Shown piece after piece: positions 1-64,000 of a stretch of DNA of 64,000 nucleotides. The position numbers were made by a program, and so were the translations under genes. Source of the stretch: a virus (Duplodnaviria; Caudoviricetes). Numbering within the stretch: the stretch's first letter is position 1; every line of letters begins with the position of its first letter. Below the pieces are notes generated by a model, which was given only the letters and a program-made list of their open reading frames with translations, did not search any database and had not been told where the DNA came from. The DNA lies in IMG/VR virus record IMGVR_UViG_3300014205_000175, positions 64,001 through 128,000 of that record; one strand, 5' to 3'.

Positions 1-1014
1 CGCGTCGGTAAACTCTACGCCTATATGGCTGAGCAAGATGGCCGTGTGGCTGAACTCAGTGACAAAGTCATTATCGTTGAGTACGCCGATGGTAGTAAGA
101 CAGGTGTGAAACTAGGTCGTCAGTATGGTCGTGCAGAAGGTTCCATTTATCCGCACGACATCACCACGACATTGGTAGTAGGGAAGAAATTTATCAAGGG
201 CGATACGATCGCTTACAATACCCAGTTCTTCGAACCCGATATGCTCGACCCGAACCGCATCGTGCTCAAATCACACATGGTAGCACGTGTGGCACTGATG
301 GAGTCGACACAAACCCTTGAAGATGCAAGTAGTATCTCGCGTCATCTATCGGATATGTTGCAAACACGTGTCGTCAAAGAAAAGACTTTCACGGTGAGTT
401 TCAAACAAAATATCCGTAACATCACACCTACTGGTACTGAGCTTACACCGAAAGATATCTTACTGATCCTCGAAGATGAGATCACTAGTGGTATCGATAT
501 TTTTGATAGCGATACGATCGAGTCTCTATCGCGGCTATCGAATCTCGCACCGAAGGCTAAGGTCAAAGGTGTGCTTGATCGCTATGAGGTATATTACAAC
601 GGGGACTTGGAAGACATGAGTCCGACACTACGTAAGTTCACTCAACAGTGTAATCGTGAGATGACTGCGAGAAGTGCTGGAACCGATTACCCCATCACCA
701 ATGGTCGTGTTACAGAAGAGTTTCGGGTTGAAGGCAAAGCCCTACAGCTCGATACTGCTGTTATCAAAGTCTACATCGTTGTTAGTGACAAAGCCAGTCT
801 TGGTGACAAATGCGTGTTTGCTAACCAGATGAAATCTGTTATCTCCGAAGTACTCTACTATGACGTTAAGACTGAAACGGGTAGCGAAATAGAAGCGATT
901 TTCTCCTACAAAAGTCTTAACAACCGTATCGTCAATAGCCCGCAGATGATCGGCACCACGATCACGCTTCTCAAGAAGATCGCAGAAAATGCCGTAGCGA
1001 TGTACGATAAGTAA
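1..1014 (+). CDS. Virion RNA polymerase beta-like subunit, C-terminal part (phiKZ gp149-like); 5'-partial
   Basis: The frame is open from base 1 (RVGKLYAYM...). GDKCVFANQMKSVIS corresponds to the RNAP beta GDK..GxKG(V)IS motif in its phiKZ-type form. Confidence 0.8.
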   Translation, partial: RVGKLYAYMAEQDGRVAELSDKVIIVEYADGSKTGVKLGRQYGRAEGSIYPHDITTTLVVGKKFIKGDTIAYNTQFFEPDMLDPNRIVLKSHMVARVALMESTQTLEDASSISRHLSDMLQTRVVKEKTFTVSFKQNIRNITPTGTELTPKDILLILEDEITSGIDIFDSDTIESLSRLSNLAPKAKVKGVLDRYEVYYNGDLEDMSPTLRKFTQQCNREMTARSAGTDYPITNGRVTEEFRVEGKALQLDTAVIKVYIVVSDKASLGDKCVFANQMKSVISEVLYYDVKTETGSEIEAIFSYKSLNNRIVNSPQMIGTTITLLKKIAENAVAMYDK

Positions 1015-1124
1015 CAGCACGTGGTGAATGGAGGGCGGGCAGTTACTAAATATGCCCGCCCACTAACGTTAAATAGTTTGGGACCCATTCACCTATAGTA
1101 ATCCACCCCAGTCAGGAGCTTTTT

Positions 1125-1325
1125 ATGAGCGTTCACAATCTACGTATGCAGCAGTCGGTGGTCACGATTGCTAACACGGCAGAGCTTTCTGCCCGCGTCA
1201 TTCGGGAATTTTCGGGCAACGACATCGCCAATTCCCTCAACAACAATCCGCTGACGTTCGATGCTTTGCGGGGACTAGTCATCTCGCGCATTCAGCATAA
1301 TCTGTCGAAAATGCAACCGGTGTAA
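1125..1325 (+). CDS. Small hypothetical protein
   Basis: 66-aa ORF with AGGAG ribosome-binding site upstream; co-oriented with neighbours. Confidence 0.65.
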   Translation: MSVHNLRMQQSVVTIANTAELSARVIREFSGNDIANSLNNNPLTFDALRGLVISRIQHNLSKMQPV

Positions 1326-1340
1326 CAGGGAGTCTTCTCA

Positions 1341-2789
1341 ATGCTTTCTCAATCGACTGTAGTCGCTGCTGCTGCACTAGCTGATTCCCTGGCGGCGCGT
1401 TCGCTAACCCTGCAAGCTCGACCCAACACGGTCATCAGCGAGCTTAACCGTGCCACCAATGCCGCAGCACTCGATGCAGTGGCACTGCCCGATATCGACA
1501 AATGGGAGAACTTCGATGCTGCCGCTTATGGTGGTTTCATCGAGCACATTACGTTCAATCTCGATAACCCGACGCAACACGATCTGGTGATCCAGAACTA
1601 CACCGATGATCTGCGTCAAGCGGTGCTGTCGCACATCCAGTTTGCGCGCAACATCGTCAAACCGGTAGTGATCGATTTCGCTGAACGACTGCAGCAGCAT
1701 CTGCAAAATACCATGGTACCCACGGCTGAAGATCAGTTTACGGTGACGGTATTCGAAGTACCAGAGCCTCTTTCTGACATCGTATTTACCGAGTCGCTCA
1801 ACCGCTATCGCAACACGCCGCTGCATCCGCCGCAAGCTAAAATGCAGCTCAAAGCGTTCGGCGATGAATCATTACTGCCGTATTTGCTCACTGGTGAAGA
1901 TGAAGTCGATCGCCAGATCGCTGACTGGTATGGTCGCACGCAGAAAGACAATTACACCGAGATGTTTCTCGATGTCACGAATCCTACTATCGTCGTACAA
2001 CCTGTGTCACTGGCCCGTCAGGTCAATCGCTGGTTGTTTAGCTATCTGCTCAGCAATGCGCTATACAACAAAGCCGACATGTTCGACGATACCACTAGCT
2101 TGAGTCTCTCGACCCATAAGTCAGTGGCTGCCAACTATCGCGACTATAGCGGGGCAATGCTCGTTAAAGCTCTAGACCATTTGGCTATGTTGAATAAAAA
2201 TAACGTGCTAGTGATGGAAGCATTGGCATCGGTTAAATCGATCACTGTCAATGGTGATGTGTATCGCGCGTGGCTGGCTGATGGTGGTTGCACGGAAGTG
2301 CTCTTTGCTCTACTCATTACCAATGCACCCTATAAGACCGCAGCACAAATCCAGCCTCATCTAGAGCGTCTTAATCGTGAATGGACTTCGTACAAGCTTT
2401 TCTGGTCGAATAGCCAGTCCAATCGTCGACTGAGCATCGTCAAAGAAAGTGCGCGGTTGATTTTCCGCGAGACGATGACACATCTGAGTGAAGATGAGCA
2501 AGAGTACGTTAAAACCCATAACGACTATATGGGAAATGTCGATCGTCTGCTCAGTAAATTCACTGAGAATCTCAAGCTCTCTGATCTTAACGACATCTAC
2601 GCACTGGCTCTGAAACTCGTGTGTAACTGCCGCTTCTACTATACTGATGCTGAATGCATTCTGAGCGAGATCGAAGAGATCTCGAAGCAAAACCCTGACA
2701 TCGATGTAAGGGAAGCTGCGCTTATCGCTACTATCCACTACCTGGTTGACTTCATGTGCGACCAGCTGCTGCTTACGAGCAAAGTGTAA
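1341..2789 (+). CDS. Conserved jumbo-phage protein, probable virion structural protein
   Basis: 482-aa ORF with GGAG RBS, followed by a terminator; function inferred from context only. Confidence 0.55.
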   Translation: MLSQSTVVAAAALADSLAARSLTLQARPNTVISELNRATNAAALDAVALPDIDKWENFDAAAYGGFIEHITFNLDNPTQHDLVIQNYTDDLRQAVLSHIQFARNIVKPVVIDFAERLQQHLQNTMVPTAEDQFTVTVFEVPEPLSDIVFTESLNRYRNTPLHPPQAKMQLKAFGDESLLPYLLTGEDEVDRQIADWYGRTQKDNYTEMFLDVTNPTIVVQPVSLARQVNRWLFSYLLSNALYNKADMFDDTTSLSLSTHKSVAANYRDYSGAMLVKALDHLAMLNKNNVLVMEALASVKSITVNGDVYRAWLADGGCTEVLFALLITNAPYKTAAQIQPHLERLNREWTSYKLFWSNSQSNRRLSIVKESARLIFRETMTHLSEDEQEYVKTHNDYMGNVDRLLSKFTENLKLSDLNDIYALALKLVCNCRFYYTDAECILSEIEEISKQNPDIDVREAALIATIHYLVDFMCDQLLLTSKV

Positions 2790-2794
2790 TCCAC

Positions 2795-2850
2795 CTACCC
2801 ATCTTGCCGGCCTTTTGGGCATGGCAGGATGGGTAGTATGTGATTTTTTT
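2795..2850 (+). terminator. Intrinsic terminator
   Basis: CTACCCATCTTGCC ... GGCAGGATGGGTAG stem followed by a T tract. Confidence 0.7.
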
Positions 2851-2857
2851 ATGGTGA

Positions 2858-2896
2858 CATATATAATATATGAAGACTGTCACTAACGACATCTTC
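2858..2896 (+). promoter_or_regulatory. Early-promoter-like motif plus leader hairpin (loop ACTAAC)
   Basis: CATATATAATATATG followed by GAAGA(C)TGTC-ACTAAC-GACATCTTC; near-identical unit at 42300-42338. Confidence 0.75.
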
Positions 2897-2918
2897 TAAT
2901 TTCCAAGGAGCCGCCATC

Positions 2919-3485
2919 ATGAACGAGAAACTGCAGGAACTCGCTGATGAATGCCGCCGCAACTTCATGTTCTCAAAGAAAATCGAAGGTGGATACATCG
3001 GACCGAAGGGTGAGTTCATTCCTGTTCCTGCCGGCATTAGGCGCGTCGGCTTCAACTATGCCAATGGCAATGGTGGGTGGAGAATTGATCTAAAGTCAGG
3101 AAATAAAGCAAAAACCCGATTAGAAGTACGAGACTCACCTTTCCATCATGACTACATGGCCTCGTTGCAAGAAGCCCTCCGGCAACTTCATATACTCAAA
3201 CCAGAAGGGTTGTTGAAATCACAAACACGACATGCAGTAAAAGAACACGCTCACAAAAAAATAAAACTAGGAGTCGTCGGCGTTAGGTTCAATACCGCAT
3301 TTTCTCGCGGACATTGCTACCATTCTTTCATCGTAATGTGGGGGAAGAAGCGGAAAACAATACCTATCCCCCGCGACTACACCCAAGCTCAGTTTGATGC
3401 AGGTTTGGAAAAAGCCAAAACCATACGTCAGGAGTTTGAGCGCATCAAGTTGGAGAAGAGTCGCTTTACCACTGACAGTAAATAA
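2919..3485 (+). CDS. Putative AP2-like DNA-binding protein, paralogue 1 of 5
   Basis: 188 aa, very basic; FSKKIxGGYxGPKGEFIPVP N-terminus; two GV/GI-beta-strand/helix modules resembling AP2 domains; no HNH motif. Confidence 0.6.
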   Translation: MNEKLQELADECRRNFMFSKKIEGGYIGPKGEFIPVPAGIRRVGFNYANGNGGWRIDLKSGNKAKTRLEVRDSPFHHDYMASLQEALRQLHILKPEGLLKSQTRHAVKEHAHKKIKLGVVGVRFNTAFSRGHCYHSFIVMWGKKRKTIPIPRDYTQAQFDAGLEKAKTIRQEFERIKLEKSRFTTDSK

Positions 3486-3547
3486 TCTTCCGCCATATAC
3501 TAGGGCTAACACTACCGTCAGCCCACTAAATCTAAGGAGCTTCCAAT

Positions 3548-4114
3548 ATGGACAAGGAACTGAAAAAGCTTGCCGCTGAATGCCGTCACAAGTTCATGTT
3601 CTCAAAGAAAATCAAAGGTGGTTACATCGGGCCGAAAGGCGAGTTTATTCCTGTCCCGACAGGCGTCAGACGCAATGGCCGTGACTACGCCAACGCCAAC
3701 GGCGGATGGAGAATCAGCATAAGATCGAAACATAAAACAGAAATCCAGATAGATGTGCGGGATTATTGTTTCCATCACGATTACAAGGCTTCGTTACAAG
3801 AAGCCATTCGACAACTGAGTACTTTCAGACCGGAAGGGTTGCTAAAATCGCTAAAGCTACACACAGAAAAAGAACGCAGTCATAAAAAAATAAAACTAGG
3901 AATCTCTGGTGTTAGGTTCGAAACCTTGGACTGTAAGGGTCGACGTTATTATTATTTCACAGTAACGTGTGGGAAAACACAACGAAGAGTACCTGTCCCT
4001 CGTAACTACACCCAGGCTGAGTTTGATGCAGGTCTGGAAAAAGCCAAAACCATGCGTCAAGAGTTCGAACGTAACAAGATGGAGAAGAACCGTTTTACCG
4101 CTGACCTTAAATAA
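3548..4114 (+). CDS. Putative AP2-like DNA-binding protein, paralogue 2
   Basis: 188 aa, clearly alignable to 2919..3485; AAGGAG RBS. Confidence 0.6.
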   Translation: MDKELKKLAAECRHKFMFSKKIKGGYIGPKGEFIPVPTGVRRNGRDYANANGGWRISIRSKHKTEIQIDVRDYCFHHDYKASLQEAIRQLSTFRPEGLLKSLKLHTEKERSHKKIKLGISGVRFETLDCKGRRYYYFTVTCGKTQRRVPVPRNYTQAEFDAGLEKAKTMRQEFERNKMEKNRFTADLK

Positions 4115-4177
4115 TCGCTCGTTGTACATTCGGGTTAGCACTATCGCTAACCCGTTAATTTCTAAGGAACTACCACT

Positions 4178-4744
4178 ATGGACGAGAAACTGAAAAAACT
4201 GGCCGACGAATGCCGGTTAAATCGCATGTTTTCAAAGAAGACTGACGGGGGCTATTTTGGCCCGCGTGGAGAATTTATCCGTGTTCCTACCGGCATTGCG
4301 AGAATTGGTCGCAACTACGCTGAGAAATCCGGCGGGTGGAAAATTCACATCTTGAAAGCAGGCCAGCCTAAAATTATTATTCCGGTCAGGGATTCTCAAT
4401 TCAGTGGTGACTACATGGCTTCGCTACGTAAAGCCATTAAACAGTTGTCCGAACTCAAGCCCGACGGGGTGTTGCTTTCTAAAAAAGGTGTCAAGAAAAC
4501 CGAGGCTTCTAATAAACAGGTAAAGCTAGGAATGGCTGGCATCAGATTCAATCGTATCACTCGTAACGGAAAATCCTATTACTCATTTTCAGCGCTATGC
4601 GGGGATAAAAAGAAAACAGTCTGCATTCCTCCAGATTACACACCTGCGCAATTCGATGAAGGTTTAGCGAAAGTCAAAACTCTTCGAAGCGAATTTGAGC
4701 ATCAGCACACCCAAAACCGTCTTTTTACTGGCGGTAGTGTGTAA
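4178..4744 (+). CDS. Putative AP2-like DNA-binding protein, paralogue 3
   Basis: 188 aa, same motifs (FSKKTDGGYFGPRGEFI, YTPAQFDEGL). Confidence 0.6.
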   Translation: MDEKLKKLADECRLNRMFSKKTDGGYFGPRGEFIRVPTGIARIGRNYAEKSGGWKIHILKAGQPKIIIPVRDSQFSGDYMASLRKAIKQLSELKPDGVLLSKKGVKKTEASNKQVKLGMAGIRFNRITRNGKSYYSFSALCGDKKKTVCIPPDYTPAQFDEGLAKVKTLRSEFEHQHTQNRLFTGGSV

Positions 4745-4791
4745 CATATTTGAGCTAGTAATATCGTCAGTCCCCTATAGGAGCTTCTACC

Positions 4792-5358
4792 GTGAAACAA
4801 GACTTACAGAAGATCGCCGACGAGTGTCGCGAGAAACGCTGCTTCTCCAAGAAAATCGGGAAAGGATGTTTTGGTCCTAAAGGTGAATTTATTCCACTAC
4901 CTACGGGTATTAGTCGCAAAGGAAAAAATTTCATTTACTCAGGTAGCTGGATAGTCAGAACACATACAAGAAACTTGCCTCCGATCATATTCACATTCCT
5001 AGACTCTGATGTTCATTGTGATTACATGGTATCTTTGAGCAGAGCCATCGAGAAACTAAAAGAACTCAAGAATAATAAAGTGTTCGTGACAGGCAACCAC
5101 CTTAATCAACACGAAAGTAAAAGCAAGAAACTGAAATTTGATATCGTAGGAGTTAGTTTTCACCTCCATAAAAGACGAATGTGTAGACTGCCGGTTCCTA
5201 CTTTTACCGCGTCGTGCGGTTACAAACGGAAAAAATTCACACTGCCTTGTATCTACACCCAGGCACAGTTCGATTCCAAACTGAAAGAAGCTATAGCCTG
5301 GCGTAAGGAGATGGAAAAACAGCGGTTGCAGGAAGTCGGGTTCGATAAGTTCAAATAA
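4792..5358 (+). CDS. Putative AP2-like DNA-binding protein, paralogue 4
   Basis: 188 aa, GTG start with AGGAG RBS; most diverged of the four tandem copies. Confidence 0.6.
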   Translation: MKQDLQKIADECREKRCFSKKIGKGCFGPKGEFIPLPTGISRKGKNFIYSGSWIVRTHTRNLPPIIFTFLDSDVHCDYMVSLSRAIEKLKELKNNKVFVTGNHLNQHESKSKKLKFDIVGVSFHLHKRRMCRLPVPTFTASCGYKRKKFTLPCIYTQAQFDSKLKEAIAWRKEMEKQRLQEVGFDKFK

Positions 5359-5448
5359 CCGATAGCGATTCCGATGCACCTGCTCTGCTACTTTGGTCTA
5401 CTAGCCTTGTAGTGGGGTTATTCGGTTTTTAACTATATAGGTATTCCC

Positions 5449-5919
5449 ATGAAACAACTCCGCGATACCCTATCTAAAGTTCTTAGGTCGACCCATCCTC
5501 ACAGCGAAGTAGAGACTCTCATTGCCAATACCGTGACTAAGTACGACATACAGCGAATCATCGAACACGGTTCACTGATATCGTTGCCGGTTAAAGAGAG
5601 CTCTCCCTCTCGGCTAGGGGAATGCCACGCTATGACCGCTTATCAACACATGCTCAACCCTTCGATCCAAGTGTACAGTGGATTTTGCTTGATCTTTGAG
5701 GACGTAGTAGCTGATCAGTGGTATCACCATAGTTTCGCAGTACAAGATGGCTACATACTCGAACCCACTAACTGGATAAGAAATAAGTATTTTGGGGTTG
5801 CGTTAGACCGTCAACAGACCCGTGCATTCGTTCTTAACGAAGTGGATAAACTACTGGCATTAGCTAAATGGATGGATCTAGACACTGACTTGATCGCCAA
5901 CTATCGTCACACTCACTGA
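5449..5919 (+). CDS. Hypothetical protein, possible transglutaminase/papain-like fold
   Basis: GECH ... VYSGF ... WYHHSF ... GYILEPT spacing resembles a Cys-His-acid triad. Confidence 0.4.
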   Translation: MKQLRDTLSKVLRSTHPHSEVETLIANTVTKYDIQRIIEHGSLISLPVKESSPSRLGECHAMTAYQHMLNPSIQVYSGFCLIFEDVVADQWYHHSFAVQDGYILEPTNWIRNKYFGVALDRQQTRAFVLNEVDKLLALAKWMDLDTDLIANYRHTH

Positions 5920-5929
5920 GGTTCTTGTT

Positions 5930-6346
5930 ATGCTCATTTCAGCAGCAGCTATCCAGCATTTGCGTCAGCAAGAAATTCAGAAACATCCGGATGAACGCGT
6001 CTTGATAGGTTCTCCGTGTGAATATTTTTTCATGACCTACAATGAAGATTCTGATAATGTAGTCTGTGGTGTGAAAGCTGTAATCATAGAACTTAGCAAA
6101 TTTTCCACCGAGACTGAAGTGTTTGCTGCCGATCTAGCGATTCTATCTCACGTACCGGAAATGTACGTGCGGTGTGAAGATTTGAAAGTTGTTGGGAGGA
6201 AACTTACTGACGCCGATGGTGATGAGTCGATTTGTTTTATCGAGGCACAGCACTACAAAGAAATCATTCAAACCATTAATGACAACTATCGACCAAATTC
6301 CAGTAGTCTTCGGCTGGTTTGGTCTAACGATAAGAAAGATCAATAG
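5930..6346 (+). CDS. Hypothetical protein
   Basis: 138-aa ORF with GAGG RBS, in operon. Confidence 0.6.
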   Translation: MLISAAAIQHLRQQEIQKHPDERVLIGSPCEYFFMTYNEDSDNVVCGVKAVIIELSKFSTETEVFAADLAILSHVPEMYVRCEDLKVVGRKLTDADGDESICFIEAQHYKEIIQTINDNYRPNSSSLRLVWSNDKKDQ

Positions 6347-6356
6347 AGGTATCATC

Positions 6357-6980
6357 GTGCAAACCATCAAAGTCAATACTCGTGAAGAACTCATCGCTAT
6401 CGTCCGTGCTGCAGCACCTGACGCGGATCTGAATCACTTTGATGTGAGCGACATCACCGATATGTCGTGGGTATTCTGTAATAGTCAGTTCAACGGTGAC
6501 ATCTCGGGATGGGACGTCAGTCGTGTCACCGATATGGACGGTATGTTCAACAGTAGCTCGTTCAACGGCAATATCAGCCGATGGGATGTATCGCGCGTTA
6601 CTGATATGTATGCAATGTTCGCCGATAGCTCGTTCAATAGCGACATCTCAGGATGGGATGTATCGCACGTTACTGACATGGCTGGCATGTTCGGCGACAG
6701 TCAGTTCAACGGCGATATCAGTCACTGGAACGTATCAAATGTCACTGACATGGCTGGCATGTTCGCGTATAGTCACTTTAATGGTGATATCTCGGCGTGG
6801 GATGTGGGACAGGTTATCGACATGGAAGAGATGTTTGGCGATAGTCAGTTTAATGGTGACATTTCTAAATGGAACGTTAGCAACGTCATCAACATGCGAT
6901 GGATATTCAGCGACAGTCAGTTCAACGGTGATATCAGTAGTTGGAACATCAATCCCGGAGCTAGTGTGACACCAGCATAA
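6357..6980 (+). CDS. DUF285/BspA-type leucine-rich repeat protein
   Basis: About 7 tandem 24-aa repeats FNGDISxWDVSxVTDMxxMF. The likely GTG start at 6357 (GAGG RBS) matches the MQTIKV start of the paralogue at 24939. Confidence 0.85.
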   Translation: MQTIKVNTREELIAIVRAAAPDADLNHFDVSDITDMSWVFCNSQFNGDISGWDVSRVTDMDGMFNSSSFNGNISRWDVSRVTDMYAMFADSSFNSDISGWDVSHVTDMAGMFGDSQFNGDISHWNVSNVTDMAGMFAYSHFNGDISAWDVGQVIDMEEMFGDSQFNGDISKWNVSNVINMRWIFSDSQFNGDISSWNINPGASVTPA

Positions 6981-6989
6981 CTAATAAAC

Positions 6990-7046
6990 CATCCACAGGC
7001 GCAGCCTTAACGGGCTGCGCCTGTGGATGACAGAAATTATTTTTTT
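6990..7046 (+). terminator. Intrinsic terminator
   Basis: CATCCACAGGCGCAGCC / GGCTGCGCCTGTGGATG perfect long stem, with downstream T tract. Confidence 0.75.
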
Positions 7047-7086
7047 GACTGAACTACTATCTTTTGGTAACTTTAGGAAGACTATC

Positions 7087-7794
7087 ATGAAACGTAATGC
7101 TAAGGCCATCATAGCCAATCTGTACGAATCGAAAGATCACAAACTCTACACGCGTAAAGACTGCATTATTCAATTCCCCAAACGCTTTATCGATCGCGGC
7201 ATGGGGGAGATCGGTGCAGAGAACCACATCTTTGGCATCTACGCTATCATCATGGGAGATGAATACGCTGTGAGTGCCGTGCCATCGATGATCAAAACCG
7301 CACCGCATCAAATCAGTCAAATCGACATCGGCGAAGTGCCGTACTATAATTTCCATTATGCTGCTGGTAGTGCTATAATGGAAAACACTCATCTGGTTAA
7401 AAAAGAGACTCTCGTCTATAGCGTTATGGAAGAGTTCTTTTTGAAAGGTAATGTGCCGTGGTATATCAATTATGAAGACCTAGGCAAAATCTTCGACAAA
7501 GCCAAATATTACACAGGCAGTAACGTAGCGCAAAACTACGCTATTCTAGAATCGCTAGCTGCATATGTGTCACGATCAGCGAAAAAACGTAGTGTGCAAT
7601 ATCGTCACGTAATTAAAAAGCGTGAAGACCTCATCACTCCGCCTGAATACATCGGCATCTATGGTAATGTCTTTTACGCCGCTCCGGGTACGGTGGGTAA
7701 GCTCGCCGGCAGTTATTTCCAAGATGGTGTGGTGAGCGCGTTAACGCAACCTAACACCCAGTCTAGTCATGTTGAACAACTTTTACGCTCCTGA
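7087..7794 (+). CDS. Conserved phiKZ-like phage protein (probable virion protein)
   Basis: Likely start MKRNAK at 7087 with AGGA RBS; GNVPWY motif; function inferred from context. Confidence 0.55.
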   Translation: MKRNAKAIIANLYESKDHKLYTRKDCIIQFPKRFIDRGMGEIGAENHIFGIYAIIMGDEYAVSAVPSMIKTAPHQISQIDIGEVPYYNFHYAAGSAIMENTHLVKKETLVYSVMEEFFLKGNVPWYINYEDLGKIFDKAKYYTGSNVAQNYAILESLAAYVSRSAKKRSVQYRHVIKKREDLITPPEYIGIYGNVFYAAPGTVGKLAGSYFQDGVVSALTQPNTQSSHVEQLLRS

Positions 7795-7827
7795 CACTCT
7801 TTTAAACTCTACTAGGAAACCAGCAAA

Positions 7828-9069
7828 ATGCGCCATGTCTTAGATTTCAACACTGCTACAGAATCAGACGATCAGGTCAGCGACATGACAGATCTTCTTA
7901 CTTCCACTCCTAATTCCAGTGAGGATTTTCAAGAAGTCGAACGCTCTTTAGTTGTATTGGAACACCTTATCGATGTCTCAGAAATCATCAAAGCCAAAAA
8001 ACATATCTCCACTGAAGATTTAGCTTTTGTGCGTATCTGTAATGAAATGGCTGTAGCTGGCACGATGAGTTCGGCTGACCAGCTTCTACCTTCGATGGAG
8101 TCTTGGTCTAGTCCGGTCGTGGCTACCGAGGCTATCATGGAAGACGTAACAAGTGCCATCAAGCGAATCGCCCAGTATATCGGTTATGTGTTTAAACGTA
8201 CCGCTGACTCTTACCAGTATCATTTTACCATGTTTGAGCGTCAGTCTTCTGCTGTGGCGACAGCTCGTTACAACATCAAAAACTCCTCTGCCTCCAAATT
8301 TTCTATCGCTACTAAAGATAGCAAATATATGCACTATGGTAACAGCGAGAAAGTCAAAGATTTTCGCCAGTATCTGGATAAGTTTAAAGAAGTATCGGAG
8401 TTTTGCACTAAGTATAATAGTGCCTCGGCTGATTTTCTAAAACGCGATTTCATGCAGTCGTGGAAAAACCTAGTATCCCCTCTTACTGGCTATGATGAAA
8501 AATATCTCGAACTCTTCACCAGTTTGAAAGACTTTATCGAATCTGTAACAGCTATCAGTAGCACTACTCGTACCGGTAAGATGGGAGAGGCGGAGATTCT
8601 GCGCACTCCTAACTATCTAGGTATGTCACATGCCGAAATCTGTCAGCCTGCCAAAGGCTCTTATGATATTAAGTACGCTGAATCTTGTCGCCGTGTGCAT
8701 AAGTATTTCGCTGTGGATTTCATTCGCGATGACAAGTTTGAAACCTCTTTCTTTAAAAACACCGTGGTATTCGATAATGTCGCCAAAGCCGATATACTGA
8801 AAGCTCTAGATCTTTGCGATGAAATCATTCAAGCGTACCGTAAACACTTGGATCTGACTACGCGTCTATCACAAATGGGTTCTAGCTATGTGATGCTGGA
8901 TGCTATCAACACTGCGCTTTACCCTCCGGCGTGGTGGAAAGCTTGTCTGTCTAACTATCGCATTATGGTGCGTATGTCATCTATCATGACCGCAATGATC
9001 GAAGGTGCTTTCGTATATGCACGTGGCAACGTAGCTAAATGCGTCCAGTTGGCTAATAAAGCTAAATAA
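7828..9069 (+). CDS. Probable internal head protein with cleavable acidic propeptide
   Basis: Acidic N-terminus with S/A-x-E motifs (ATE, SME, ATE), the cleavage consensus of phiKZ-type prohead proteases. Confidence 0.55.
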   Translation: MRHVLDFNTATESDDQVSDMTDLLTSTPNSSEDFQEVERSLVVLEHLIDVSEIIKAKKHISTEDLAFVRICNEMAVAGTMSSADQLLPSMESWSSPVVATEAIMEDVTSAIKRIAQYIGYVFKRTADSYQYHFTMFERQSSAVATARYNIKNSSASKFSIATKDSKYMHYGNSEKVKDFRQYLDKFKEVSEFCTKYNSASADFLKRDFMQSWKNLVSPLTGYDEKYLELFTSLKDFIESVTAISSTTRTGKMGEAEILRTPNYLGMSHAEICQPAKGSYDIKYAESCRRVHKYFAVDFIRDDKFETSFFKNTVVFDNVAKADILKALDLCDEIIQAYRKHLDLTTRLSQMGSSYVMLDAINTALYPPAWWKACLSNYRIMVRMSSIMTAMIEGAFVYARGNVAKCVQLANKAK

Positions 9070-9089
9070 TGACTCATTAGGAGTGTATC

Positions 9090-9374
9090 ATAGACCCTTA
9101 CGTCAAAACCCGTCTATTCCTCTTGGAGCAGGAATACAAAGGGGTGCTGAAGACTCTAGACGAATATATCGCCACTCGTCCTATCGGCTACAAAACTAAA
9201 CTTAAAGCTCTGGTCGCCGATTTGAAGAGTGACTACCAGTGGTTGATTTCGTATATGGAACTACATCACGACGCAGCAGCGATGCAGGAGTTAACAAAGC
9301 ATTTACTGCATTACGTCGTCCCGACACATACTCAGATCAACGATAAGTTTCATGAACTCATGGCAGCTACGTAA
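9090..9374 (+). CDS. Hypothetical protein (start uncertain: ATA 9090 or TTG 9123)
   Basis: Open frame from 9081 to 9374; AGGAG lies 6 nt before an in-frame ATA. Confidence 0.45.
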   Translation: MDPYVKTRLFLLEQEYKGVLKTLDEYIATRPIGYKTKLKALVADLKSDYQWLISYMELHHDAAAMQELTKHLLHYVVPTHTQINDKFHELMAAT

Positions 9375-9439
9375 TGTCAGCCATCTCACTCGCCCTTACC
9401 GAAGGCGAGTGAGGTGGCTGACGGAAATTTTTACGATTC

Positions 9440-9454
9440 CATATATATTACGTG
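9440..9454 (+). promoter_or_regulatory. Early-promoter-like motif
   Basis: CATATATATTACGTG contains TATATTAC (phiKZ early consensus) and lies directly after a terminator hairpin (9376-9432). Confidence 0.75.
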
Positions 9455-9497
9455 AGAACTGCTAGCTCTACTTTTTCAAAATGCAAGGATGTAATCG

Positions 9498-9887
9498 ATG
9501 AAAACCTATCATATCGAAGGCGGTGAGACATTCGTGGTGGCGGGTGGAGTGGCATTAGCAATGACGACACTACGCGATGACCGACCATTGTTCTTGTGCT
9601 TTAACAACATCGACTGGTTTCCCGAACATCTACCTGATGCTCGTGAATACGTAACGTATGAAGTTATTCTGTGTGATGGTATCAAAAGCATCTCACTTAA
9701 TGACCGAGCCTACTGTGCGCTGTTGGGTTATGAATCAGCCTCGGGCAATTACCTACCCAGTGAGGAACTCGTAAGATTAATCGCAGACGACTACAGGCTG
9801 TTCATCAAAGCTGAGGATCACGAGCTGTCAGAGTGTTTCCTCATCGAACCAACCCAATACGTCACTCAAATCACCCGCATTAGCTAG
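9498..9887 (+). CDS. Hypothetical protein
   Basis: 129-aa ORF downstream of promoter motif, AAGGA RBS. Confidence 0.6.
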   Translation: MKTYHIEGGETFVVAGGVALAMTTLRDDRPLFLCFNNIDWFPEHLPDAREYVTYEVILCDGIKSISLNDRAYCALLGYESASGNYLPSEELVRLIADDYRLFIKAEDHELSECFLIEPTQYVTQITRIS

Positions 9888-9915
9888 GGTCTATTATTAA
9901 CAAAGGAGTATCAGC

Positions 9916-10254
9916 ATGAGCACAACAGTGAGCGTAGAAAACAAGTACCGAGAACTTCTGGCCATTGCCAAAAAAGTGAGCGCTCTGGTGGCTGAGCATC
10001 CTGAGTATCTGCATGAGGATGCCGATGGTGGAGGACACAAATGGTTTCATGCCGAACACCCGGTCCAAGACGAACTCGATACGTTCCTATGCGGTAACTT
10101 CATCACCGACAAAGGCCAGTACTCGACGCTTTACTATATTCTTCAGCACCGTGCCAGACAACATGGTATACGGCTGTGGACCGGGGAGCGCGACAGCTTC
10201 GGACCCCTCGTAAGCTGCATGAGCTACGATGGTTGGGCGTTCTCGTTCGGGTGA
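9916..10254 (+). CDS. Hypothetical protein
   Basis: 112-aa ORF, AAGGAG RBS, followed by terminator 10269-10302. Confidence 0.65.
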   Translation: MSTTVSVENKYRELLAIAKKVSALVAEHPEYLHEDADGGGHKWFHAEHPVQDELDTFLCGNFITDKGQYSTLYYILQHRARQHGIRLWTGERDSFGPLVSCMSYDGWAFSFG

Positions 10255-10355
10255 GTGTCAAGCCCAGTGCTACAGCCCCAGTGGGGCTGTAGTGCTTTTT
10301 TTCACCTCTGTCTTCGGTAAATCGTATGGTCATCACATATATCTAAAGGTGCATC

Positions 10356-11117
10356 ATGTCGATCATCAAGTTTACCGAAACCAAGCTCACGAACAGTGGC
10401 AAGAAGGGAGTGTTAAAACCCGATGAAAATGGCTATTACGAGATCGTTATTGGTGGTCTCAATACTCTTAACAGCGCCGGTGAGTACTACGTGTATGAGA
10501 GCGCCAAGCATCTATTCGAGCAGTCTTCGTCGTTCATGCGGCGCATCAAAAGCGGTTGCCTAAAAGGCGAGCTCGGTCATCCTAAGCGCACCCCTGGTAT
10601 GAGCGCTGACGACTATCTACAACGCATCATGACGATCGAAGAGACCAACGTCGTCTGTCACTATGCGGATATCTACCTCGATACGGATTTCGGGCGCAAG
10701 AACCCACAGTTCAAAAACCCTCAGTTGGTAGCGATGATCGCGAAGGTCAAACCGGCTGGACCTAAGGGCGCATGCCTGCAAGCAAGCATTGACAACCCTA
10801 GAGAGGAAGTGTGTTTCTCGATTCGGGCACTGACCAAAGACCAGTACGTCAACGGCCGCAACGAGCGCACTCTGGTGCAGATCATCTGTCACGACGTTGT
10901 GACCGAACCCGGTATCGCCATTTCGCGCAAATGGGAGAGTCCTGGACTAGAGAGTATCTCTGAGACCCCGATCACAGTCAAGCAGCTAGAGCGCATGGCT
11001 GAACGCTCGCATGGGAATCTCGCGATGGAGTCCATTGGTAGTCTCGCTAAAGAGACGCTGAAGATCGTCGAATTTACCTCACGTCCTATCGCGGCACCTC
11101 GCTACTCTCAATGGTAA
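10356..11117 (+). CDS. Prohead (head maturation) protease, phiKZ gp175-like
   Basis: LKGELGHP (catalytic His) and VCFSIRA (catalytic Ser) motifs, DVVTEPGI; S-x-E self-cleavage sites near the C-terminus. Confidence 0.85.
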   Translation: MSIIKFTETKLTNSGKKGVLKPDENGYYEIVIGGLNTLNSAGEYYVYESAKHLFEQSSSFMRRIKSGCLKGELGHPKRTPGMSADDYLQRIMTIEETNVVCHYADIYLDTDFGRKNPQFKNPQLVAMIAKVKPAGPKGACLQASIDNPREEVCFSIRALTKDQYVNGRNERTLVQIICHDVVTEPGIAISRKWESPGLESISETPITVKQLERMAERSHGNLAMESIGSLAKETLKIVEFTSRPIAAPRYSQW

Positions 11118-11228
11118 ATCTTACGCCCATCACACCGCTAAACAGGTGGTGTGATGGGCAATATTTCTAGCGTCCGTTGATGTTATAAGGAGGTGTGTGG
11201 TAGAATTTATCTGACTTATCTTTGAACG

Positions 11229-11243
11229 CATATATAGTACTTG
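11229..11243 (+). promoter_or_regulatory. Early-promoter-like motif
   Basis: CATATATAGTACTTG; matches the repeated 15-mer. Confidence 0.65.
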
Positions 11244-11326
11244 GCAATATAGCCCTAGATCTTAAATTACCTTACTAGCTTACACTTATAGTGTAGTTTG
11301 CCCCTCAATCACTCCAAGAGTCTCAC

Positions 11327-11532
11327 ATGCCTCAAAAAGCATACCGAGTGCGTCTGTACTCGACTCCTGCGGAGCAGGAGGTACTACGTCGTACCATAGG
11401 TACTATGCGAGTTACGCCTGATCGCTCACATATACCGCAGGGCATGCGGAAATCAACGCTTGTGGAGAGTAGGTGCTGTAAGGCCGCTCAGTGAAACAAG
11501 AATCCTCTCGCCAGTAGGCAGAGGAGTGTCAA
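11327..11532 (+). mobile_element. tnpB: Internally deleted IS200/IS605-family (tnpB) element: TnpB N-terminus fused to the element's 3' end and right end
   Basis: 55-codon ORF 11327-11494 begins MPQKAYRVRLYSTPAEQEVLRRTIG (TnpB N-terminal KAYxxRLYP--EQ---L-RT-G motif). The end reads GAAT-CCTCTCGCC-AGTA-GGCAGAGG-AGTG-TCAA, the IS605-type right-end layout (GAAT guide, hairpin, TCAA). Confidence 0.8.
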
Positions 11533-11707
11533 AAATTTGTCGTACAGAAAAACAACATCGACCTGTTTGTTGTAGAGTCTTTAGCTGGGTATGATGAAAA
11601 GTTGTTCGTCGAATTGCCGGCTAAGTCTTTCATGGACGTACAGGATTTCAGTTTTAACACCTGAGCTGCGGCGGGTCTCCGTAGCATATCTGGAAGGAGT
11701 TTTTAAA

Positions 11708-12160
11708 ATGAAGTTGAAATTCGCACAGGAAATCCAAACGCTCATCGATAACATTGCTGCTTTGCCTGATACAGCATCCACCGATGAAGAACTGAACAGG
11801 CCCAACAAGCTCATTACTGATTTTGAAAACTCACTTTTAAAGCAGCAGAACAATCGAGAAATAAGCACAAAACAGTACGCCAAACTAAGAAGGCAGGTAA
11901 GTTACCTTTGGGAATTCCTGAAAGCAGCTAGAGATACTGCTTTGAAAAACCAGAACATCACAATCGAGCAGCTAAACCGAAATAAAGCTCAGCCTGACAA
12001 GCGTGATGTTTACCGTCATTTCGTTACCCACATCAAGCTCGTTGAAAACGGTGAAGTTTTGAAACATGTAACCTATGTCAAACACGCTCTGAGATATGGG
12101 GTTTTGCAGCTATCTGACTATGAGGTTCATAATCTCATCAACGGTAACAAAGTAGCCTGA
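11708..12160 (+). CDS. Hypothetical protein
   Basis: Likely start MKLKFAQ at 11708 behind AAGGAG; followed by hairpin 12168-12200. Confidence 0.6.
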   Translation: MKLKFAQEIQTLIDNIAALPDTASTDEELNRPNKLITDFENSLLKQQNNREISTKQYAKLRRQVSYLWEFLKAARDTALKNQNITIEQLNRNKAQPDKRDVYRHFVTHIKLVENGEVLKHVTYVKHALRYGVLQLSDYEVHNLINGNKVA

Positions 12161-12401
12161 CGTGTTCTGTAGCCGGCCCGAGATGATCGGGCCGGCTACA
12201 TCGAAGTGCAGTACGGTGAGTCTGTCCGTAATGGTTTAAGAGAGGTAGCACGAGTAACCTGTGTCGGAAGAATTTATAACCCCATATTTAGTATGTGGTA
12301 TATACAGTACCAGATTGTTCGCCACACACGTAGAAAAAAATACGGTTCTACCACACCCTGTGGAGCTGTGCTCTAGTTTCTAACATACAAGGAGATTCAC
12401 C

Positions 12402-12899
12402 ATGACTCAAGAGAAAAAACTGTCGCTCAAAGATGAAGTCCTCGCTCTGGCCAAAGAGATCCGCTGCAAAGTCGAACTCGATACCGACACCGGTGTCGTT
12501 AGCGGTGACACGACGAGCGTCTACAACGAACATCTGCCTGATGGTCTCACGCCGTCGCTGGTCAAATCGCTGTCCGAGTACAACACTACTTATGTCGCAG
12601 CCGGTACCTATGCGGTGGGCGAAATGGCGGTCGAAGCGTTCCAGAAGAACTCCAAGATCGATCGTGTCGTCAGTGAGCTGCATCTGGGCTATAAGGATTC
12701 GTTCGAAGTGGCGTTCGATCGTCGTACCGAGACGAAGAACAATCTGCAAAAAGACGCTGACGGTAATCCGGTGACGATTACCAAGTACGGCGCCTGCAAG
12801 TTCAGCCTCAATGTCAACTCGGCCAACAATGTCGGGCAGCTGAAGATCGCACGCTCGCTGGTCAGCCAGATGGCAGCCGAAGCTCTCGGCAAGTGTTAA
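12402..12899 (+). CDS. Hypothetical protein, probably highly expressed
   Basis: AAGGAG RBS, promoter-like CATATTTAGTATGTG at 12283, strongly C/G-ending codons, terminator 12911-12955. Confidence 0.7.
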   Translation: MTQEKKLSLKDEVLALAKEIRCKVELDTDTGVVSGDTTSVYNEHLPDGLTPSLVKSLSEYNTTYVAAGTYAVGEMAVEAFQKNSKIDRVVSELHLGYKDSFEVAFDRRTETKNNLQKDADGNPVTITKYGACKFSLNVNSANNVGQLKIARSLVSQMAAEALGKC

Positions 12900-12983
12900 C
12901 TCGTTAGTGTCCTTCCCACCGACTATTAAGTCCGGTGGGAAGGGTGTCTTTTTTTCATTGTATCACACTAGGTTGCACTATAA

Positions 12984-13532
12984 ATGACGCACCAAATGAA
13001 TCTATCAGACGACCGTGTAGATATCTTCATGGCCTCTGATGACTTCTACACCTATCTGGGTGGGATCTACAAGGCATTCTGTCTCTCTGAGGTTCAAAGC
13101 TCCTACAGTAAGATTAGAAACATTGTTGGCGATCGACTCATTAGCCAGGAGCTCTCAACAATCTCAGAGACAACACGTTTTTCTTTGTCAATCAAGATGA
13201 CTACCGCTCACGGCAGATATCTACTCATCTACGCTTTTGATCTAGCAGCCCGATCACGTCAACTACTAGAGAGTCTTGTGGGCATATGTACTGCCAAACA
13301 CAATCTTATTCCGATCACACGAGAAGAGATTCACACCCGTGTTAGCTTACCTACTAATCTCATAGTCAACACATACGCTGGTGACACTGAGAACTCCTTT
13401 CACCTTTTTGAAGAACACAGTAGTTATGGTATCGTGACTAAGTTACTTCCAGTACCCAAGGATCACCGTACAAGCCTCAGGAAGCAGCGTTCGGGTCTAG
13501 CAGGTGTGTTGGTATTCCATGACGATAAATAG
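12984..13532 (+). CDS. Hypothetical protein
   Basis: 182-aa ORF ending at the hairpin shared with the convergent tail-tube gene. Confidence 0.55.
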   Translation: MTHQMNLSDDRVDIFMASDDFYTYLGGIYKAFCLSEVQSSYSKIRNIVGDRLISQELSTISETTRFSLSIKMTTAHGRYLLIYAFDLAARSRQLLESLVGICTAKHNLIPITREEIHTRVSLPTNLIVNTYAGDTENSFHLFEEHSSYGIVTKLLPVPKDHRTSLRKQRSGLAGVLVFHDDK

Positions 13533-13565
13533 CCTACAGGAGCCCGCTAATGGGCTCCTGTAGGC
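13532..13565. terminator. Hairpin between convergent genes (probable bidirectional terminator)
   Basis: GCCTACAGGAGCCC-GCTAAT-GGGCTCCTGTAGGC. Confidence 0.7.
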
Positions 13566-13584
13566 ATCTATATCGCTAAGGCTA

Positions 13585-14448
13585 TTAACCCATGTTGCTA
13601 ACAGCTTCACTACCCACGAGTTCAGACATCTGCTCATAGCCGATTCCAGCTGCCGCCACATCACTGGCTTGCTTTTGGATAAACGACGGACGCATGAACG
13701 GATCGGCGTTGGTGAGGTTGATCTTATCGAGAATAGTCTGTGCGAACTTGTTGACACCGATACCATACTGGCTGATACCGGTAAATTCGATGCTCAGGTT
13801 CAGGACTTCTGAAGCGCTCGTGAGATCGCGCTTACCGATGATCTCGCCGTTCGACTTCGGGAACATGTTGGTCGTCACCCATGCTTGCGTGACTTTGCTG
13901 TGTAGCGGATCGGGTTCGATAAATAGACACGTCATCGAATACCAGTCTGCCAGCATATCTTCAGGACGCTGACCAAGAGTAGAAGCAAGTGCGTACTTGG
14001 TATCAGGGTCCATCAAACCATAACGAATCCAGTAATCGAGCATGGTTTGAATCGGTCGACCGTATTTCTCGACGAATCCAAACACCGGTTCGGTACGGGC
14101 ACGCTTGACATCAGTGATCTCTTGCTGCATCTCACCAGCGCCACCGACAGGATGCTCGTCGGTCTCAACGGTCAGTCCAGCGTTGAAGCCTTCGATAGTA
14201 CGTACATGCAGTTCCATCAGCGACTTGAGCGACTGCGTCCACTTCTCCGGATTGGGGAAAAGTGTGAATAGACGCGGTGCTTCAAGCAAAATGCACACGA
14301 GGTTACGGCGCACGTAGGCTTGGTTGCTGACCCATTCGATGAGATTGGGGCTATAACCTTGTTGGCCGCCGAACGATAGATCGAGCATCGGTTGGTTTTC
14401 ATTAACCGCGTATGCTTGACCTAGAATGGCGTCTGTAATACGAGCCAT
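13585..14448 (-). CDS. Tail tube / major virion structural protein (phiKZ gp30-like)
   Basis: 287 aa directly downstream of the sheath gene; NQAYVRRN, EKYGRPI and TNMFPK motifs typical of this family. Confidence 0.8.
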   Translation of the reverse strand: MARITDAILGQAYAVNENQPMLDLSFGGQQGYSPNLIEWVSNQAYVRRNLVCILLEAPRLFTLFPNPEKWTQSLKSLMELHVRTIEGFNAGLTVETDEHPVGGAGEMQQEITDVKRARTEPVFGFVEKYGRPIQTMLDYWIRYGLMDPDTKYALASTLGQRPEDMLADWYSMTCLFIEPDPLHSKVTQAWVTTNMFPKSNGEIIGKRDLTSASEVLNLSIEFTGISQYGIGVNKFAQTILDKINLTNADPFMRPSFIQKQASDVAAAGIGYEQMSELVGSEAVSNMG

Positions 14449-14570
14449 AATGTTTCTCCAAAAAGAAGGTTGGGAATTTTTTCAACTTACCGCAAACTAG
14501 ACGACAGATCCTTCGCCAGTCATCGGCACGGTAGCGGGATAGAAACCACCGCCGTGCCGATGTTATTTTT

Positions 14571-16649
14571 TTACCCAGCCAGATCAGAGATCCGGTGCGC
14601 TTGGACATGCGTGACCATAACCGTTTTCATCGACGGACTATAGATCTTGATCGGCAATGTCCAGCTGTAACCGCGCAGCGTATCTAGATCGGTATGATGG
14701 GCATCCGGTACGATAACGAAGCGATTGTCAAAGCGATCCTTAACTCGCGATAGCACAAACTCATTGACACGCGTTTCCAGCTGTGCGTTCGTGAGATGTG
14801 CAACACCGGTGAATTCACGCCACGTCGCATGCGACACTTTGTTAAGCTGACAGATTGCCATTGCCGTGAAGTAGCTATTGAGCACCGACGTGTCGTCAAA
14901 GTACACGGTCTTCAGAGCCGGGAAGAAGAACGAACGACGATCGTACGCTTGCACCCAGTTCAGACCCACGTCCCAGTTACGGTTACGCACCGAAGCGGGC
15001 ACCCAGGTATGGGAGATATCATACATGCGCTCGATCACCGAACCCGGTGCACCGTCGAACGCATAACCATTTTTCCACCGACCATTACTCGCACCCATAT
15101 AGCGTGCTGAACGAATCGCCACTTCAGCAGTCAGCGGCAAACGCTTATGGTACTGGCTGTCACGTAGTTTGCCACTGCGACCAACGATCATACCACGCAT
15201 CACCGGCGTGCCGAAGTAATCCGATTCCGGGAACATCTGTAGCCGCGTACGCAGCGCGATAGCGAGCGAATGTTCTTCAGAAGGTTCCATAATGCGTTGA
15301 TTGACATCGAAGGTCGAGAGCACAACAAAGGTGTCTTTACGTTGTGCGATGAAGTTACACAGCTGGAACTTGGTCTCCAACGGGAAACCCGAATCATACA
15401 GCACCGATTCGACGTTCACTGCATTTTCCATCACCGGACTATTCGCGTCGAGATAATCCTGCATCTTCTCTTCGACTAGATCCGCTAACACCTGATCGTT
15501 CATCACGCCATCCGAACCACCATCCATAAAGACGTTCGAATATTCGGAGAAGCGGATGGTGTTGGCATCATCGACGAAGTGAATCGAATGATACGGCGTA
15601 CCAGCGGCAGTCATGCCGTTGACGATGTTGATAAGCCATGCATCTTCGGCGTTAGCCGTAATATCACTATAGCCATCGATAAAAGGTACTTCAGCTGCGA
15701 AGAGCATCTCTTGCACATATTCGAGATGATCGTGGTAGATATTGAGCGTCGAGATGTCACCATACACCGACGGGTAGTTGTAGCTGGCTTGACGGTTATA
15801 GCTGTCGAGCAACACGTCACCGATATACAGACGACGCTCAGTCATCGGGTCAACGGCTTCGGGTTTAAACGTAATGGTGATGTTTTCCTCACTCATTACC
15901 GACGGCACCACCTTCGCCGTGCTATTGGCATCAGCACGACGGATCATCTGCATATAGTACGGGAAAGCGCGATCGGTATTCATGACGCCAGTGGGCGGCG
16001 TGAGCATCGATTTCTTATTGATCGGCCACAGACGGAAACCTGTGTGGTTACCATAGTCACCTTGATAGGACGAACGGAATTCGAAGATCGGATACATCGT
16101 CGATTGCGTACCGGTGTTGGGGTCGACTTGCGAGCCGGGCTTCGTCGTAGCCAGACCGAAAGCTTCCATTTCCAGTTCGGTAGCATAATGGGATTTAACC
16201 CATTTGACTTTGTAACCAGCACCACTACCGACGATGATCGGGTTACCTGCAACATCAACCTTGATCGCGCCGAATGGGTCACGATCGTACAGATCGACTT
16301 GCGTCGGCAGTACATCGAGCCATAGCGTAAGGTTGGGCTTTGGTCCGGCGTCTTTGGGGATGACGCGCTGGATCATCGACACGTTGGCTTCAGCGTTGAC
16401 GAGGTTAGCGAACACCGTGGCATGGGTAGCATATGCCGAGCGCTCATTGAAAGTCTCATCACCGAAAATGTTGATGCGCTCGGCACCGACCACCAGTTGC
16501 GGCGTATCAGGACCTTTGCGGCAGAACATGTAAAATTTCGGAAGATGCTGCGGAACTGCTTCAGATTCACGGGGGAGTTGGCGCGAGCTAAGGTCTTGGG
16601 TGCCTAGCTCAATAACCAACGGGGCTGCATTGACGATGTAACCAGCCAT
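14571..16649 (-). CDS. Contractile tail sheath protein (phiKZ gp29-like)
   Basis: Start MAGYIVNAAP at 16649 with AAGGAG RBS; PQHLP, YDSGF, FPESxYFGTPVMR and FFFPALKTVY motifs; about 692 aa. Confidence 0.85.
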   Translation of the reverse strand: MAGYIVNAAPLVIELGTQDLSSRQLPRESEAVPQHLPKFYMFCRKGPDTPQLVVGAERINIFGDETFNERSAYATHATVFANLVNAEANVSMIQRVIPKDAGPKPNLTLWLDVLPTQVDLYDRDPFGAIKVDVAGNPIIVGSGAGYKVKWVKSHYATELEMEAFGLATTKPGSQVDPNTGTQSTMYPIFEFRSSYQGDYGNHTGFRLWPINKKSMLTPPTGVMNTDRAFPYYMQMIRRADANSTAKVVPSVMSEENITITFKPEAVDPMTERRLYIGDVLLDSYNRQASYNYPSVYGDISTLNIYHDHLEYVQEMLFAAEVPFIDGYSDITANAEDAWLINIVNGMTAAGTPYHSIHFVDDANTIRFSEYSNVFMDGGSDGVMNDQVLADLVEEKMQDYLDANSPVMENAVNVESVLYDSGFPLETKFQLCNFIAQRKDTFVVLSTFDVNQRIMEPSEEHSLAIALRTRLQMFPESDYFGTPVMRGMIVGRSGKLRDSQYHKRLPLTAEVAIRSARYMGASNGRWKNGYAFDGAPGSVIERMYDISHTWVPASVRNRNWDVGLNWVQAYDRRSFFFPALKTVYFDDTSVLNSYFTAMAICQLNKVSHATWREFTGVAHLTNAQLETRVNEFVLSRVKDRFDNRFVIVPDAHHTDLDTLRGYSWTLPIKIYSPSMKTVMVTHVQAHRISDLAG

Positions 16650-16778
16650 TTTTACTACTCCTTCAGCCAATAGAGAGTGGGAAGAACGAAACCTAGGATG
16701 TCGACAATCGTGTGAGAACACAAACCATCTCACAGGATAGTCGTATTTTTTTATTTCAGCTATAGAGAGGTAATTACT

Positions 16779-17768
16779 GTGATATATGCTACCCCGTATG
16801 ACACTACCGTAGGAAAAATGATTGATCTAAAAGCTACCGTGCGAGCTATCCGCGAAGCGATGATCAGAGACATGGTGCATTTTCGCACTCTCGATGTAAA
16901 CAGCATTACTGATATCAAGGCTGCATTTATTATCGGCGCTGGCAGCAGTGAGGATGTGATTCCGTTTTTCAGCCATCCGCTAGTGATTGACGGGACTGAT
17001 CACGCGCAGTTTTTGTTTACCGATATTCGTCCGTTTGTTAAAAAGAATGAAGTCGAAGGATTGGGGTTCACCGATATTCCTCCGGTCAAAAACACCACTG
17101 AATTTAACTTCACCAAGTCGCGCGCGATTCTATCACTAGCATGGCTATCGGGACATCAGTCAGCGCTACGTAACGATCTGGCTTGGGCCGGTGTTGTCTA
17201 TGCCATGTGGCTGAGCGAAGTGATCGCCAAGAAATATGCGCTCGATCCGAAAGATCAAATCGTGCTCGCAGTGCTAAGCTACTACTTTTATTACAGTCTA
17301 TTTTCTGCGGATGAGCCTGATAGTGACGGCGTGGAAAAAATGGCCATCCATATCATCAAAGCTACCCGTGCACCGGCACCTTTGGTATTTGAGATTTTGG
17401 ATAAAGCTGGTGCCATTCGTGACATCACTGAATTTTGTACTGCGGTGATTCGCGTGACTGAAAACGTACGGCTACAGGACTTTAACGTCAGCATGTTACT
17501 GACGATTATCTCCAATAGCTGGTATGGTCTCAATAGCCGGGAGATCCTCGCAGTAGCACTCGAACATCCACCCACCTGGTGCGCGATGGTCTATATGTCT
17601 TTGACCGAACGCACTTTCCGCAACTACATGGTATCCAGGATCGCTGATCGTTTTGGCAAACATGGTAACAGCGACACTTTCCTCAAAGCCTACACGGGTC
17701 TGGTGAAAGAACACACTGTCCAAAAAACAGCCGGTACGGAAAGCCTAGAGATCCTGGCCTTCGAGTGA
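16779..17768 (+). CDS. Virion structural protein (phiKZ gp28-like)
   Basis: Divergent from sheath, first of three genes before terminase; VALEHPPTW motif. Confidence 0.65.
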   Translation: MIYATPYDTTVGKMIDLKATVRAIREAMIRDMVHFRTLDVNSITDIKAAFIIGAGSSEDVIPFFSHPLVIDGTDHAQFLFTDIRPFVKKNEVEGLGFTDIPPVKNTTEFNFTKSRAILSLAWLSGHQSALRNDLAWAGVVYAMWLSEVIAKKYALDPKDQIVLAVLSYYFYYSLFSADEPDSDGVEKMAIHIIKATRAPAPLVFEILDKAGAIRDITEFCTAVIRVTENVRLQDFNVSMLLTIISNSWYGLNSREILAVALEHPPTWCAMVYMSLTERTFRNYMVSRIADRFGKHGNSDTFLKAYTGLVKEHTVQKTAGTESLEILAFE

Positions 17769-17775
17769 GGATGCT

Positions 17776-20373
17776 ATGCGCGATAGCTTGGTTGACTATG
17801 CTGTCAAAAATATCTGGTGTAATCCCAGACAAGACAGCCAGTTTGTACTGAAACCGAAACGCATCAGTGCTCATGAGGGAGTAACTCAGCAGGTGCGAGT
17901 GTTAGGTCGGCTATTGAAGCTACCTAACACTACAGGACGTTGGCATCTTTATCAGATCGGACAAGCAAGTCCTGATACGTTCAATATCTACCGCGATAGT
18001 CCTGACTGGTTGGTCGATCGCTGGGTGCCGTTCTACGATACCGTCCATCGCCACCACGTTTTCATGCAGCTCTATAGTGAACGTGGTGTTGTCATCCCTG
18101 GGCATAAGTGCTGGACGATGTATATGGATGAACGTAACATCATCGTCGCTGTCGAAGAAGCCAATCGCATACCTTTCGACTATCGCCAGGCTGATGTGTA
18201 TCTGCGTATCTATCAGAATGCCTATTTTGAAAGCATTCGTGCTACTGGCGACACTATGATCACTGCGAGCGGCGGTACACCTGTCAATATCGCTGAGATT
18301 CTAGCACTGCAGACGCGTTACCTAGAGTTCAAAACACGTCCCGGTTACTGCTTTAGCTATGTCAATGGCTTACTCGTTGACAGTATCGATTTATACAACG
18401 TCAGAGTCGGCGATCAAGTCGAAATGATTCATGACGCTTCAGTAGCCCGTGTGGTTACTTTTCAACTCAAGAACCTACCCACTTTTGTCAGTGAAAAAGA
18501 CAGTAGTCGCAAATATCTGCTCAGCTACCCTTTCACGGATCGTAACACTATAGAGTACTTCGATGATCAAGAAATCTTTGTTGTCAGCACGCCGTCGACG
18601 CGCTTCAAAGGCGTTTATGTCTATCGCCACGATCCTCGAACCGTTCGTATGGTTACTCATCGAGATTACAGCCTTAGCGTTTCTAGCGTTCTGTATCTTA
18701 CTAATCATCTTAAAGATCTGGTTGAACTAGATGCATCTGGATATGATGATCTAGCCGTACGCCTGATTATCCGTAAAGCGGGCTACGAGCGCACGCTGGT
18801 GTATGAGAATAGTCGCATGCATGAGCTCTATAAACTCGACTATGATAACGTGTTAGATGCAGTGATAGGAACAGGCGATACGTTACCGATGTGGCGCTGT
18901 AGTGCATTGGAAAATAGTCCTTATACTGCACTGATGGCTGCTCGTGCCGAAGAGATTACGCGTGAGCACGTAGTAGCCACGCTCGGGTATAATGCCATGA
19001 GTTGTCTGATGGGATACACTCCGGTGAAACTACTAGCGAATGAATCCAACCGCATCATCGCGCTACCCGAGCTGCTACGACATGATGCCACCATCTATGA
19101 GTATGACGGTGATGGGTTATTGATCGATCACTACCATAATCATTACGGCGTGGACTACATTCCGCGTAATTCACATGCGGTGTATTTTGAAGCACTGCGT
19201 GGTTACAGCACAGATACGCCCGAGGTGATTTTCTCACGCAACGGTATGCTCACGGTACCTACCGCATGTAATTGGCGACTATATAAATCGTACACTATTT
19301 TTAATGATGGTGACAATATCTGGGAAGACATTACCGATAGTGGTCAGTATCAGCTCAATGGTAGTCAGCTCGTACACGGTCAAGATGATGCTGGAATGCT
19401 GCTGATGCTGCGTACCGATCGTAAGTTTCTCGCTTATGATCTAGAGATTCCAATGACTGCGGGGGTGTTGCGCTTCCCGTTGATGGAACAACAAGACCGC
19501 AGTGAAGGCTTGCATTCATATATAATGCCAGTACCAGCCGGAGAGCTCGACATATTCATGAATGGTCGATCGCTCATCGAAGGTATTGACTACATCGTCC
19601 ATTTTCCTAACATACTCATCTGTAACAAGATCTATCTTAATCAGCCTGCTGCCAGCGCTATACAGAAAATCCATGTGCGCTACAAAGGGCTTGCCCACGG
19701 AGCTAGCGAAAAAGCTGACAACACCGGTTTTATCGAGCACGGTGTGCTATCAAACAACCGACGTTTCGATATTCGTGATGATCGGGTAATGCGCATAGTC
19801 AGTGGCGGTTCTTTTAAAACACGTGACGACATGGTGTTCTCCGAGCTTCATCCTGGCGTGAGCATCGTTAACGCTTTGAATGGCCAGCCGTACATGATCA
19901 AAGACATCGTCGTGCCGCTTCGCGAAGTGGTTGATGTTGACACTTATGTGCTGCGTGATGCTTCGCGCCAAATCGACCATCAGGTGTCAGACTATCTCAC
20001 ACAAGAGATTCCTGAACCTGCCCGTGATGCACTCTCAGCGATCACTCATCGACATATTCTCTATAGTCCGTTTATCTCCCGTCTACTCTACGACATAGTC
20101 ACAGGCGGGATGGCTAGCGAAGTCTATACTGCCAACCTTAGCGACCAGCAGATCATGGAGATCTGTCAGCCGTATGAACAATGGCTAGACTTCGATCCGA
20201 TCAAACGTGATAACTGGAGCGACAACCGTTATGTTGTGATCCATCCTCATCAGCATAGCAGCACTTTTTCTATTAACCTTTTCGCATATCGATTTATGCT
20301 GAGGGTAATCAAACTTTACGCTGAAGGTCTAGTAGATCTATCAGCTTTCGTCACAGTCGAACATGCAGCATAA
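17776..20373 (+). CDS. Virion structural protein (phiKZ gp27-like)
   Basis: 865 aa; N-terminal NIWCNPRQD, RMVTHRDY; synteny. Confidence 0.7.
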   Translation: MRDSLVDYAVKNIWCNPRQDSQFVLKPKRISAHEGVTQQVRVLGRLLKLPNTTGRWHLYQIGQASPDTFNIYRDSPDWLVDRWVPFYDTVHRHHVFMQLYSERGVVIPGHKCWTMYMDERNIIVAVEEANRIPFDYRQADVYLRIYQNAYFESIRATGDTMITASGGTPVNIAEILALQTRYLEFKTRPGYCFSYVNGLLVDSIDLYNVRVGDQVEMIHDASVARVVTFQLKNLPTFVSEKDSSRKYLLSYPFTDRNTIEYFDDQEIFVVSTPSTRFKGVYVYRHDPRTVRMVTHRDYSLSVSSVLYLTNHLKDLVELDASGYDDLAVRLIIRKAGYERTLVYENSRMHELYKLDYDNVLDAVIGTGDTLPMWRCSALENSPYTALMAARAEEITREHVVATLGYNAMSCLMGYTPVKLLANESNRIIALPELLRHDATIYEYDGDGLLIDHYHNHYGVDYIPRNSHAVYFEALRGYSTDTPEVIFSRNGMLTVPTACNWRLYKSYTIFNDGDNIWEDITDSGQYQLNGSQLVHGQDDAGMLLMLRTDRKFLAYDLEIPMTAGVLRFPLMEQQDRSEGLHSYIMPVPAGELDIFMNGRSLIEGIDYIVHFPNILICNKIYLNQPAASAIQKIHVRYKGLAHGASEKADNTGFIEHGVLSNNRRFDIRDDRVMRIVSGGSFKTRDDMVFSELHPGVSIVNALNGQPYMIKDIVVPLREVVDVDTYVLRDASRQIDHQVSDYLTQEIPEPARDALSAITHRHILYSPFISRLLYDIVTGGMASEVYTANLSDQQIMEICQPYEQWLDFDPIKRDNWSDNRYVVIHPHQHSSTFSINLFAYRFMLRVIKLYAEGLVDLSAFVTVEHAA

Positions 20374-20385
20374 AGGAGACAAGAT

Positions 20386-22068
20386 ATGAGTGGTGAAGCT
20401 ATTTCCACTTTGGGCGTGGTGGGTAGCGACGGGGTCGTACCCATTTATGACCCCGAGGCACGCTGGTGCTGGTGGTCGCTGGACGAAATCTATCTAGGCA
20501 CTGAAGGGTCACGTAAATTTATCCCTAAAGTCAACGACTACGTCATGGATCATTCGTCATATACAGTTTATCGGGTTAGACATATTGACCCGGTAACGCT
20601 GGTGGCGAGTTTGGTACAAATCCGTCCGAATGGTATCTCTTATGTTATCGATGAGCGAGATGCACTAATCGGTACGGGTCCTGGTACGCAGTCTGATACT
20701 TACCGCATCTATATCGACACTAGCGTCACGCCTCACACGCTAGCGGTAGATGCTAGACTGAAAGTAGCCGGATCGATGGTTAAATACTGCAAGATATTCA
20801 GGGGTGCAGATCTGTCTGATAGCGGAGATGTCATCACGCGTGTCTACGATGCATCGCAACGCTATACCGGCAACATCGTGAATCTGGAACGCGTGGCGTA
20901 CAATAGCCATGACAACTTCGCGATCTTCACCGTGCCGGTATGCTATACACTAGCCGAACTACCCGATGGTGAGATCGTCACTGCAGTGTTCTACGATGAT
21001 GCAGGTCACGTTGTATCCAAACGTCAGCTACTCGTAGAGAATACGGCATTCATTCGACAGGCTTACGATGAAGAGCGCTATATCACGGCTATCTCGATGC
21101 GTAGCCCATTCCTCTCAGCTACCTATGAGAACCTGATCGAGTTTCCGTTGAACGTACCGCTTACCGCAATGAATCTTATTGGGGTGGTGCATTACAATGA
21201 TGGTAGCACACTGGAACTTCCTGTAGACGGCAGTAAATTCAAAATCTTCGGGCTGGATCAGTATCTGTCTAGCATCGTCGGACAGAAGATTCAGCTGGTG
21301 TTAAGCTATGCCCTGTCACCGAGTGAGTCAGTTTACGGGGCGACTACTGGGGATGGCAAATACATCACCCAAGCCTTTAGCCTGGTGACAGTTGAACCGA
21401 ATAATGCTTATACCGTCAAGGTGTTCGGTTATCCGGAATTTGTCAATCTTTATGAAGGTTATCGCATGCGCTGGTTCATGCTTAACCTCGATCGCAATAT
21501 ATTCGCCGATGTAACCTCACATGTACGGTTTGCTGATAATAGTGGAGGTTTCCGACCGACTGGTTATGGTTATATTCAACGCCATGCTATCAGCTTAAAA
21601 CTCAGCGATGTGTCGGGTGCCTATCGTAACTTCATGCACACTCAAGTGCTCGATGTCTTACTACGAGGTAAACCCGAAGACTATGACACTCCATGGGAAG
21701 TCGCCAGCGAATCTGCTTCTGACGAAGCACTCTATGGTGCTGGCCTAAAAGTTGAAAGACATTATAACTTCAAAGAACGCTTTACCATCCATAGCGGTGT
21801 TGAAGCTTATTCGACCTGGCTTGATCGTGTCTATCGCAACACCTACCCACTCATCAACCGCTTGACAGAAATCGAAATACCACTACCGACGCATTTCGAA
21901 CTGAGGTATCAAGAGCGCACGATGCGTTATGAGATGCAGGATTGGAATAAAGAGCTTAGTCTAGGCGTTGTGCCTATGCTAGGTAGCAATGTTTATATCC
22001 GTTTCATTAAAGTAGCCGGTAGTGGAGATTTGACGCTATCGGTAGCAGCCATGGTAGTAAAAAGCTAA
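20386..22068 (+). CDS. Virion structural protein (phiKZ gp26-like)
   Basis: 560 aa, AAGGAG RBS; synteny upstream of terminase. Confidence 0.65.
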   Translation: MSGEAISTLGVVGSDGVVPIYDPEARWCWWSLDEIYLGTEGSRKFIPKVNDYVMDHSSYTVYRVRHIDPVTLVASLVQIRPNGISYVIDERDALIGTGPGTQSDTYRIYIDTSVTPHTLAVDARLKVAGSMVKYCKIFRGADLSDSGDVITRVYDASQRYTGNIVNLERVAYNSHDNFAIFTVPVCYTLAELPDGEIVTAVFYDDAGHVVSKRQLLVENTAFIRQAYDEERYITAISMRSPFLSATYENLIEFPLNVPLTAMNLIGVVHYNDGSTLELPVDGSKFKIFGLDQYLSSIVGQKIQLVLSYALSPSESVYGATTGDGKYITQAFSLVTVEPNNAYTVKVFGYPEFVNLYEGYRMRWFMLNLDRNIFADVTSHVRFADNSGGFRPTGYGYIQRHAISLKLSDVSGAYRNFMHTQVLDVLLRGKPEDYDTPWEVASESASDEALYGAGLKVERHYNFKERFTIHSGVEAYSTWLDRVYRNTYPLINRLTEIEIPLPTHFELRYQERTMRYEMQDWNKELSLGVVPMLGSNVYIRFIKVAGSGDLTLSVAAMVVKS

Positions 22069-22070
22069 AG

Positions 22071-22110
22071 ATCTGACTCTTCCCTCCCGTTAAGGAGGGA
22101 AGAGTCAGAT
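22071..22110. terminator. 17-bp perfect hairpin between convergent ORFs
   Basis: ATCTGACTCTTCCCTCC-CGTTAA-GGAGGGAAGAGTCAGAT. Confidence 0.75.
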
Positions 22111-22485
22111 AGCCGCACCTTCATCTTGTAATACTGCTATCATCCGGTCCAGATAATTTTCCATCAACACGTCCCCGACGATTTTATCCCTGAATAAAAA
22201 ACCACCCCATACATCGATGGTGAGCAGATGATCGCGAATAAAGCTATGTAGATTATCATGCAAGCCATGGTGAATCTCGACGTGAATAAGATAGGTCACG
22301 CATAAGTTCATCCAATGCCTGCGACGACGGTTATGCAGTATACTAAATATCAATAGCTTGCCATCGCTGAGCGTCACCTCTAATCGACGAAAAGGAGTCC
22401 AGGTTTTAAAGTTATCAACGTGGATAAAAATAAATTTAGAGCGGGATACGAAATACCTGAATAAAAATCGCACTGCGTTAAACAT
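22105..22485 (-). CDS. Hypothetical protein
   Basis: 126-aa ORF with GGGGG RBS-like sequence, fills the gap before terminase. Confidence 0.5.
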   Translation of the reverse strand: MFNAVRFLFRYFVSRSKFIFIHVDNFKTWTPFRRLEVTLSDGKLLIFSILHNRRRRHWMNLCVTYLIHVEIHHGLHDNLHSFIRDHLLTIDVWGGFLFRDKIVGDVLMENYLDRMIAVLQDEGAAI

Positions 22486-22637
22486 AGATACACCCCCTGA
22501 ATACTAGCTGCTGGGTACATGACCTGTTGCTTAGTTTTAATAACAGTCACGGAACACACCCACATCATTCTCATACTTTTTCAATAAAGCGAGCGAAAAG
22601 CTATCTTATAGCCGATTTGAAACTAAGGGACGTAAAA

Positions 22638-24788
22638 ATGATACTATTTGAAGAGGACTATCAGACGAAGCATCCAGGTAGCATTATCGACATGGATACG
22701 AGTAACGAGAGCTTCAGAAGACTCGCATTACTCTATCGTGATATGGGAATATCGAATCATGCTTTTCCTCTCGCACTACATAACCCTGAACTAGTAGGTG
22801 TGGACCCATTCGACCCTAATCTCACAGTTGAGCAGATCATTCTCATCGCTGCGGAAGTCAAAAACCCTTGGTATTATTTTCGCGAGATCGCCCGTGCACC
22901 TGGTCGCGCTAGCCCTGAACCAGTTAAGTATAAAGCCCATCGTGGCAACATCGCGCTCTACTGGTTGTTTTTCAATCACGTCTCACTGATCCTAGAGCAA
23001 ATCCGTCAGACAGGTAAATCCTTCGGTGCCGACACCCTCATGACCTATCTCATGAATGGCGGTACGAACAATACACAGATCAACCTCATCACCAAAGATG
23101 AGACGCTACGCTCAGCGAACTTAGCACGACTCAAAGAAGTCCAAGATCTCTTGCCGTATTACCTGAACCTACGTCGCAAGAATGATCTAGCCAATACTGA
23201 GATGCTCAGCGTTAAACTACTCAGTAACGAATTTCGTTCACACCTACCTAACAAGTCTCCGAAGGCCGCGCTAAACGTTGGGCGAGGGCTGGTTTCTCCG
23301 GTATTCCACATCGACGAAGCGGCTTTCATCTATAACATCGGTATCACTCTACCGGCGGCACTAGCAGCTGGTACAGCAGCGCGTGATAGTGCTCGCGCGG
23401 CTGGTCAGCCTTTTGGTACGATCCTGACTACAACTGCCGGTAAAAAAGACGACCGCGATGGTAAATATGTTTACAACATGATCCAACAGTCAGCAATCTG
23501 GAGCGAGAAGTTTCTCGATGCACGTAATGAAGAAGAGCTCTATGAGTTTATTCGTAAGAACTCCTCGCAGCGTGCCGGAGACTCACGCCGCGGAGTGCTG
23601 CGAGTATATGCAAGCTTTAACCATAAACAGTTGGGTTATACCGATGAATGGCTTTATCGAGCGATCGAAGAATCGAATGCCACGGGTGAAGACGCTGACC
23701 GCGACTTCTTTAACCGTTGGACTTCGGGTTCACAGTCTTCGCCGCTGACTCCAGAAATGGCTGAGAAAGTCAGAAATTCCGAAGATAAAAACTACTACAC
23801 CGAAATCTCACGACCCTATGGTTACATCACGCGCTGGTACGTCTCTGAGCAAGAGCTCGAACACGAGATGCGCACCGAACATCATGTCATGAGTCTGGAT
23901 ACTAGCGATGCTGCAGGTGGCGATGATATAGGTATGACAATTCGCAATATCCGCACCGGTGCTGTAACTGCATCGGGTAACTACAATGAGACCAACCTCA
24001 TTACGTTTGCTGAATGGATTGTCAACTGGTTGATTAGATACGAACATCTGACCCTCATCATCGAGCGTCGTTCTACTGGCTCGATGATAATCGATTATCT
24101 AATCGTGATGCTGGTAGCGAAAAACATCGATCCTTTCAAACGCATCTATAACCGTGTCGTGCAAGACGCTGACGAACAAACCGATCGCTTCAAAGAGATC
24201 GCCCGTCCGATGTTCGCCCGTGATAGCAGCATCTATACGCGTCACAAAAAAGCGTTCGGCTTCGCTACTTCGGCAGTCGGAGCCACGAGTCGTACTGATC
24301 TCTACGGTACGAGTCTTAATAACGCGATCAAATACACCGGTGACTCCGTCCATGATAAGAAAACCATCGACCAGATCTTAGGGTTAGTGATCCGTAATGG
24401 ACGAGTCGATCACGCTGAAGGCGAACACGACGATAACTGCGTCGCGTGGCTCTTGTCGTACTGGCTAATGTCACAAGGCAAACATCTCGAATACTACGGC
24501 ATCGATAGCGCTAAGATTCTCTCGCAGTCTAACTTCCGTAAGCAAGAGATCCAGTCTGGTGATGTATATGAGCAGTATTATCAAGAGCAGCTCAAACAAC
24601 AGATCAACACCCTCACCGAACAGCTACGTAACGAACGCGATGACTTTATCGCTCGTAAGCTAGAGTTTCAGCTACGTTCAGTAGTACAGAAACTCGACAC
24701 CTACGATAACGTGCATATGTCGGTCGATGACCTTATGAAGCAGCTCAATCAAGAACGCCAGATCAGAAACCGCATCCATCGCTACTAG
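22638..24788 (+). CDS. terL: Terminase large subunit (phiKZ gp25-like)
   Basis: Walker A IRQTGKS, Walker B FHIDEAAF, TTTAG coupling motif, nuclease SLDTSDA and HDD; likely start MILFEEDY at 22638. Confidence 0.92.
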   Translation: MILFEEDYQTKHPGSIIDMDTSNESFRRLALLYRDMGISNHAFPLALHNPELVGVDPFDPNLTVEQIILIAAEVKNPWYYFREIARAPGRASPEPVKYKAHRGNIALYWLFFNHVSLILEQIRQTGKSFGADTLMTYLMNGGTNNTQINLITKDETLRSANLARLKEVQDLLPYYLNLRRKNDLANTEMLSVKLLSNEFRSHLPNKSPKAALNVGRGLVSPVFHIDEAAFIYNIGITLPAALAAGTAARDSARAAGQPFGTILTTTAGKKDDRDGKYVYNMIQQSAIWSEKFLDARNEEELYEFIRKNSSQRAGDSRRGVLRVYASFNHKQLGYTDEWLYRAIEESNATGEDADRDFFNRWTSGSQSSPLTPEMAEKVRNSEDKNYYTEISRPYGYITRWYVSEQELEHEMRTEHHVMSLDTSDAAGGDDIGMTIRNIRTGAVTASGNYNETNLITFAEWIVNWLIRYEHLTLIIERRSTGSMIIDYLIVMLVAKNIDPFKRIYNRVVQDADEQTDRFKEIARPMFARDSSIYTRHKKAFGFATSAVGATSRTDLYGTSLNNAIKYTGDSVHDKKTIDQILGLVIRNGRVDHAEGEHDDNCVAWLLSYWLMSQGKHLEYYGIDSAKILSQSNFRKQEIQSGDVYEQYYQEQLKQQINTLTEQLRNERDDFIARKLEFQLRSVVQKLDTYDNVHMSVDDLMKQLNQERQIRNRIHRY

Positions 24789-24872
24789 TACCGTCACTCT
24801 TCCGGCCGTATAAAGGTCGGAAGAGTGATTTTACGTTTTTAGGTTGAGTGGTAGTGAAGTTTTTTTCAGTCA

Positions 24873-24911
24873 CATATATATTACGTGAAGACTGCCGCTC
24901 TGGCGTCTTTC
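24873..24911 (+). promoter_or_regulatory. Early-promoter-like motif plus leader hairpin
   Basis: CATATATATTACGTG followed by GAAGAC(T)GCC-GCTCT-GGCGTCTTTC, a variant of the 2872 and 42314 hairpins. Confidence 0.7.
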
Positions 24912-24938
24912 TATCTTCTAATACCAGGAGCCACCACT

Positions 24939-25499
24939 ATGCAAACCATCAAAGTCACCAGCCGCGAAGAGCTTATCAACATCATTCATCGAGCGCCATT
25001 GAACGCAGATTTGAACCATCTGGACGTAAGTGCAGTCACGGACATGAGTCTGGTGTTTGCCGGCAGTCGGTTCAACGGCGACATTTCGAAGTGGGATGTA
25101 TCCCGAGTTACCAATATGAACTCTATGTTCTCTGATGGCTGGTTTACTGGCGATATCTCACAGTGGGATGTCAGTCAGGTAACTGACATGAACGGTGTGT
25201 TTTCATGTAGCCAGTTTAATGGCGACATCTCGTGCTGGAATGTCTCATCCGTCAAAGACATGGGATGGATGTTTGCTGGCAGTCAGTTTAACAGCGACAT
25301 CTCGCGCTGGGATGTCAGTCACGTAACCGATATGCGTTGGATGTTCCACAAAAGTCTGTTCAACGGCGACATTTCGAAGTGGGATGTGGGTAACGTTAAG
25401 ATCATGAAGGCGATGTTCAGATGCAGTCGGTTCAATAGTGACATCAGTCGTTGGAGTATTGGTCCCGATACGGACGTCAACGGCATGTTCGACAAGTAA
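24939..25499 (+). CDS. DUF285/BspA-type leucine-rich repeat protein, paralogue 2
   Basis: About 6 repeats of FNGDISxWDVSxVTDM; AGGAG RBS before ATG 24939. Confidence 0.85.
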   Translation: MQTIKVTSREELINIIHRAPLNADLNHLDVSAVTDMSLVFAGSRFNGDISKWDVSRVTNMNSMFSDGWFTGDISQWDVSQVTDMNGVFSCSQFNGDISCWNVSSVKDMGWMFAGSQFNSDISRWDVSHVTDMRWMFHKSLFNGDISKWDVGNVKIMKAMFRCSRFNSDISRWSIGPDTDVNGMFDK

Positions 25500-25524
25500 C
25501 TTCAATTAACAGGAGATCCGCATC

Positions 25525-25827
25525 ATGAACATCCAAGAACGCCGTGCTAACATAGCCGGAATCATCGCCGGACTGCTGTTTCAAGAAACCGAACACGTCA
25601 AGATCTACGATGTTCATGTGGTGCGGATGCGGCCCGATGGTATCGATTTTAGCCATACCACCGACGAAGGTCACGAAATCGTCTCGATGCGCTCGACACC
25701 AGGAGGGTTGGTGCAGATGTATATCCGCAACGATTCGAGCAGTCGCTGGATCGAACGCCGCGCCTCGGAACTTCCTGCGAAGTATTTCCATGTCTACCTC
25801 CAGTATAGTAAAGAGCTCGCAGCGTAA
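25525..25827 (+). CDS. Hypothetical protein
   Basis: 100 aa, AGGAG RBS, followed by terminator 25832-25887. Confidence 0.65.
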   Translation: MNIQERRANIAGIIAGLLFQETEHVKIYDVHVVRMRPDGIDFSHTTDEGHEIVSMRSTPGGLVQMYIRNDSSSRWIERRASELPAKYFHVYLQYSKELAA

Positions 25828-25893
25828 GTATCGCCTCTCCCACCCCGGCCATTGAGGCTAGGGGTGGGAGAGGCGTGTTTTTTTTTTGGCCTG

Positions 25894-26211
25894 TCAAGCA
25901 GAATTACCTTGTCGCATACGGGCGACGACTGAAGGGTCGTCTTCTCGATGCGGCGGTGCGTCTGGGTCACCCTTACCATGCGAAGCCAGATAAGCCTCGA
26001 ACTCCTGAGCGAGTCGCCGCATATCTGCCACATACGTCGAATCGTAACCCAGCCGCTCTGCTTCATCCACATAAGCACGTAAAGCAGCAGGAGCCGCTGG
26101 ATCTTTAGCACCGAATACCATATTGGGCCACTCGGGCACAGTGCCATCACGGCGCGTTACCAGATATTTCCCTTCAGGTGCTTTGTCACCATATCTCCAC
26201 AAACCAGCCAT
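25894..26211 (-). CDS. Hypothetical phage protein
   Basis: 105 aa, GGAG RBS; GKYLVTRRDG ... KDPAAPAALRAY. Confidence 0.65.
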   Translation of the reverse strand: MAGLWRYGDKAPEGKYLVTRRDGTVPEWPNMVFGAKDPAAPAALRAYVDEAERLGYDSTYVADMRRLAQEFEAYLASHGKGDPDAPPHREDDPSVVARMRQGNSA

Positions 26212-26237
26212 ATCGATCTCCAGATGTTAAAGAATAC

Positions 26238-27464
26238 CTACTGATGGTAGGCGTGTTTGGTGTAGGCTCTGAGGCAGATGTAGATAAATACCGCGTTACG
26301 GATCGCAGCGAGAGTCTGTTCGCTCACGTGCCCGGTAGCTTTACTCACGATACTACTGCCAAGCTTACGCAGTTGCTCTAGATCCGCGCTATTTTCGCGT
26401 GACGACAGTACGTAGCCTTTGAGGTTACTCGTTAACACGATGAGATTTTTCGAGCGATGCAGTACATACTCGTTTTTGAGCAGATAGTTATACGACAGCA
26501 CCAACGACATATCGACGAACTGCAACACGAGCTCGCGTTCTTTGCCGGTGATGTTATCAGCCATCCACTGTAGCACTAGACGAAACGATTTACCGCTAGC
26601 GGTAGGGATCACGCTCTCAACGACCGCCATCAGTTCTTGCTTAATGAAACTGTTGCGATCAGCTAGGGTTTCTAGCACATAGGTTTTGTAGTTATCCAAC
26701 CCATGGATGCGATCTTTGACGATCTCTTCCCCGTCGGCATCGACCATCGTCGACGAGCTACTATGGATCTTGCTACCGCTCTCGTGAACTTTGATGAACT
26801 CCACGTAGATGTTTTTGAGCATATCCTTGGTGCGGCTTTGCAGATCGTTGATCGCGTTGACGATCCCAGCGTCATCGGTATACGGAATGAGCTTTTGATA
26901 ATGTACGCCTTGCGGGTCGACGAATTCTTCCGCGCGATACTTGAACACTTCTTGCCACGTACCGAGTTTCTTGATGAGATAGCGGCCACTCAGGCGTTCA
27001 TACACCGCTTGGGCAGTGTAAGTGTCGATCGGGTATTTAAAGTAATGCACGAGTAAGGCAGCGATCGTGCGATAGCCAAAGATCAGTCCCACGTCCACTG
27101 CCGCTTCGACTCGCTTATGCGGATTCAGATACGGAGAGGTGAGGAAACGATGGATCATGTACACGAGAGTTTGATTGAGTGCATCGGATGAGATTTTAAA
27201 TTCATGGTTGATGGTGTCTATGGTACCAATTTGGCGTTCGACATACATCGCTTCACGATCCATCATCTCATCGAAAAACTCGGCATAGTCTTTCAACGTG
27301 AACCGCACACGGTGCACTCCCATCAAGTTGCCACCGAAAAACCCCATATGTTCAGGGTTACGATTGACGAACTCGATCTGGTAGCGCTTGACTTTTTTGG
27401 CTAGACGAGCGTCGAACTTTACATGAGCGAATAACTCGTCGAACACTTCTTTGATCGTAATCAT
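26238..27464 (-). CDS. Conserved phiKZ-like protein (gp32-like, probable virion protein)
   Basis: 408 aa; FFGGNLMGVHRVRF and C-terminal YICLRAYT motifs; synteny. Confidence 0.6.
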   Translation of the reverse strand: MITIKEVFDELFAHVKFDARLAKKVKRYQIEFVNRNPEHMGFFGGNLMGVHRVRFTLKDYAEFFDEMMDREAMYVERQIGTIDTINHEFKISSDALNQTLVYMIHRFLTSPYLNPHKRVEAAVDVGLIFGYRTIAALLVHYFKYPIDTYTAQAVYERLSGRYLIKKLGTWQEVFKYRAEEFVDPQGVHYQKLIPYTDDAGIVNAINDLQSRTKDMLKNIYVEFIKVHESGSKIHSSSSTMVDADGEEIVKDRIHGLDNYKTYVLETLADRNSFIKQELMAVVESVIPTASGKSFRLVLQWMADNITGKERELVLQFVDMSLVLSYNYLLKNEYVLHRSKNLIVLTSNLKGYVLSSRENSADLEQLRKLGSSIVSKATGHVSEQTLAAIRNAVFIYICLRAYTKHAYHQ

Positions 27465-27949
27465 CGAGCGATGAACTTCATGAAGCTCTCGCGGCTATAG
27501 AAGACGCGATCGGCGTGTTCTTGCGCATAGTCGGAAAGCACACCACAGGGACGCGTGATACGACCATGCATCTCTAGCACTACATAGCGTTTCTTCGCTT
27601 GAGCGTCTAGTGCGATACGGAGTTCATCGAATGCACGCGAAGGCTGCTGGGTAATCGTGTCGGTATCATTCACGTAGACGACTGAGTCCTCAGGTTCTTT
27701 ATCTAACTGTTGATGCACCATCAGAATCGCTGCTGACTCGACTTGGTTGGTTTCATTACTTAGACGTGTAGTGTTCTCTCCTAGTACTTTGAGTAGTGCT
27801 TCAGCATAGACTGAGGAGAGTGGGCCGGTGATGGTTACGGTACTGGCAGCAGTATCAGTAGCTGGTGCGTTTTCAGTAGGTGTACCGATCTGGGTGACTT
27901 GAGCTTGATTGTCAACTGGTTGGTATTTGTTCAGATCTAGTTTAGACAT
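27461..27949 (-). CDS. Hypothetical protein
   Basis: 162 aa, 4-nt overlap with the downstream gene; TITGPLSSVYAEAL. Confidence 0.6.
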   Translation of the reverse strand: MSKLDLNKYQPVDNQAQVTQIGTPTENAPATDTAASTVTITGPLSSVYAEALLKVLGENTTRLSNETNQVESAAILMVHQQLDKEPEDSVVYVNDTDTITQQPSRAFDELRIALDAQAKKRYVVLEMHGRITRPCGVLSDYAQEHADRVFYSRESFMKFIAR

Positions 27950-28561
27950 GTTCGTTTCCCCGTGAGTAGTGTGGCAGCCAGAAGATTTGTTGTTGTATGG
28001 GTTTTTACTTATCTGACATCCCCCCAGTCCCCCCGATTAGGGGGGACAATAGGGTATGGGCTTAGTGGCTGATATAGCAATGGCGGTAGAGGTTATATTT
28101 CTTAAAAAACCCTTGCGCTGGAGGGATGTTTTTCGTCAGAAAAAAACATCCCGATCCTGCTCAACGTGTGTAAAAAAGCCTGATGGCAACAGTAGCGTGC
28201 GTAAAAATTCATGGGGGGCTTCGCCCCCCTCTCCCCCCCATCTAAATACCTAGTTACGTTCGCTGAAGCTCACTGAGTTACTATGTCCAAAGTATCAGGG
28301 TAGTGCGGTATTTTTTTCACAGCGTTTGAAGCCAGTGTAAAATTTACAAGACTCTGCTGCATACTGTGGTACGCTTATTTGGGTGTATGCTGTTTTTTCT
28401 TTTTACTTTAGCGTTAGTACGGGTTTAGCTCCATGTAAAACCGGCTGCCTGATCTGGGTACGAACCCATATTTAATATCTGGTAGTCGCATAGAGAAAAA
28501 CCAGTTAGCGAATATCAAGTGGTAGTAACGTTCGGTTATATTTTAATAAGGAGATTGTAAC

Positions 28562-29527
28562 GTGGCGATGACGATGAAGCTGTTGGGTTGTGGTGGTGCA
28601 GGGATTAATATCGTTAAAAAGTTCCTGGGTAAGTCTGGCGAAGGGTTTGCTGATCTCGATATCTGCATGCTCGATACGTCGCGTTCGAATATGCCTAAGG
28701 ATATCAACGAAGACAACATCTATCTCTTCGATGGTCTGGATGGTAGCGGGAAGCTGCGTGCGAGTAACTACTCAGTCATCAGTGAGCGGGCACGTGAGAT
28801 CGTGCAACGGGTCAAACCTGGTGATGTGACGGTGGTCGTGCATTCAGCCAGTGGTGGCAGTGGGAGCGTTTTAGCTCCAGTCCTGATCAGTGAGCTTCTG
28901 AAGCGCGAGGTGATGGTGATGGTCGTGGCGGTAGGTTCGTCTGACAGCCGCATCGAAGTCGAGAACACTATCAAGACGCTCAAGAGCTATGCGATCATCA
29001 GCCAGAAGAACGAACGGCCGATCAACATGATCTACGCTGAGAACACGCGCGAGATGGGTCGCGGGGCAGTCGACAAAGCGATCGAGACCAACATCATCCT
29101 CGCGTCGCTCTTTTTCTCTGGACAGAACCGTGAACTCGATAAGAGCGATCTACGCAACTTTCTCGACTATCACAAAGTAACGAGTTTTGCGCCGAAACTT
29201 ACGATGGTTGATTTCTGTAGCGGTGGCGTGTCATTGGAACGCGATCAAGCGCTCGTGAGTGCAGTGAGTCTGACCGATGAGAACGCATCGACGGCGATTG
29301 ATCAGCCGCTCGAATATCAGGCTACTGGCTTTATTACGACTGCTGTTAAAGAAGCAGTAAAAGTAGACATGCCTATTCATATGGTCACCGTTGCGAACTA
29401 CTTCGGTAATGTCATCGAACGCCTGGAAAAACAACTGCGTGTCATCGATGAAGCTCGTTCTGCTGTGATCGAAAAATCCATCGTGTCGAATCAGGAAAAC
29501 TACACCGATACTGGTTTGGTTCTCTAA
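28562..29527 (+). CDS. phuZ: Phage tubulin PhuZ
   Basis: GCGGAGINI, DTSRSN, GSGKLR, tubulin signature SASGGSGS, ELDKSD; promoter-like CATATTTAATATCTG at 28467. Confidence 0.93.
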   Translation: MAMTMKLLGCGGAGINIVKKFLGKSGEGFADLDICMLDTSRSNMPKDINEDNIYLFDGLDGSGKLRASNYSVISERAREIVQRVKPGDVTVVVHSASGGSGSVLAPVLISELLKREVMVMVVAVGSSDSRIEVENTIKTLKSYAIISQKNERPINMIYAENTREMGRGAVDKAIETNIILASLFFSGQNRELDKSDLRNFLDYHKVTSFAPKLTMVDFCSGGVSLERDQALVSAVSLTDENASTAIDQPLEYQATGFITTAVKEAVKVDMPIHMVTVANYFGNVIERLEKQLRVIDEARSAVIEKSIVSNQENYTDTGLVL

Positions 29528-29599
29528 GCGGCTAAGTCACGAGAGGGGACGTCTAGGGACGCCCCTTTTAAATAACGTGTTATACGGGAATAACTAATA

Positions 29600-29806
29600 A
29601 TGAACCTTCAATATCCAGACACACATACGAAGTTCCGCCACGGTGAACGTGTGAAGAAGACGAAGGGATCACAGTGGCATGGTACTGTGGTCGGATGGTA
29701 TAGCACTAGCCTTACCCCTGAGGGCTATGCCGTCGAGAGTGCCAGTGAGAAAGGTAGTGTGCAGATTTACCCGGCTACAGCGTTAGAGCTGTGGCCCACT
29801 AACTAA
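29600..29806 (+). CDS. dfrB: DfrB/R67-type (type II) dihydrofolate reductase homologue
   Basis: [36 protein letters not shown]...[12 protein letters not shown] aligns without gaps to the R67 SH3-like core, including the VQIY active-site motif. Confidence 0.88.
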
Positions 29807-29848
29807 CGGTAGATTGTCGGGGGCTTTGGAGCCCTCGGTTTTTGAAAG

Positions 29849-30142
29849 GTGTTAATGATGACAGATACATCGGCAACCGTGTTCAACTTTCCTGTGCCTA
29901 CTCCGACTGTGCGCCCTTACCAGTTGGTTGCTACGAGTGAGCTACGCTATGCGTGGCGGCGTTCGTGCGATGTGCCGTGGTATTTAAGCTGGATGAAAAG
30001 CCACGAGAAAGTGTTGCAGCGAAAGTATCTTGAATGTCATGACAGCGACGCAGAACCTAATGCAGTGTGGATAGATATCCCGACAGTCGAAGAAGAACCG
30101 TCGATTATGCTAACGGCGTTAGGGTATCAACGTGAATGTTAG
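29849..30142 (+). CDS. Hypothetical protein
   Basis: About 95-aa ORF in operon; exact start uncertain. Confidence 0.55.
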   Translation: MLMMTDTSATVFNFPVPTPTVRPYQLVATSELRYAWRRSCDVPWYLSWMKSHEKVLQRKYLECHDSDAEPNAVWIDIPTVEEEPSIMLTALGYQREC

Positions 30143-30446
30143 TAGTTTGCATGAGCTGGTAACACGTGCACTGATGTTAGATCAAGCCGTACCTCGCTCT
30201 AGAGGTATAGGTGAAGTAGAATCATATATTTATAGCCACGCTGAACTCGACGATTACTATATCGGTCTACGATTACAGTCGGATGCATGGGAATTTAATA
30301 TCCTGGGCTATGGCTGTAAGTGTCTATACGGTTTACGCTATGAGCCGCAACGAGGATGGCTGACTACGGGTCATGCTCATCATGTACTCCCAGAATGGAA
30401 AAAGATTTTAGTGAACACTTTTGCTATCATAAAAGAGAATATGTGA
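30132..30446 (+). CDS. Hypothetical protein
   Basis: 104 aa, overlaps the upstream gene, followed by hairpin 30452-30493. Confidence 0.55.
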   Translation: MNVSSLHELVTRALMLDQAVPRSRGIGEVESYIYSHAELDDYYIGLRLQSDAWEFNILGYGCKCLYGLRYEPQRGWLTTGHAHHVLPEWKKILVNTFAIIKENM

Positions 30447-30590
30447 TGCCACCTCTAGCTCGCCTGCCTGTGAGGGTGGGGCGAGCTAGAGGGGTTGTGT
30501 GCCTTTGCGATAGTCGACACTATGGCTATCCTTCTTCCATAGTAAAAAACCTCGCTACGCTTCATCTAATGGCTTCTAGGGGTATTTAAC

Positions 30591-30977
30591 ATGAGATATT
30601 TAGAAACGTTTTACATGTTGGACATCCGTGACATCTGGGTGTACCTAGAGAACGAGCTTTTACCGATCTGCCGTAAGTATAATGCGCGACTCTCGTTCGA
30701 CATAGCTTGTGAAGCGGTGATCGCTGAGGCTCTACAGAGGGTAGGGATCAGTCTGACAGGTAAGCATTGTTTCGATAATATCTGTCGCTACGATGTAACC
30801 GAATGTGGCGACCCTGACCTAGAACCGATTAAATGGTGGGTAACTCAGCAGCTCCAGCGCGCTCTAACAGCGCATCAGGTTTGTTTGAGTTATGCCGAAC
30901 GCGTTAAATATCTCGCTAGCCGCACTGCTTTGGTGCTGGTGGTGGTGAGGGACATGGATAAAAGGGAGTTAGGGTAG
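30591..30977 (+). CDS. Hypothetical protein
   Basis: 128 aa, first of a tightly packed operon leading to the DNA polymerase. Confidence 0.6.
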   Translation: MRYLETFYMLDIRDIWVYLENELLPICRKYNARLSFDIACEAVIAEALQRVGISLTGKHCFDNICRYDVTECGDPDLEPIKWWVTQQLQRALTAHQVCLSYAERVKYLASRTALVLVVVRDMDKRELG

Positions 30978-30979
30978 AG

Positions 30980-31639
30980 ATGAAAAATACAGACACGGTA
31001 GATCTAAATGAGCTTTTGCAACCTACCGAGATGACTCTCATCGACATGCTACCTTATGTTGTCGAGTGGGATGATGATCCGTATCTGAACGCGTTGGTCG
31101 CACCTCCGGTCGGCATTTATCTGCCGGGCTCGGTTGAACCAGTCCTGCACTCAAACGGCAAATATTACCCGCAGTCGAAACTCGGTGAAGAAGCTCACCT
31201 CATCACCGATCTCACGCAGATCTATAACGTTACTGAACCGATCGTCGACAAGAACGGCATCGTCCTCACCACGCCCGATAAACTCAGACGTCTTAAGCGC
31301 TATATCACTACGCAGCCACAAGTGCCAGCGATGGCAATCAAAGTAGCTTGCAGTATCGCGATTGCCTTTATCAACAATCTATCCATCTATACGCGCAGCC
31401 CTCGTAACACCTATCACCTGAGTAGGCTCGTGTCGGATCAGCACTTTGATCTTATCGCGACCGAAGCCTACGAGAATCTGCTCGATGAGATGCTATTATC
31501 CCTAAACGCGTTCGTAGGTAAGGATCGACATCATATCTATTTTACGCGTCTCAAAGGTACGAGCTTGGTGGTAGAGAAGACGATCGACTTTCGCGTGTAT
31601 GACTGGTATCGCATGCAACAATCTAAGGATCATGATTAA
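30980..31639 (+). CDS. Conserved hypothetical protein of phiKZ-like phages
   Basis: 219 aa; C-terminal DFRVYDW; operon context. Confidence 0.6.
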   Translation: MKNTDTVDLNELLQPTEMTLIDMLPYVVEWDDDPYLNALVAPPVGIYLPGSVEPVLHSNGKYYPQSKLGEEAHLITDLTQIYNVTEPIVDKNGIVLTTPDKLRRLKRYITTQPQVPAMAIKVACSIAIAFINNLSIYTRSPRNTYHLSRLVSDQHFDLIATEAYENLLDEMLLSLNAFVGKDRHHIYFTRLKGTSLVVEKTIDFRVYDWYRMQQSKDHD

Positions 31640-31985
31640 ACTGCTGCCGTACAAGCCCATGTATGTGGTGTTGGATGTTTCTCGGTTCATCGACTGGAAG
31701 TACCGTTTCAGAGTAGAGGAAGAAACCCTTGCAGAGATGCTCAAGATGATTCTCTATAGCTATCCGTTCGGGATATTCGCGGACGGCATCTGGGAGCTAC
31801 TCGAAACGGCGATGGATTTTGACCACATGTCCGATGTCCATCTACAGAACTTAGATATAGCCATTGAAGAACTATGTTTCGATGTTGATGCGTATATCCG
31901 TGTGATGTTAGGTGGTGTGGCGGACGAGTATCGTTATTATCAATGGCTTAACCCTTGGTCAGTAGTACTGAAGAGGAACATCTAA
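31632..31985 (+). CDS. Hypothetical protein, paralogue of the next gene
   Basis: Likely start MIKLLP at 31632; VVLDVSRF...GIWELLE...IEELC.DVDAYIR...YRYYQWLNPW. Confidence 0.6.
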   Translation: MIKLLPYKPMYVVLDVSRFIDWKYRFRVEEETLAEMLKMILYSYPFGIFADGIWELLETAMDFDHMSDVHLQNLDIAIEELCFDVDAYIRVMLGGVADEYRYYQWLNPWSVVLKRNI

Positions 31986-32323
31986 TGCATTTGCCATTGC
32001 ATATAGTGCTCGATGCTTCCCAGTTTGAACCATATCGCCGGCGGTTAGAGGTGAGTGAGGCGATCTTCGAACGGGTACTAGAAATGCTACTGGACACTCA
32101 TGCGGAAGGCATGTATACGAGCGGAGTGTGGGAGATCATCGAAGCTGAGATAGACATCGGACGGATGTCTCATATACAGATGCGCAATACTAACGCTGAC
32201 ATCTCGGAGTTATGTAAGGATCTGGATACGTACATTAAAAATATCCTAGGTGCTGCATCAAGTGAATACAGGTACTACAATTGGCTCAGTCCTTGGGCGG
32301 CGGTATTTAAAAGGAAGATTTGA
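31985..32323 (+). CDS. Hypothetical protein, tandem paralogue
   Basis: TAATG overlap; IVLDASQF...GVWEIIE...ISELCKDLDTYIK...YRYYNWLSPW. Confidence 0.6.
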   Translation: MHLPLHIVLDASQFEPYRRRLEVSEAIFERVLEMLLDTHAEGMYTSGVWEIIEAEIDIGRMSHIQMRNTNADISELCKDLDTYIKNILGAASSEYRYYNWLSPWAAVFKRKI

Positions 32324-32754
32324 TGTGCGACAAACAAACAGAACCGCAGTATAAGAAAGTCATCATTCCGTTGAGTTATGACATACACTCACTGCTTTGT
32401 TATACTATCAATCGCATGAGTGTATGTCTAGAGCCGGGAATGATCGACAACTTCCCCACTTTACTACTGGAGGTAGCTAAAGATCCGATCGCAGGTATGG
32501 TGCAGCTCTATACTGATCTGCGTGCATATGTGGATGAAGGCTTACTCGCGACATTCGTCGAAGATTCACATCTAGTAACCGAAGAGGATATCTTTCGTCG
32601 GGCTGGAATGGAGATAGGTGAAGTAGTAGATGAGATTTTGGCCATTTTCAAAGGCTGTGAAGACGATATCCAACACTATAACCGTGCACAGTACATCACC
32701 CGTGGTATTGTTTTACTCTCCGTTAACAACTTAGAGGATGCTGATCTCGTATGA
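32320..32754 (+). CDS. Hypothetical protein
   Basis: 144 aa, overlapping stop and start with both neighbours. Confidence 0.55.
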   Translation: MMCDKQTEPQYKKVIIPLSYDIHSLLCYTINRMSVCLEPGMIDNFPTLLLEVAKDPIAGMVQLYTDLRAYVDEGLLATFVEDSHLVTEEDIFRRAGMEIGEVVDEILAIFKGCEDDIQHYNRAQYITRGIVLLSVNNLEDADLV

Positions 32755-33218
32755 CTGAAAACCCAATACAGTATAGCAGAGCAGTGATGGATGGCACCGA
32801 TCTGTGGCAGGCTTACTGTAGAGGTGTTTACACTGACTCTGCTTTATCGCGTTACATCCAGTCGCGCCCCGATAGTCAATACGTGCTTAACGCTATCTAC
32901 ACGGAATTGCTCCATCAGGTGGTATATATGCGTGACGATGACTTTCCTATTTATATGGTCAATGTTTCCGCTGGTCCTAACCTCGATAGACTGGTAGAGC
33001 TACAGCATCACCGTGATGATGCGGTTATGGTTAGTGCCGTTGGTAGCATATTCAAAGAACTAGCGGTACTGATGTGGTTTAAGCTGATGCAGGTGCAAGC
33101 GATTAATCCTGAATGCATCATCATCATCGAACAAAACACTGCCGACTATTTCGTTATGGGGATTCATCGCACTGTGTTAATTGATCACTGGAGATCGACG
33201 TGCTCTTCGAGTTGCTAA
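32751..33218 (+). CDS. Hypothetical protein
   Basis: 155 aa, ATGA overlap. Confidence 0.6.
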   Translation: MTENPIQYSRAVMDGTDLWQAYCRGVYTDSALSRYIQSRPDSQYVLNAIYTELLHQVVYMRDDDFPIYMVNVSAGPNLDRLVELQHHRDDAVMVSAVGSIFKELAVLMWFKLMQVQAINPECIIIIEQNTADYFVMGIHRTVLIDHWRSTCSSSC

Positions 33219-33595
33219 ATAGGTATAACTTCACCACCTACGCACCGGCTGTCTTCGGCGGTAGTTTCAAAAGAGCCAAAGTAATCGGCATCGTTGATTA
33301 CGAAACTGCCAAGAAATATGCCAACGTGGATCTGGTGCAGCGTCAGGTGTTTGCACTACTACCACCGGGTACGCCGGATCGTATTTCCAAATACATGTTC
33401 GTGCTCATCGAGCTGCCCGGTGGTATCAAGAACGTACTGGCCTATCCGTGGATCATCGCTACTACCATCATCAAAGTCGAAGCTACCAATCTCGTGATCT
33501 CGGTAACCGATGTTGATGATACTGACATGGCTAAAATCCGCGATGTGCTCAATACAATGGGGTATACCTTCAATATTCAAACAATCGACGTATAA
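33200..33595 (+). CDS. Conserved phiKZ-like protein preceding the DNA polymerase
   Basis: 131 aa, GGAG RBS; YNFTTYAPAVFG motif. Confidence 0.6.
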   Translation: MLFELLNRYNFTTYAPAVFGGSFKRAKVIGIVDYETAKKYANVDLVQRQVFALLPPGTPDRISKYMFVLIELPGGIKNVLAYPWIIATTIIKVEATNLVISVTDVDDTDMAKIRDVLNTMGYTFNIQTIDV

Positions 33596-33772
33596 TCGCT
33601 GGTGGCAGTGTTCAGACATAGTCACAACGTCCCCCTGTTCGCCAGCGCCCACGGAGTTCCATGCTGTCTCCTTGCTCGGTCCTAGACCGTTTACGCCCAC
33701 TACCTGTCTTCGCCGACAGGTAGTGGGTATTTTTTTCAGTACTGTGCCATCTAGTGATACGAGGAGCCACTG

Positions 33773-35899
33773 ATGTCTGATGACAGATTATTTCTGCAAG
33801 ACCCTAATTACTACCAGCGCGACATCAACCCACTAGGCCATTATATCGAGCAAACTGCTCTATACATCAGCCGCATGACTGGAGATGATCTAGAAACGTG
33901 TAAGCGCTGGGTAGGTGAGAAATTACAAGCCAAAGAACTACCCGGTATGATCGACCCAAAAGTCGAGTACTACGAGCGTAACGACGAAGGCGATAAGACC
34001 AAAGAGTCAACGACGCTGTCGAAGTATATCTACTCAGCTATCGCGAACGATCTCATCGTCGCGCCGACTTTCACGTGCTACACCAGCCCGAAAAAAGCGC
34101 GTTCGATGCTAGCGGGTTTCGTCGATGGTAATGTCAAGCGTCGCGGAGTGGCGAAAAAAGAAGCATTCGTGGCTAAGACTGCCGGCAATAGTGTTCGCTT
34201 CATTATGAAAAATAATGAACAAAACAACATGAAGCTCTATAACAACAGTCTCTCAGGAGCTTTCGGTACCAAGGGCTCTGTACTCTATAACCCGACTGCG
34301 CACAGCACTCTTACTTCGACGATCCGTTCGGTAAGTTCCTATGGCAATGCTTCGAACGAACGCATTATCATGGGTAATCGCCACTACTACCATGTCGATA
34401 TCGTACTCTATAACCTTATCTCTTGTAGTCAGCTTACCGATGTAGCCGAGATGCGTAACGCCATCGTACTCTACGGCTTACATATCCCGAGCGTAGCTGA
34501 TGTAATCGACTGTATCAGCTATTCGAGTCAGTTCTATTGGCGGGACCCCAAGGCGTTACAGTCTCTCGTGTCGTATGTAGACAAGATGACTGACATCGAA
34601 CGTGCGAGTTTTGTTTATACGGGAGATTTATATCACATTCGTAAACATAACCCTGAGTTCATGCGGGGCTGGATCGATGAGATCAGTCGTAAATGCACCG
34701 AGGAGATCCCTGATGCACTGAGTATCGTCGAGACGATTGATGAGCAGATCATGAACTACACGCACCAGATCTGTTTCAATGAAGTCAAGGGACTGGGTAA
34801 GAAATACGCACTGATGGCAGAAAAAGGAGTGCTCAACACGGTGGTAGCGACGGCACTGAATATCACTGCAGTGTTGCGTAAGTACCAGCCCTTTATCCGT
34901 ACGTTCTTTTTATCGCGACTAATACCAGCTAGTCACGCGTACATCCCGAACATGATGCGTCGTTCGGTGGTGCTGAGTGATACGGACTCGACGTGTTTCT
35001 CGGTCGATGATTGGATGCTGTGGTATTTCGGTGGCGTGGAGATCACTGAGCGCACCTATGCGGTGTGTGGTGCAGTGGCATTCATGGCCAATCAGTCTAT
35101 TGCTCACGCCTTAGCGATACTCTCGGCTAACATCAACGTTGTGCGTGAGAAGCTGCATGCATTAGCGATGAAAAACGAGTTTCTGTGGTCAGCACACATG
35201 CCTACTAACGTCGCCAAGCATTATGCAGCGTGGACGGTGATGCAAGAAGGTAACGTTTTTGAAGAAGCCGAGATAGAAATCAAAGGCGTGCATTTGAAAA
35301 ATAGCGCTTCGCCTCCTGCACTGATCAAAAAAGCACACCTGATGATCGAGGATATCCTCACCACCATCAACAGTAACCAACAGCTCGATCTCGCGCATTA
35401 CGTAGCTGAAGTACAAGCGATCGAGCGCGACATCATCGAATCCATCAGTCGAGGAGAAACTAGATATCTGAAGACCTCCAAAATCAAGGACGCGGAAGCC
35501 TATGCGTTGGAAGCCGAGGAGTCGCCATATCAGCATTACACAATGTGGCGCGAAGTGATGGAGCCTAAATATGGTGTGATCGATCCGCCACCTTATAGCG
35601 TGGTCAAAGTACCGACGACCTTGGGTAACCGCACAAAGCTCAAAGCATGGGTTGAAAGTATCGAGGACGTGGAGCTACGCGGACGGCTGGCACGCTGGAT
35701 AGAGCGGATGGGTAAAACTTCTCTCAACACTTTATACATGTCGATCCCCTACGTTAATAGTTTCGGCATGCCTACTGAGATACTGCGTGCTGCCGATAGT
35801 CGTAAAGTGGTACTCGATCTGACATTGGTGTTTCGGATCATACTAGAGTCGTTAGGGTTCTTTGTTAAAGATGGTTGGTTGATACTCGATTACAAATAA
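33773..35899 (+). CDS. Family B DNA polymerase, polymerase-domain subunit (phiKZ gp50-like split enzyme)
   Basis: Motif B KLYNNSLSGAF, motif C SDTDST, KHYAA and EIKGVHLK; no N-terminal exonuclease domain. Confidence 0.88.
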   Translation: MSDDRLFLQDPNYYQRDINPLGHYIEQTALYISRMTGDDLETCKRWVGEKLQAKELPGMIDPKVEYYERNDEGDKTKESTTLSKYIYSAIANDLIVAPTFTCYTSPKKARSMLAGFVDGNVKRRGVAKKEAFVAKTAGNSVRFIMKNNEQNNMKLYNNSLSGAFGTKGSVLYNPTAHSTLTSTIRSVSSYGNASNERIIMGNRHYYHVDIVLYNLISCSQLTDVAEMRNAIVLYGLHIPSVADVIDCISYSSQFYWRDPKALQSLVSYVDKMTDIERASFVYTGDLYHIRKHNPEFMRGWIDEISRKCTEEIPDALSIVETIDEQIMNYTHQICFNEVKGLGKKYALMAEKGVLNTVVATALNITAVLRKYQPFIRTFFLSRLIPASHAYIPNMMRRSVVLSDTDSTCFSVDDWMLWYFGGVEITERTYAVCGAVAFMANQSIAHALAILSANINVVREKLHALAMKNEFLWSAHMPTNVAKHYAAWTVMQEGNVFEEAEIEIKGVHLKNSASPPALIKKAHLMIEDILTTINSNQQLDLAHYVAEVQAIERDIIESISRGETRYLKTSKIKDAEAYALEAEESPYQHYTMWREVMEPKYGVIDPPPYSVVKVPTTLGNRTKLKAWVESIEDVELRGRLARWIERMGKTSLNTLYMSIPYVNSFGMPTEILRAADSRKVVLDLTLVFRIILESLGFFVKDGWLILDYK

Positions 35900-35956
35900 C
35901 CTGCTACTCTCACCTGCCTTCCATAGCGGAGGCAGGTGAGAGGGTAATCTATTTTT

Positions 35957-38041
35957 TTAGTATTCGGAGAAATCGGTTACTCTTCCTCGCATGTCAATCG
36001 GAATTTTACTAAGTGATATGTCGTATTGAGTAATACCACTGGTTTTTATGACCAGTCCTACCGTACGCAGCGATGCTGACGGATTACCACTATATGAAAT
36101 CAATTCCATCCAGATGAAATTAGTCATATTGGCACCCGTCAAAGGACCCAAAGCTGCAGGACCATCAGCGGACATTTTGATCAGAACTTGGTCTTTCAGC
36201 GTGTCGAATGTACAGTATCCAGCCATGTATAGCACATTGTTAGGAGCCAAGATTAAATCTGCGACCGCGCCGAGTTTACTGTAAGTATTAACACTGCCAT
36301 CTCCATCAAACTTATACCCCCACAAAGGAGTGCCAGCAGATGTAAATTTAACAATATCTCCAGTGCCCGAAGCAGCATAGATATTACCAGTTGCATCGGT
36401 AGCAAGAGTTTCGAAATTCATCCATGTGGTTATGCCAGTCTTCCATATGAGGTTACCACTAGTATCCCAGCGAGATATAAATGGTTCCGGAGTACCTTCA
36501 ACTCCTCCCCCAACATAGATATTGTCAGAACTATCTACGACTAAAGAGTTGAAAGTTAGTTTAGATGACAACTGAGTACAATACAGCGAGCGTTCCCAAA
36601 CTGTAGCTCCGGCAGAATCGCATTTAATCAAGTATCCAAATTCATCGCCGCTGCCGTCTGTATAATGTCCTGCAGCGTAAACGTTACCTTGACTGTCCGT
36701 AGCCACCCCTTCGAAAGTCGCAGATAACGTATTTCCGACGGTGTTCCTGAACCTAGCCCAGACTACACTGCCACTAGTGGTGTAACGAATAATGGAAAAA
36801 TCCAATCCCGCTACATAAATGTTATCAGCACTATCGATGTAGATAGCGGTCAGCGCAGAATGAATACTCAACGGAGTATAGTTTATGTATTTACCCCATA
36901 CCACTAGACCATCAGAGTTCAGTTTAAGAATAAGCGGATACTTCTGACTACCGCCAGCACTATCTGCGCGATACCCTACTACGTATAGATCACCGGAACT
37001 ATCTAGCGCAATATCGTAGAATTGAGTATTGGCAGCAAACGCGTACTCCCAGACCAGAGTCCCGTCGGGATTATATTTCGCGATATAGGCCTCGTAGATA
37101 GTTGCAACAGCATGATTTTGTCTACCGACAATGTAGATATGACCTGTCGCAGAATCCATCGTCAATGCTGCAATAAACGGCAGTATTGACGACGATGCTG
37201 GCTTCATGTGTTTTAACACCCACCCTTGAGAATGATGGGTAGTGAATGCTACTGTAGCAGACCAGCTAGACCAACCACCCAGTACGCTGTGATGTCGGAC
37301 ACGTGCGTAGTATTGCGTGCTTTCCGTGAGTGCTGTGGTAGGCATCCATTCGGTGAGATTAGCACTGCCTTCGTAAAACTGTACACCGGAGGTGAAATCG
37401 TTACTAGTGGAAATTTCCCATCGTACCTGATCCTGACTCTGTGAGATACCCAGATAGTCAAACGCTGATGATTTGAGTGTAGGATATTCTGACACCTGAG
37501 TGCCGTTTTGTTCAGGTGTGATGATGCTAGGCGTCGCTACACCGGCTTCGAGAACAGTGATAGTGAAAGTCGTATCATCTACCGTAAAGCCGCCATTGGT
37601 GGTTGACGCAGGTGTATAAGTGATCGTAGCACCTGAACGTGTAACCGTGCCATTGGTCGTACTGACAGCATAAGTGTCAAACACATTGTAACCGGTCAGC
37701 ACATAGACGGTGGGTTCATTAAGATAGGTTGCGATCGGTCCTGCCAGCGTTACGCCGCCTTCAGTGATCTCAGTTGGTAATGCACTCACAGGTACTTTCG
37801 CTGTACCGTCAAGTAGTGCCAATGCATTAGCTCCACCGGGCAAGTTAGCTAACGGAATCTTGACTCCAGCATCGAGCTTTACAACTCCATTGGCAACACC
37901 CAGCATGCTACGCGGAATCCAACCCATGCTGGCAGCGGCAGTCGCAGCGGTGGTAGCACCAGTGCCACCGAGGATCATCGGCAGGATGCCGGTTAGACCG
38001 ATATCGTTATAAATAGCCGGATCAAATAAAACTCTAGCCAT
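35957..38041 (-). CDS. Tail-fibre/receptor-binding-like protein with FN3-like domain and beta-propeller repeats
   Basis: Start MARVLF at 38041 (AAGGAG); GGTGATTAATA fibre motif; YYARVRHHSVLGGWSSWS; repeated DSSGNIYVAG...KxxxxGxxVW blades. Confidence 0.65.
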   Translation of the reverse strand: MARVLFDPAIYNDIGLTGILPMILGGTGATTAATAAASMGWIPRSMLGVANGVVKLDAGVKIPLANLPGGANALALLDGTAKVPVSALPTEITEGGVTLAGPIATYLNEPTVYVLTGYNVFDTYAVSTTNGTVTRSGATITYTPASTTNGGFTVDDTTFTITVLEAGVATPSIITPEQNGTQVSEYPTLKSSAFDYLGISQSQDQVRWEISTSNDFTSGVQFYEGSANLTEWMPTTALTESTQYYARVRHHSVLGGWSSWSATVAFTTHHSQGWVLKHMKPASSSILPFIAALTMDSATGHIYIVGRQNHAVATIYEAYIAKYNPDGTLVWEYAFAANTQFYDIALDSSGDLYVVGYRADSAGGSQKYPLILKLNSDGLVVWGKYINYTPLSIHSALTAIYIDSADNIYVAGLDFSIIRYTTSGSVVWARFRNTVGNTLSATFEGVATDSQGNVYAAGHYTDGSGDEFGYLIKCDSAGATVWERSLYCTQLSSKLTFNSLVVDSSDNIYVGGGVEGTPEPFISRWDTSGNLIWKTGITTWMNFETLATDATGNIYAASGTGDIVKFTSAGTPLWGYKFDGDGSVNTYSKLGAVADLILAPNNVLYMAGYCTFDTLKDQVLIKMSADGPAALGPLTGANMTNFIWMELISYSGNPSASLRTVGLVIKTSGITQYDISLSKIPIDMRGRVTDFSEY

Positions 38042-38108
38042 TACGTTACTCCTTGTGAAATTCAATTGTCCCATCAGATGAGTTAAATTTTACACCGAGG
38101 ATACCAGC

Positions 38109-38927
38109 ATGAATCCGATTGCCAAAGCCCTAGACAATATCAAATACACGATTCCGATCGCGATCCTCAAAGAAGCTTTCACCGATTCTCATAGCCGCTG
38201 GCGTAACCCTAATTTAAGTATTGATGATTGCATAGCCACTAAAGTCATCCGTCCGCGAGTACTGCTAGATTGTAATCTTGTTGGCGGCACTACTGTCAAT
38301 ATCTCGCTAGACGGCATCGCACCGGAGATCGTTGATCAGTTCACGACCATTTACAGCATACCGCCCGATCGTACCGCTGGTAAAACTATCCTCTCGGTGC
38401 TATCTTTAGGCTACATGCCGTATCAAGCTAACTTCAACATGATGTCGGGCAACCTTGCTTACGCAACCCCGACTTCGATGAATTCAGTTACTCAAGCAGC
38501 TCAGCGTATTGGTGACTCGTACTCAGCGATGCCAGTGCTAGCTAACGCCCAAACTGAACTCGTTGGTCATAACGTCATTATGGTCAGGGAACAGCACAAA
38601 ATCTCTTCGACCTATTACATACGTTGCATCCTCGCTAACTCGGATAACATGGGTAATATCTCACCGCGTTCGATTCTGGCGTTCGCTAAACTGTGTGAAC
38701 TAGCGGTCAAATCCTACATCTACAATCAACTCATCATCCGAATCGATCAGTCGTTCTTGCAAGGCGGTCAAGAGCTCGGTGCATTTAAGAACATCGTCGA
38801 GAGCTATGCTGATGCTGAGGAGATGTATAATACGCACCTACGTGAAGTATGGCAGGCTACCGCATTTATGAATGATAGCATATCGTACGACCGTTTCCTA
38901 CGTTTACAAGTCTCACCTGGCATTTAA
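38109..38927 (+). CDS. Conserved phiKZ-like protein (probable virion protein)
   Basis: 272 aa, GAGG RBS, long terminator 38933-38973; lies between the two fibre paralogues. Confidence 0.6.
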   Translation: MNPIAKALDNIKYTIPIAILKEAFTDSHSRWRNPNLSIDDCIATKVIRPRVLLDCNLVGGTTVNISLDGIAPEIVDQFTTIYSIPPDRTAGKTILSVLSLGYMPYQANFNMMSGNLAYATPTSMNSVTQAAQRIGDSYSAMPVLANAQTELVGHNVIMVREQHKISSTYYIRCILANSDNMGNISPRSILAFAKLCELAVKSYIYNQLIIRIDQSFLQGGQELGAFKNIVESYADAEEMYNTHLREVWQATAFMNDSISYDRFLRLQVSPGI

Positions 38928-38990
38928 TGAATCGATACCCACACACCTTCCTTTAGGAGGTGTGTGGGTATCGTATAATTTTATTTTCAC

Positions 38991-41060
38991 TTAGTATTCC
39001 GAGAAATACCGGGTAAGTGCAGGTGTTTCAACAGTCAGTGTGGCCGTTGTAACTGGTAGTGTCGTGGTATTATTGGTTAGTGTGGATGTCACTACAGGTA
39101 GTGTGCGTGCGGTAGCACTTACGGTCGCTATATCCCATGATAAATCGGTCATGTTAGCACCAACTAACGGACCTACAGTTACATCGCCTGTAGACGCTAT
39201 GCGACTAACGTATGAGTCATAATCACCACTGTCTTGTTGCCCCACCGCATAAATTGTAGTATTATTGGGTGATATGGCTACCCCTAGGAAGTGATTATAA
39301 CTACTATTGCCACCATGTAATACTCGCTGCCAGACTAAAGTGCTGTCGGTATTCCAACGGGTGATATGAGCGGTAACAGTGTCACTAGCATCTGGAGAGT
39401 ATTGGTGACCTACCGTATATATACTGCTGCCGTCAGGCGATACGGTTATTCCTTCGAAGATATTCTCAGAACCATCTTCTATCGAACTCTGCCAGACGAG
39501 ATTACCGCCAGTATCCCAACGAGTAATATATGCATCACCGTTAAGGCTGCCCTGAGACCACTGCTGACCAGCAGCATAGATTGCACTTCCATCGGGCGAT
39601 ACAGTAACTCCTTCGAAACAGTCGTAGCTTCCTCCGCCTGTCACTCGCTGCCACATTAGGTTACCCGAGGCATCCCAACAGGTGATAAAAGCATCGAAGT
39701 CATTGCTGTTGTTGGGAGAATTATGGCGACCTACAGCATAAATGGCATTACCGCTAGGAGCTATAGCTACTCCGCGAAAGTAGTCTTGATAACCACCATC
39801 CACCGAGCGCTGCCACACGAGGTTACCCGAGGTATTCCAACGGGTGATGTAAGCATTATTGCGACTGCCGTCTTCCGCGAAATGACGACCTACAGCGTAA
39901 ATAGCTGTACCGTCTGCCGAAATAGCTATTCCGTCAAAATATTTATCGCTCGCACCATCTATCAAACTCTGCCATACCAAAATGCCATTAGCGTCCCAAC
40001 GAGTGATGAAAGCCTGGTCGTGAGGACTAGAGGAACTTTGATGTCCCACTGCGTAGATTGTATCACCATCTGGCGACACAGTAACACCTTCAAAATATTC
40101 GTACGACCAATCTTTACTAACGTCATTCATAGAACGCTGCCATATAAGGTTACCTAAGGCATCCCAGCGTGTTATGTAAGCGTTATCACTATCAGTATCT
40201 GAAGAATAATAATACCCTACAGCATAGATCGCCGTACCATCAGGTGATATAGCGACTCCACGCAAGGTGTCGATATGCTCATCGCCGCCTATTTTTCCTA
40301 CCCAACCTTGAATCTCATATACGGTGAAAGCTACTGCTGCAGACCATTCTGACCAGCCGCCTAACACGCTATGATGTCTGACTCGTATGTAGTATGGTGT
40401 AGCTTCGACTAGAGGGTCAGTAGGAGTCCATGTAGTAAAATTAGCCGTACCTTCATAAAAGTGAGTCAGTGCAGCGAAATCCTCGGTAGCGGAGATCTCC
40501 CAGCGTACCTGGTTTTGTGTTTGAATAGTGCCACGGTATTGAAAGGATGAAGATTCGAATGTTTGATACTGTGATACATTGGCGCCATTGTATGACGGCG
40601 AAATAATTTCAGGCGTTTGTACAACGGCATTTAATATCGTGATGCCGAATGTACGATTGTTAATCGTGAAACCGCCATCATTAATAGAACTAGGTGTGTA
40701 GGTGACAGTGTCAGCATTGCGGGTTACTGTGCCGTTGGTGGTATTCACGGTATAAGATTTGAAACTATCGTAGTCGGTTATGGTGTAAACCACCGCCTCA
40801 TTCAGATATACTGATACGGGACCATAGATGCTAATGCTATTTTCAATGATTCCATCTGGCATATTAACCATGGAGATTTTAGCAGTAGGATCGAGTCCGG
40901 CTACACCATTAGCCACACCTAGTTCATCGCGCTGAATCCATTCCATAGTAGTAGCAGCAGTATCAGGGGTGGTGGCAGCTGTACCACCTAGTTTTACAGG
41001 TACGATGCCAGTCAGCCCTGCGCTGTTATGAAAAGCTGGGTTATATAAAGCTCTAGCCAT
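38991..41060 (-). CDS. Tail-fibre/receptor-binding-like protein, paralogue 2, with about 7 beta-propeller repeats
   Basis: N-terminal ~250 aa alignable to 35957..38041; ~56-aa repeats GVAISPDGTAIYAVG...AYITRWDxxGNLVWQ; both proteins end FSEY. Confidence 0.65.
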   Translation of the reverse strand: MARALYNPAFHNSAGLTGIVPVKLGGTAATTPDTAATTMEWIQRDELGVANGVAGLDPTAKISMVNMPDGIIENSISIYGPVSVYLNEAVVYTITDYDSFKSYTVNTTNGTVTRNADTVTYTPSSINDGGFTINNRTFGITILNAVVQTPEIISPSYNGANVSQYQTFESSSFQYRGTIQTQNQVRWEISATEDFAALTHFYEGTANFTTWTPTDPLVEATPYYIRVRHHSVLGGWSEWSAAVAFTVYEIQGWVGKIGGDEHIDTLRGVAISPDGTAIYAVGYYYSSDTDSDNAYITRWDALGNLIWQRSMNDVSKDWSYEYFEGVTVSPDGDTIYAVGHQSSSSPHDQAFITRWDANGILVWQSLIDGASDKYFDGIAISADGTAIYAVGRHFAEDGSRNNAYITRWNTSGNLVWQRSVDGGYQDYFRGVAIAPSGNAIYAVGRHNSPNNSNDFDAFITCWDASGNLMWQRVTGGGSYDCFEGVTVSPDGSAIYAAGQQWSQGSLNGDAYITRWDTGGNLVWQSSIEDGSENIFEGITVSPDGSSIYTVGHQYSPDASDTVTAHITRWNTDSTLVWQRVLHGGNSSYNHFLGVAISPNNTTIYAVGQQDSGDYDSYVSRIASTGDVTVGPLVGANMTDLSWDIATVSATARTLPVVTSTLTNNTTTLPVTTATLTVETPALTRYFSEY

Positions 41061-41156
41061 TTGAAGCTCCTCATGGAATTTAACTATCCACTGGATGAGT
41101 TGGATTTAAAAACCGTAACCACCAGAGGCTCATTAGGCCTCTGGTGGTTACGGTCG

Positions 41157-42245
41157 CTATGTATCTAGCAGTGCGTCTAGAAGATCATTGGTCTCGGTTA
41201 ACTGCTCTTTCGGTAACACATTAGCAAGCACACTATCGCGACGTAGCCGACGAATATCTCGTTGCATGCGGTTGATGAGTTGCTGGTTACGTCGCACTGA
41301 ACTCACTCCACCTAGATCGATGAGATACTTCATCACCGTCGTGCGACTGAGTGTTACTGCCCACCATACCTGACGCGTCGGGGCTATTTCAGGCAGCTGT
41401 AAAGACTCAGCCATGTCCCGACCTGATATGCTAGGCAGAGCAGACAGGAGCCATTCGTACGCCATGTTTTTGTCATAGTAGTCCTCGGTGAGTTTGAGTA
41501 ACACTCCGTCGAGCTTGGTGGCGTAATCGACAACCGGAAACGGATGCTTGAAACGCGCTTCACCCATCTCTACATCGTACAAAAGCCGCATCAGGCGATT
41601 CATCACGACGATATCGGTGTGACGATAGAGCATGTTGGGGAGCACGTACATATGCACGAAATGCGTGATACCGAGCATACCGCCATCGAGTAGCTGGCGT
41701 CTTAAGAGCTGATCGCGTAAAAAGCAACGCAGCTGTACAGCCAACAACGGGATATTGATACTGATGACTGAAAAGCCCGTGTCAGTGCCGCTGGATCGAC
41801 CATTGCCAAGCATGAAGCCTAGATCGCTTTTCGGGTGCCAGATCGTCGAGACGGCATTAATACGTTGCCAGTTTCTCTCGGCATAGCTAGCGTCAAAATA
41901 ACTGTCTTCGTAGATGATGACTTCGTGACTACCTACGCCGTAGAAAGCACCGTGATGCACTGCTCCGGTTTCGATGTCGCTAGTCATACGGAAAGCTTTA
42001 GCGATGTACGGGGCTCTAGCGCGCGTGCTCTCGATGAAGCGATCCAGCTCGTACTGCATCGGAGTGTCGACGTGGGTTAGGAGCCGCACGAGAAAGTGCT
42101 GGTTCTTGACTGCATAGACACGGTTGTTATAGTAGTCTTGAATCGTTAAAAGCTCGCGCAGATACGTGCCCTTGATGTATTCGAATTCTGCTGGCATGCG
42201 TTGCGCATTAGGGGAGCGCGCCACCCGTTGAAATAATTCTAACAT
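41157..42245 (-). CDS. Conserved phiKZ-like virion protein (gp52-like)
   Basis: 362 aa; VKNQHFLVRLL and FVHMYVLPNML; synteny between polymerase and chimallin regions. Confidence 0.55.
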   Translation of the reverse strand: MLELFQRVARSPNAQRMPAEFEYIKGTYLRELLTIQDYYNNRVYAVKNQHFLVRLLTHVDTPMQYELDRFIESTRARAPYIAKAFRMTSDIETGAVHHGAFYGVGSHEVIIYEDSYFDASYAERNWQRINAVSTIWHPKSDLGFMLGNGRSSGTDTGFSVISINIPLLAVQLRCFLRDQLLRRQLLDGGMLGITHFVHMYVLPNMLYRHTDIVVMNRLMRLLYDVEMGEARFKHPFPVVDYATKLDGVLLKLTEDYYDKNMAYEWLLSALPSISGRDMAESLQLPEIAPTRQVWWAVTLSRTTVMKYLIDLGGVSSVRRNQQLINRMQRDIRRLRRDSVLANVLPKEQLTETNDLLDALLDT

Positions 42246-42299
42246 TCGCCCAACCTCAGTATGGCTTCTCAGAGGATTTATCTGAAAAAAACGTAGTCA

Positions 42300-42338
42300 C
42301 ATATATATTCAATGAAGACTGTCACTACCGACATCTTC
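42300..42338 (+). promoter_or_regulatory. Early-promoter-like motif plus leader hairpin (loop ACTACC)
   Basis: CATATATATTCAATG followed by GAAGA(C)TGTC-ACTACC-GACATCTTC. Confidence 0.75.
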
Positions 42339-42365
42339 TCACATCTGCCCTAAGGAGCTTCCATC

Positions 42366-42617
42366 ATGACCAGCACCACTAGCACCATCGCCATTTTTCA
42401 AAACAAAGAAGACGCCGTGAAGCTCGTCGAGAGCAGGGTTGCTGCCGGCGAATACAGCATCGAAAAAATCGAGAGTTTGGGACTAGTGTGGCTGCACCCG
42501 AATCCCGATATGACAGCAGAACAAGATAGTGTTTGCGGCACAAGCAAAGAAGAAGTCATCGAGCTGTATGCTACAGTCTGCGCCCAATCCATCGGCTACG
42601 ACTGGGCATTCGAGTAA
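42366..42617 (+). CDS. Small hypothetical early protein
   Basis: 83 aa, AAGGAG RBS. Confidence 0.65.
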   Translation: MTSTTSTIAIFQNKEDAVKLVESRVAAGEYSIEKIESLGLVWLHPNPDMTAEQDSVCGTSKEEVIELYATVCAQSIGYDWAFE

Positions 42618-42695
42618 CCTTTAGCCATCAAATCAAAAGAGAGCCACCGTGGGCTCTCTTATCGTCAGCACCCTATCTCTAAGGAGTAATGCACC

Positions 42696-43931
42696 ATGGC
42701 TTCCATCAAAGACCTTCTCATCACCCGTGTCGAAATCAACGCCCTGAAAGATCAGCAGGATAGTAAAATTGACGTGGCTCTTTTTAAGAGTGTTCGTCAG
42801 GATGACGCATATTTTTGTGTCAGGGTTTCTGATGAATCGTCTGCATCTGAGTTCAGGTGCTGTGACGAATACGGTCAAATCAGTAACGCTTTTATCTTTG
42901 AGCGTGAGCTGGTGCTGGAAAGTAAAAATCCGTGGAAGGATATCGATTGCGAAAAACTAATCGGTAACTATGGTGCACTGATGCATCATTCGTCATACAA
43001 ATTTCCCTACCCAACTCCTCGCCGTATTCATCTCACGGTAGAAAAAGATACCGTGTGGAGAGCGATTTATAAATCTCTGTATCTTTCTTCTCGGGATGAG
43101 GGCAGTGTCGCTTTTGTGGGGTCGAGCAAAGACCGCTACAATGACATAACTAAAAAGAAATATACCGGAGGGTTCTTCGGTTCGTCTTGCACAGATATCC
43201 TTAACCACTATTTCGACAACATCCGAGCTATGTCGAATGACGGTAAAGAGGTTACTGAGGACGAGTGTTTGAAAGATATAGACGAACTCGTCAACCATAT
43301 TCTGCAGGGTATGGAAACCGATTTAGGTGATCGCATGCCGTTCTGGGTTGATATTAATGACACCTGGGATTCCATCATGAAAAAAGCACAGCAACCTATC
43401 GAGGCAGTAACTAACATCGAGGAGAAGGAAATGGATAAAACTGTGACTAACGAAGCCTCGGAACCTGAAATCAACGTAATGACAGTGAATCCTAACAGTG
43501 TCGTTGATGGCGACGCTTCTTCGCTGCAGGCCGTACCTTACCCAGAACTCTATGAGTTGCTGAGGAAGTATCTGAAAAACGAGCTTTATATGGTTCAGGC
43601 TACTCGCGGCATTAATCTGGCTTTCGGACAACTCGACAATATCGTTAGTTCTGATCAATGGGTGACTCTGGTGAAGATGCTCGATGGTGAAAACAGCGAT
43701 GTGGCTATCGAGTTGCTGCAAAAGTGCTGCACACTAGAGCCGGGTGTATCAGTAGAGCCTCTGGAGAAAAGGTTGGCTCGCGTGGAAAGTTTCAGTGTGA
43801 GTTTTCGGGAATTTACCCGTAAGCAACTTCCGAAGGATTTTCTTCCTATGTCGCAGGAGAGCTATTGTTATCTAAACTATGAAGCGGCTAAAGAGGTTGT
43901 CGAGACACTCTGCGTGCTAATGGCTAAATAA
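42696..43931 (+). CDS. Uncharacterised ~400-aa paralogue family, member 1
   Basis: IKDLLITR, LIGNYGALM, ILNHYFD, ILQGMETDLGDRM. Confidence 0.75.
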   Translation: MASIKDLLITRVEINALKDQQDSKIDVALFKSVRQDDAYFCVRVSDESSASEFRCCDEYGQISNAFIFERELVLESKNPWKDIDCEKLIGNYGALMHHSSYKFPYPTPRRIHLTVEKDTVWRAIYKSLYLSSRDEGSVAFVGSSKDRYNDITKKKYTGGFFGSSCTDILNHYFDNIRAMSNDGKEVTEDECLKDIDELVNHILQGMETDLGDRMPFWVDINDTWDSIMKKAQQPIEAVTNIEEKEMDKTVTNEASEPEINVMTVNPNSVVDGDASSLQAVPYPELYELLRKYLKNELYMVQATRGINLAFGQLDNIVSSDQWVTLVKMLDGENSDVAIELLQKCCTLEPGVSVEPLEKRLARVESFSVSFREFTRKQLPKDFLPMSQESYCYLNYEAAKEVVETLCVLMAK

Positions 43932-44021
43932 CATCGACCATGGTTTAGCTGGCGTCTATCGCAAATAGACGATAGGCGCCGGCGACATTGCAATGTTTTC
44001 TTATATCTAGGAGCTTCCATC

Positions 44022-45197
44022 ATGTCTACCATCAAAAACCTCATCGTCACCCGTGCACAAATCAACGCCCTGAGGGACAATCTTGACAGTGTCTGTAAGG
44101 TTGGTGTGTTTAAAAGTAAATGCGGATATGGTATATATTTTTATACGTTGCCGCCGTTTACAATTGAATTCACTGAAGAGATTCGTGACAAGACTGCTAT
44201 CCTTAATACCTTCAATTTTTATGGAACCAGGGAAATTGCACAGGGAGATCTATATATCAGCGACCGTAAAGATCTTATTAGCAACTACGGCGCACTGATG
44301 CAGTATGTAGAAAGTCCAGCTCGTTGCTTAAACCAACGTCGGCTGTTTGGTATGATATATGACGAACTGCATGCCGCATTACCCATTAGCCGTGACCGGT
44401 ATCCTGTCCCAGTCTCGGGCTGGCTTTTCAATGGTCGCAGTAAGGCTCGCTATAATACGGTAACGAAGCCTCGTACTGTCGTTATGCATTTCAAACTCAG
44501 CAGCAATATCGGTATCCTCAGGCATTACTTCGATGAGGTAACAGGGGTACAGGACTGGATCAATATTGAAACTAACACGGTAAACCTCACGACCATCGAA
44601 GAACTCACCGATTACATTCTGCAATGCATGGAAACTGACCTAGGAGATAACATGCTGATTACAGTCAACAACAAAGACACGTGGCAGTCCATTAACGAAA
44701 AGGTAGCCGTCGTTACGGCTGATCAACCCATCACAGAAGACCCCCCAGAAACTAATACCGTTCCTGCGTCTAGCCCAGAGGGTTCGGATTTTCTACGTGG
44801 TCTCGTCAACGACTATCTGAAGAACAAGCGCCAGAAGGTGCTGATTACTCTCCAACGGCACGAAGAAGATAAAGAGCTGTCAGACCCACTCAGTAACCGT
44901 GACTGGGACGTCATCTTTGCCTACATTCATCAAGAGCGTTTCTCTGAAGCGATCAGCGCCCTTTGTTCTATCGCCAAGATCGAACCCGACTCACCCCACC
45001 AGGTCTTCGATCGCGCAACTGCTCGCATCGGCTCGAACAGCACTCGTTTTCGTGAATATGCTCGGCGCTACTTTTGCGACGCAATGGCACAGCGGGCAAA
45101 AACCGAGGTCGGTACTACGATCGCTTATCTCGACTCAGTGACTGCCAAAGAAATCGTTCTAACAGTCGTGGCGCTACGTCCTGTAGTGGACTGCTGA
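44022..45197 (+). CDS. Uncharacterised ~400-aa paralogue family, member 2
   Basis: IKNLIVTR, LISNYGALM, ILRHYFD, DYILQCMETDLGDNM. Confidence 0.75.
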   Translation: MSTIKNLIVTRAQINALRDNLDSVCKVGVFKSKCGYGIYFYTLPPFTIEFTEEIRDKTAILNTFNFYGTREIAQGDLYISDRKDLISNYGALMQYVESPARCLNQRRLFGMIYDELHAALPISRDRYPVPVSGWLFNGRSKARYNTVTKPRTVVMHFKLSSNIGILRHYFDEVTGVQDWINIETNTVNLTTIEELTDYILQCMETDLGDNMLITVNNKDTWQSINEKVAVVTADQPITEDPPETNTVPASSPEGSDFLRGLVNDYLKNKRQKVLITLQRHEEDKELSDPLSNRDWDVIFAYIHQERFSEAISALCSIAKIEPDSPHQVFDRATARIGSNSTRFREYARRYFCDAMAQRAKTEVGTTIAYLDSVTAKEIVLTVVALRPVVDC

Positions 45198-45223
45198 CCA
45201 ACTACCCTCTTAGGAGCTTTAAA

Positions 45224-45448
45224 ATGACCAAAACCATAAAAGCCAAACTGAGTACACAAGACGAAGTGGTGACGGTGGAGGGTAGTGAGCTGCGGCTCTA
45301 TACCAATGGCGAAGGCGAGCTCTTCATCGAGACCAGCATGCGAACCTACCGCATGAAAGAATACGGGGGTTGTCTGCATGTGGCTGCCAGCCAGATGACG
45401 ATTAAACCCTACCACACTGCCACCGCTGCCGGCATTCTGATCAGCTAA
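45224..45448 (+). CDS. Small hypothetical protein
   Basis: Start MTKTIK at 45224 behind AGGAG; followed by terminator 45463-45502. Confidence 0.6.
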   Translation: MTKTIKAKLSTQDEVVTVEGSELRLYTNGEGELFIETSMRTYRMKEYGGCLHVAASQMTIKPYHTATAAGILIS

Positions 45449-45582
45449 GTGAGCTGGTCTCGATACACCTCTCGACCTTTATGGCCGGAGGTGTATTTTT
45501 TTGAATCCGTTACAGTCTTATATATAATGCATGGATACTAACACTATTGTTGGTACACCTCTACCCTCAGGAGCTCTATAGC

Positions 45583-46785
45583 ATGAAACTCAAAGACCTT
45601 ATTGTCACTCGCAGCGAAATCAACGAACTCACCCACCAGCCTCAGCAACTGGCTGGTTTGCTGGTAGCGTGCTATGAAAGTGAGCATGCGGATGACGTAT
45701 TTTTCTACTCTCGCGTTCGTTTTCATGAACTACCCGAAAGTGAAGTAGAAAATGATAACGTATATGCTCTTATCAGTCAAAATTTCACCTGCAAAGGAAT
45801 GACGGTACTCACTAGCAGCGATCCAATCTTCGATGGCCGTCGTCAGAAGCTATTGGGTAATTATGGCGCTCTGCTCGATTATATGCAGATCACGAACAAG
45901 CATGGCGACCAGAGCTATCCTGCCGCTACCGTGTATGACGTTGTGCGTGATGAAGTGCTTAGTTACATGGCCTACATTCCAGCATGGAGAGGTTCAGTAC
46001 AGACGATAGTCGGTATCAGTAAGCCGGCTTTTAATACGGCAAGCAAGAAAAGAAGAATCTTAGTGAACATGAACAAAAATAAGAACCCTGAGCTACTTAA
46101 CTACTATTTCGATACGCATGTTGAGACCCCGTCCACAGTGCTTCCCAATATTGAGGATGACACTGTAGATCTAAAAGGAGCAGGCTTAGTTTCGATCGTT
46201 GACTACATCATGCAATGTATGGAAACGGAGTGCGGTGATAAGATGCGGTATTTCGTCAACTCTACTGCGATATGGCGATCGCTTTGGGTAGAACGTCCGC
46301 AGGTGTCTAACAAAGGCGGCTCCTTTACTACGTCCGCAATCAATTATCTGCATGTAGTTGAAAAACTTACAGCCGTTTCGACATTTGAACAAGAGAGGCG
46401 ATATCAACTCTATGCCATAGCCATGCGGTACCTGAAAAAGGAGAAGCAACGCGCGGTGCTTGAGGCTGGTTGGTTGATAGATGACGAAGACACTCCAGCC
46501 ATCAGTCGCGAGCAATGGGACGAGACAGTAGTAGGGCTGGTGCGTGTAGGCGATCTCGACAAAGCAGCACAAACGCTGCAAGCGCTATGCACGGTAAAGC
46601 TACCGTCGTCGTTGACTGCCTTTGATAGGAAAACACGCCATATTCCTGAAAGCAGTAACGGTTTTCGTCAGTTTATGCTGGAGGAGCTCAGACAAAGCCC
46701 GGAAGCCAACCCTTCGCCGAGCGAATACCTGAGCTCCGAAGCAGCCCGTGAGATGATTATGGTAATCCGTTCGCTGATACTTTAA
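45583..46785 (+). CDS. Uncharacterised ~400-aa paralogue family, member 3
   Basis: Start MKLKDLIVTR at 45583 (AGGAG); LLGNYGALL, LLNYYFD, DYIMQCMETECGDKM. Confidence 0.75.
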   Translation: MKLKDLIVTRSEINELTHQPQQLAGLLVACYESEHADDVFFYSRVRFHELPESEVENDNVYALISQNFTCKGMTVLTSSDPIFDGRRQKLLGNYGALLDYMQITNKHGDQSYPAATVYDVVRDEVLSYMAYIPAWRGSVQTIVGISKPAFNTASKKRRILVNMNKNKNPELLNYYFDTHVETPSTVLPNIEDDTVDLKGAGLVSIVDYIMQCMETECGDKMRYFVNSTAIWRSLWVERPQVSNKGGSFTTSAINYLHVVEKLTAVSTFEQERRYQLYAIAMRYLKKEKQRAVLEAGWLIDDEDTPAISREQWDETVVGLVRVGDLDKAAQTLQALCTVKLPSSLTAFDRKTRHIPESSNGFRQFMLEELRQSPEANPSPSEYLSSEAAREMIMVIRSLIL

Positions 46786-46872
46786 AACCCCTCAGTAGTT
46801 ACACGCCCATACCCACTACGCCCGTCACTATTGATGGGCGTAGTCAATTAATCTTTACGGAGTTTTTATAGC

Positions 46873-47973
46873 ATGAAACTCGCCGACGTCATTTTCACTC
46901 GCAGTCAAATTGCTGAACTCGCTATCAGTTCAGAGACCGTTCCTCTACCCGTTCTTGGGTATTATCAAAGCCGACATACTGATGGTGCATCTTTCTATAT
47001 TCGTACTAGTGAAGACGAGTTTAAGAAATGCGCAGAATACGCCAGCATCAACCGTAACTTCAATTTCTGGCCGGATGTAGGATGTGGACAGTGTAACGAG
47101 CTAATATGCAGTGCTTTGTTACTGGGTAATCACGGTGCGGTAATGGATTACATTGATCTGAAAGAAAAACGTAACGATAGCCAGGAGACTAGTCTTTACG
47201 ATGTACTGCTAATCAAAGTAGCTGAGCTGGTATCGATATTCAAACACTACAATATCTTTTATGGCATTAGTAAAGCCCGATATAACCATAACCGTGCACC
47301 AAGAACTATCGGCATTTGCATCCGGCCAGAGATGTCGGTCTCGATGTTTACTCATTACTTCGATCAGATGGAGGGGTTAAATGACGGCGATGAAGATAAA
47401 GCAACTCATCTAACAGGCTTAGGTCCGATCACCGACTATATCATGCAGTGTATGGAAGAGGACCTAGGAGATAGGATGCCCTATGCGGTTCAACACGGCA
47501 GTACGTGGAACTCGGTGATACGGGAGATACAAACACCAGTTCCTAGTCGACACGTTTTAGAGCGACAGTGCATCGATGAGATGTATTCGATCTTAGCCGA
47601 TTACCTGCAACAAAAACGTGTCGACTACCTTAGGTCACGTGGGATGAATGTCGAAACCGTTTTAAACTTCGATCCATTAACCCCAGAACGCTGGGATGAT
47701 ATCATCCAGCGAATAGCCAGAGGGTTTTCAGATTCAGCCGTCGACGAATTGCTAAAACTAGCAACGTTGAAAATGGCTACGGTAGCAAGTGTGTTCGATG
47801 AGAAAACCAAGGGTCTTAGAGAGGATGTTTACGGCGAATTCATGGGTTTCATGCGTGATCGTCTAGGTGATATTGCTGAACGATCTATGTGTGGCGCATA
47901 TAGATGTTTGACCCCTGAGGAAGCTCGTAAAATTATCGACATTGCATCGGCTTTAATAGGAAAAACATCTTGA
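46873..47973 (+). CDS. Uncharacterised ~400-aa paralogue family, member 4
   Basis: LADVIFTR, LLGNHGAVM, FTHYFD, DYIMQCMEEDLGDRM. Confidence 0.75.
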   Translation: MKLADVIFTRSQIAELAISSETVPLPVLGYYQSRHTDGASFYIRTSEDEFKKCAEYASINRNFNFWPDVGCGQCNELICSALLLGNHGAVMDYIDLKEKRNDSQETSLYDVLLIKVAELVSIFKHYNIFYGISKARYNHNRAPRTIGICIRPEMSVSMFTHYFDQMEGLNDGDEDKATHLTGLGPITDYIMQCMEEDLGDRMPYAVQHGSTWNSVIREIQTPVPSRHVLERQCIDEMYSILADYLQQKRVDYLRSRGMNVETVLNFDPLTPERWDDIIQRIARGFSDSAVDELLKLATLKMATVASVFDEKTKGLREDVYGEFMGFMRDRLGDIAERSMCGAYRCLTPEEARKIIDIASALIGKTS

Positions 47974-48185
47974 GCGAAACCCTCGGTACCGTAGAGTTAG
48001 TGCCATGTGCAGTATGTAGCACAACAGCTAGGGAGGTCATTATGAGCAATATGGTAGGCTGTTACTGCGACAAGTGCGGTACAGGCATCAGTGTGTTGGT
48101 GGAGGTTCGCGAAGATAACTGTCAGGCAGTCAAAAACCAGCTACGCCAAGCTTGGAATAAACTACAAGGCATACGTATATCTTAG
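47970..48185 (+). CDS. Lar-like (restriction alleviation) zinc-ribbon protein
   Basis: LVPCAVC ... CYCDKCG ... AWNK, the CxxC/CxxC/WN layout of the Lar family. Confidence 0.55.
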   Translation: MSETLGTVELVPCAVCSTTAREVIMSNMVGCYCDKCGTGISVLVEVREDNCQAVKNQLRQAWNKLQGIRIS

Positions 48186-48305
48186 CCGTATCGTCACTCC
48201 CCATACCCGACATTATAGCCGGGTATGGGGAGTGTATGATTACATGATTTTTTTAAATACGGTTCATATAACATGAGCACCACTGATACTAATAAGGAAC
48301 TCGTC

Positions 48306-49424
48306 ATGAATGATCTCGCATCACTGGTTGTAACGCGCGCTGCTATCAACGATCTTCTAGGTGGAAAATTTGGTGAAGATATCGAGCTCTATGCTTTTAA
48401 AAGTGTCAATGATGACCATGTGCACTTCTTCTCTGCCGTAGACTATAAAGAGTTTAAACAGCGCTACCAGCTGAGCGATGTTTTTCGGCATTTTAATTTC
48501 TGGGGCCGGACACGTCTTTACGATGCCTCGGTGTTTGGTATACGCAATCGTAAAAATCTCCTTGGCAACCATGGCGCTGTGCTCGATTATATGCGCAGCA
48601 AAGAACATTTACCGACTACACAGCAAAAAACCGCACCGACGGTGTATGATGCGATATGGCAAGATTTATATACGCGAGTTTTTGATGGCAGTATGAATAA
48701 CCCCCTAAGGCATATTTTTTACGGCGTGAATAAAAAGCATTACGGCACCGGCTCTCAACGATGTTTTGTTCGCATGCCGGTAACCGATAAAGCTAATCTG
48801 GACATTTTGCACCACTATTTCGATGAGATCTCAGAGACTGAGCATTGTTGCGATAACACTGATAAACATATGAAAGGTTTGGATGACATTGCCGATTATA
48901 TCGTGCAGTGCATGGAGTTGGAGTTAGGGGCAGACATGCAGTTTTTCGCTCATGGTAAAAATACCTGGCAGGCTCTCATGGCAGCTACTCCATCCCAGAC
49001 ACTAAAAGCCGTAGCGGTATCGGCCGAGCAGACAGCTTCTACCGATTACATCTATCCCCTTTTGGTTAAATATCTGTATACTCAGCGTAATCAGGCACTG
49101 ACTGAAAATGGAGTATTAGTTAGCGATATTGACATTCCGATTTTGGATGACGTAACACGAGCTAGTTTTCTAACGCATTTAAATAACGGTCACACCGAAC
49201 TAGCGATCATTGAGTTAATGGACGCTTGCACTATCGAATTGCCTAGCTTGGGAGAAGAGTTCGATCTTAAAACGACTGACCTTAGATGTAACAGTGTCGT
49301 TTTTAGAAAGTTCATCCGCACGCATCTACCTGATGGTGTCCAGAAGAAAGTTCGTTGCTATTTGACAACCGAGACTGCCAAAGAAATCGTTTTGACTCTG
49401 GAAGCTTTGCTCGTTAAACGTTAA
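48306..49424 (+). CDS. Uncharacterised ~400-aa paralogue family, member 5
   Basis: Likely start MNDLASLVVTR at 48306; LLGNHGAVL, ILHHYFD, DYIVQCMELELGADM. Confidence 0.75.
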   Translation: MNDLASLVVTRAAINDLLGGKFGEDIELYAFKSVNDDHVHFFSAVDYKEFKQRYQLSDVFRHFNFWGRTRLYDASVFGIRNRKNLLGNHGAVLDYMRSKEHLPTTQQKTAPTVYDAIWQDLYTRVFDGSMNNPLRHIFYGVNKKHYGTGSQRCFVRMPVTDKANLDILHHYFDEISETEHCCDNTDKHMKGLDDIADYIVQCMELELGADMQFFAHGKNTWQALMAATPSQTLKAVAVSAEQTASTDYIYPLLVKYLYTQRNQALTENGVLVSDIDIPILDDVTRASFLTHLNNGHTELAIIELMDACTIELPSLGEEFDLKTTDLRCNSVVFRKFIRTHLPDGVQKKVRCYLTTETAKEIVLTLEALLVKR

Positions 49425-49495
49425 TTACTACCCTCATCCTCGTCCGGCCCTGCTGGCTGGCGAGGATGAGGATGTATTGGATTTTTTTAAAATGC

Positions 49496-49534
49496 CATAT
49501 ATATTACATGGAGATACCGCACTCACGCGATATC
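49496..49534 (+). promoter_or_regulatory. Early-promoter-like motif plus leader hairpin (loop ACTCAC)
   Basis: CATATATATTACATG then GATA(C)CGC-ACTCAC-GCG(A)TATC. Confidence 0.7.
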
Positions 49535-49558
49535 ATTTTTATTACGGGGTTAGAACAA

Positions 49559-49942
49559 ATGGGCAAGCTTTTGATAGTCAGGGGTATTCCTGGTTCGGGC
49601 AAATCGACCATCGGGCAACAACTCGAAAAAGATGAAGGCTACATGCACGTCGAAGCGGATATGTACTTTCAACGTCCCTCGGGTGAATACGCCTTTAATC
49701 CCAACAAGATCAAAGATGCGCACGAGTGGTGTCAAGCTACGGTACGCCAAGCGATGTGCGATGGCATGAAGGTGGTTGTAACCAACACCTTCACGCGCAC
49801 CTGGGAATATGCCCCGTATCTGCAAATGGCTGAAGCCTACGGATATGAGAGTGACATCATCGTTGCTAATGGTCGCTACCAGAATGTGCACGATGTGCCT
49901 GAAGCCCAGGTGCAACGCATGCTAGAGAGATTTGAGTCTTAA
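49559..49942 (+). CDS. P-loop kinase (AAA_33 / polynucleotide-kinase-like)
   Basis: LLIVRGIPGSGKST Walker A, EADMYF, VVVTNTF, NVHDVP; likely start at 49559. Confidence 0.8.
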   Translation: MGKLLIVRGIPGSGKSTIGQQLEKDEGYMHVEADMYFQRPSGEYAFNPNKIKDAHEWCQATVRQAMCDGMKVVVTNTFTRTWEYAPYLQMAEAYGYESDIIVANGRYQNVHDVPEAQVQRMLERFES

Positions 49943-49961
49943 CATCTAATGGAGGTTTATC

Positions 49962-50204
49962 ATGGCTGCAGTGTTTAGCGGTGTTTTGACGCTCAACAAA
50001 GCTTGTGAGATTCTGGAGTCTCATGGTATTTTGGCATTGGAGCGCTTTAGCTCCTTGAAAGATACCATCGAGATATTGAAGGAATCCGAACAAAACGGTA
50101 GAGCTTTCAGGATTCAACTGAACATTAACGCTACGAAAATCTCCGTTAATGTGCTGACTGGGCGGCATAATCCGCCATTCATGTCGTACGTCTGTCATCG
50201 TTAG
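49962..50204 (+). CDS. Small hypothetical protein
   Basis: 80 aa, GGAGG RBS. Confidence 0.6.
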   Translation: MAAVFSGVLTLNKACEILESHGILALERFSSLKDTIEILKESEQNGRAFRIQLNINATKISVNVLTGRHNPPFMSYVCHR

Positions 50205-50238
50205 GTCTTTTCTAAATCTAGGTAAAAAGGATACACGG

Positions 50239-50772
50239 ATGCACAAGCTCGGCAGTTTTTCGAAAAAAATCAACGGAGGATATTTTTGTCCGCACGGTGA
50301 GTTCGTCCTAGTACCCACTGGTATTTGCCGCTTTAATCGTCGACGCATCGCGCGTTCGGGTGGTTGGCAGATTGCTGTCAGTGTTGATGGCATTACCACT
50401 AAAGCACTTGTGAGTGATAATAACCACAACGGCGACTATCGTGCATCGCTGGATGCAGCAGTACTAGTGCTACGTAAACTCAAAAAGACACCGATACTTA
50501 CTTCTAAACACTATGTTAAAACTCAAGAGTCGAGAAGTAAGCGCGTTGTCACAGGTGTGCCTGGTGTTTGCGTGGTGAAGTTTCTCGGTTCTAATGGTAA
50601 GTTGTATTACCGCTTTAATATCAGCATCGGTCGTGGTGTGCATACTTCGGTAGGTATCGGACCAGAAGCCAAGTACGAGCAGTGTTTCGATGCTGCTTTG
50701 GCTAAAGCCAAACAGGTTCGTGAAAAGCTGGTGGAGCAGCATCGTACGGAAAATAGCTTCACCGCAGTGTGA
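50239..50772 (+). CDS. Putative AP2-like DNA-binding protein, paralogue 5
   Basis: FSKKINGGYFCPHGEFVLVPTGI, GGWQI, DYRASL, TGVPGV, FDAALAKAK shared with the 2919-5358 array. Confidence 0.6.
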   Translation: MHKLGSFSKKINGGYFCPHGEFVLVPTGICRFNRRRIARSGGWQIAVSVDGITTKALVSDNNHNGDYRASLDAAVLVLRKLKKTPILTSKHYVKTQESRSKRVVTGVPGVCVVKFLGSNGKLYYRFNISIGRGVHTSVGIGPEAKYEQCFDAALAKAKQVREKLVEQHRTENSFTAV

Positions 50773-50857
50773 AAAACTTACACATCTGAATGATCTCATG
50801 GACGGAGCCAGTGTCGGTTCCGTCCAGAGTTAATATCCCGCATAGGAAAAATAAGTT

Positions 50858-51730
50858 ATGGGTGTTTACGTTCTGTATCATGCTAGCTGTATCGACGGCA
50901 CCGGTTCACGCTACGCCGCATGGAAAAGATTCGGTGATCAGGTCCGATACATCGCAGTTCAGTATGGCTCCGAGTTTCCTAATATTCCTCTTAACGCGGA
51001 GACGGAGCTCTACATCCTCGATTTCTCCTATAGTCGGAAAATCTTGGAGGGTATCCAACCGCAAGTAGGCAAACTCGTGGTGCTTGATCATCATAAGACC
51101 GCGGAAGAAGATCTCAAGGGGTTGCCGTATGCGACCTTTGATATGGCGAAGTCTGGCGCAGTGCTAAGCTGGGAGTATTTCAATCCTGGTGTCAAAGTAC
51201 CGCAATTACTACGCATTGTTGAAGATGCCGATCTGTGGGCTTATAAGTACCCAGAAACTCGTGCGATGAAGGAGTATTTGGATACCACTGGGTTGTTATC
51301 CGATATGGCGTACTGGGATCGGCTCGCTAACGATCAGGTAAGTTTTGATAAAGCGCTCGAAGCCGGCCAGGTGCTCTTTAGCGCCAAAATTAAACGCATT
51401 AAGAAGTTCGTGCGTAGCAAACAACCCAAGTACTTCATTCGCACCATCCAAGGCCGGCGGGTAGCAATCTATAATACCACTGTCGATATTTCCGATATCG
51501 CTGAAGCACTTTACAACGACAAAAACCTGCAACTTGATTTTACTCTAAGTTACTTCTTCACTGCCAAGCTTGATCTTGTAATGAGCTTCCGTTCTAACCG
51601 TATGACTGACACGGATGTGAGCACTATCGCTCGTTTATATGGAGGAGGAGGACATCGAAATGCTGCAGGGGCATCTGTACCGTATCCAAGAAGTCTGGAA
51701 GTTTTGAAGTCGTTAGCGGAAATCGGTTAA
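50858..51730 (+). CDS. DHH/DHHA1 phosphoesterase (NrnB/oligoribonuclease-like)
   Basis: YHASCIDG, ILDFS, VLDHHKT, SFRS and GGGHRNAAG motifs. Confidence 0.85.
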   Translation: MGVYVLYHASCIDGTGSRYAAWKRFGDQVRYIAVQYGSEFPNIPLNAETELYILDFSYSRKILEGIQPQVGKLVVLDHHKTAEEDLKGLPYATFDMAKSGAVLSWEYFNPGVKVPQLLRIVEDADLWAYKYPETRAMKEYLDTTGLLSDMAYWDRLANDQVSFDKALEAGQVLFSAKIKRIKKFVRSKQPKYFIRTIQGRRVAIYNTTVDISDIAEALYNDKNLQLDFTLSYFFTAKLDLVMSFRSNRMTDTDVSTIARLYGGGGHRNAAGASVPYPRSLEVLKSLAEIG

Positions 51731-51934
51731 AAAAATACCGAATCCCCCTTAATCAATTGGACAAATACACATCAGACTTAGGTAACCCTAGGTCTAAAGA
51801 TCGAGCGCAGTTTTACGGCTCGGCTCGGTCTGCGGATAGTGTTGTTTGATTGAAACATAACCCCACATTTAGTACTCGGAATAGAACGACATCTAATCCG
51901 AATAATCTTTCTCTCACGCAAGGAGTAATAAAAA

Positions 51935-53767
51935 ATGGCTATCACCAGCAACGTCAACATGGGCACGACCAACCAACAAAGCGCCAAGCAATCTTCCAGT
52001 GGTAATGCTCCCCGTGTCGGGTTCATCGCTGGTTCGATGTTCGGTGCTCCCATCGGTCGTGGCATCGGCTCGGAATACCTCAACAAGATCTCGGAGAATC
52101 TCGGCGAGATCTATAAGACCGCCAGTGCGGAGTTTCAGATCGATCTGATCGTGCTCGATAAGGCTAACGAGCTCTCGCTCGCCTTCTCAGCGATCGCGGT
52201 CTGCACCCGCACCAACAACGTCAATGTCGTGGGTGTGCATGTGCTGCTCGTCGAAGGCACGGGCGAAGCGCTCAAATCGGCCTACGAGAGCTTTAACAAC
52301 CAACAAGTCGAGATCACCCGCGTCACCTCCGACGCGTTCGACCAAGTGCTCGTCAACCTCGTCAACGAGCGAGTGGGCAAAGCGTTCCCGAATACGCAGA
52401 TCCTGATCGTCGATGGCTGCGTAGTGCCCGAAGAGTTCCAGCCGGACAACAAGCTGCATATGCGCATGCTCGCGCAAAACGCAGCCATGGCTGGTGGTAC
52501 TGAAGTCGATCTGCGTGCACCGGGCTTCTCGGATATCAACATTTCGGAAGATGGTCGTGGTACCAACCTGATCGTCGAGATCGGCTTCGAGCATAAGCAA
52601 CTCGATGACGCAGTGGGTATGCCGATGCGCTCGGACGTGATGATCCAGTTCCGCAGCCATCGTCCGGGTCAAGGAGCGAACCAGTCGGTCAACTCCAACG
52701 ACCGCGATATGAGCATCTCGGAGCTCTCCGGTTTCATCGACATGCTGTATGCGCCGGTGCAACCGCAGGTCAACAATCCGTGGGCACCGCAGATGCCGGG
52801 GGTGACGCAGAAGTTCGCGTCACGTTTCGTTATCACCAACCTGGCTACGACGATTGGCTACACGCCGGGCATGGTGCTGCTGTCGCTCGCAAGTGCACTG
52901 ACGCTCAACAACGACGGCAACTGGATTCAGAGCTTCCGTCCAATGGGTGCTGCAGGTGGGGCGAAGAACATCGATATCTATGATGTGGGTGCGCTGAATA
53001 TCGAGGGTAACCTCGAAAATAGCCCGACGGGTTTCGGTCAAGCACCGGACACCAAGTCGCGGGACTTCTCGCTGGAAGATCTCGGGACGTTCGTTAGCAG
53101 CCTTGTGCGTCCGGGCATCATGATCAGTATCGATGTACCTGACTGCGGCCCGCAGACCTGGTACACCAGCGTGTTCCGTGATGGTTCCAATGGTTCGCAA
53201 GCAGCGGTCGATCGCATCTATGACGCAGCCATGCAGCTGACCAATGGCAACTTCAGCAAGCACTTCGCACCAGGCATCCCGATGTTCGAAGACCAGTTCA
53301 ACCGCGTGCATCTGGGTTACTGGACGGATCAGCATGGCGCCCGCCGTGACATCCGCGACATCGATTATCTGGCAGCCGCCAACCTGATGGGCCGCAATAG
53401 CCCTGAGTATCTGCGCGACTGGAGCGATACGTTCCTGCGTGTGCAGTATCCGCTGCCGATGCGTCTGGCAGGACGCAAGAAGATGATCGAGAACCTGACG
53501 AACATGACTGCTGTGTTCAAGGGTTTTGCGACACGTGTGACGTTCAGCGCGCCGTTCCTGATGGCGCTCGCCCGTGCTTGCACTGAAGCTGGTCTGATGC
53601 CGCAGGTTAAAACGCCGCTCTCCGCACTGGACTTCAACACCCAGCGTGGCGTGGCAGGCTTCGTCAACACCGCACTGATGGCTCCGGGACACAACTTCGG
53701 CGTCACCGGTTTCGGTAACTACAACCCGGCCGCTTACGGTAACCCCAACATGTACCACCGTTGGTAA
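51935..53767 (+). CDS. chmA: Chimallin, major phage nuclear shell protein
   Basis: 610 aa, strong AAGGAG RBS, highly biased codons, GYWTD..G.RRDIRDIDYLA motif, G/N/Y-rich tail; immediately upstream of the nvRNAP beta'-N gene as in phiKZ (gp54-gp55). Confidence 0.85.
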   Translation: MAITSNVNMGTTNQQSAKQSSSGNAPRVGFIAGSMFGAPIGRGIGSEYLNKISENLGEIYKTASAEFQIDLIVLDKANELSLAFSAIAVCTRTNNVNVVGVHVLLVEGTGEALKSAYESFNNQQVEITRVTSDAFDQVLVNLVNERVGKAFPNTQILIVDGCVVPEEFQPDNKLHMRMLAQNAAMAGGTEVDLRAPGFSDINISEDGRGTNLIVEIGFEHKQLDDAVGMPMRSDVMIQFRSHRPGQGANQSVNSNDRDMSISELSGFIDMLYAPVQPQVNNPWAPQMPGVTQKFASRFVITNLATTIGYTPGMVLLSLASALTLNNDGNWIQSFRPMGAAGGAKNIDIYDVGALNIEGNLENSPTGFGQAPDTKSRDFSLEDLGTFVSSLVRPGIMISIDVPDCGPQTWYTSVFRDGSNGSQAAVDRIYDAAMQLTNGNFSKHFAPGIPMFEDQFNRVHLGYWTDQHGARRDIRDIDYLAAANLMGRNSPEYLRDWSDTFLRVQYPLPMRLAGRKKMIENLTNMTAVFKGFATRVTFSAPFLMALARACTEAGLMPQVKTPLSALDFNTQRGVAGFVNTALMAPGHNFGVTGFGNYNPAAYGNPNMYHRW

Positions 53768-53788
53768 GCAGTATGTTTAAGTAACACT

Positions 53789-53827
53789 GCATCCACCCGG
53801 CCCTCATAGCCGGGTGGATGTTTTTTT
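53789..53827 (+). terminator. Intrinsic terminator after chmA
   Basis: CATCCACCCGGC-...-GCCGGGTGGATG followed by T7. Confidence 0.8.
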
Positions 53828-53898
53828 GTTTCGCTGGTGTAAAACATCCACCCGACACATATCTGCTGGGTTTAGAACGAGCCAAGGAGCGACACCAT

Positions 53899-56145
53899 AT
53901 GCCCATATATCAACAGTTGGTGAATTTCACTGAGATGTTCCATCAGCTACGGGAACCACCGATCATTATCAACGATCTGCCTAATTCTACCGAGGAGGAG
54001 CGTGACTACATCACGCAGCTCATCACTACCCATTACAACAGCGACATGTTGTCGATTCTGCCTTCGTGTCGCTGTGGTAAAACCAAAGGCGAGTATGAGA
54101 TTGGGTCATTGTGCGCATACTGCAAGACCCCAGTTAAGTCACATATCTCGGAGGATATCGAACCACTCGTATGGTTCCGTCGTCCGATCGGTGTGGCGCC
54201 GCTGATCAACCCACATATCTACATCATGCTGCGCAATCGGTTTCGTAGGTCAGGTTTTGAAGTACTAGACTGGCTCACTGACACCACCTTCAGCACGAAC
54301 AGCAAACAACCTGCGGTACTCAAAACTATCCTCAACGCAGGCGTGCAACGCGGTTACAACAATTTCATAAACAACTTCGATTTCATCATGGGTGTGATGT
54401 TTTCGATCAAAGACTATAAGTTGAAAAAGGGTAAACGCGATTATCTCAGAGAACTCATCGCTCTTAACCGCGGGCAGCTATTCTCGGATTATATCCCGCT
54501 ACCGAATAAATCGCTGCTGGTGATCGAGAACAACAACCTCGGACGCTATGCGGATAACTCGATGGTGATGGCGATCGATGTGATACGCATGATCACTTCG
54601 ATCGACCGACGCTTTTCCGAACACAATGTGATCCTGCGCGAGAACCGTACCGCCAAAGCGATCACACGACTGGGAGACTTCTATGAGGCGTTCGTATCGA
54701 AGAACATGTCACCTAAGCCGGGCTTGTTCCGTAAGCACATCTTCGGTAGCCGTTCGCATTTCTCGTTTCGAGCAGTTATCACCAGTCTAACTGACCGCCA
54801 TGCGTACGACGAGATCCATGTGCCGTGGGGGATCGGGGTGACGGTGCTGCGTGACCACCTGCTCGCTAAGATGATGCGTATGGGCTATGCGCTCAATGAT
54901 GCGATAGGTATGCTACATGGTCATGTACATAACTATAACGAGATGCTCGATCAGCTTTTAAAGGAGATCATCGCTGAGAGTCCGGATTCTAGTTTAATCG
55001 CAATTTTGCAACGGAATGAAAAGCAGTAACTGTTGTAATATCTAATACGATACTGCGACTGGTTTACTGGGTTCCCTTCAGCAGAAATGCTGTCGACAAA
55101 ACTTCGTGAACTGCTGGAACACCCTGAAGGCTGCGCCACCACAAGCACCCCGAAAGGAGGTGTTGACGGTTTGACAACGGCGCGGATGAAGCACTGTGAA
55201 GTGCGGAAAGGGGCAACCGTAGGCTCTAAGAGCCTCTTTAGCAGCCAAGCTCCTACAGCTCAATAGCCACGGAGAAGGTTCAACGGCCATCGAAAGCACT
55301 GTCACCGACAGGAAGCAAGTAGAGTAGGACTCCTAGCGGGGTCCGAAGTGCGAAGCACCCGACCGAGTGACGTCGAGGGTGAAGATATGGTCTGCTCCTG
55401 TATGAACAGTACAGGCGGGTGTCTCAGCACACCGGGATGATGTAGCGACTCATCTGGACAGTAAGCCAAGTTTATTGCAAGGCTCGGCACAACGCGTCAG
55501 AATCACGAAGATCAAAACCGACCCTACCGATAACACGATTTCAATGCCTATTGAAATCGTACGCGCCCCCAATGCTGATCAACTTTCAGGTCCGGCTGTG
55601 CAGTAATGCATAGTTGTAATCTCCTTAATTGCTGGAACACCCTTAAGGCTGCGCCACCACTGCGAGTCGAAAGACAAAGCCATGGTTCGATAACGGCGCG
55701 GATGATCCGTACGTAAATGCGGTGAAAGGGGCAACCGTAGGCTCTAAGAGCCTCTGTAGCAGCCGATCTCCTAAGGCCTTAGGGCTATGGAGCGGGTTCA
55801 ACGACTAGCCCTTTAGCAAGGCGTAGGACTCCAAGCGGGGTTCGAAACAGGAGACATCCTTAACGGGATGAAGATATAGTCTGCCCCCGTATGAAAGTAC
55901 GGGCGGGTGTCTGAGCACACCGGGACGAGACAGTAGTATAAGCGACTCGTCTGGACAATGGGTTTGATGGGGACGCTTTGAACGTGATCTTAGCGTTAGA
56001 CAAGAAAATGGGGGATTTGATGCAGCCACTGGAGCCGCACTACAACGTGTTCGAAGCTAACCGTCCGCGGGCGATCTCGAACAACGTCGGATTACCCAAA
56101 CCGGTAGTCGCGACGATTGCGCACTGGTTGTCCAAGGGAGCGTAG
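53899..56145 (+). CDS. Non-virion RNA polymerase beta'-like subunit (phiKZ gp55-like), spliced: join(53899..55017,55466..55579,55963..56145), 471 aa
   Basis: Zn-finger CRC...CAYC, KPGLFRKHIFGSR. Joining the exons gives ILQRN|PSLLQGS...RAPNAD|FDGDALN and restores the NADFDGD catalytic motif. Confidence 0.9.
55018..55465 (+). ncRNA. Group I self-splicing intron 1 (448 nt, no ORF)
   Basis: 5' exon ends in U; GUUCC (55071-75) can pair with exon GGAAU via U.G; P/Q AACTGCTGGAA and AGCAGCC; P7 GGCCAT / ATGGTC within GAAGATATGGTC; terminal G. Confidence 0.88.
55580..55962 (+). ncRNA. Group I self-splicing intron 2 (383 nt, no ORF), inserted in NAD|FDGD
   Basis: 5' exon ends GAU; AATTGCTGGAA, AGCAGCC, R element TTCAACGACTA, S element AAGATATAGTC; terminal G before TTTGATGGGGAC. 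Confidence 0.9.
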
Positions 56146-56169
56146 TAATACCGGGTGTGCCCATGGTAA

Positions 56170-56184
56170 CATATATAGTACATG
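56170..56184 (+). promoter_or_regulatory. Early-promoter-like motif
   Basis: CATATATAGTACATG. Confidence 0.7.
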
Positions 56185-56211
56185 AAGCACACCCGTTGAA
56201 AAGGAGAAAAC

Positions 56212-56835
56212 ATGGTTCAGGTTATTCATGGAGGATCTGACGCTTTCGATATGCTGTTGTATCCGGAACAATCTCCGCTGACCTACCAGTATTTGCAGGA
56301 CAAGATGTCACGGTTTAGTGAGACCCTGACTCAGGCAGGCAGTCGATTCATCGAAGGTTCACGGCAGCTTTTCGAACAGGTACAGAACTCCGATCTCATC
56401 CGGCGCACCAAGGCTGCGATTCGTTCGGCTAAGGCGTATTTTCACCCTAACATGATTCGACCGCTGGAGACGCTCGAAGAGTTGCAGTCGGCTACCTTGG
56501 TGATGCAGCGTTGGGTGATGGCACAACCCGACATACGACGGCTCTATCACCGGCAGTTGGTAGATGGTTATAATGAGACCTACGTCGACATGCATCCGGG
56601 TCAGGTGGGCGTAGAGCACTACGACTATCGTCGTGTCATGAGTGGTGTCGGTGTTGATACGGAAGATGGCGAAGAGTGGCGCGCGACGGTTTATTCTGAT
56701 GATCTCGTCGAAGGTGATCGGGAGCTGGATTTCGGTGAGAAAGTAGATGTGTTGCGTACGTGGGAGATTGTGGCCATGTATGCTAAAGCACGTCGGGAAG
56801 ACCCCACTAATATTTACGGTGGTGATATGGGCTGA
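56212..56835 (+). CDS. Conserved nucleus-block protein (phiKZ gp59/Imp3-like by synteny)
   Basis: 207 aa; MQRWVMAQP, HYDYRRVMSG, EDPT motifs; position after the nvRNAP gene. Confidence 0.55.
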   Translation: MVQVIHGGSDAFDMLLYPEQSPLTYQYLQDKMSRFSETLTQAGSRFIEGSRQLFEQVQNSDLIRRTKAAIRSAKAYFHPNMIRPLETLEELQSATLVMQRWVMAQPDIRRLYHRQLVDGYNETYVDMHPGQVGVEHYDYRRVMSGVGVDTEDGEEWRATVYSDDLVEGDRELDFGEKVDVLRTWEIVAMYAKARREDPTNIYGGDMG

Positions 56836-56968
56836 TGGCTATGGAGTCTCTGGTGCAATGCCAGAGACTCCATGCCTGCCGGTAACTAATTTTTTAGTCG
56901 ATAGTGGTATGTGATAATTTCCTATGAGACGGCCATCTTCTGGTAAATTAGTTTTTTAGGGGGGATGT

Positions 56969-57394
56969 ATGACTATCGTGGTACCGGCTTTATCGGAAGA
57001 TGGTTGGGTGGATTATCCTGCCAAACAGGCCGATTACATCTTTGGCCATTTCTTTTTATCCGATTATTCACAGACTTACCTGTATAAAAATCAAGTCAGT
57101 TCATTTGCACAGGTGATGCAAGAACATCAAGGCGACGTATCTAAAATTGCCCGACAGCTCGAAAGTACGTTGCGTATATATTTTTTACGCTACTTTTCCA
57201 AAGTAGAAGTCGAGTGTGATGCGATCCAAGACCCGGACAACCCTAACAAGTTTATCGTGCGGATATATCTAACCTACACCGGCACCGATGGCATCGAGCA
57301 CAACTTGGGTAAGATGGTCAATGTTCTCAACAGTAAAATCGAATCGGTAATCGCTCTTAGCAACTACGGTACCAACGTACCTAAAGACATTTAA
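56969..57394 (+). CDS. Conserved phiKZ-like protein (possible baseplate wedge gp25-like fold)
   Basis: 141 aa; FFLSDYSQTYLY; size and beta-rich C-terminus; fold is inference. Confidence 0.45.
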   Translation: MTIVVPALSEDGWVDYPAKQADYIFGHFFLSDYSQTYLYKNQVSSFAQVMQEHQGDVSKIARQLESTLRIYFLRYFSKVEVECDAIQDPDNPNKFIVRIYLTYTGTDGIEHNLGKMVNVLNSKIESVIALSNYGTNVPKDI

Positions 57395-57411
57395 ACATAA
57401 AAGGACAAGTC

Positions 57412-58014
57412 ATGAACGCCACCACCAAAGATCTCATTTCCTCAACCCAGCAGCAGTTGCGTGAGCAGGTAGTGCGGGACTCTGAAAATGCGCTAGGAGT
57501 CATCTTTCCGGCACTAGTAGAACAGGTTAATACGGTCGCTGCGAAACTGCCTGAGCATATTTTCGTACAGTATTTTCTACCGTATTTTTCTGGTATTTTG
57601 GATCTGTCGTCGCGACCGCAGATTATGGCTGAATGGATTTCAATCGCCGGTTCACCGATGGCTGAAGTCGCTGTCATTAACACCACCGGTCAAACACTCT
57701 TTTATGTACCCGGTATTTTCGATACGTCATTCATCAACGTCAATCGCAAAAATCGATCGATGTCATTTCCGAGTATTGCTGACCAAACCAATCTTATCTC
57801 CAGCAATCTGCCGGCACTGGGTGAGCGATTTTTGCACGACGCACTGAATAGCAAATTCCACGATATCGCCTCTGGTCCGATTGCTGCTCATGATCACCAG
57901 CAGCGCTGGCTAGAGATTTTTGCTCGCTACGGCGTCGCAGCACCAGCGCTCAATGCCGCGGCGCCTGGTGTGCAGTATGCGGCACCTGTGTCTGACGATG
58001 AAATCTATGATTAA
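57412..58014 (+). CDS. Conserved hypothetical protein
   Basis: 200 aa; FVQYFLPYF, WISIAG, LFYVP, WLEIFARY. Confidence 0.6.
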   Translation: MNATTKDLISSTQQQLREQVVRDSENALGVIFPALVEQVNTVAAKLPEHIFVQYFLPYFSGILDLSSRPQIMAEWISIAGSPMAEVAVINTTGQTLFYVPGIFDTSFINVNRKNRSMSFPSIADQTNLISSNLPALGERFLHDALNSKFHDIASGPIAAHDHQQRWLEIFARYGVAAPALNAAAPGVQYAAPVSDDEIYD

Positions 58015-58017
58015 AAC

Positions 58018-59157
58018 ATGAATCGGCCTACCGTCAGCTATGCGGTACTCTCCGATGTCCATCTCGGGCATCGGAGGAATCCGTCTACAGCCATCATCGA
58101 AAATCTCAAGAAAGTACTGGGTCAACTTACCAGCCAGCGTTTAGATGTATTGTTTATCGCAGGTGATTTGTTTGATCGATTGCTTGACAACTCGATGCCG
58201 GATAAACGCGACATCAACCTATGGATTTACTGGTTGTTAAAGTACTGTCATCTTCATCACGTGAAATTGAGGGTTTTAGAGGGCACTCCTAGTCACGATT
58301 GGAAGCAATCCACCAACATCGACATTATTCGGCAGATCTCAGGACTGGAGCTCGATTATGCATATGTACCGGCATTACACATCGAGCATCTCAGTGACTT
58401 GGGTTTATATGTGTTGTATGTGCCTGATGAATGGAACGAAACGACCACTGAAACTTTTCAACAGGTTCAGTCGCTGATGGCTGAAGCCGGCATCAGTCAA
58501 GTTGACATCGCCATCATGCACGGGCAGTTTAACTATCAGATCCGTCAAGCCCCTGCGAGCATTCCGCGACATCAGGAGGATGATTATCTTGGCATCGTCA
58601 GGCATTACATTCACATAGGCCATGTGCATACTCACACGGTCAATGAACGCATTATTGCACAAGGCTCGTTCGATCGCCTATCGCACGGCGAAGAAGAGCC
58701 TAAAGGTCTAGTGTGGGCTGAGGTACGATCAGACGGTACGCGACAATATCACTTCATTGAAAATACTGAAGCGATGATCTTCAAAACTGTGCAGTTAAAA
58801 GGTGAAGACATCCAGGATATCATGGCGTATCTTGATAAACGCATTCTTAAATATCGTCCTGGTAGTTTCATCAGACTCAAAGGACGCAAAGATCATCCGG
58901 GCTTTAGCTACTACGAGGAGCTCAAGAAACGTTATGCACTATACAGTCTTACCAAACAAGGCGAAGAGTTAGAAACAACTCAGGTAGTAGATATCGGTGT
59001 GCTGAATGACTACCAGAGCTTTTCGATCACTACTGACAATGTACGAGGACTACTCAGCGATAACATCCGTGCCAGATATGAATTTCACGACCAGCACTGG
59101 ACCTATATGCATGGGGTGCTCGACGAAATATTGGGAGTAAAAGATGGATCTTCTTAA
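58018..59157 (+). CDS. sbcD: SbcD/Mre11-like metallophosphoesterase nuclease
   Basis: SDVHLG, AGDLFD, EGTPSHD, MHG, GHVH and QGSFDR motifs. Confidence 0.88.
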   Translation: MNRPTVSYAVLSDVHLGHRRNPSTAIIENLKKVLGQLTSQRLDVLFIAGDLFDRLLDNSMPDKRDINLWIYWLLKYCHLHHVKLRVLEGTPSHDWKQSTNIDIIRQISGLELDYAYVPALHIEHLSDLGLYVLYVPDEWNETTTETFQQVQSLMAEAGISQVDIAIMHGQFNYQIRQAPASIPRHQEDDYLGIVRHYIHIGHVHTHTVNERIIAQGSFDRLSHGEEEPKGLVWAEVRSDGTRQYHFIENTEAMIFKTVQLKGEDIQDIMAYLDKRILKYRPGSFIRLKGRKDHPGFSYYEELKKRYALYSLTKQGEELETTQVVDIGVLNDYQSFSITTDNVRGLLSDNIRARYEFHDQHWTYMHGVLDEILGVKDGSS

Positions 59158-60007
59158 TCAGCGCTCTATCTCAGCGTTGCCGGTTAGTATCGGCAGTTCT
59201 TTGGCATTCGAAACAGTACTGATGCCCAAGCTACCACCGTACGATCCAGCACGCGTTGCACCCGAGCGTGTTAATATCATGAATTATGATGAGATATGGA
59301 TCAACCTCCAAACTCTTTACCGTAACTTGGTAGGTGCGCTCCCAACCCAGCTCAAACCAATGGTGGCACAGGCAGACATCAAAGGGGCGCTCTATCAGGA
59401 GATGGAGATACTGCAAAGCGCCATCGCCGAAGAGTCTCAGCAGCAGTGCCGTGCTAGGTTTTACTATCCGACGTACAGCCGACTCATTAATAACCCGTTA
59501 CTGCCCAAGCAGGTTCGTTTCCGCGTACCTACCACCGATAACCAAAAATCCTACCACGAGCTACTTGTGCACGTGTATCAGCAGATGGTGCGCGAGCAGC
59601 AGTATGATCTACAGGTGATAGGCGGGCGTGTTCGGCCACAGAAACCTACCAAGGCACTGATCTTTACCCACACGCCTTATGATCTACTGAGCTATCCAGC
59701 ATTTAAAAAGCTAGAACTACTGGAGAGTCATACTGGTCACATTAAACCTCGCTCGCAGTGGTACACCAAGTACTACCCGGTAGGGGAGCACAAAATCGAC
59801 ATGTTGCCGTTTACCAGACCTCTACTACTGATCTTTGGCGACCATGCTCTCATCAAACCCATGGAGTACAACTATAGAAAACTAATCATCGATATCGCTA
59901 TCAAGAGGAATTGGACACCATTGACTACTGATAGCAAGATTTTGTACGACGTGGATTTGGATATCAAAGAACGTTACCTCGTCGAGCTTTTCCGAAAACT
60001 GGCTTGA
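59144..60007 (+). CDS. Conserved nucleus-block protein (phiKZ gp66-like)
   Basis: 287 aa; INLQTLYRN, THTPYDLL, LLESHTG; synteny. Confidence 0.55.
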   Translation: MDLLNQRSISALPVSIGSSLAFETVLMPKLPPYDPARVAPERVNIMNYDEIWINLQTLYRNLVGALPTQLKPMVAQADIKGALYQEMEILQSAIAEESQQQCRARFYYPTYSRLINNPLLPKQVRFRVPTTDNQKSYHELLVHVYQQMVREQQYDLQVIGGRVRPQKPTKALIFTHTPYDLLSYPAFKKLELLESHTGHIKPRSQWYTKYYPVGEHKIDMLPFTRPLLLIFGDHALIKPMEYNYRKLIIDIAIKRNWTPLTTDSKILYDVDLDIKERYLVELFRKLA

Positions 60008-60069
60008 CAGGGTAAAAAATATGCTCACGCAAAATCCAGTGAGCCCACCGAAAAACAAGGAGTTTCATA

Positions 60070-60699
60070 ATGAGTGCAGATCTTCGCGGACGGATTGTAG
60101 ATTTTGAAAAACTGATTCTCTTCACTGACTCGACTGAACCGGGTAAGCGTGCCCGTATGCAGTTCGGCGGACGTGATGGGAATTTTCGCATTACTGTTTT
60201 CACCGGCACTGGCAGTACTGCTAAAGAGGGGGTGATCCAATGTCCGCTCGACCCGATGAGCTTCGATAGCTTTCTCACGCTGTTCGAGAGCATCATCCGT
60301 GGTGAGTCGGGTAGCAAGAGCAAGATCACGGCCAAAACCCTCGTCTATGAGAATGACAAACCGACCGACCAGATGAAAGTCATGTCGGAACTGTGGTTCG
60401 GTAAGAACGCCGAAGGGATCGTCTGGATCGCGCTATCGGCACCGAGCTACCCGAAACTCACGTTCGAGTTCCGTGGCAGTCGCTTTGCCGAGTTCTATCA
60501 AAAAGACGGCACCCCGCTCTCCGATCAAGATCTCTCCAAGCTCACGGCAGGATCTTTCGTACGGGTGTTGCGTGACACCATGCCAGCTTACATTATGGCA
60601 CTGAGCGCCCAACCTCGCGTCGCTGGTGGTGCAGCAGGGGTGCCTAGTAAGCCCGCTGCTAAGCTTAACAACGATACCTTCGAAGATCTTTCGTACTGA
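60070..60699 (+). CDS. chmC: Probable nucleus-associated nucleic-acid-binding protein ChmC (phiKZ gp67-like)
   Basis: Directly upstream of the gp68-like gene; two beta-rich modules, low-complexity linker and acidic/aromatic tail (DTFEDLSY). Assignment mainly by synteny. Confidence 0.5.
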   Translation: MSADLRGRIVDFEKLILFTDSTEPGKRARMQFGGRDGNFRITVFTGTGSTAKEGVIQCPLDPMSFDSFLTLFESIIRGESGSKSKITAKTLVYENDKPTDQMKVMSELWFGKNAEGIVWIALSAPSYPKLTFEFRGSRFAEFYQKDGTPLSDQDLSKLTAGSFVRVLRDTMPAYIMALSAQPRVAGGAAGVPSKPAAKLNNDTFEDLSY

Positions 60700-60788
60700 C
60701 ATCACGTAGAACTACTCATCCTCAGGGCCACTGAGGATGAGTGCCGTTTTAAGCCTTAAGTTGCACGGATTGGAAAATAATAGAGTGC

Positions 60789-60803
60789 CATATATAGTAC
60801 GTG
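60789..60803 (+). promoter_or_regulatory. Early-promoter-like motif
   Basis: CATATATAGTACGTG after terminator 60713-60743. Confidence 0.7.
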
Positions 60804-60831
60804 AGCACCGCCAATAGCAAGGAGCACTATA

Positions 60832-62370
60832 GTGAAAATCGAAGTTCTCAACATCCAGCACATGACGGCTCCTCTAGAATTAAAGATTAGCCATCTGGAA
60901 GAGTCTGTATGTTTCAACGTTGCGTACTACGGTCGAAACGTTTTCAACAAAGACTACGATTTGTTCGAGCAGCTTAACAGCTACTGGTCAGGCCTGTCGG
61001 AGGAGCTCCAGCTATCGATCTATAACTGCTACCGCAGCATCAAAGCGACCTTCGAATCTTTCGGTAGTCGTGAAGCGATGATGTCCGATCTGAACAAATG
61101 GTCAGTGCAGCTGCTTAACTACCACGACTTCACACATCTGCGTAACTGGATCTTCTTTCGTTCCAACATCGCAGTGCCGTCGCGCTTTGAGGAGACTTTC
61201 GTTTATGACGTTGATCGACAAAACACCCCCGACCAGACGTATCTGAAGGGTGACTACATTGATCTCGTAACGATGACTCTGGTGTTTCGCACGATGATGC
61301 CGGTGTGGGGTGAGTATATCTCGATGATGCGTCAAGAGCATGGCACGCGTTTTAAAGAGTATGAAGCCTTTAACCTCATCTACGGTGCAGAGATCTGTCG
61401 TTCGCATGCGCACGAGAAGCTGATGATCTATATCGATCGCACGATTGCAGCTGATCGATACAACCAGACAGTGATCATCGATGGTATCTCTTCGGAGGAT
61501 TTCCCGACGTGGGTGTTAGCTCGCACGATCGTGCGACGACTCTTGATCTCTGACATCCGTGGCTTGGACCCCAAAGCCAATATCGTGACATTTACCCACA
61601 AGTACGTGTCCGAAGCAGCGCGCCCTGACGATAGTAGCGGTGAACAAAAGGTCAAAAATAAGACTACCGATGACTCGGGGATGGATCAGGAGAACAAACT
61701 CTCGTCATTCGAGCGTTACCGCGTCAGGCACTCGATAGCGATCGGAGAGTTGGTGGAGATCGAGCACTCGCTCTCCGATCTACGTTCGATCGCTTATCGC
61801 TTGTCGAGCAACATGAATGATGCGCTATTTTATCGCAGCATGGAAACCTGTGAACATCTGACCAAGCATCGTATTTCTGAGCCGCAGATCACACTGTTGC
61901 GCTGGGTATTTAAACCTGTCGTGAGTCCGCGAGGCTTGATGTACATCGATAACCACCGCATCATCAAATGTCTCGGAGTACTGCAAGCGGTACTGTGGGC
62001 ACGTGGTCACAAATATCTCTCACTGCTCTCGACGGCCTATGCTAATATCAGCGATAATAGCATGCTGGTATCAGGCAGTGATAGTAAAGCACGTATTCCC
62101 AAAGAGCTGATGGAAGAGCTCGATCAAACCTATCCTTATCAACGCATGTTTGGAGGCAAGAAGACCGGCTATAAGTCGCAAAACTTAGCCATTGAAGCAG
62201 TCGATAAGATCGTAACCGATCTGTCTGCAAATACATGGACGGCTACTGCTGACGATGGGTTGATTTCCGAAGTCCTAAACACTACTGCTCGGAAGCTACC
62301 CATCCCTTATGAAATCAAAGTGACATTAGCACAATTCGTTCTCGAAATTGGCCGTCGCACCTGGATCTAG
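60832..62370 (+). CDS. Non-virion RNAP sigma-like subunit (phiKZ gp68-like)
   Basis: 512 aa; DQTYLKGDY, MMPVWGEYI, VRRL motifs; synteny. Confidence 0.7.
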   Translation: MKIEVLNIQHMTAPLELKISHLEESVCFNVAYYGRNVFNKDYDLFEQLNSYWSGLSEELQLSIYNCYRSIKATFESFGSREAMMSDLNKWSVQLLNYHDFTHLRNWIFFRSNIAVPSRFEETFVYDVDRQNTPDQTYLKGDYIDLVTMTLVFRTMMPVWGEYISMMRQEHGTRFKEYEAFNLIYGAEICRSHAHEKLMIYIDRTIAADRYNQTVIIDGISSEDFPTWVLARTIVRRLLISDIRGLDPKANIVTFTHKYVSEAARPDDSSGEQKVKNKTTDDSGMDQENKLSSFERYRVRHSIAIGELVEIEHSLSDLRSIAYRLSSNMNDALFYRSMETCEHLTKHRISEPQITLLRWVFKPVVSPRGLMYIDNHRIIKCLGVLQAVLWARGHKYLSLLSTAYANISDNSMLVSGSDSKARIPKELMEELDQTYPYQRMFGGKKTGYKSQNLAIEAVDKIVTDLSANTWTATADDGLISEVLNTTARKLPIPYEIKVTLAQFVLEIGRRTWI

Positions 62371-62383
62371 GAGTTTACCTATC

Positions 62384-63874
62384 ATGTCATACAACTATGC
62401 ATCGAATGCCCTTAACAACCTGCAGATCAACCGCGTGCTGATGGTGGAGACGGGACGTTACAATCCTGTCTATAGTCGTCCGTACGAGACCAACATCTCT
62501 GGTGCGGTGATGAATAATCTTGTTGAGCGTATCGTTAATACCGGTGGCAAAAAAGTCACTGGTAGTTTGCTCAACGGGATCTCGGCAGAGATCGCAGCCC
62601 CTTCGGCAATCCCGCATCACGCTATTAATATCAGTGGCGGATGGGATGAGCGACGTATTCGCTTTATCATCGAGGTACAGTTCACTCTCTCGACTGGTGC
62701 TACCGGGTTTTACTACATCCAAGGTTATACCTCGCACGCTGGGGTGACACCAAATGGTGCTGTTGATCCGAATATGGAGTTTGTTATCAACTCTTATACA
62801 TCGGTCAATCGTATCCAGACGCTTACTCCGACAGGCTTGCAGTACATCGATCGTATCGAAGATACGGCACAGGTGTTCACTGGTATCGATGGGACATTGC
62901 AATCGCATTCAACCATGACCTACGGTCTGCGTCCTGAGGATGTCTTCAAAGGCATTCAGTCGAGTTTCTTGCAGGGTGGGGCTACGGTAGCTGGTTTTGG
63001 TGATGCGATCGATTTCCGTCCTAACCTCGGTTCCAAACCCAATCACAGTAAGCGAGCGAATAACATCCCGTCGCAGTACGTCGGCGAGATCGTTAACTCG
63101 TATCTGATCGGTCAGGACTTGTCGAGCTTTGGTCAGGGGCAAGAGGATATCATGTCCCGTACGCTGCATGTGACCATGGAACCGTCAGTAGCACAGAACT
63201 TCTTCTTCAATGTGCTCTCGCAAGTGCGCCATCAGCTCACCAACCGTTTCACATGGCGCGACCTGCAGCAGATCGATCCTAGTGTCGATGCCAAATCACA
63301 ATACATCACTCTCGGCTCGGCAACTAAGATGAGTCCCACGCCTGTGGCTGACCCGAGCATGACTGCTTACTGGTCGGGTTCGGATCGCATCACGCAAATG
63401 GCGAGCTTGCTCTCGGCAGCAGTACCGGGGTTGATGATGGCGTTCATGATCCAAAAAGTGCACTTTCGCTCTACCAATCATGACGCCACCGGGATGGTCA
63501 ACACCGTAGTTATCGATGTGAAGTCGATGGTTAATCTGGACATGCGGCGTAACGTTGAACTCTTTATCCACCAGCTCGAAACGGAGATCATTCGTGACAT
63601 CACAATGAATGGCCAGGATAGTTACATGCTCGATATGAGCTGCGATATCTTTGGTGACACGTGGATCAATCTTTCACTCGGAGCAGAACCTATGACGCAG
63701 TTTGTCGTGCCGAGTTTCTGCGATTCGTTGTATAGCCCTGTGGTTACCAACAACAGTGACCACTATAACCATATCGCTTTCGATTTCAATCAGCTCGTCA
63801 CTAACGTAGCCGAAGAAGTCAACAGTTATGGCTCACGCTACGAGAGTTCGATTCGGGTAGCCGCAGGCATCTAA
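62384..63874 (+). CDS. picA: Probable phage-nucleus protein import factor PicA/Imp1 (phiKZ gp69-like)
   Basis: Start MSYNY at 62384 (AGGAG); YSRPYET, GWDERR, LRPEDVF, PSFCDSLYSP; directly follows the gp68-like gene. Confidence 0.6.
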   Translation: MSYNYASNALNNLQINRVLMVETGRYNPVYSRPYETNISGAVMNNLVERIVNTGGKKVTGSLLNGISAEIAAPSAIPHHAINISGGWDERRIRFIIEVQFTLSTGATGFYYIQGYTSHAGVTPNGAVDPNMEFVINSYTSVNRIQTLTPTGLQYIDRIEDTAQVFTGIDGTLQSHSTMTYGLRPEDVFKGIQSSFLQGGATVAGFGDAIDFRPNLGSKPNHSKRANNIPSQYVGEIVNSYLIGQDLSSFGQGQEDIMSRTLHVTMEPSVAQNFFFNVLSQVRHQLTNRFTWRDLQQIDPSVDAKSQYITLGSATKMSPTPVADPSMTAYWSGSDRITQMASLLSAAVPGLMMAFMIQKVHFRSTNHDATGMVNTVVIDVKSMVNLDMRRNVELFIHQLETEIIRDITMNGQDSYMLDMSCDIFGDTWINLSLGAEPMTQFVVPSFCDSLYSPVVTNNSDHYNHIAFDFNQLVTNVAEEVNSYGSRYESSIRVAAGI

Positions 63875-63923
63875 ACATAATACCCTCCGTCATGTGACGG
63901 AGGGAGTTCAACAGGAGATTGCA

Positions 63924-64000
63924 ATGAGCAATAAGCTTTTGACATTGTATAAAGATTTGCTGAAATTTGCAGGTTGTGAAACTGACAAAGAGAACTACAT
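63924..64000 (+). CDS. Start of next core gene (phiKZ gp70-like by synteny); 3'-partial
   Basis: AGGAG + ATG, MSNKLLTLYKDLLKFAGC..., open to the window end. Confidence 0.5.
   Translation, partial: MSNKLLTLYKDLLKFAGCETDKENY

Follow-up and report, generated by a model that had tools for sequence, protein, structure and literature searches.

Why should hairpins in front of unrelated accessory genes carry nearly the same six-nucleotide loop, and what would read such a loop? The question arises in a 203-kb genome that we place among the nucleus-forming jumbo phages, or chimalliviruses, because it encodes chimallin (ChmA) at 51935-53767 of the window, by which we mean the whole 64,000-nucleotide stretch analysed here; this gene and all features of the window described below lie on the plus strand. 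The loop hairpin occurs in seven copies in the window, in four elsewhere in the genome and in sixteen in the closest relative, whose ChmA is 74% identical (median protein identity between both phages, 57%). Its loop follows the consensus Y-ACUAHY-G, the commonest loop being ACUAUC, and position 4 is A in 26 of the 27 copies and C in the other. It is neither GNRA-like nor the CUAACC of lambdoid nut sites; no Rfam family matched the hairpins at gathering score, literature searches returned no description of this loop, and pattern scans of metagenome, genome and viral collections yielded no further relatives with the hairpin. One single match in the collections scanned, L271, is unplaced. The known range of the element is thus two uncultured phage species, and a groundwater sequencing run, with zero differences from the genome over the regions covered, adds no variation.

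The seven hairpins of a preliminary description of this DNA were all recovered with the same positions, loops and folds, and four of them indeed follow the early-promoter motif, a phiKZ-type AT-rich sequence ending in a conserved TG, whose G lies at 2872, 42314, 45533 and 49510. At the first site, a terminator-like hairpin closing the upstream gene (2795-2837, ends approximate) stands just 5' of a promoter of virion-RNAP type (2852-2872; 25.6 bits), and the conserved G at 2872, the presumed +1, is paired within a 5'-terminal hairpin (2872-2896) bearing the loop ACTAAC (2882-2887) on the closing pair C2881-G2888. There follow an RBS (2905-2910) for a 188-aa gene starting at 2919 and four tandem AP2-like paralogues of 188 aa (2919-5358), none of which is found in the closest relative. 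The hairpins at 3503-3524 (loop ACTACC) and 4131-4154 (perfect 9-bp stem, loop ACTATC), both without promoter, and at about 4752-4772 arose from the 2872 unit by tandem duplication. [quoted passage not shown] The promoter at 42294-42314 leads into a 5'-terminal hairpin with loop ACTACC (42314-42338), a near-copy of 2872-2896, 5' of an 83-aa gene and the array of ~400-aa proteins. Further on, a terminator-like hairpin with a U-tract (45462-45497, ends approximate) precedes the promoter at 45513-45533 and a 5'-terminal hairpin at 45533-45557 (core 45536-45555; loop ACTATT); the same loop sits on a rebuilt 12-13-bp stem at 46815-46844, without promoter but with a promoter remnant upstream at the usual spacing. 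The last hairpin (49513-49534; loop ACTCAC), 5' of a nucleotide kinase gene, follows a terminator-like hairpin (49432-49472, ends approximate) and a promoter (49490-49510), and in the relative the orthologous leader bears the loop ACTATC on another stem. An intact promoter is absent at three of the seven hairpins (3503, 4131 and 46815), and the promoterless copies showed no late-promoter motif either. A further copy of the loop at 51618-51633, inside coding sequence and unconserved in the relative, was set aside as chance.

The recurrence of the loop hairpin is far beyond chance. Loop information content is inflated by the selection of sites on the motif itself, and the non-circular tests are promoter enrichment and an unbiased hexaloop census. 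Over both phages, 20 of 49 early promoters are followed within 32 nt by the motif, against 0.69 in dinucleotide shuffles (maximum 3), and the hairpin is formed at 18 of the 49, against 0.04 (maximum 1), which bears out the enrichment over shuffled controls on which the preliminary description depended. Among the hexaloops of all RBS leaders, ACTA headed the ranking in each phage (9/96 and 10/84), the next reaching 3. Genome-wide, the early-gene strand has ten stable loop hairpins and the opposite strand one, with 0-2 in Markov controls.

The stems, for their part, vary in a concerted manner. In the alignment 89.8% of cells are paired, a value that none of 500 shuffles attained (slid controls, 22-53%), with compensatory double changes at all four loop-adjacent pairs. 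G-U exceeds A-C by 9:3, and an A-U inner pair accompanies two of the three distinct U-G closings; both observations favour the sense strand and suggest that RNA is the working molecule. The start site, placed by analogy to phiKZ and 201phi2-1 promoters, gives a +1 G that would be paired in 16 of 19 distinct promoter-linked copies, while two copies leave 3 nt free. As the closing base stands either at +3/+4 or at +9 to +11, which gives two length classes of hairpin, and the +1 is paired in both, the fixed feature appears to be the paired 5' end rather than the distance to the loop. Between the stem and the RBS lie several to about 25 nt, so that a translational operator, one of the roles proposed earlier, is unlikely. 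Judging from sequence and from the presumed start, many early accessory transcripts would begin with covarying stems that bear a selected loop of a kind not described before, in keeping with the candidate signal of the preliminary description.

Its spread owes much to copying. The 2872 and 42314 hairpins are identical at 24 of 25 positions within a near-match of 41 nt, and their stem family recurs at 24887 and at two sites outside the window; the 45536 hairpin is nearly the same as one at genome position 147076, and the relative's own cassettes match one another over 79-88 nt at about 90%. These repeated early-promoter cassettes adjoin accessory genes. The earlier statement that the stems are mostly unrelated must accordingly be narrowed: several are copies of one cassette, but at least 20 distinct inner stems bear the loop over both phages. 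The companion claim, that duplication alone is insufficient, fares similarly, as cassette copying would account for the spread but probably not for the survival of the loop on rebuilt stems and in orthologous leaders. It could still be argued that the hairpin alone is selected and that the loop is neutral, its apparent conservation coming from recent copying or homogenisation, and the clear cassette families would fit; we hold this to be hardly probable and already largely refuted, given the number of distinct inner stems, the unalignable linkers between hairpin and RBS, and the fact that the short and the long class share the loop, as do the two phages with GC contents of 48% and 40%.

Comparison with relatives shows how narrowly this loop is distributed. 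The ACTA loop is kept in orthologous leaders of both phages. Hairpins with other loops are likewise kept at the 5' end of orthologous leaders, namely those of chmA in four phages (the chmA leader in the window has such a hairpin, with a loop different from the ACTA type) and of the 76297/74234 pair; more distant relatives have 5' hairpins with different loops, and in one case the same stem architecture is capped by a GNRA tetraloop. In phiKZ, FLC9 and RAY, loop hairpins number 0-2 per strand, which is chance level; early promoters were not recovered de novo in FLC9 and RAY. No hairpins were found in the early leaders of phiKZ, which counts against the need for a protective 5' hairpin.

Such protection is nevertheless central to the reading that we prefer, to which we give about even credence: a PeSL-like portable cassette of promoter, hairpin and RBS, in which the 5'-terminal stem-loop would block 5'-end-dependent decay and the loop would be selected for folding. 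This is the 5' stability cap among the options considered earlier, which the present evidence supports and which we rank first. In the order often seen, a terminator is followed by the virion-RNAP promoter, a hairpin from +1, a short unstructured linker and the RBS, and recombination would copy this unit in front of accessory genes. The hairpin would fold as the RNA exits the polymerase, pairing the first nucleotide; once the early mRNA is in the cytoplasm, this pairing would block pyrophosphate removal and 5'-end-dependent decay (RppH/RNase E or RNase J), consistent with the finding that RppH and RNase E are blocked by paired 5' ends (PMC3997798). Promoterless copies may guard processed ends within operons. 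The Y-ACUAHY-G loop is under selection, most likely as a structured cap, with an A-Y pair under a CUAH turn, that would allow even 3-4-bp stems to fold. Known protective 5' stem-loops rely on pairing and are not known to depend on loop sequence. Those of ompA, papA and aprE (PMC3997798) pair the first transcript nucleotides, as the present element would, and likewise leave the RBS region separate, whereas here four loop bases are conserved over at least 20 stems and two phages. The PeSL of T4-type phages (PMC2839356) resemble our cassettes in being repeated early-promoter units before accessory genes, often with a terminator upstream and with similarity of recombination grade. They differ in that their promoters are sigma70-like and not of the phage virion-RNAP type, and in that their stem-loop is a poly-G/poly-C terminator of upstream transcription (PMC2839356), whereas the conserved hairpin here lies downstream, in the transcript, mostly without U-tract, separate terminators standing upstream of the promoter at several sites. 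Recombination between PeSL cassettes gives mini-circles; what the contigs analysed here show is repeat matches between cassettes.

The loop itself is the difficulty for a cap, and it is here that the main rival has its strength. In work of Tuerk et al. in 1988, the CUUCGG intergenic hairpins of T4, in which loop and closing pair are conserved but stems vary, reportedly proved to be a thermodynamic cap; CUUCGG is, however, a tetraloop of proven stability, whereas ACUAHY is a hexaloop whose role as a cap is our supposition. We know of no bonus for ACUAHY in the Turner parameters, which counts against an extra-stable cap; four near-invariant bases seem more than a simple cap needs; and the retention of the loop on promoterless stems that are already strong (9-13 bp) fits binding better than help with folding. 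It is possible, though we favour it less, that the loop is a sequence-specific site for a putative phage or host protein. Some early accessory mRNAs would thereby be marked, so as to be protected, translated preferentially, spared in host shut-off or let out of the early-infection vesicle. ACUA hardly varies on its freely covarying stems, the loop persists on a rebuilt stem (46815 as compared with 45536), in promoterless internal copies and in orthologous leaders despite the divergence of the proteins, many long stems have a bulge 3-5 bp below it, and it is lineage-specific, as are boxB/N pairs (PMC12550061). A narrower version, more doubtful again, would make ACUAHY a lineage-specific "self" tag on the 5' ends of early accessory mRNAs, to be recognised by a phage protein that is co-injected or made very early and would see to their protection, export or selective translation.

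The candidate binders do not encourage either version. The AP2-like paralogues put forward previously are not the shared binder, because they are absent from the relative with its 16 loop copies, as is the ~400-aa array. Profile searches gave no match to the ANTAR domain (PF03861) in this genome and the relative, though the host might encode one, and none to CsrA (PF02599). The ANTAR hexaloop motif (PMC8934654) shares an A at position 1, a short stem and a leader location with our hairpins, but its G4 is obligatory, whereas position 4 here is never G, and an overlapping terminator is missing; a CsrA/RsmA site was rejected, the loop having no GGA. The ChmC-like protein, also suggested before, is a weak candidate, since eCLIP of ChmC revealed no motif and hardly any preference for one phage mRNA over another (PMC11077065). 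The loop is not a feature of core early mRNAs: chmA, the nvRNAP subunits and phuZ have promoter leaders without it, which makes the general export tag of the preliminary description unlikely. At three promoters of this genome, moreover, same-family stems with unrelated loops persist. The relative's long leaders contain a second hairpin with which the loop might kiss; this interaction was rejected, as the single divergent copy showed no covariation.

Two further readings look beyond a cap or a tag. The element might act as DNA, either as a template-strand hairpin read by the virion RNAP at promoter escape or as a single-stranded signal by which cassettes are shuffled in recombination. Read on the template strand, the loop turns into a tetraloop above a standard pair and an A-C inner mismatch becomes G-T, so that some copies fold better as template DNA (clearly so in four of the seven tested); one copy in the relative has a palindrome reaching 7 bp back into the promoter, and PeSL stem-loops have been proposed as recombination targets (PMC2839356). 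We regard such a role as improbable, as most stems start exactly at the presumed +1, U-G closing pairs turn into C-A mismatches on the template, and the polymerase does not need the motif, which only 7 of the 24 early promoters of this genome possess. A double-stranded operator was rejected, as the arms vary while the spacer is conserved. The boxB-like antitermination site proposed earlier, which would recruit an N-like factor so that the virion RNAP reads through terminators, is very unlikely and the least probable of all. The boxB of phi21 (CUAACC hexaloop, bound by N; PMC12550061) is likewise a promoter-proximal hexaloop hairpin, and CUAAC is common to it and the ACUAAC variant; but the commonest loop here differs from it, as do register and consensus, copies are many per genome, no conserved boxA accompanies them and the flanks are unconserved. 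Jumbo-phage RNAPs, moreover, form no stable complex with subunits of the host RNAP (PMC13282480), and the long nvRNAP operons, which would stand to gain most from antitermination, do without the loop.

The element bears on how the mRNAs of chimalliviruses are protected, exported and favoured over those of the host, a matter in which ChmC binds without a motif (PMC11077065). As an invariant loop is borne on freely covarying 5' stems, swapping the loop as against breaking the stem would separate a stabilising cap from a protein tag. If the cap reading is true, the element may supply a stable hexaloop of a new kind that can be used on stems of 3-4 bp; if instead the loop is a tag, it would lead to an RNA-binding factor not yet known, and under the "self" tag version no earlier sequence-specific signal on mRNA would be known from a nucleus-forming phage.

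The phage studied here derives from a landfill metagenome (source record 202,826 nt in full, 48% GC, of which bases 64001-128000 form the window), and a groundwater run contains a near-identical phage. It encodes chimallin (ChmA, 51935-53767 in the window) and a phiKZ-type DNA polymerase only ~40% identical to those of the nearest cultured phages; it is a nucleus-forming chimallivirus with no close cultured relative. A pattern scan and a ChmA search independently recovered the same uncultured relative, whose genome lies in complementary parts on two IMG/VR contigs of 164.6 and 41.6 kb (G001 and G002 are handles for its sequences), with a GC content of 40% and a median protein identity of 57% to our phage.

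Scored with an early-promoter matrix trained on this genome, 25 sites exceed 13 bits (2 in a Markov control), and nearly all of the 25 terminate in a conserved TG. In phiKZ, from which we recovered 32 early promoters, as many as published (PMC8244752), the same TG follows the TATATTAC core at a distance of 6-7 nt; in 201phi2-1 the AT-rich motif is found ~10 bp upstream of the start (PMC11512511). From this position and this spacing we infer that the conserved G is the transcript start (+1).

All seven hairpins of the preliminary description (2872, 3503, 4131, 42314, 45536, 46815 and 49513) and its two degenerate sites (24887 and ~4752) are present as described, and further loop hairpins occur beyond the window at genome positions 136018, 138153, 147076 and 193631. 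The relative carries the loop in 16 copies, 14 of them immediately downstream of an intact promoter, and the joint consensus of both phages is Y-ACUAHY-G. Among 27 copies, A1 and U3 are invariant, C2 and A4 are each kept in 26, and the closing pair is C-G in 21, U-G in 5 and G-C in 1. Enrichment over shuffled controls, on which the earlier proposal hinged, is evident: the motif lies within 32 nt of +1 at 20 of the 49 promoters of both phages (0.69 expected), and the hairpin is formed at 18 of the 49 (0.04 expected). A motif-free census of hexaloops across all RBS leaders also ranks ACTA top in each phage. Pairing at the four loop-adjacent pairs reaches 89.8% across 22 distinct sites and includes 23 double changes; none of 500 shuffles attained this level, and slid registers gave 22-53%. 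Relatedness inflates counts of this kind, though no fewer than 20 different inner stems contribute. No Rfam family matches the hairpins and the loop was nowhere described in our literature search. The element is real, undescribed and lineage-restricted, with RNA as the presumed working molecule. A perfect short-class copy at 51618-51633, within a DHH-phosphoesterase coding sequence and not conserved in the relative, is probably due to chance. One promoter-like motif with a loop hairpin was also found on a viral contig (L271:854-885) without protein matches to this phage.

The hairpins fall into two length classes. In the short class the loop is closed at +3/+4 and pairing totals 3-4 bp; in the long class it is closed at +9 to +11, and most stems contain a bulge or mismatch. 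Of 19 distinct promoter-linked copies, 16 have +1 itself paired in the stem. A linker sets hairpin and RBS apart, and several promoters have a terminator-like hairpin upstream. Five copies are promoterless (3503, 4131 and 46815 in the window, genome 138153, and one in the relative), most of them with a promoter remnant at the usual spacing and a stronger stem. At 46796-46844 a GC-rich hexamer, possibly a template-switch product, apparently replaces the AT-rich promoter core; being complementary to the hairpin's 3' arm, it offers a second way of pairing over 8 bp. The relative's copy with a G-C closing pair (L061 ~3200-3230, G001 142511) has a palindrome reaching 7 bp back into the promoter. 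The long leaders of the relative bear a second hairpin directly before the RBS, with loop CGGTAY or, in one copy, CGCTAA (L057:15890-15905 and three sisters; G001 75601, 58766 and 7171; G002 9411; with a variant at G001 81588); leaders of our phage are without it.

Most genes behind loop hairpins are accessory: a kinase, small orphans, and the AP2-like and ~400-aa arrays. In the relative, many of them encode DUF285 proteins. These DUF285 (PF03382) repeat proteins, whose N-termini are not signal-like, show an expansion that is strong in the relative, and they often stand behind cassettes (24939-25499 in the window; many loci in G001). [quoted passage not shown] One core gene has a promoter without hairpin in our phage (56164-56212), and a promoter remnant with a loop-bearing hairpin in the relative (L055 ~15642, G001 35542). 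We also noted a fifth, more distant homologue of the 188-aa AP2-like family (50239-50772, ~35-39% identity) outside the tandem array and a group I intron (Rfam RF00028, 64 bits) within the nvRNAP beta' region (55570-55903).

How the loop came to be conserved may be answered in several ways. The preliminary description, in calling the stems mostly unrelated, understated their homology: the hairpin at 42314 nearly duplicates that at 2872, 45536 has its match at genome 147076, and the sites at 3503, 4131 and 4752 stem from tandem duplication. Its view that duplication alone is insufficient is only half right: cassette copying accounts for the spread of the hairpins, but not for the loop, which persists on the wholly rebuilt stem of 46815 and in short and long hairpins alike, as well as in the orthologous leaders of the kinase and of genome 193631, where the two phages have different stems. 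Judged from sequence, copying leaves the conservation of the loop unexplained, and we rank purely neutral copying fourth, as quite improbable. An action of the element as DNA, ranked third, is unlikely: several copies do fold better as template DNA, where inner A-C reads G-T, but G-U outnumbers A-C in the stems by 9 to 3, U-G closing pairs become mismatches on the template strand, and 17 of 25 copies fold better as sense RNA.

That the loop is a tag for a protein is ranked second, a possible but doubtful reading that fell somewhat lower in our final verdict. The AP2-like paralogues, formerly proposed as binders, fail because their array is absent from the relative, as is the ~400-aa array. The other proposed binder, ChmC (probably 60070-60699, by gene order only), is a weak candidate, no motif having emerged for it in PhiPA3. 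Neither ANTAR nor CsrA proteins are encoded, and an ANTAR motif was rejected as G4 is missing from the hexaloop. Identity with boxB was rejected on comparison, and boxB-like antitermination comes last, as scarcely credible. Ranked first, at even confidence, is a protective 5' cap with a structurally selected loop. The hairpin would work like known 5' protective stem-loops, on a cassette resembling PeSL; it is not PeSL itself, in which the promoter is sigma70-like and the stem-loop terminates transcription arriving from upstream (PMC2839356).

Among the few relatives sampled with ChmA identity of 62% or less, the promoter is shared and a 5' hairpin is often present, with different loops; one such hairpin shares the long-class architecture and ends in a GNRA tetraloop. 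A 5'-terminal hairpin likewise opens the chmA leader in four phages, each with its own loop (window 51878-51899; orthologues L056, L066 and L067), and the early leaders of phiKZ are no more structured than shuffles. On these sequence comparisons, which cover few relatives, the paired 5' end appears to be a habit of the clade and the ACUAHY loop to be restricted to this lineage. Pairing of the first nucleotides blocks RppH and 5'-dependent attack by RNase E or J (PMC3997798), and it is tempting to propose that the hairpin, by pairing them, would shield early mRNA from these enzymes. In chimalliviruses, translation of early mRNAs takes place in the cytoplasm and is not coupled to transcription (PMC13282480), so such 5' protection would matter.

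Follow-up and report, generated by a model that had tools for sequence, protein, structure and literature searches.

Two ORF-less group I introns in the nvRNAP beta'-N gene of a chimallivirus: probable homing remnants with a site-bound 5' module and exchanged core segments

The window analysed here is a 64,000-nt stretch that spans positions 64001-128000 of a viral contig (G000) of 202,826 nt, ~75% complete. On its plus strand, a gene for chimallin, the nuclear shell protein (51935-53767; phrog_4795, E 1e-84; PF25677), is followed on the same strand by a gene in three exons: exon 1 (53899-55017, 373 codons, ending in LQRN; phrog_2987 positions 1-380; PDB 7OGP chain A, E 2.8e-64), exon 2 (55466-55579, 38 codons, PSLLQGS to RAPNAD; phrog_2987 positions 381-418, E 3.4e-11) and exon 3 (55963-56145, FDGDALN to the stop codon; phrog_2987 positions 419-475), the equivalent of phiKZ gp56.1. 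In profile searches, the three exons tile PHROG 2987 with neither gap nor overlap. Because the chimallin gene lies directly upstream, gene content assigns this uncultured, nucleus-forming giant phage to Chimalliviridae and the split gene to the phiKZ gp54-gp55 position. Homology to gp55, the NADFDGD motif and the location after chimallin identify the product as a Chimalliviridae nvRNAP beta'-N subunit.

The first-pass annotation of this DNA had proposed that two ORF-less group I introns, at 55018-55465 and 55580-55962, interrupt the gene, that excision of 831 nt (junctions CGGAAT|CCAAGT and GCTGAT|TTTGAT) restores an open 471-aa frame with NADFDGD, and that the middle exon measures 114 nt. Coordinates, junctions, the 831 nt and the exon length proved exact. 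From the ATG at 53899, the spliced frame runs for 471 aa without stops, all exons being in phase 0, and the spliced protein gives a single uninterrupted alignment with gp381 of the intronless FLC9 (46%, E 4e-144). This ATG is preceded by AAGGAG at 53884-53889 and aligns with the starts of homologues; an alternative ATG at 53818 (498 aa) was dropped, as the ribosome site and the homologue starts favour 53899. Synthesis of nvRNAP would indeed depend on two splicing events, as had been suggested: unspliced or singly spliced RNA is predicted to yield products of 376 or 419 aa in which the full motif is absent.

Intron 1 (55018-55465, plus strand, 448 nt) lies at RN|P and intron 2 (55580-55962, plus strand, 383 nt) at NAD|FDGD, within the catalytic motif. 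In the covariance-model search that had been put forward, both introns are matched by RF00028, whose cut-off is 50 bits: intron 2 exceeds it with a score of 64.1 bits, and the full-length match to intron 1 reaches 32.9 bits (E 2.6e-6) and falls short of it. Covariation supports both assignments, and same-site alleles further support that of intron 1. P7 is formed by 55285-55289 with 55388-55392 in intron 1 and by 55803-55807 with 55877-55881 in intron 2.

Both introns have the claimed U before the 5' splice site, which forms a U·G pair in P1, and the claimed terminal G. The P1 pairings described as plausible were refined: the U·G and the guide pairing are present, intron 2 having just 3 bp plus C+1:G and intron 1 no pair at +1. 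In intron 1, the guide, P2 and a site-specific J2/3 motif, TCGACAAAA, lie at 55071-55096 (plus strand). The guide, GUUCC, lies after an enlarged L1 loop, where the HNH gene sits in relatives, and forms 5 bp with exon GGAAU, with the U·G at -1; the first base of the intron, G, cannot pair at +1, unlike in the other RN|P introns examined. In intron 2, same-site comparison and the P2 fold place the guide G-GUCC and the P2 helix at 55589-55615 (plus strand), G55590 pairing with U-1 and G55589 with C+1. The GGC that comes next belongs to P2, which limits exon pairing here to 3 bp (GUC with GAU) plus C+1:G; a 6-bp bulged P1 was dismissed on the same ground. The guide GUCC is present in all 15 NAD|F introns examined, and in 13 of them position +1 is paired with the nucleotide just ahead of the guide, in the variants C-G, U-A and A-U, a covariation that lends comparative support to the predicted 5' splice site of intron 2. 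Candidate P10 pairings with the 3' exon reach just 3 bp in intron 1 and 4 bp in intron 2.

When the core structure drawn from intron 2 was laid over 19 related cores, 96.3% of the cells were paired, and 27 of the 44 core pairs showed changes on both sides, a count reached by none of 500 shuffles and far above slid controls. Helices P3, P4, P6, P7, P8 and P9 were all recovered, and the first P7 pair is G-C in 19/19 cores. Subgroup IA2 is defined by P7.1 and P7.2 between P7 and P3', with a G-U-A linker (PMC3428280). Both elements and the GUA linker, as judged by eye, occur in both introns, P7.1 being extended in intron 1, and we class the two as IA2-like. An extra 6-bp hairpin in J5/4 (intron 1, 55219-55239; intron 2, 55737-55757; both plus strand and supported by covariation) lies, in intron 2, within a 32-nt block identical to intron 1. 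Across six introns, all six of its pairs are kept, four of them with changes on both sides; the L082 and L203 introns carry it as well. To our knowledge, such a hairpin does not belong to the described group I subgroups. Neither intron contains an ORF on either strand, the longest stop-free stretch being 84 codons, nor does either match the intron ORFs of relatives, and neither is classed as endonuclease-encoding.

In order to place these introns within the family, ~170 orthologous gp55 loci (the best 80 per scan) were collected and introns were mapped with a spliced aligner; 145 loci in 102 clusters were fully covered, and introns of 550 nt or less were counted as ORF-less. One or more introns lie between RNP and DFDGD in 38 of the 102 clusters, at least two in 15, and none in 64. 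The 77 introns mapped fall into 12 site/phase classes; 50 are short (<=550 nt) and 23 have an ORF of at least 190 aa. A U end and a G end were each found in 75 of the 77, counts that are partly built in because the aligner rewards such ends. L144 shares both ORF-less sites with the window phage, and ~9 cultured Phikzviruses have two ORF-less gp55 introns, at RN|P and N|AD. Both insertion sites are thus recurrent in Chimalliviridae gp55, which answers the comparison with phiKZ-family orthologues that the annotation had called for. Since gp55 introns are common across the family, phiKZ and cultured Phikzviruses included, the two-intron architecture is, as far as these alignments tell, ordinary for Chimalliviridae. 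Its rarity had been overrated, given that the known intron of phiKZ lies at N|ADFDGD and that pairs of introns without ORFs are frequent. In the part of the literature covered, nothing relevant was found on introns at the DFDGD site, chimallivirus intron surveys or the shuffling of phage intron cores.

Several loci deserve mention in their own right. The gp55 gene at L101:6144-7664 has four ORF-less introns, with exons of 102, 12 and 9 nt, and that at L008:7174-8293 has three, with a 12-nt exon, the third seemingly ending in A and not G; the intron at L144:1808-2178 also ends in A. Two NAD|F introns (L011:7643 and L203:4234) follow a 5' exon that ends in C and not U. At ~6408-6900 of L114, L175 and L176, the aligner gives NAD-C-FDGD, one codon extra, which may reflect another splice site or a variant motif. 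Introns of this family are also found in two other phages within a DnaB-like helicase gene (L013:864-1155 and L034:4184-4490). Pattern matches in IMG/VR (L016-L019) turned out not to be introns.

The closest known system is phiKZ gp55/gp56/gp56.1, the same gene, with a group I intron within the NADFDGD codons and a last exon, gp56.1, equivalent to exon 3. In phiKZ, however, a single intron lies at N|ADFDGD, upstream of the intron 2 site by 6 nt, and encodes the HNH protein gp56, whereas the window phage has introns at RN|P and NAD|F, neither of them with an ORF. PMC11512511 refers to introns in gp55. Splicing of the predicted phiKZ introns went undetected in ONT sequencing (PMC10914365), yet the phiKZ chain in PDB 7OGP is a fused gp55-gp56.1 with a continuous NADFDGD. 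Among the cultured Phikzviruses, Pa_AttikonH10, Bobae, PA_ZH1, KEN19, PhiPizzaParty and kmuB, among others, carry two ORF-less gp55 introns, the first at the identical RN|P and with a 108-nt middle exon; their second site, however, is N|AD, their two cores fall in separate parts of the tree and they are without the J5/4 hairpin. The introns are not annotated in the AttikonH10 GenBank record. In one further reported system, a different gene in another phage family likewise has several similar introns and short exons, and splicing was shown there.

Relatives carry endonuclease-bearing alleles at both sites of the window phage, with the ORF inside L1. At RN|P, HNH-bearing alleles occur in fMGyn-Pae01 and ANB1 (both HNH by PHROG), L007, L126 and the close relative L206; at NAD|F, long-ORF alleles, most of them HNH-like, occur in the sister phage (L069; 72% identical at the aa level) as well as in L086, L087, L127, L136, L192 and L207. 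Within Phikzvirus, empty, HNH-bearing and ORF-less states are all present, and the eroded, AT-rich L1 loops of L011 and L131 are intermediates. The series of gain, decay and ORF-less states is, in the alleles compared, complete, as expected of homing introns. Because both sites carry HNH-bearing alleles in relatives, introns 1 and 2 are probably homing remnants.

A third ORF-less intron (408 nt; G000:C1:130944-131351, L004:1460-1867) lies 2.9 kb past the end of the window and interrupts the nvRNAP beta gene at DMHGG|KGV; the frame of that gene opens once the intron is removed. The end of this intron, GGACAATGGG, is the same as that of intron 2, and the same site (GG|K) is occupied in PhiPA3 and empty in the sister phage. 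An Rfam search of the contig returned just these three group I introns, all in nvRNAP genes. The 203-kb contig (~75% complete) yielded no intron-type HNH, NUMOD4 or GIY-YIG gene, and no free-standing partner endonuclease was found beside the introns, as collaborative homing would involve. Elsewhere in the contig, a dCTP-deaminase-like gene (G000:C1:133716-135623) has an intein-like insert (GKSTYAR|CF...KN|C) with the only HNH-like motif of the genome (weak HNH_3). Paralogous ORF families, tandem or dispersed and some with internal repeats, occur at ~2900-7000 and 24850-25500 of the window and at 147900-151700 and 180300-182100 of G000. In the sister phage (G004; L031-L033), the vRNAP gene holds two introns and the gene matching G000:92550-93527 is likewise intron-bearing; none of these genes is interrupted here.

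The history of the cores and that of the 5' parts appear to differ. In a tree of 291 core columns, whose bootstrap had not converged, the cores of introns 1, 2 and 3 and of the sister phage's vRNAP intron form one clade with 100/100 support, and the three cores of this genome are 70-80% identical to each other. The core of the sister's NAD|F intron is 56% identical to that of intron 2, against 76-80% for clade members from different sites, and tying intron 2 to this same-site intron was rejected (p-AU 0.006, for a group chosen after the tree was seen). Only 3 of 33 same-genome core pairs are at least 75% identical, two of them from this genome. The 5' parts, by contrast, follow the insertion site: the best eight matches to that of intron 1 are all RN|P introns; the module of L206 is 83% identical to it over 54 nt, and the best match to that of intron 2 is the sister's NAD|F intron. 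The J2/3 motif, which exon pairing does not need, is found in 7 of 10 RN|P introns and in 1 of 59 others. Within the cores, informative sites run for 11 consecutive positions of one split and then mostly another, although stem compensation inflates the run-test p-value; intron 1 and L136 are identical in 69 of 71 nt of one block, with cores that are 69% identical overall. Because L203, whose host protein is here near-identical to that of the sister, carries at NAD|F an ORF-less intron whose core resembles those of the window phage, this core type seems to circulate in the lineage and is not unique to this genome.

Guide/P2 modules thus follow the insertion site, and the cores, mosaic in themselves, follow the lineage. 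Because site-tracking 5' modules are combined with lineage-grouped mosaic cores, we infer that recombination between introns shuffles core segments. Hall, Liu and Shub reportedly described, in 1989, how the td, nrdB and sunY introns of T4 recombine by homologous exchange between conserved cores; here, exchange is read from natural mosaics and the 5' module stays site-specific. A second core swap between the HNH-bearing and ORF-less RN|P alleles of Phikzvirus was considered and dropped, since the two match at 80% outside a P5 extension that is deleted. Separately, the co-resident gp55 introns of L011:7148-8120 and of L131:1717-2324 are mutually closest (100/100 and 100/99, respectively).

Together, these findings lead us to propose, with fair confidence, that introns 1 and 2 are homing-derived IA2-like introns that lost an HNH gene in L1, with a site-bound 5' module and swapped core segments. 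Each would have reached its site as an HNH-bearing mobile intron, and the HNH gene would then have been lost through deletion within L1. Persistence at RN|P and NAD|FDGD would require no benefit, because at conserved codons only precise deletion should be viable. The 5' targeting part (P1 guide, L1, P2 and J2/3) would remain with the site, and core segments and peripheral hairpins would be swapped with other introns of the lineage, the beta-gene intron included, through recombination or gene conversion. Splicing would proceed by the two-step GTP/Mg2+ pathway that is standard for group I introns. An occupied site may incidentally block rival HNH nickases, as a side effect and not as a demonstrated cause of retention.

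Whether such protection could itself be the reason for retention is the alternative that fares best: under homing immunity, ORF-less introns are kept since they break the targets of rival HNH endonucleases. This is plausible in view of the precedents, and we regard it as possible, if doubtful. HNH-bearing alleles exist in relatives at exactly the two sites, 50 of the 77 gp55 introns are ORF-less, and one intron endonuclease is known to be harmful to a chimallivirus in co-infection (PMC11620839). In this regard, the annotation had cited endonuclease introns in phiKZ-like RNAP genes and interference by their nucleases; precedents for both exist, but in the interference case published in Science in 2024, the intron of PhiPA3 gp210, which encodes the nuclease, the gene is that of the virion RNAP. 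Introns are also known to shield targets, as the psbA intron of S-PM2 does against F-CphI in collaborative homing (PMC6083498), a system whose partner endonuclease has no counterpart found here, and I-PfoP3I leaves intron-plus DNA uncut; the phage HNH nickases I-HmuI and I-HmuII, however, also cut intron-plus DNA (PMC3428280). Moreover, close relatives have empty sites, the sister phage being empty at both RN|P and beta GG|K, neutral persistence predicts the same distribution, and the phage nucleus keeps foreign nucleases out unless import is shared. A stronger version, in which nucleus-forming phages actively retain ORF-less introns as 'site plugs' that keep out rival homing endonucleases, each built of a site-specific 5' module and parts from an interchangeable ribozyme pool, the extra J5/4 hairpin among them, seems to us unlikely; if true, the polymerase active-site codons would be an arena with ~12 insertion positions.

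The resemblance between the three introns of this genome could also mean that one ORF-less ribozyme spread within the genome to three sites by reverse splicing or transposition, as proposed for clustered phage introns. The single clade of 70-80% identical cores, the common end of introns 2 and 3 and the contig's lack of any intron-type HNH gene would fit such a spread. We nevertheless hold it to be improbable, given that all three sites are filled in other phages (PhiPA3 at GG|K, for example), that the 5' modules of introns 1 and 2, J2/3 motif included, resemble same-site introns and not each other, and that the cores are mosaics and not copies. Still less probable is a regulatory gate, in which the introns are kept so that nvRNAP output or skipping of exon 2 depends on conditions. 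All three introns of the genome do lie in nvRNAP genes, exon 2 is in frame, so that its skipping would yield a 433-aa subunit without NAD, and exon skipping is seen in phage Twort (PMC3073962); yet the sites vary freely, 64 of 102 lineages are intron-free at this place and such introns also turn up in other genes of relatives, those for vRNAP and a helicase among them, and a regulatory role finds no support beyond intron location. Finally, an assembly chimera or dead pseudogene is barely conceivable: the contig is metagenomic, and a Logan contig, identical up to that point, breaks at the exact 32-nt block common to both introns, but an ENA assembly (k141), which may derive from the same sample, is identical over 2937 nt across the locus, the exons are intact and conserved, the helices are compensated and the shared blocks differ in detail.

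As judged from sequence comparison, the introns are real and had been correctly described, in a family already known for such introns. In practice, truncated annotation is routine for gp55 orthologues: among the 120 nearest database proteins, most are fragments of 370-430 aa. In cultured Pseudomonas Phikzviruses, the intron 1 site is found empty (phiKZ), HNH-bearing (fMGyn-Pae01, ANB1) and ORF-less (LC, AttikonH10), and therefore the old question of why endonuclease-free introns persist becomes directly testable. A 5' module that tracks the site, joined to a mosaic core that tracks the lineage, would provide a clean natural case of group I introns evolving in parts.
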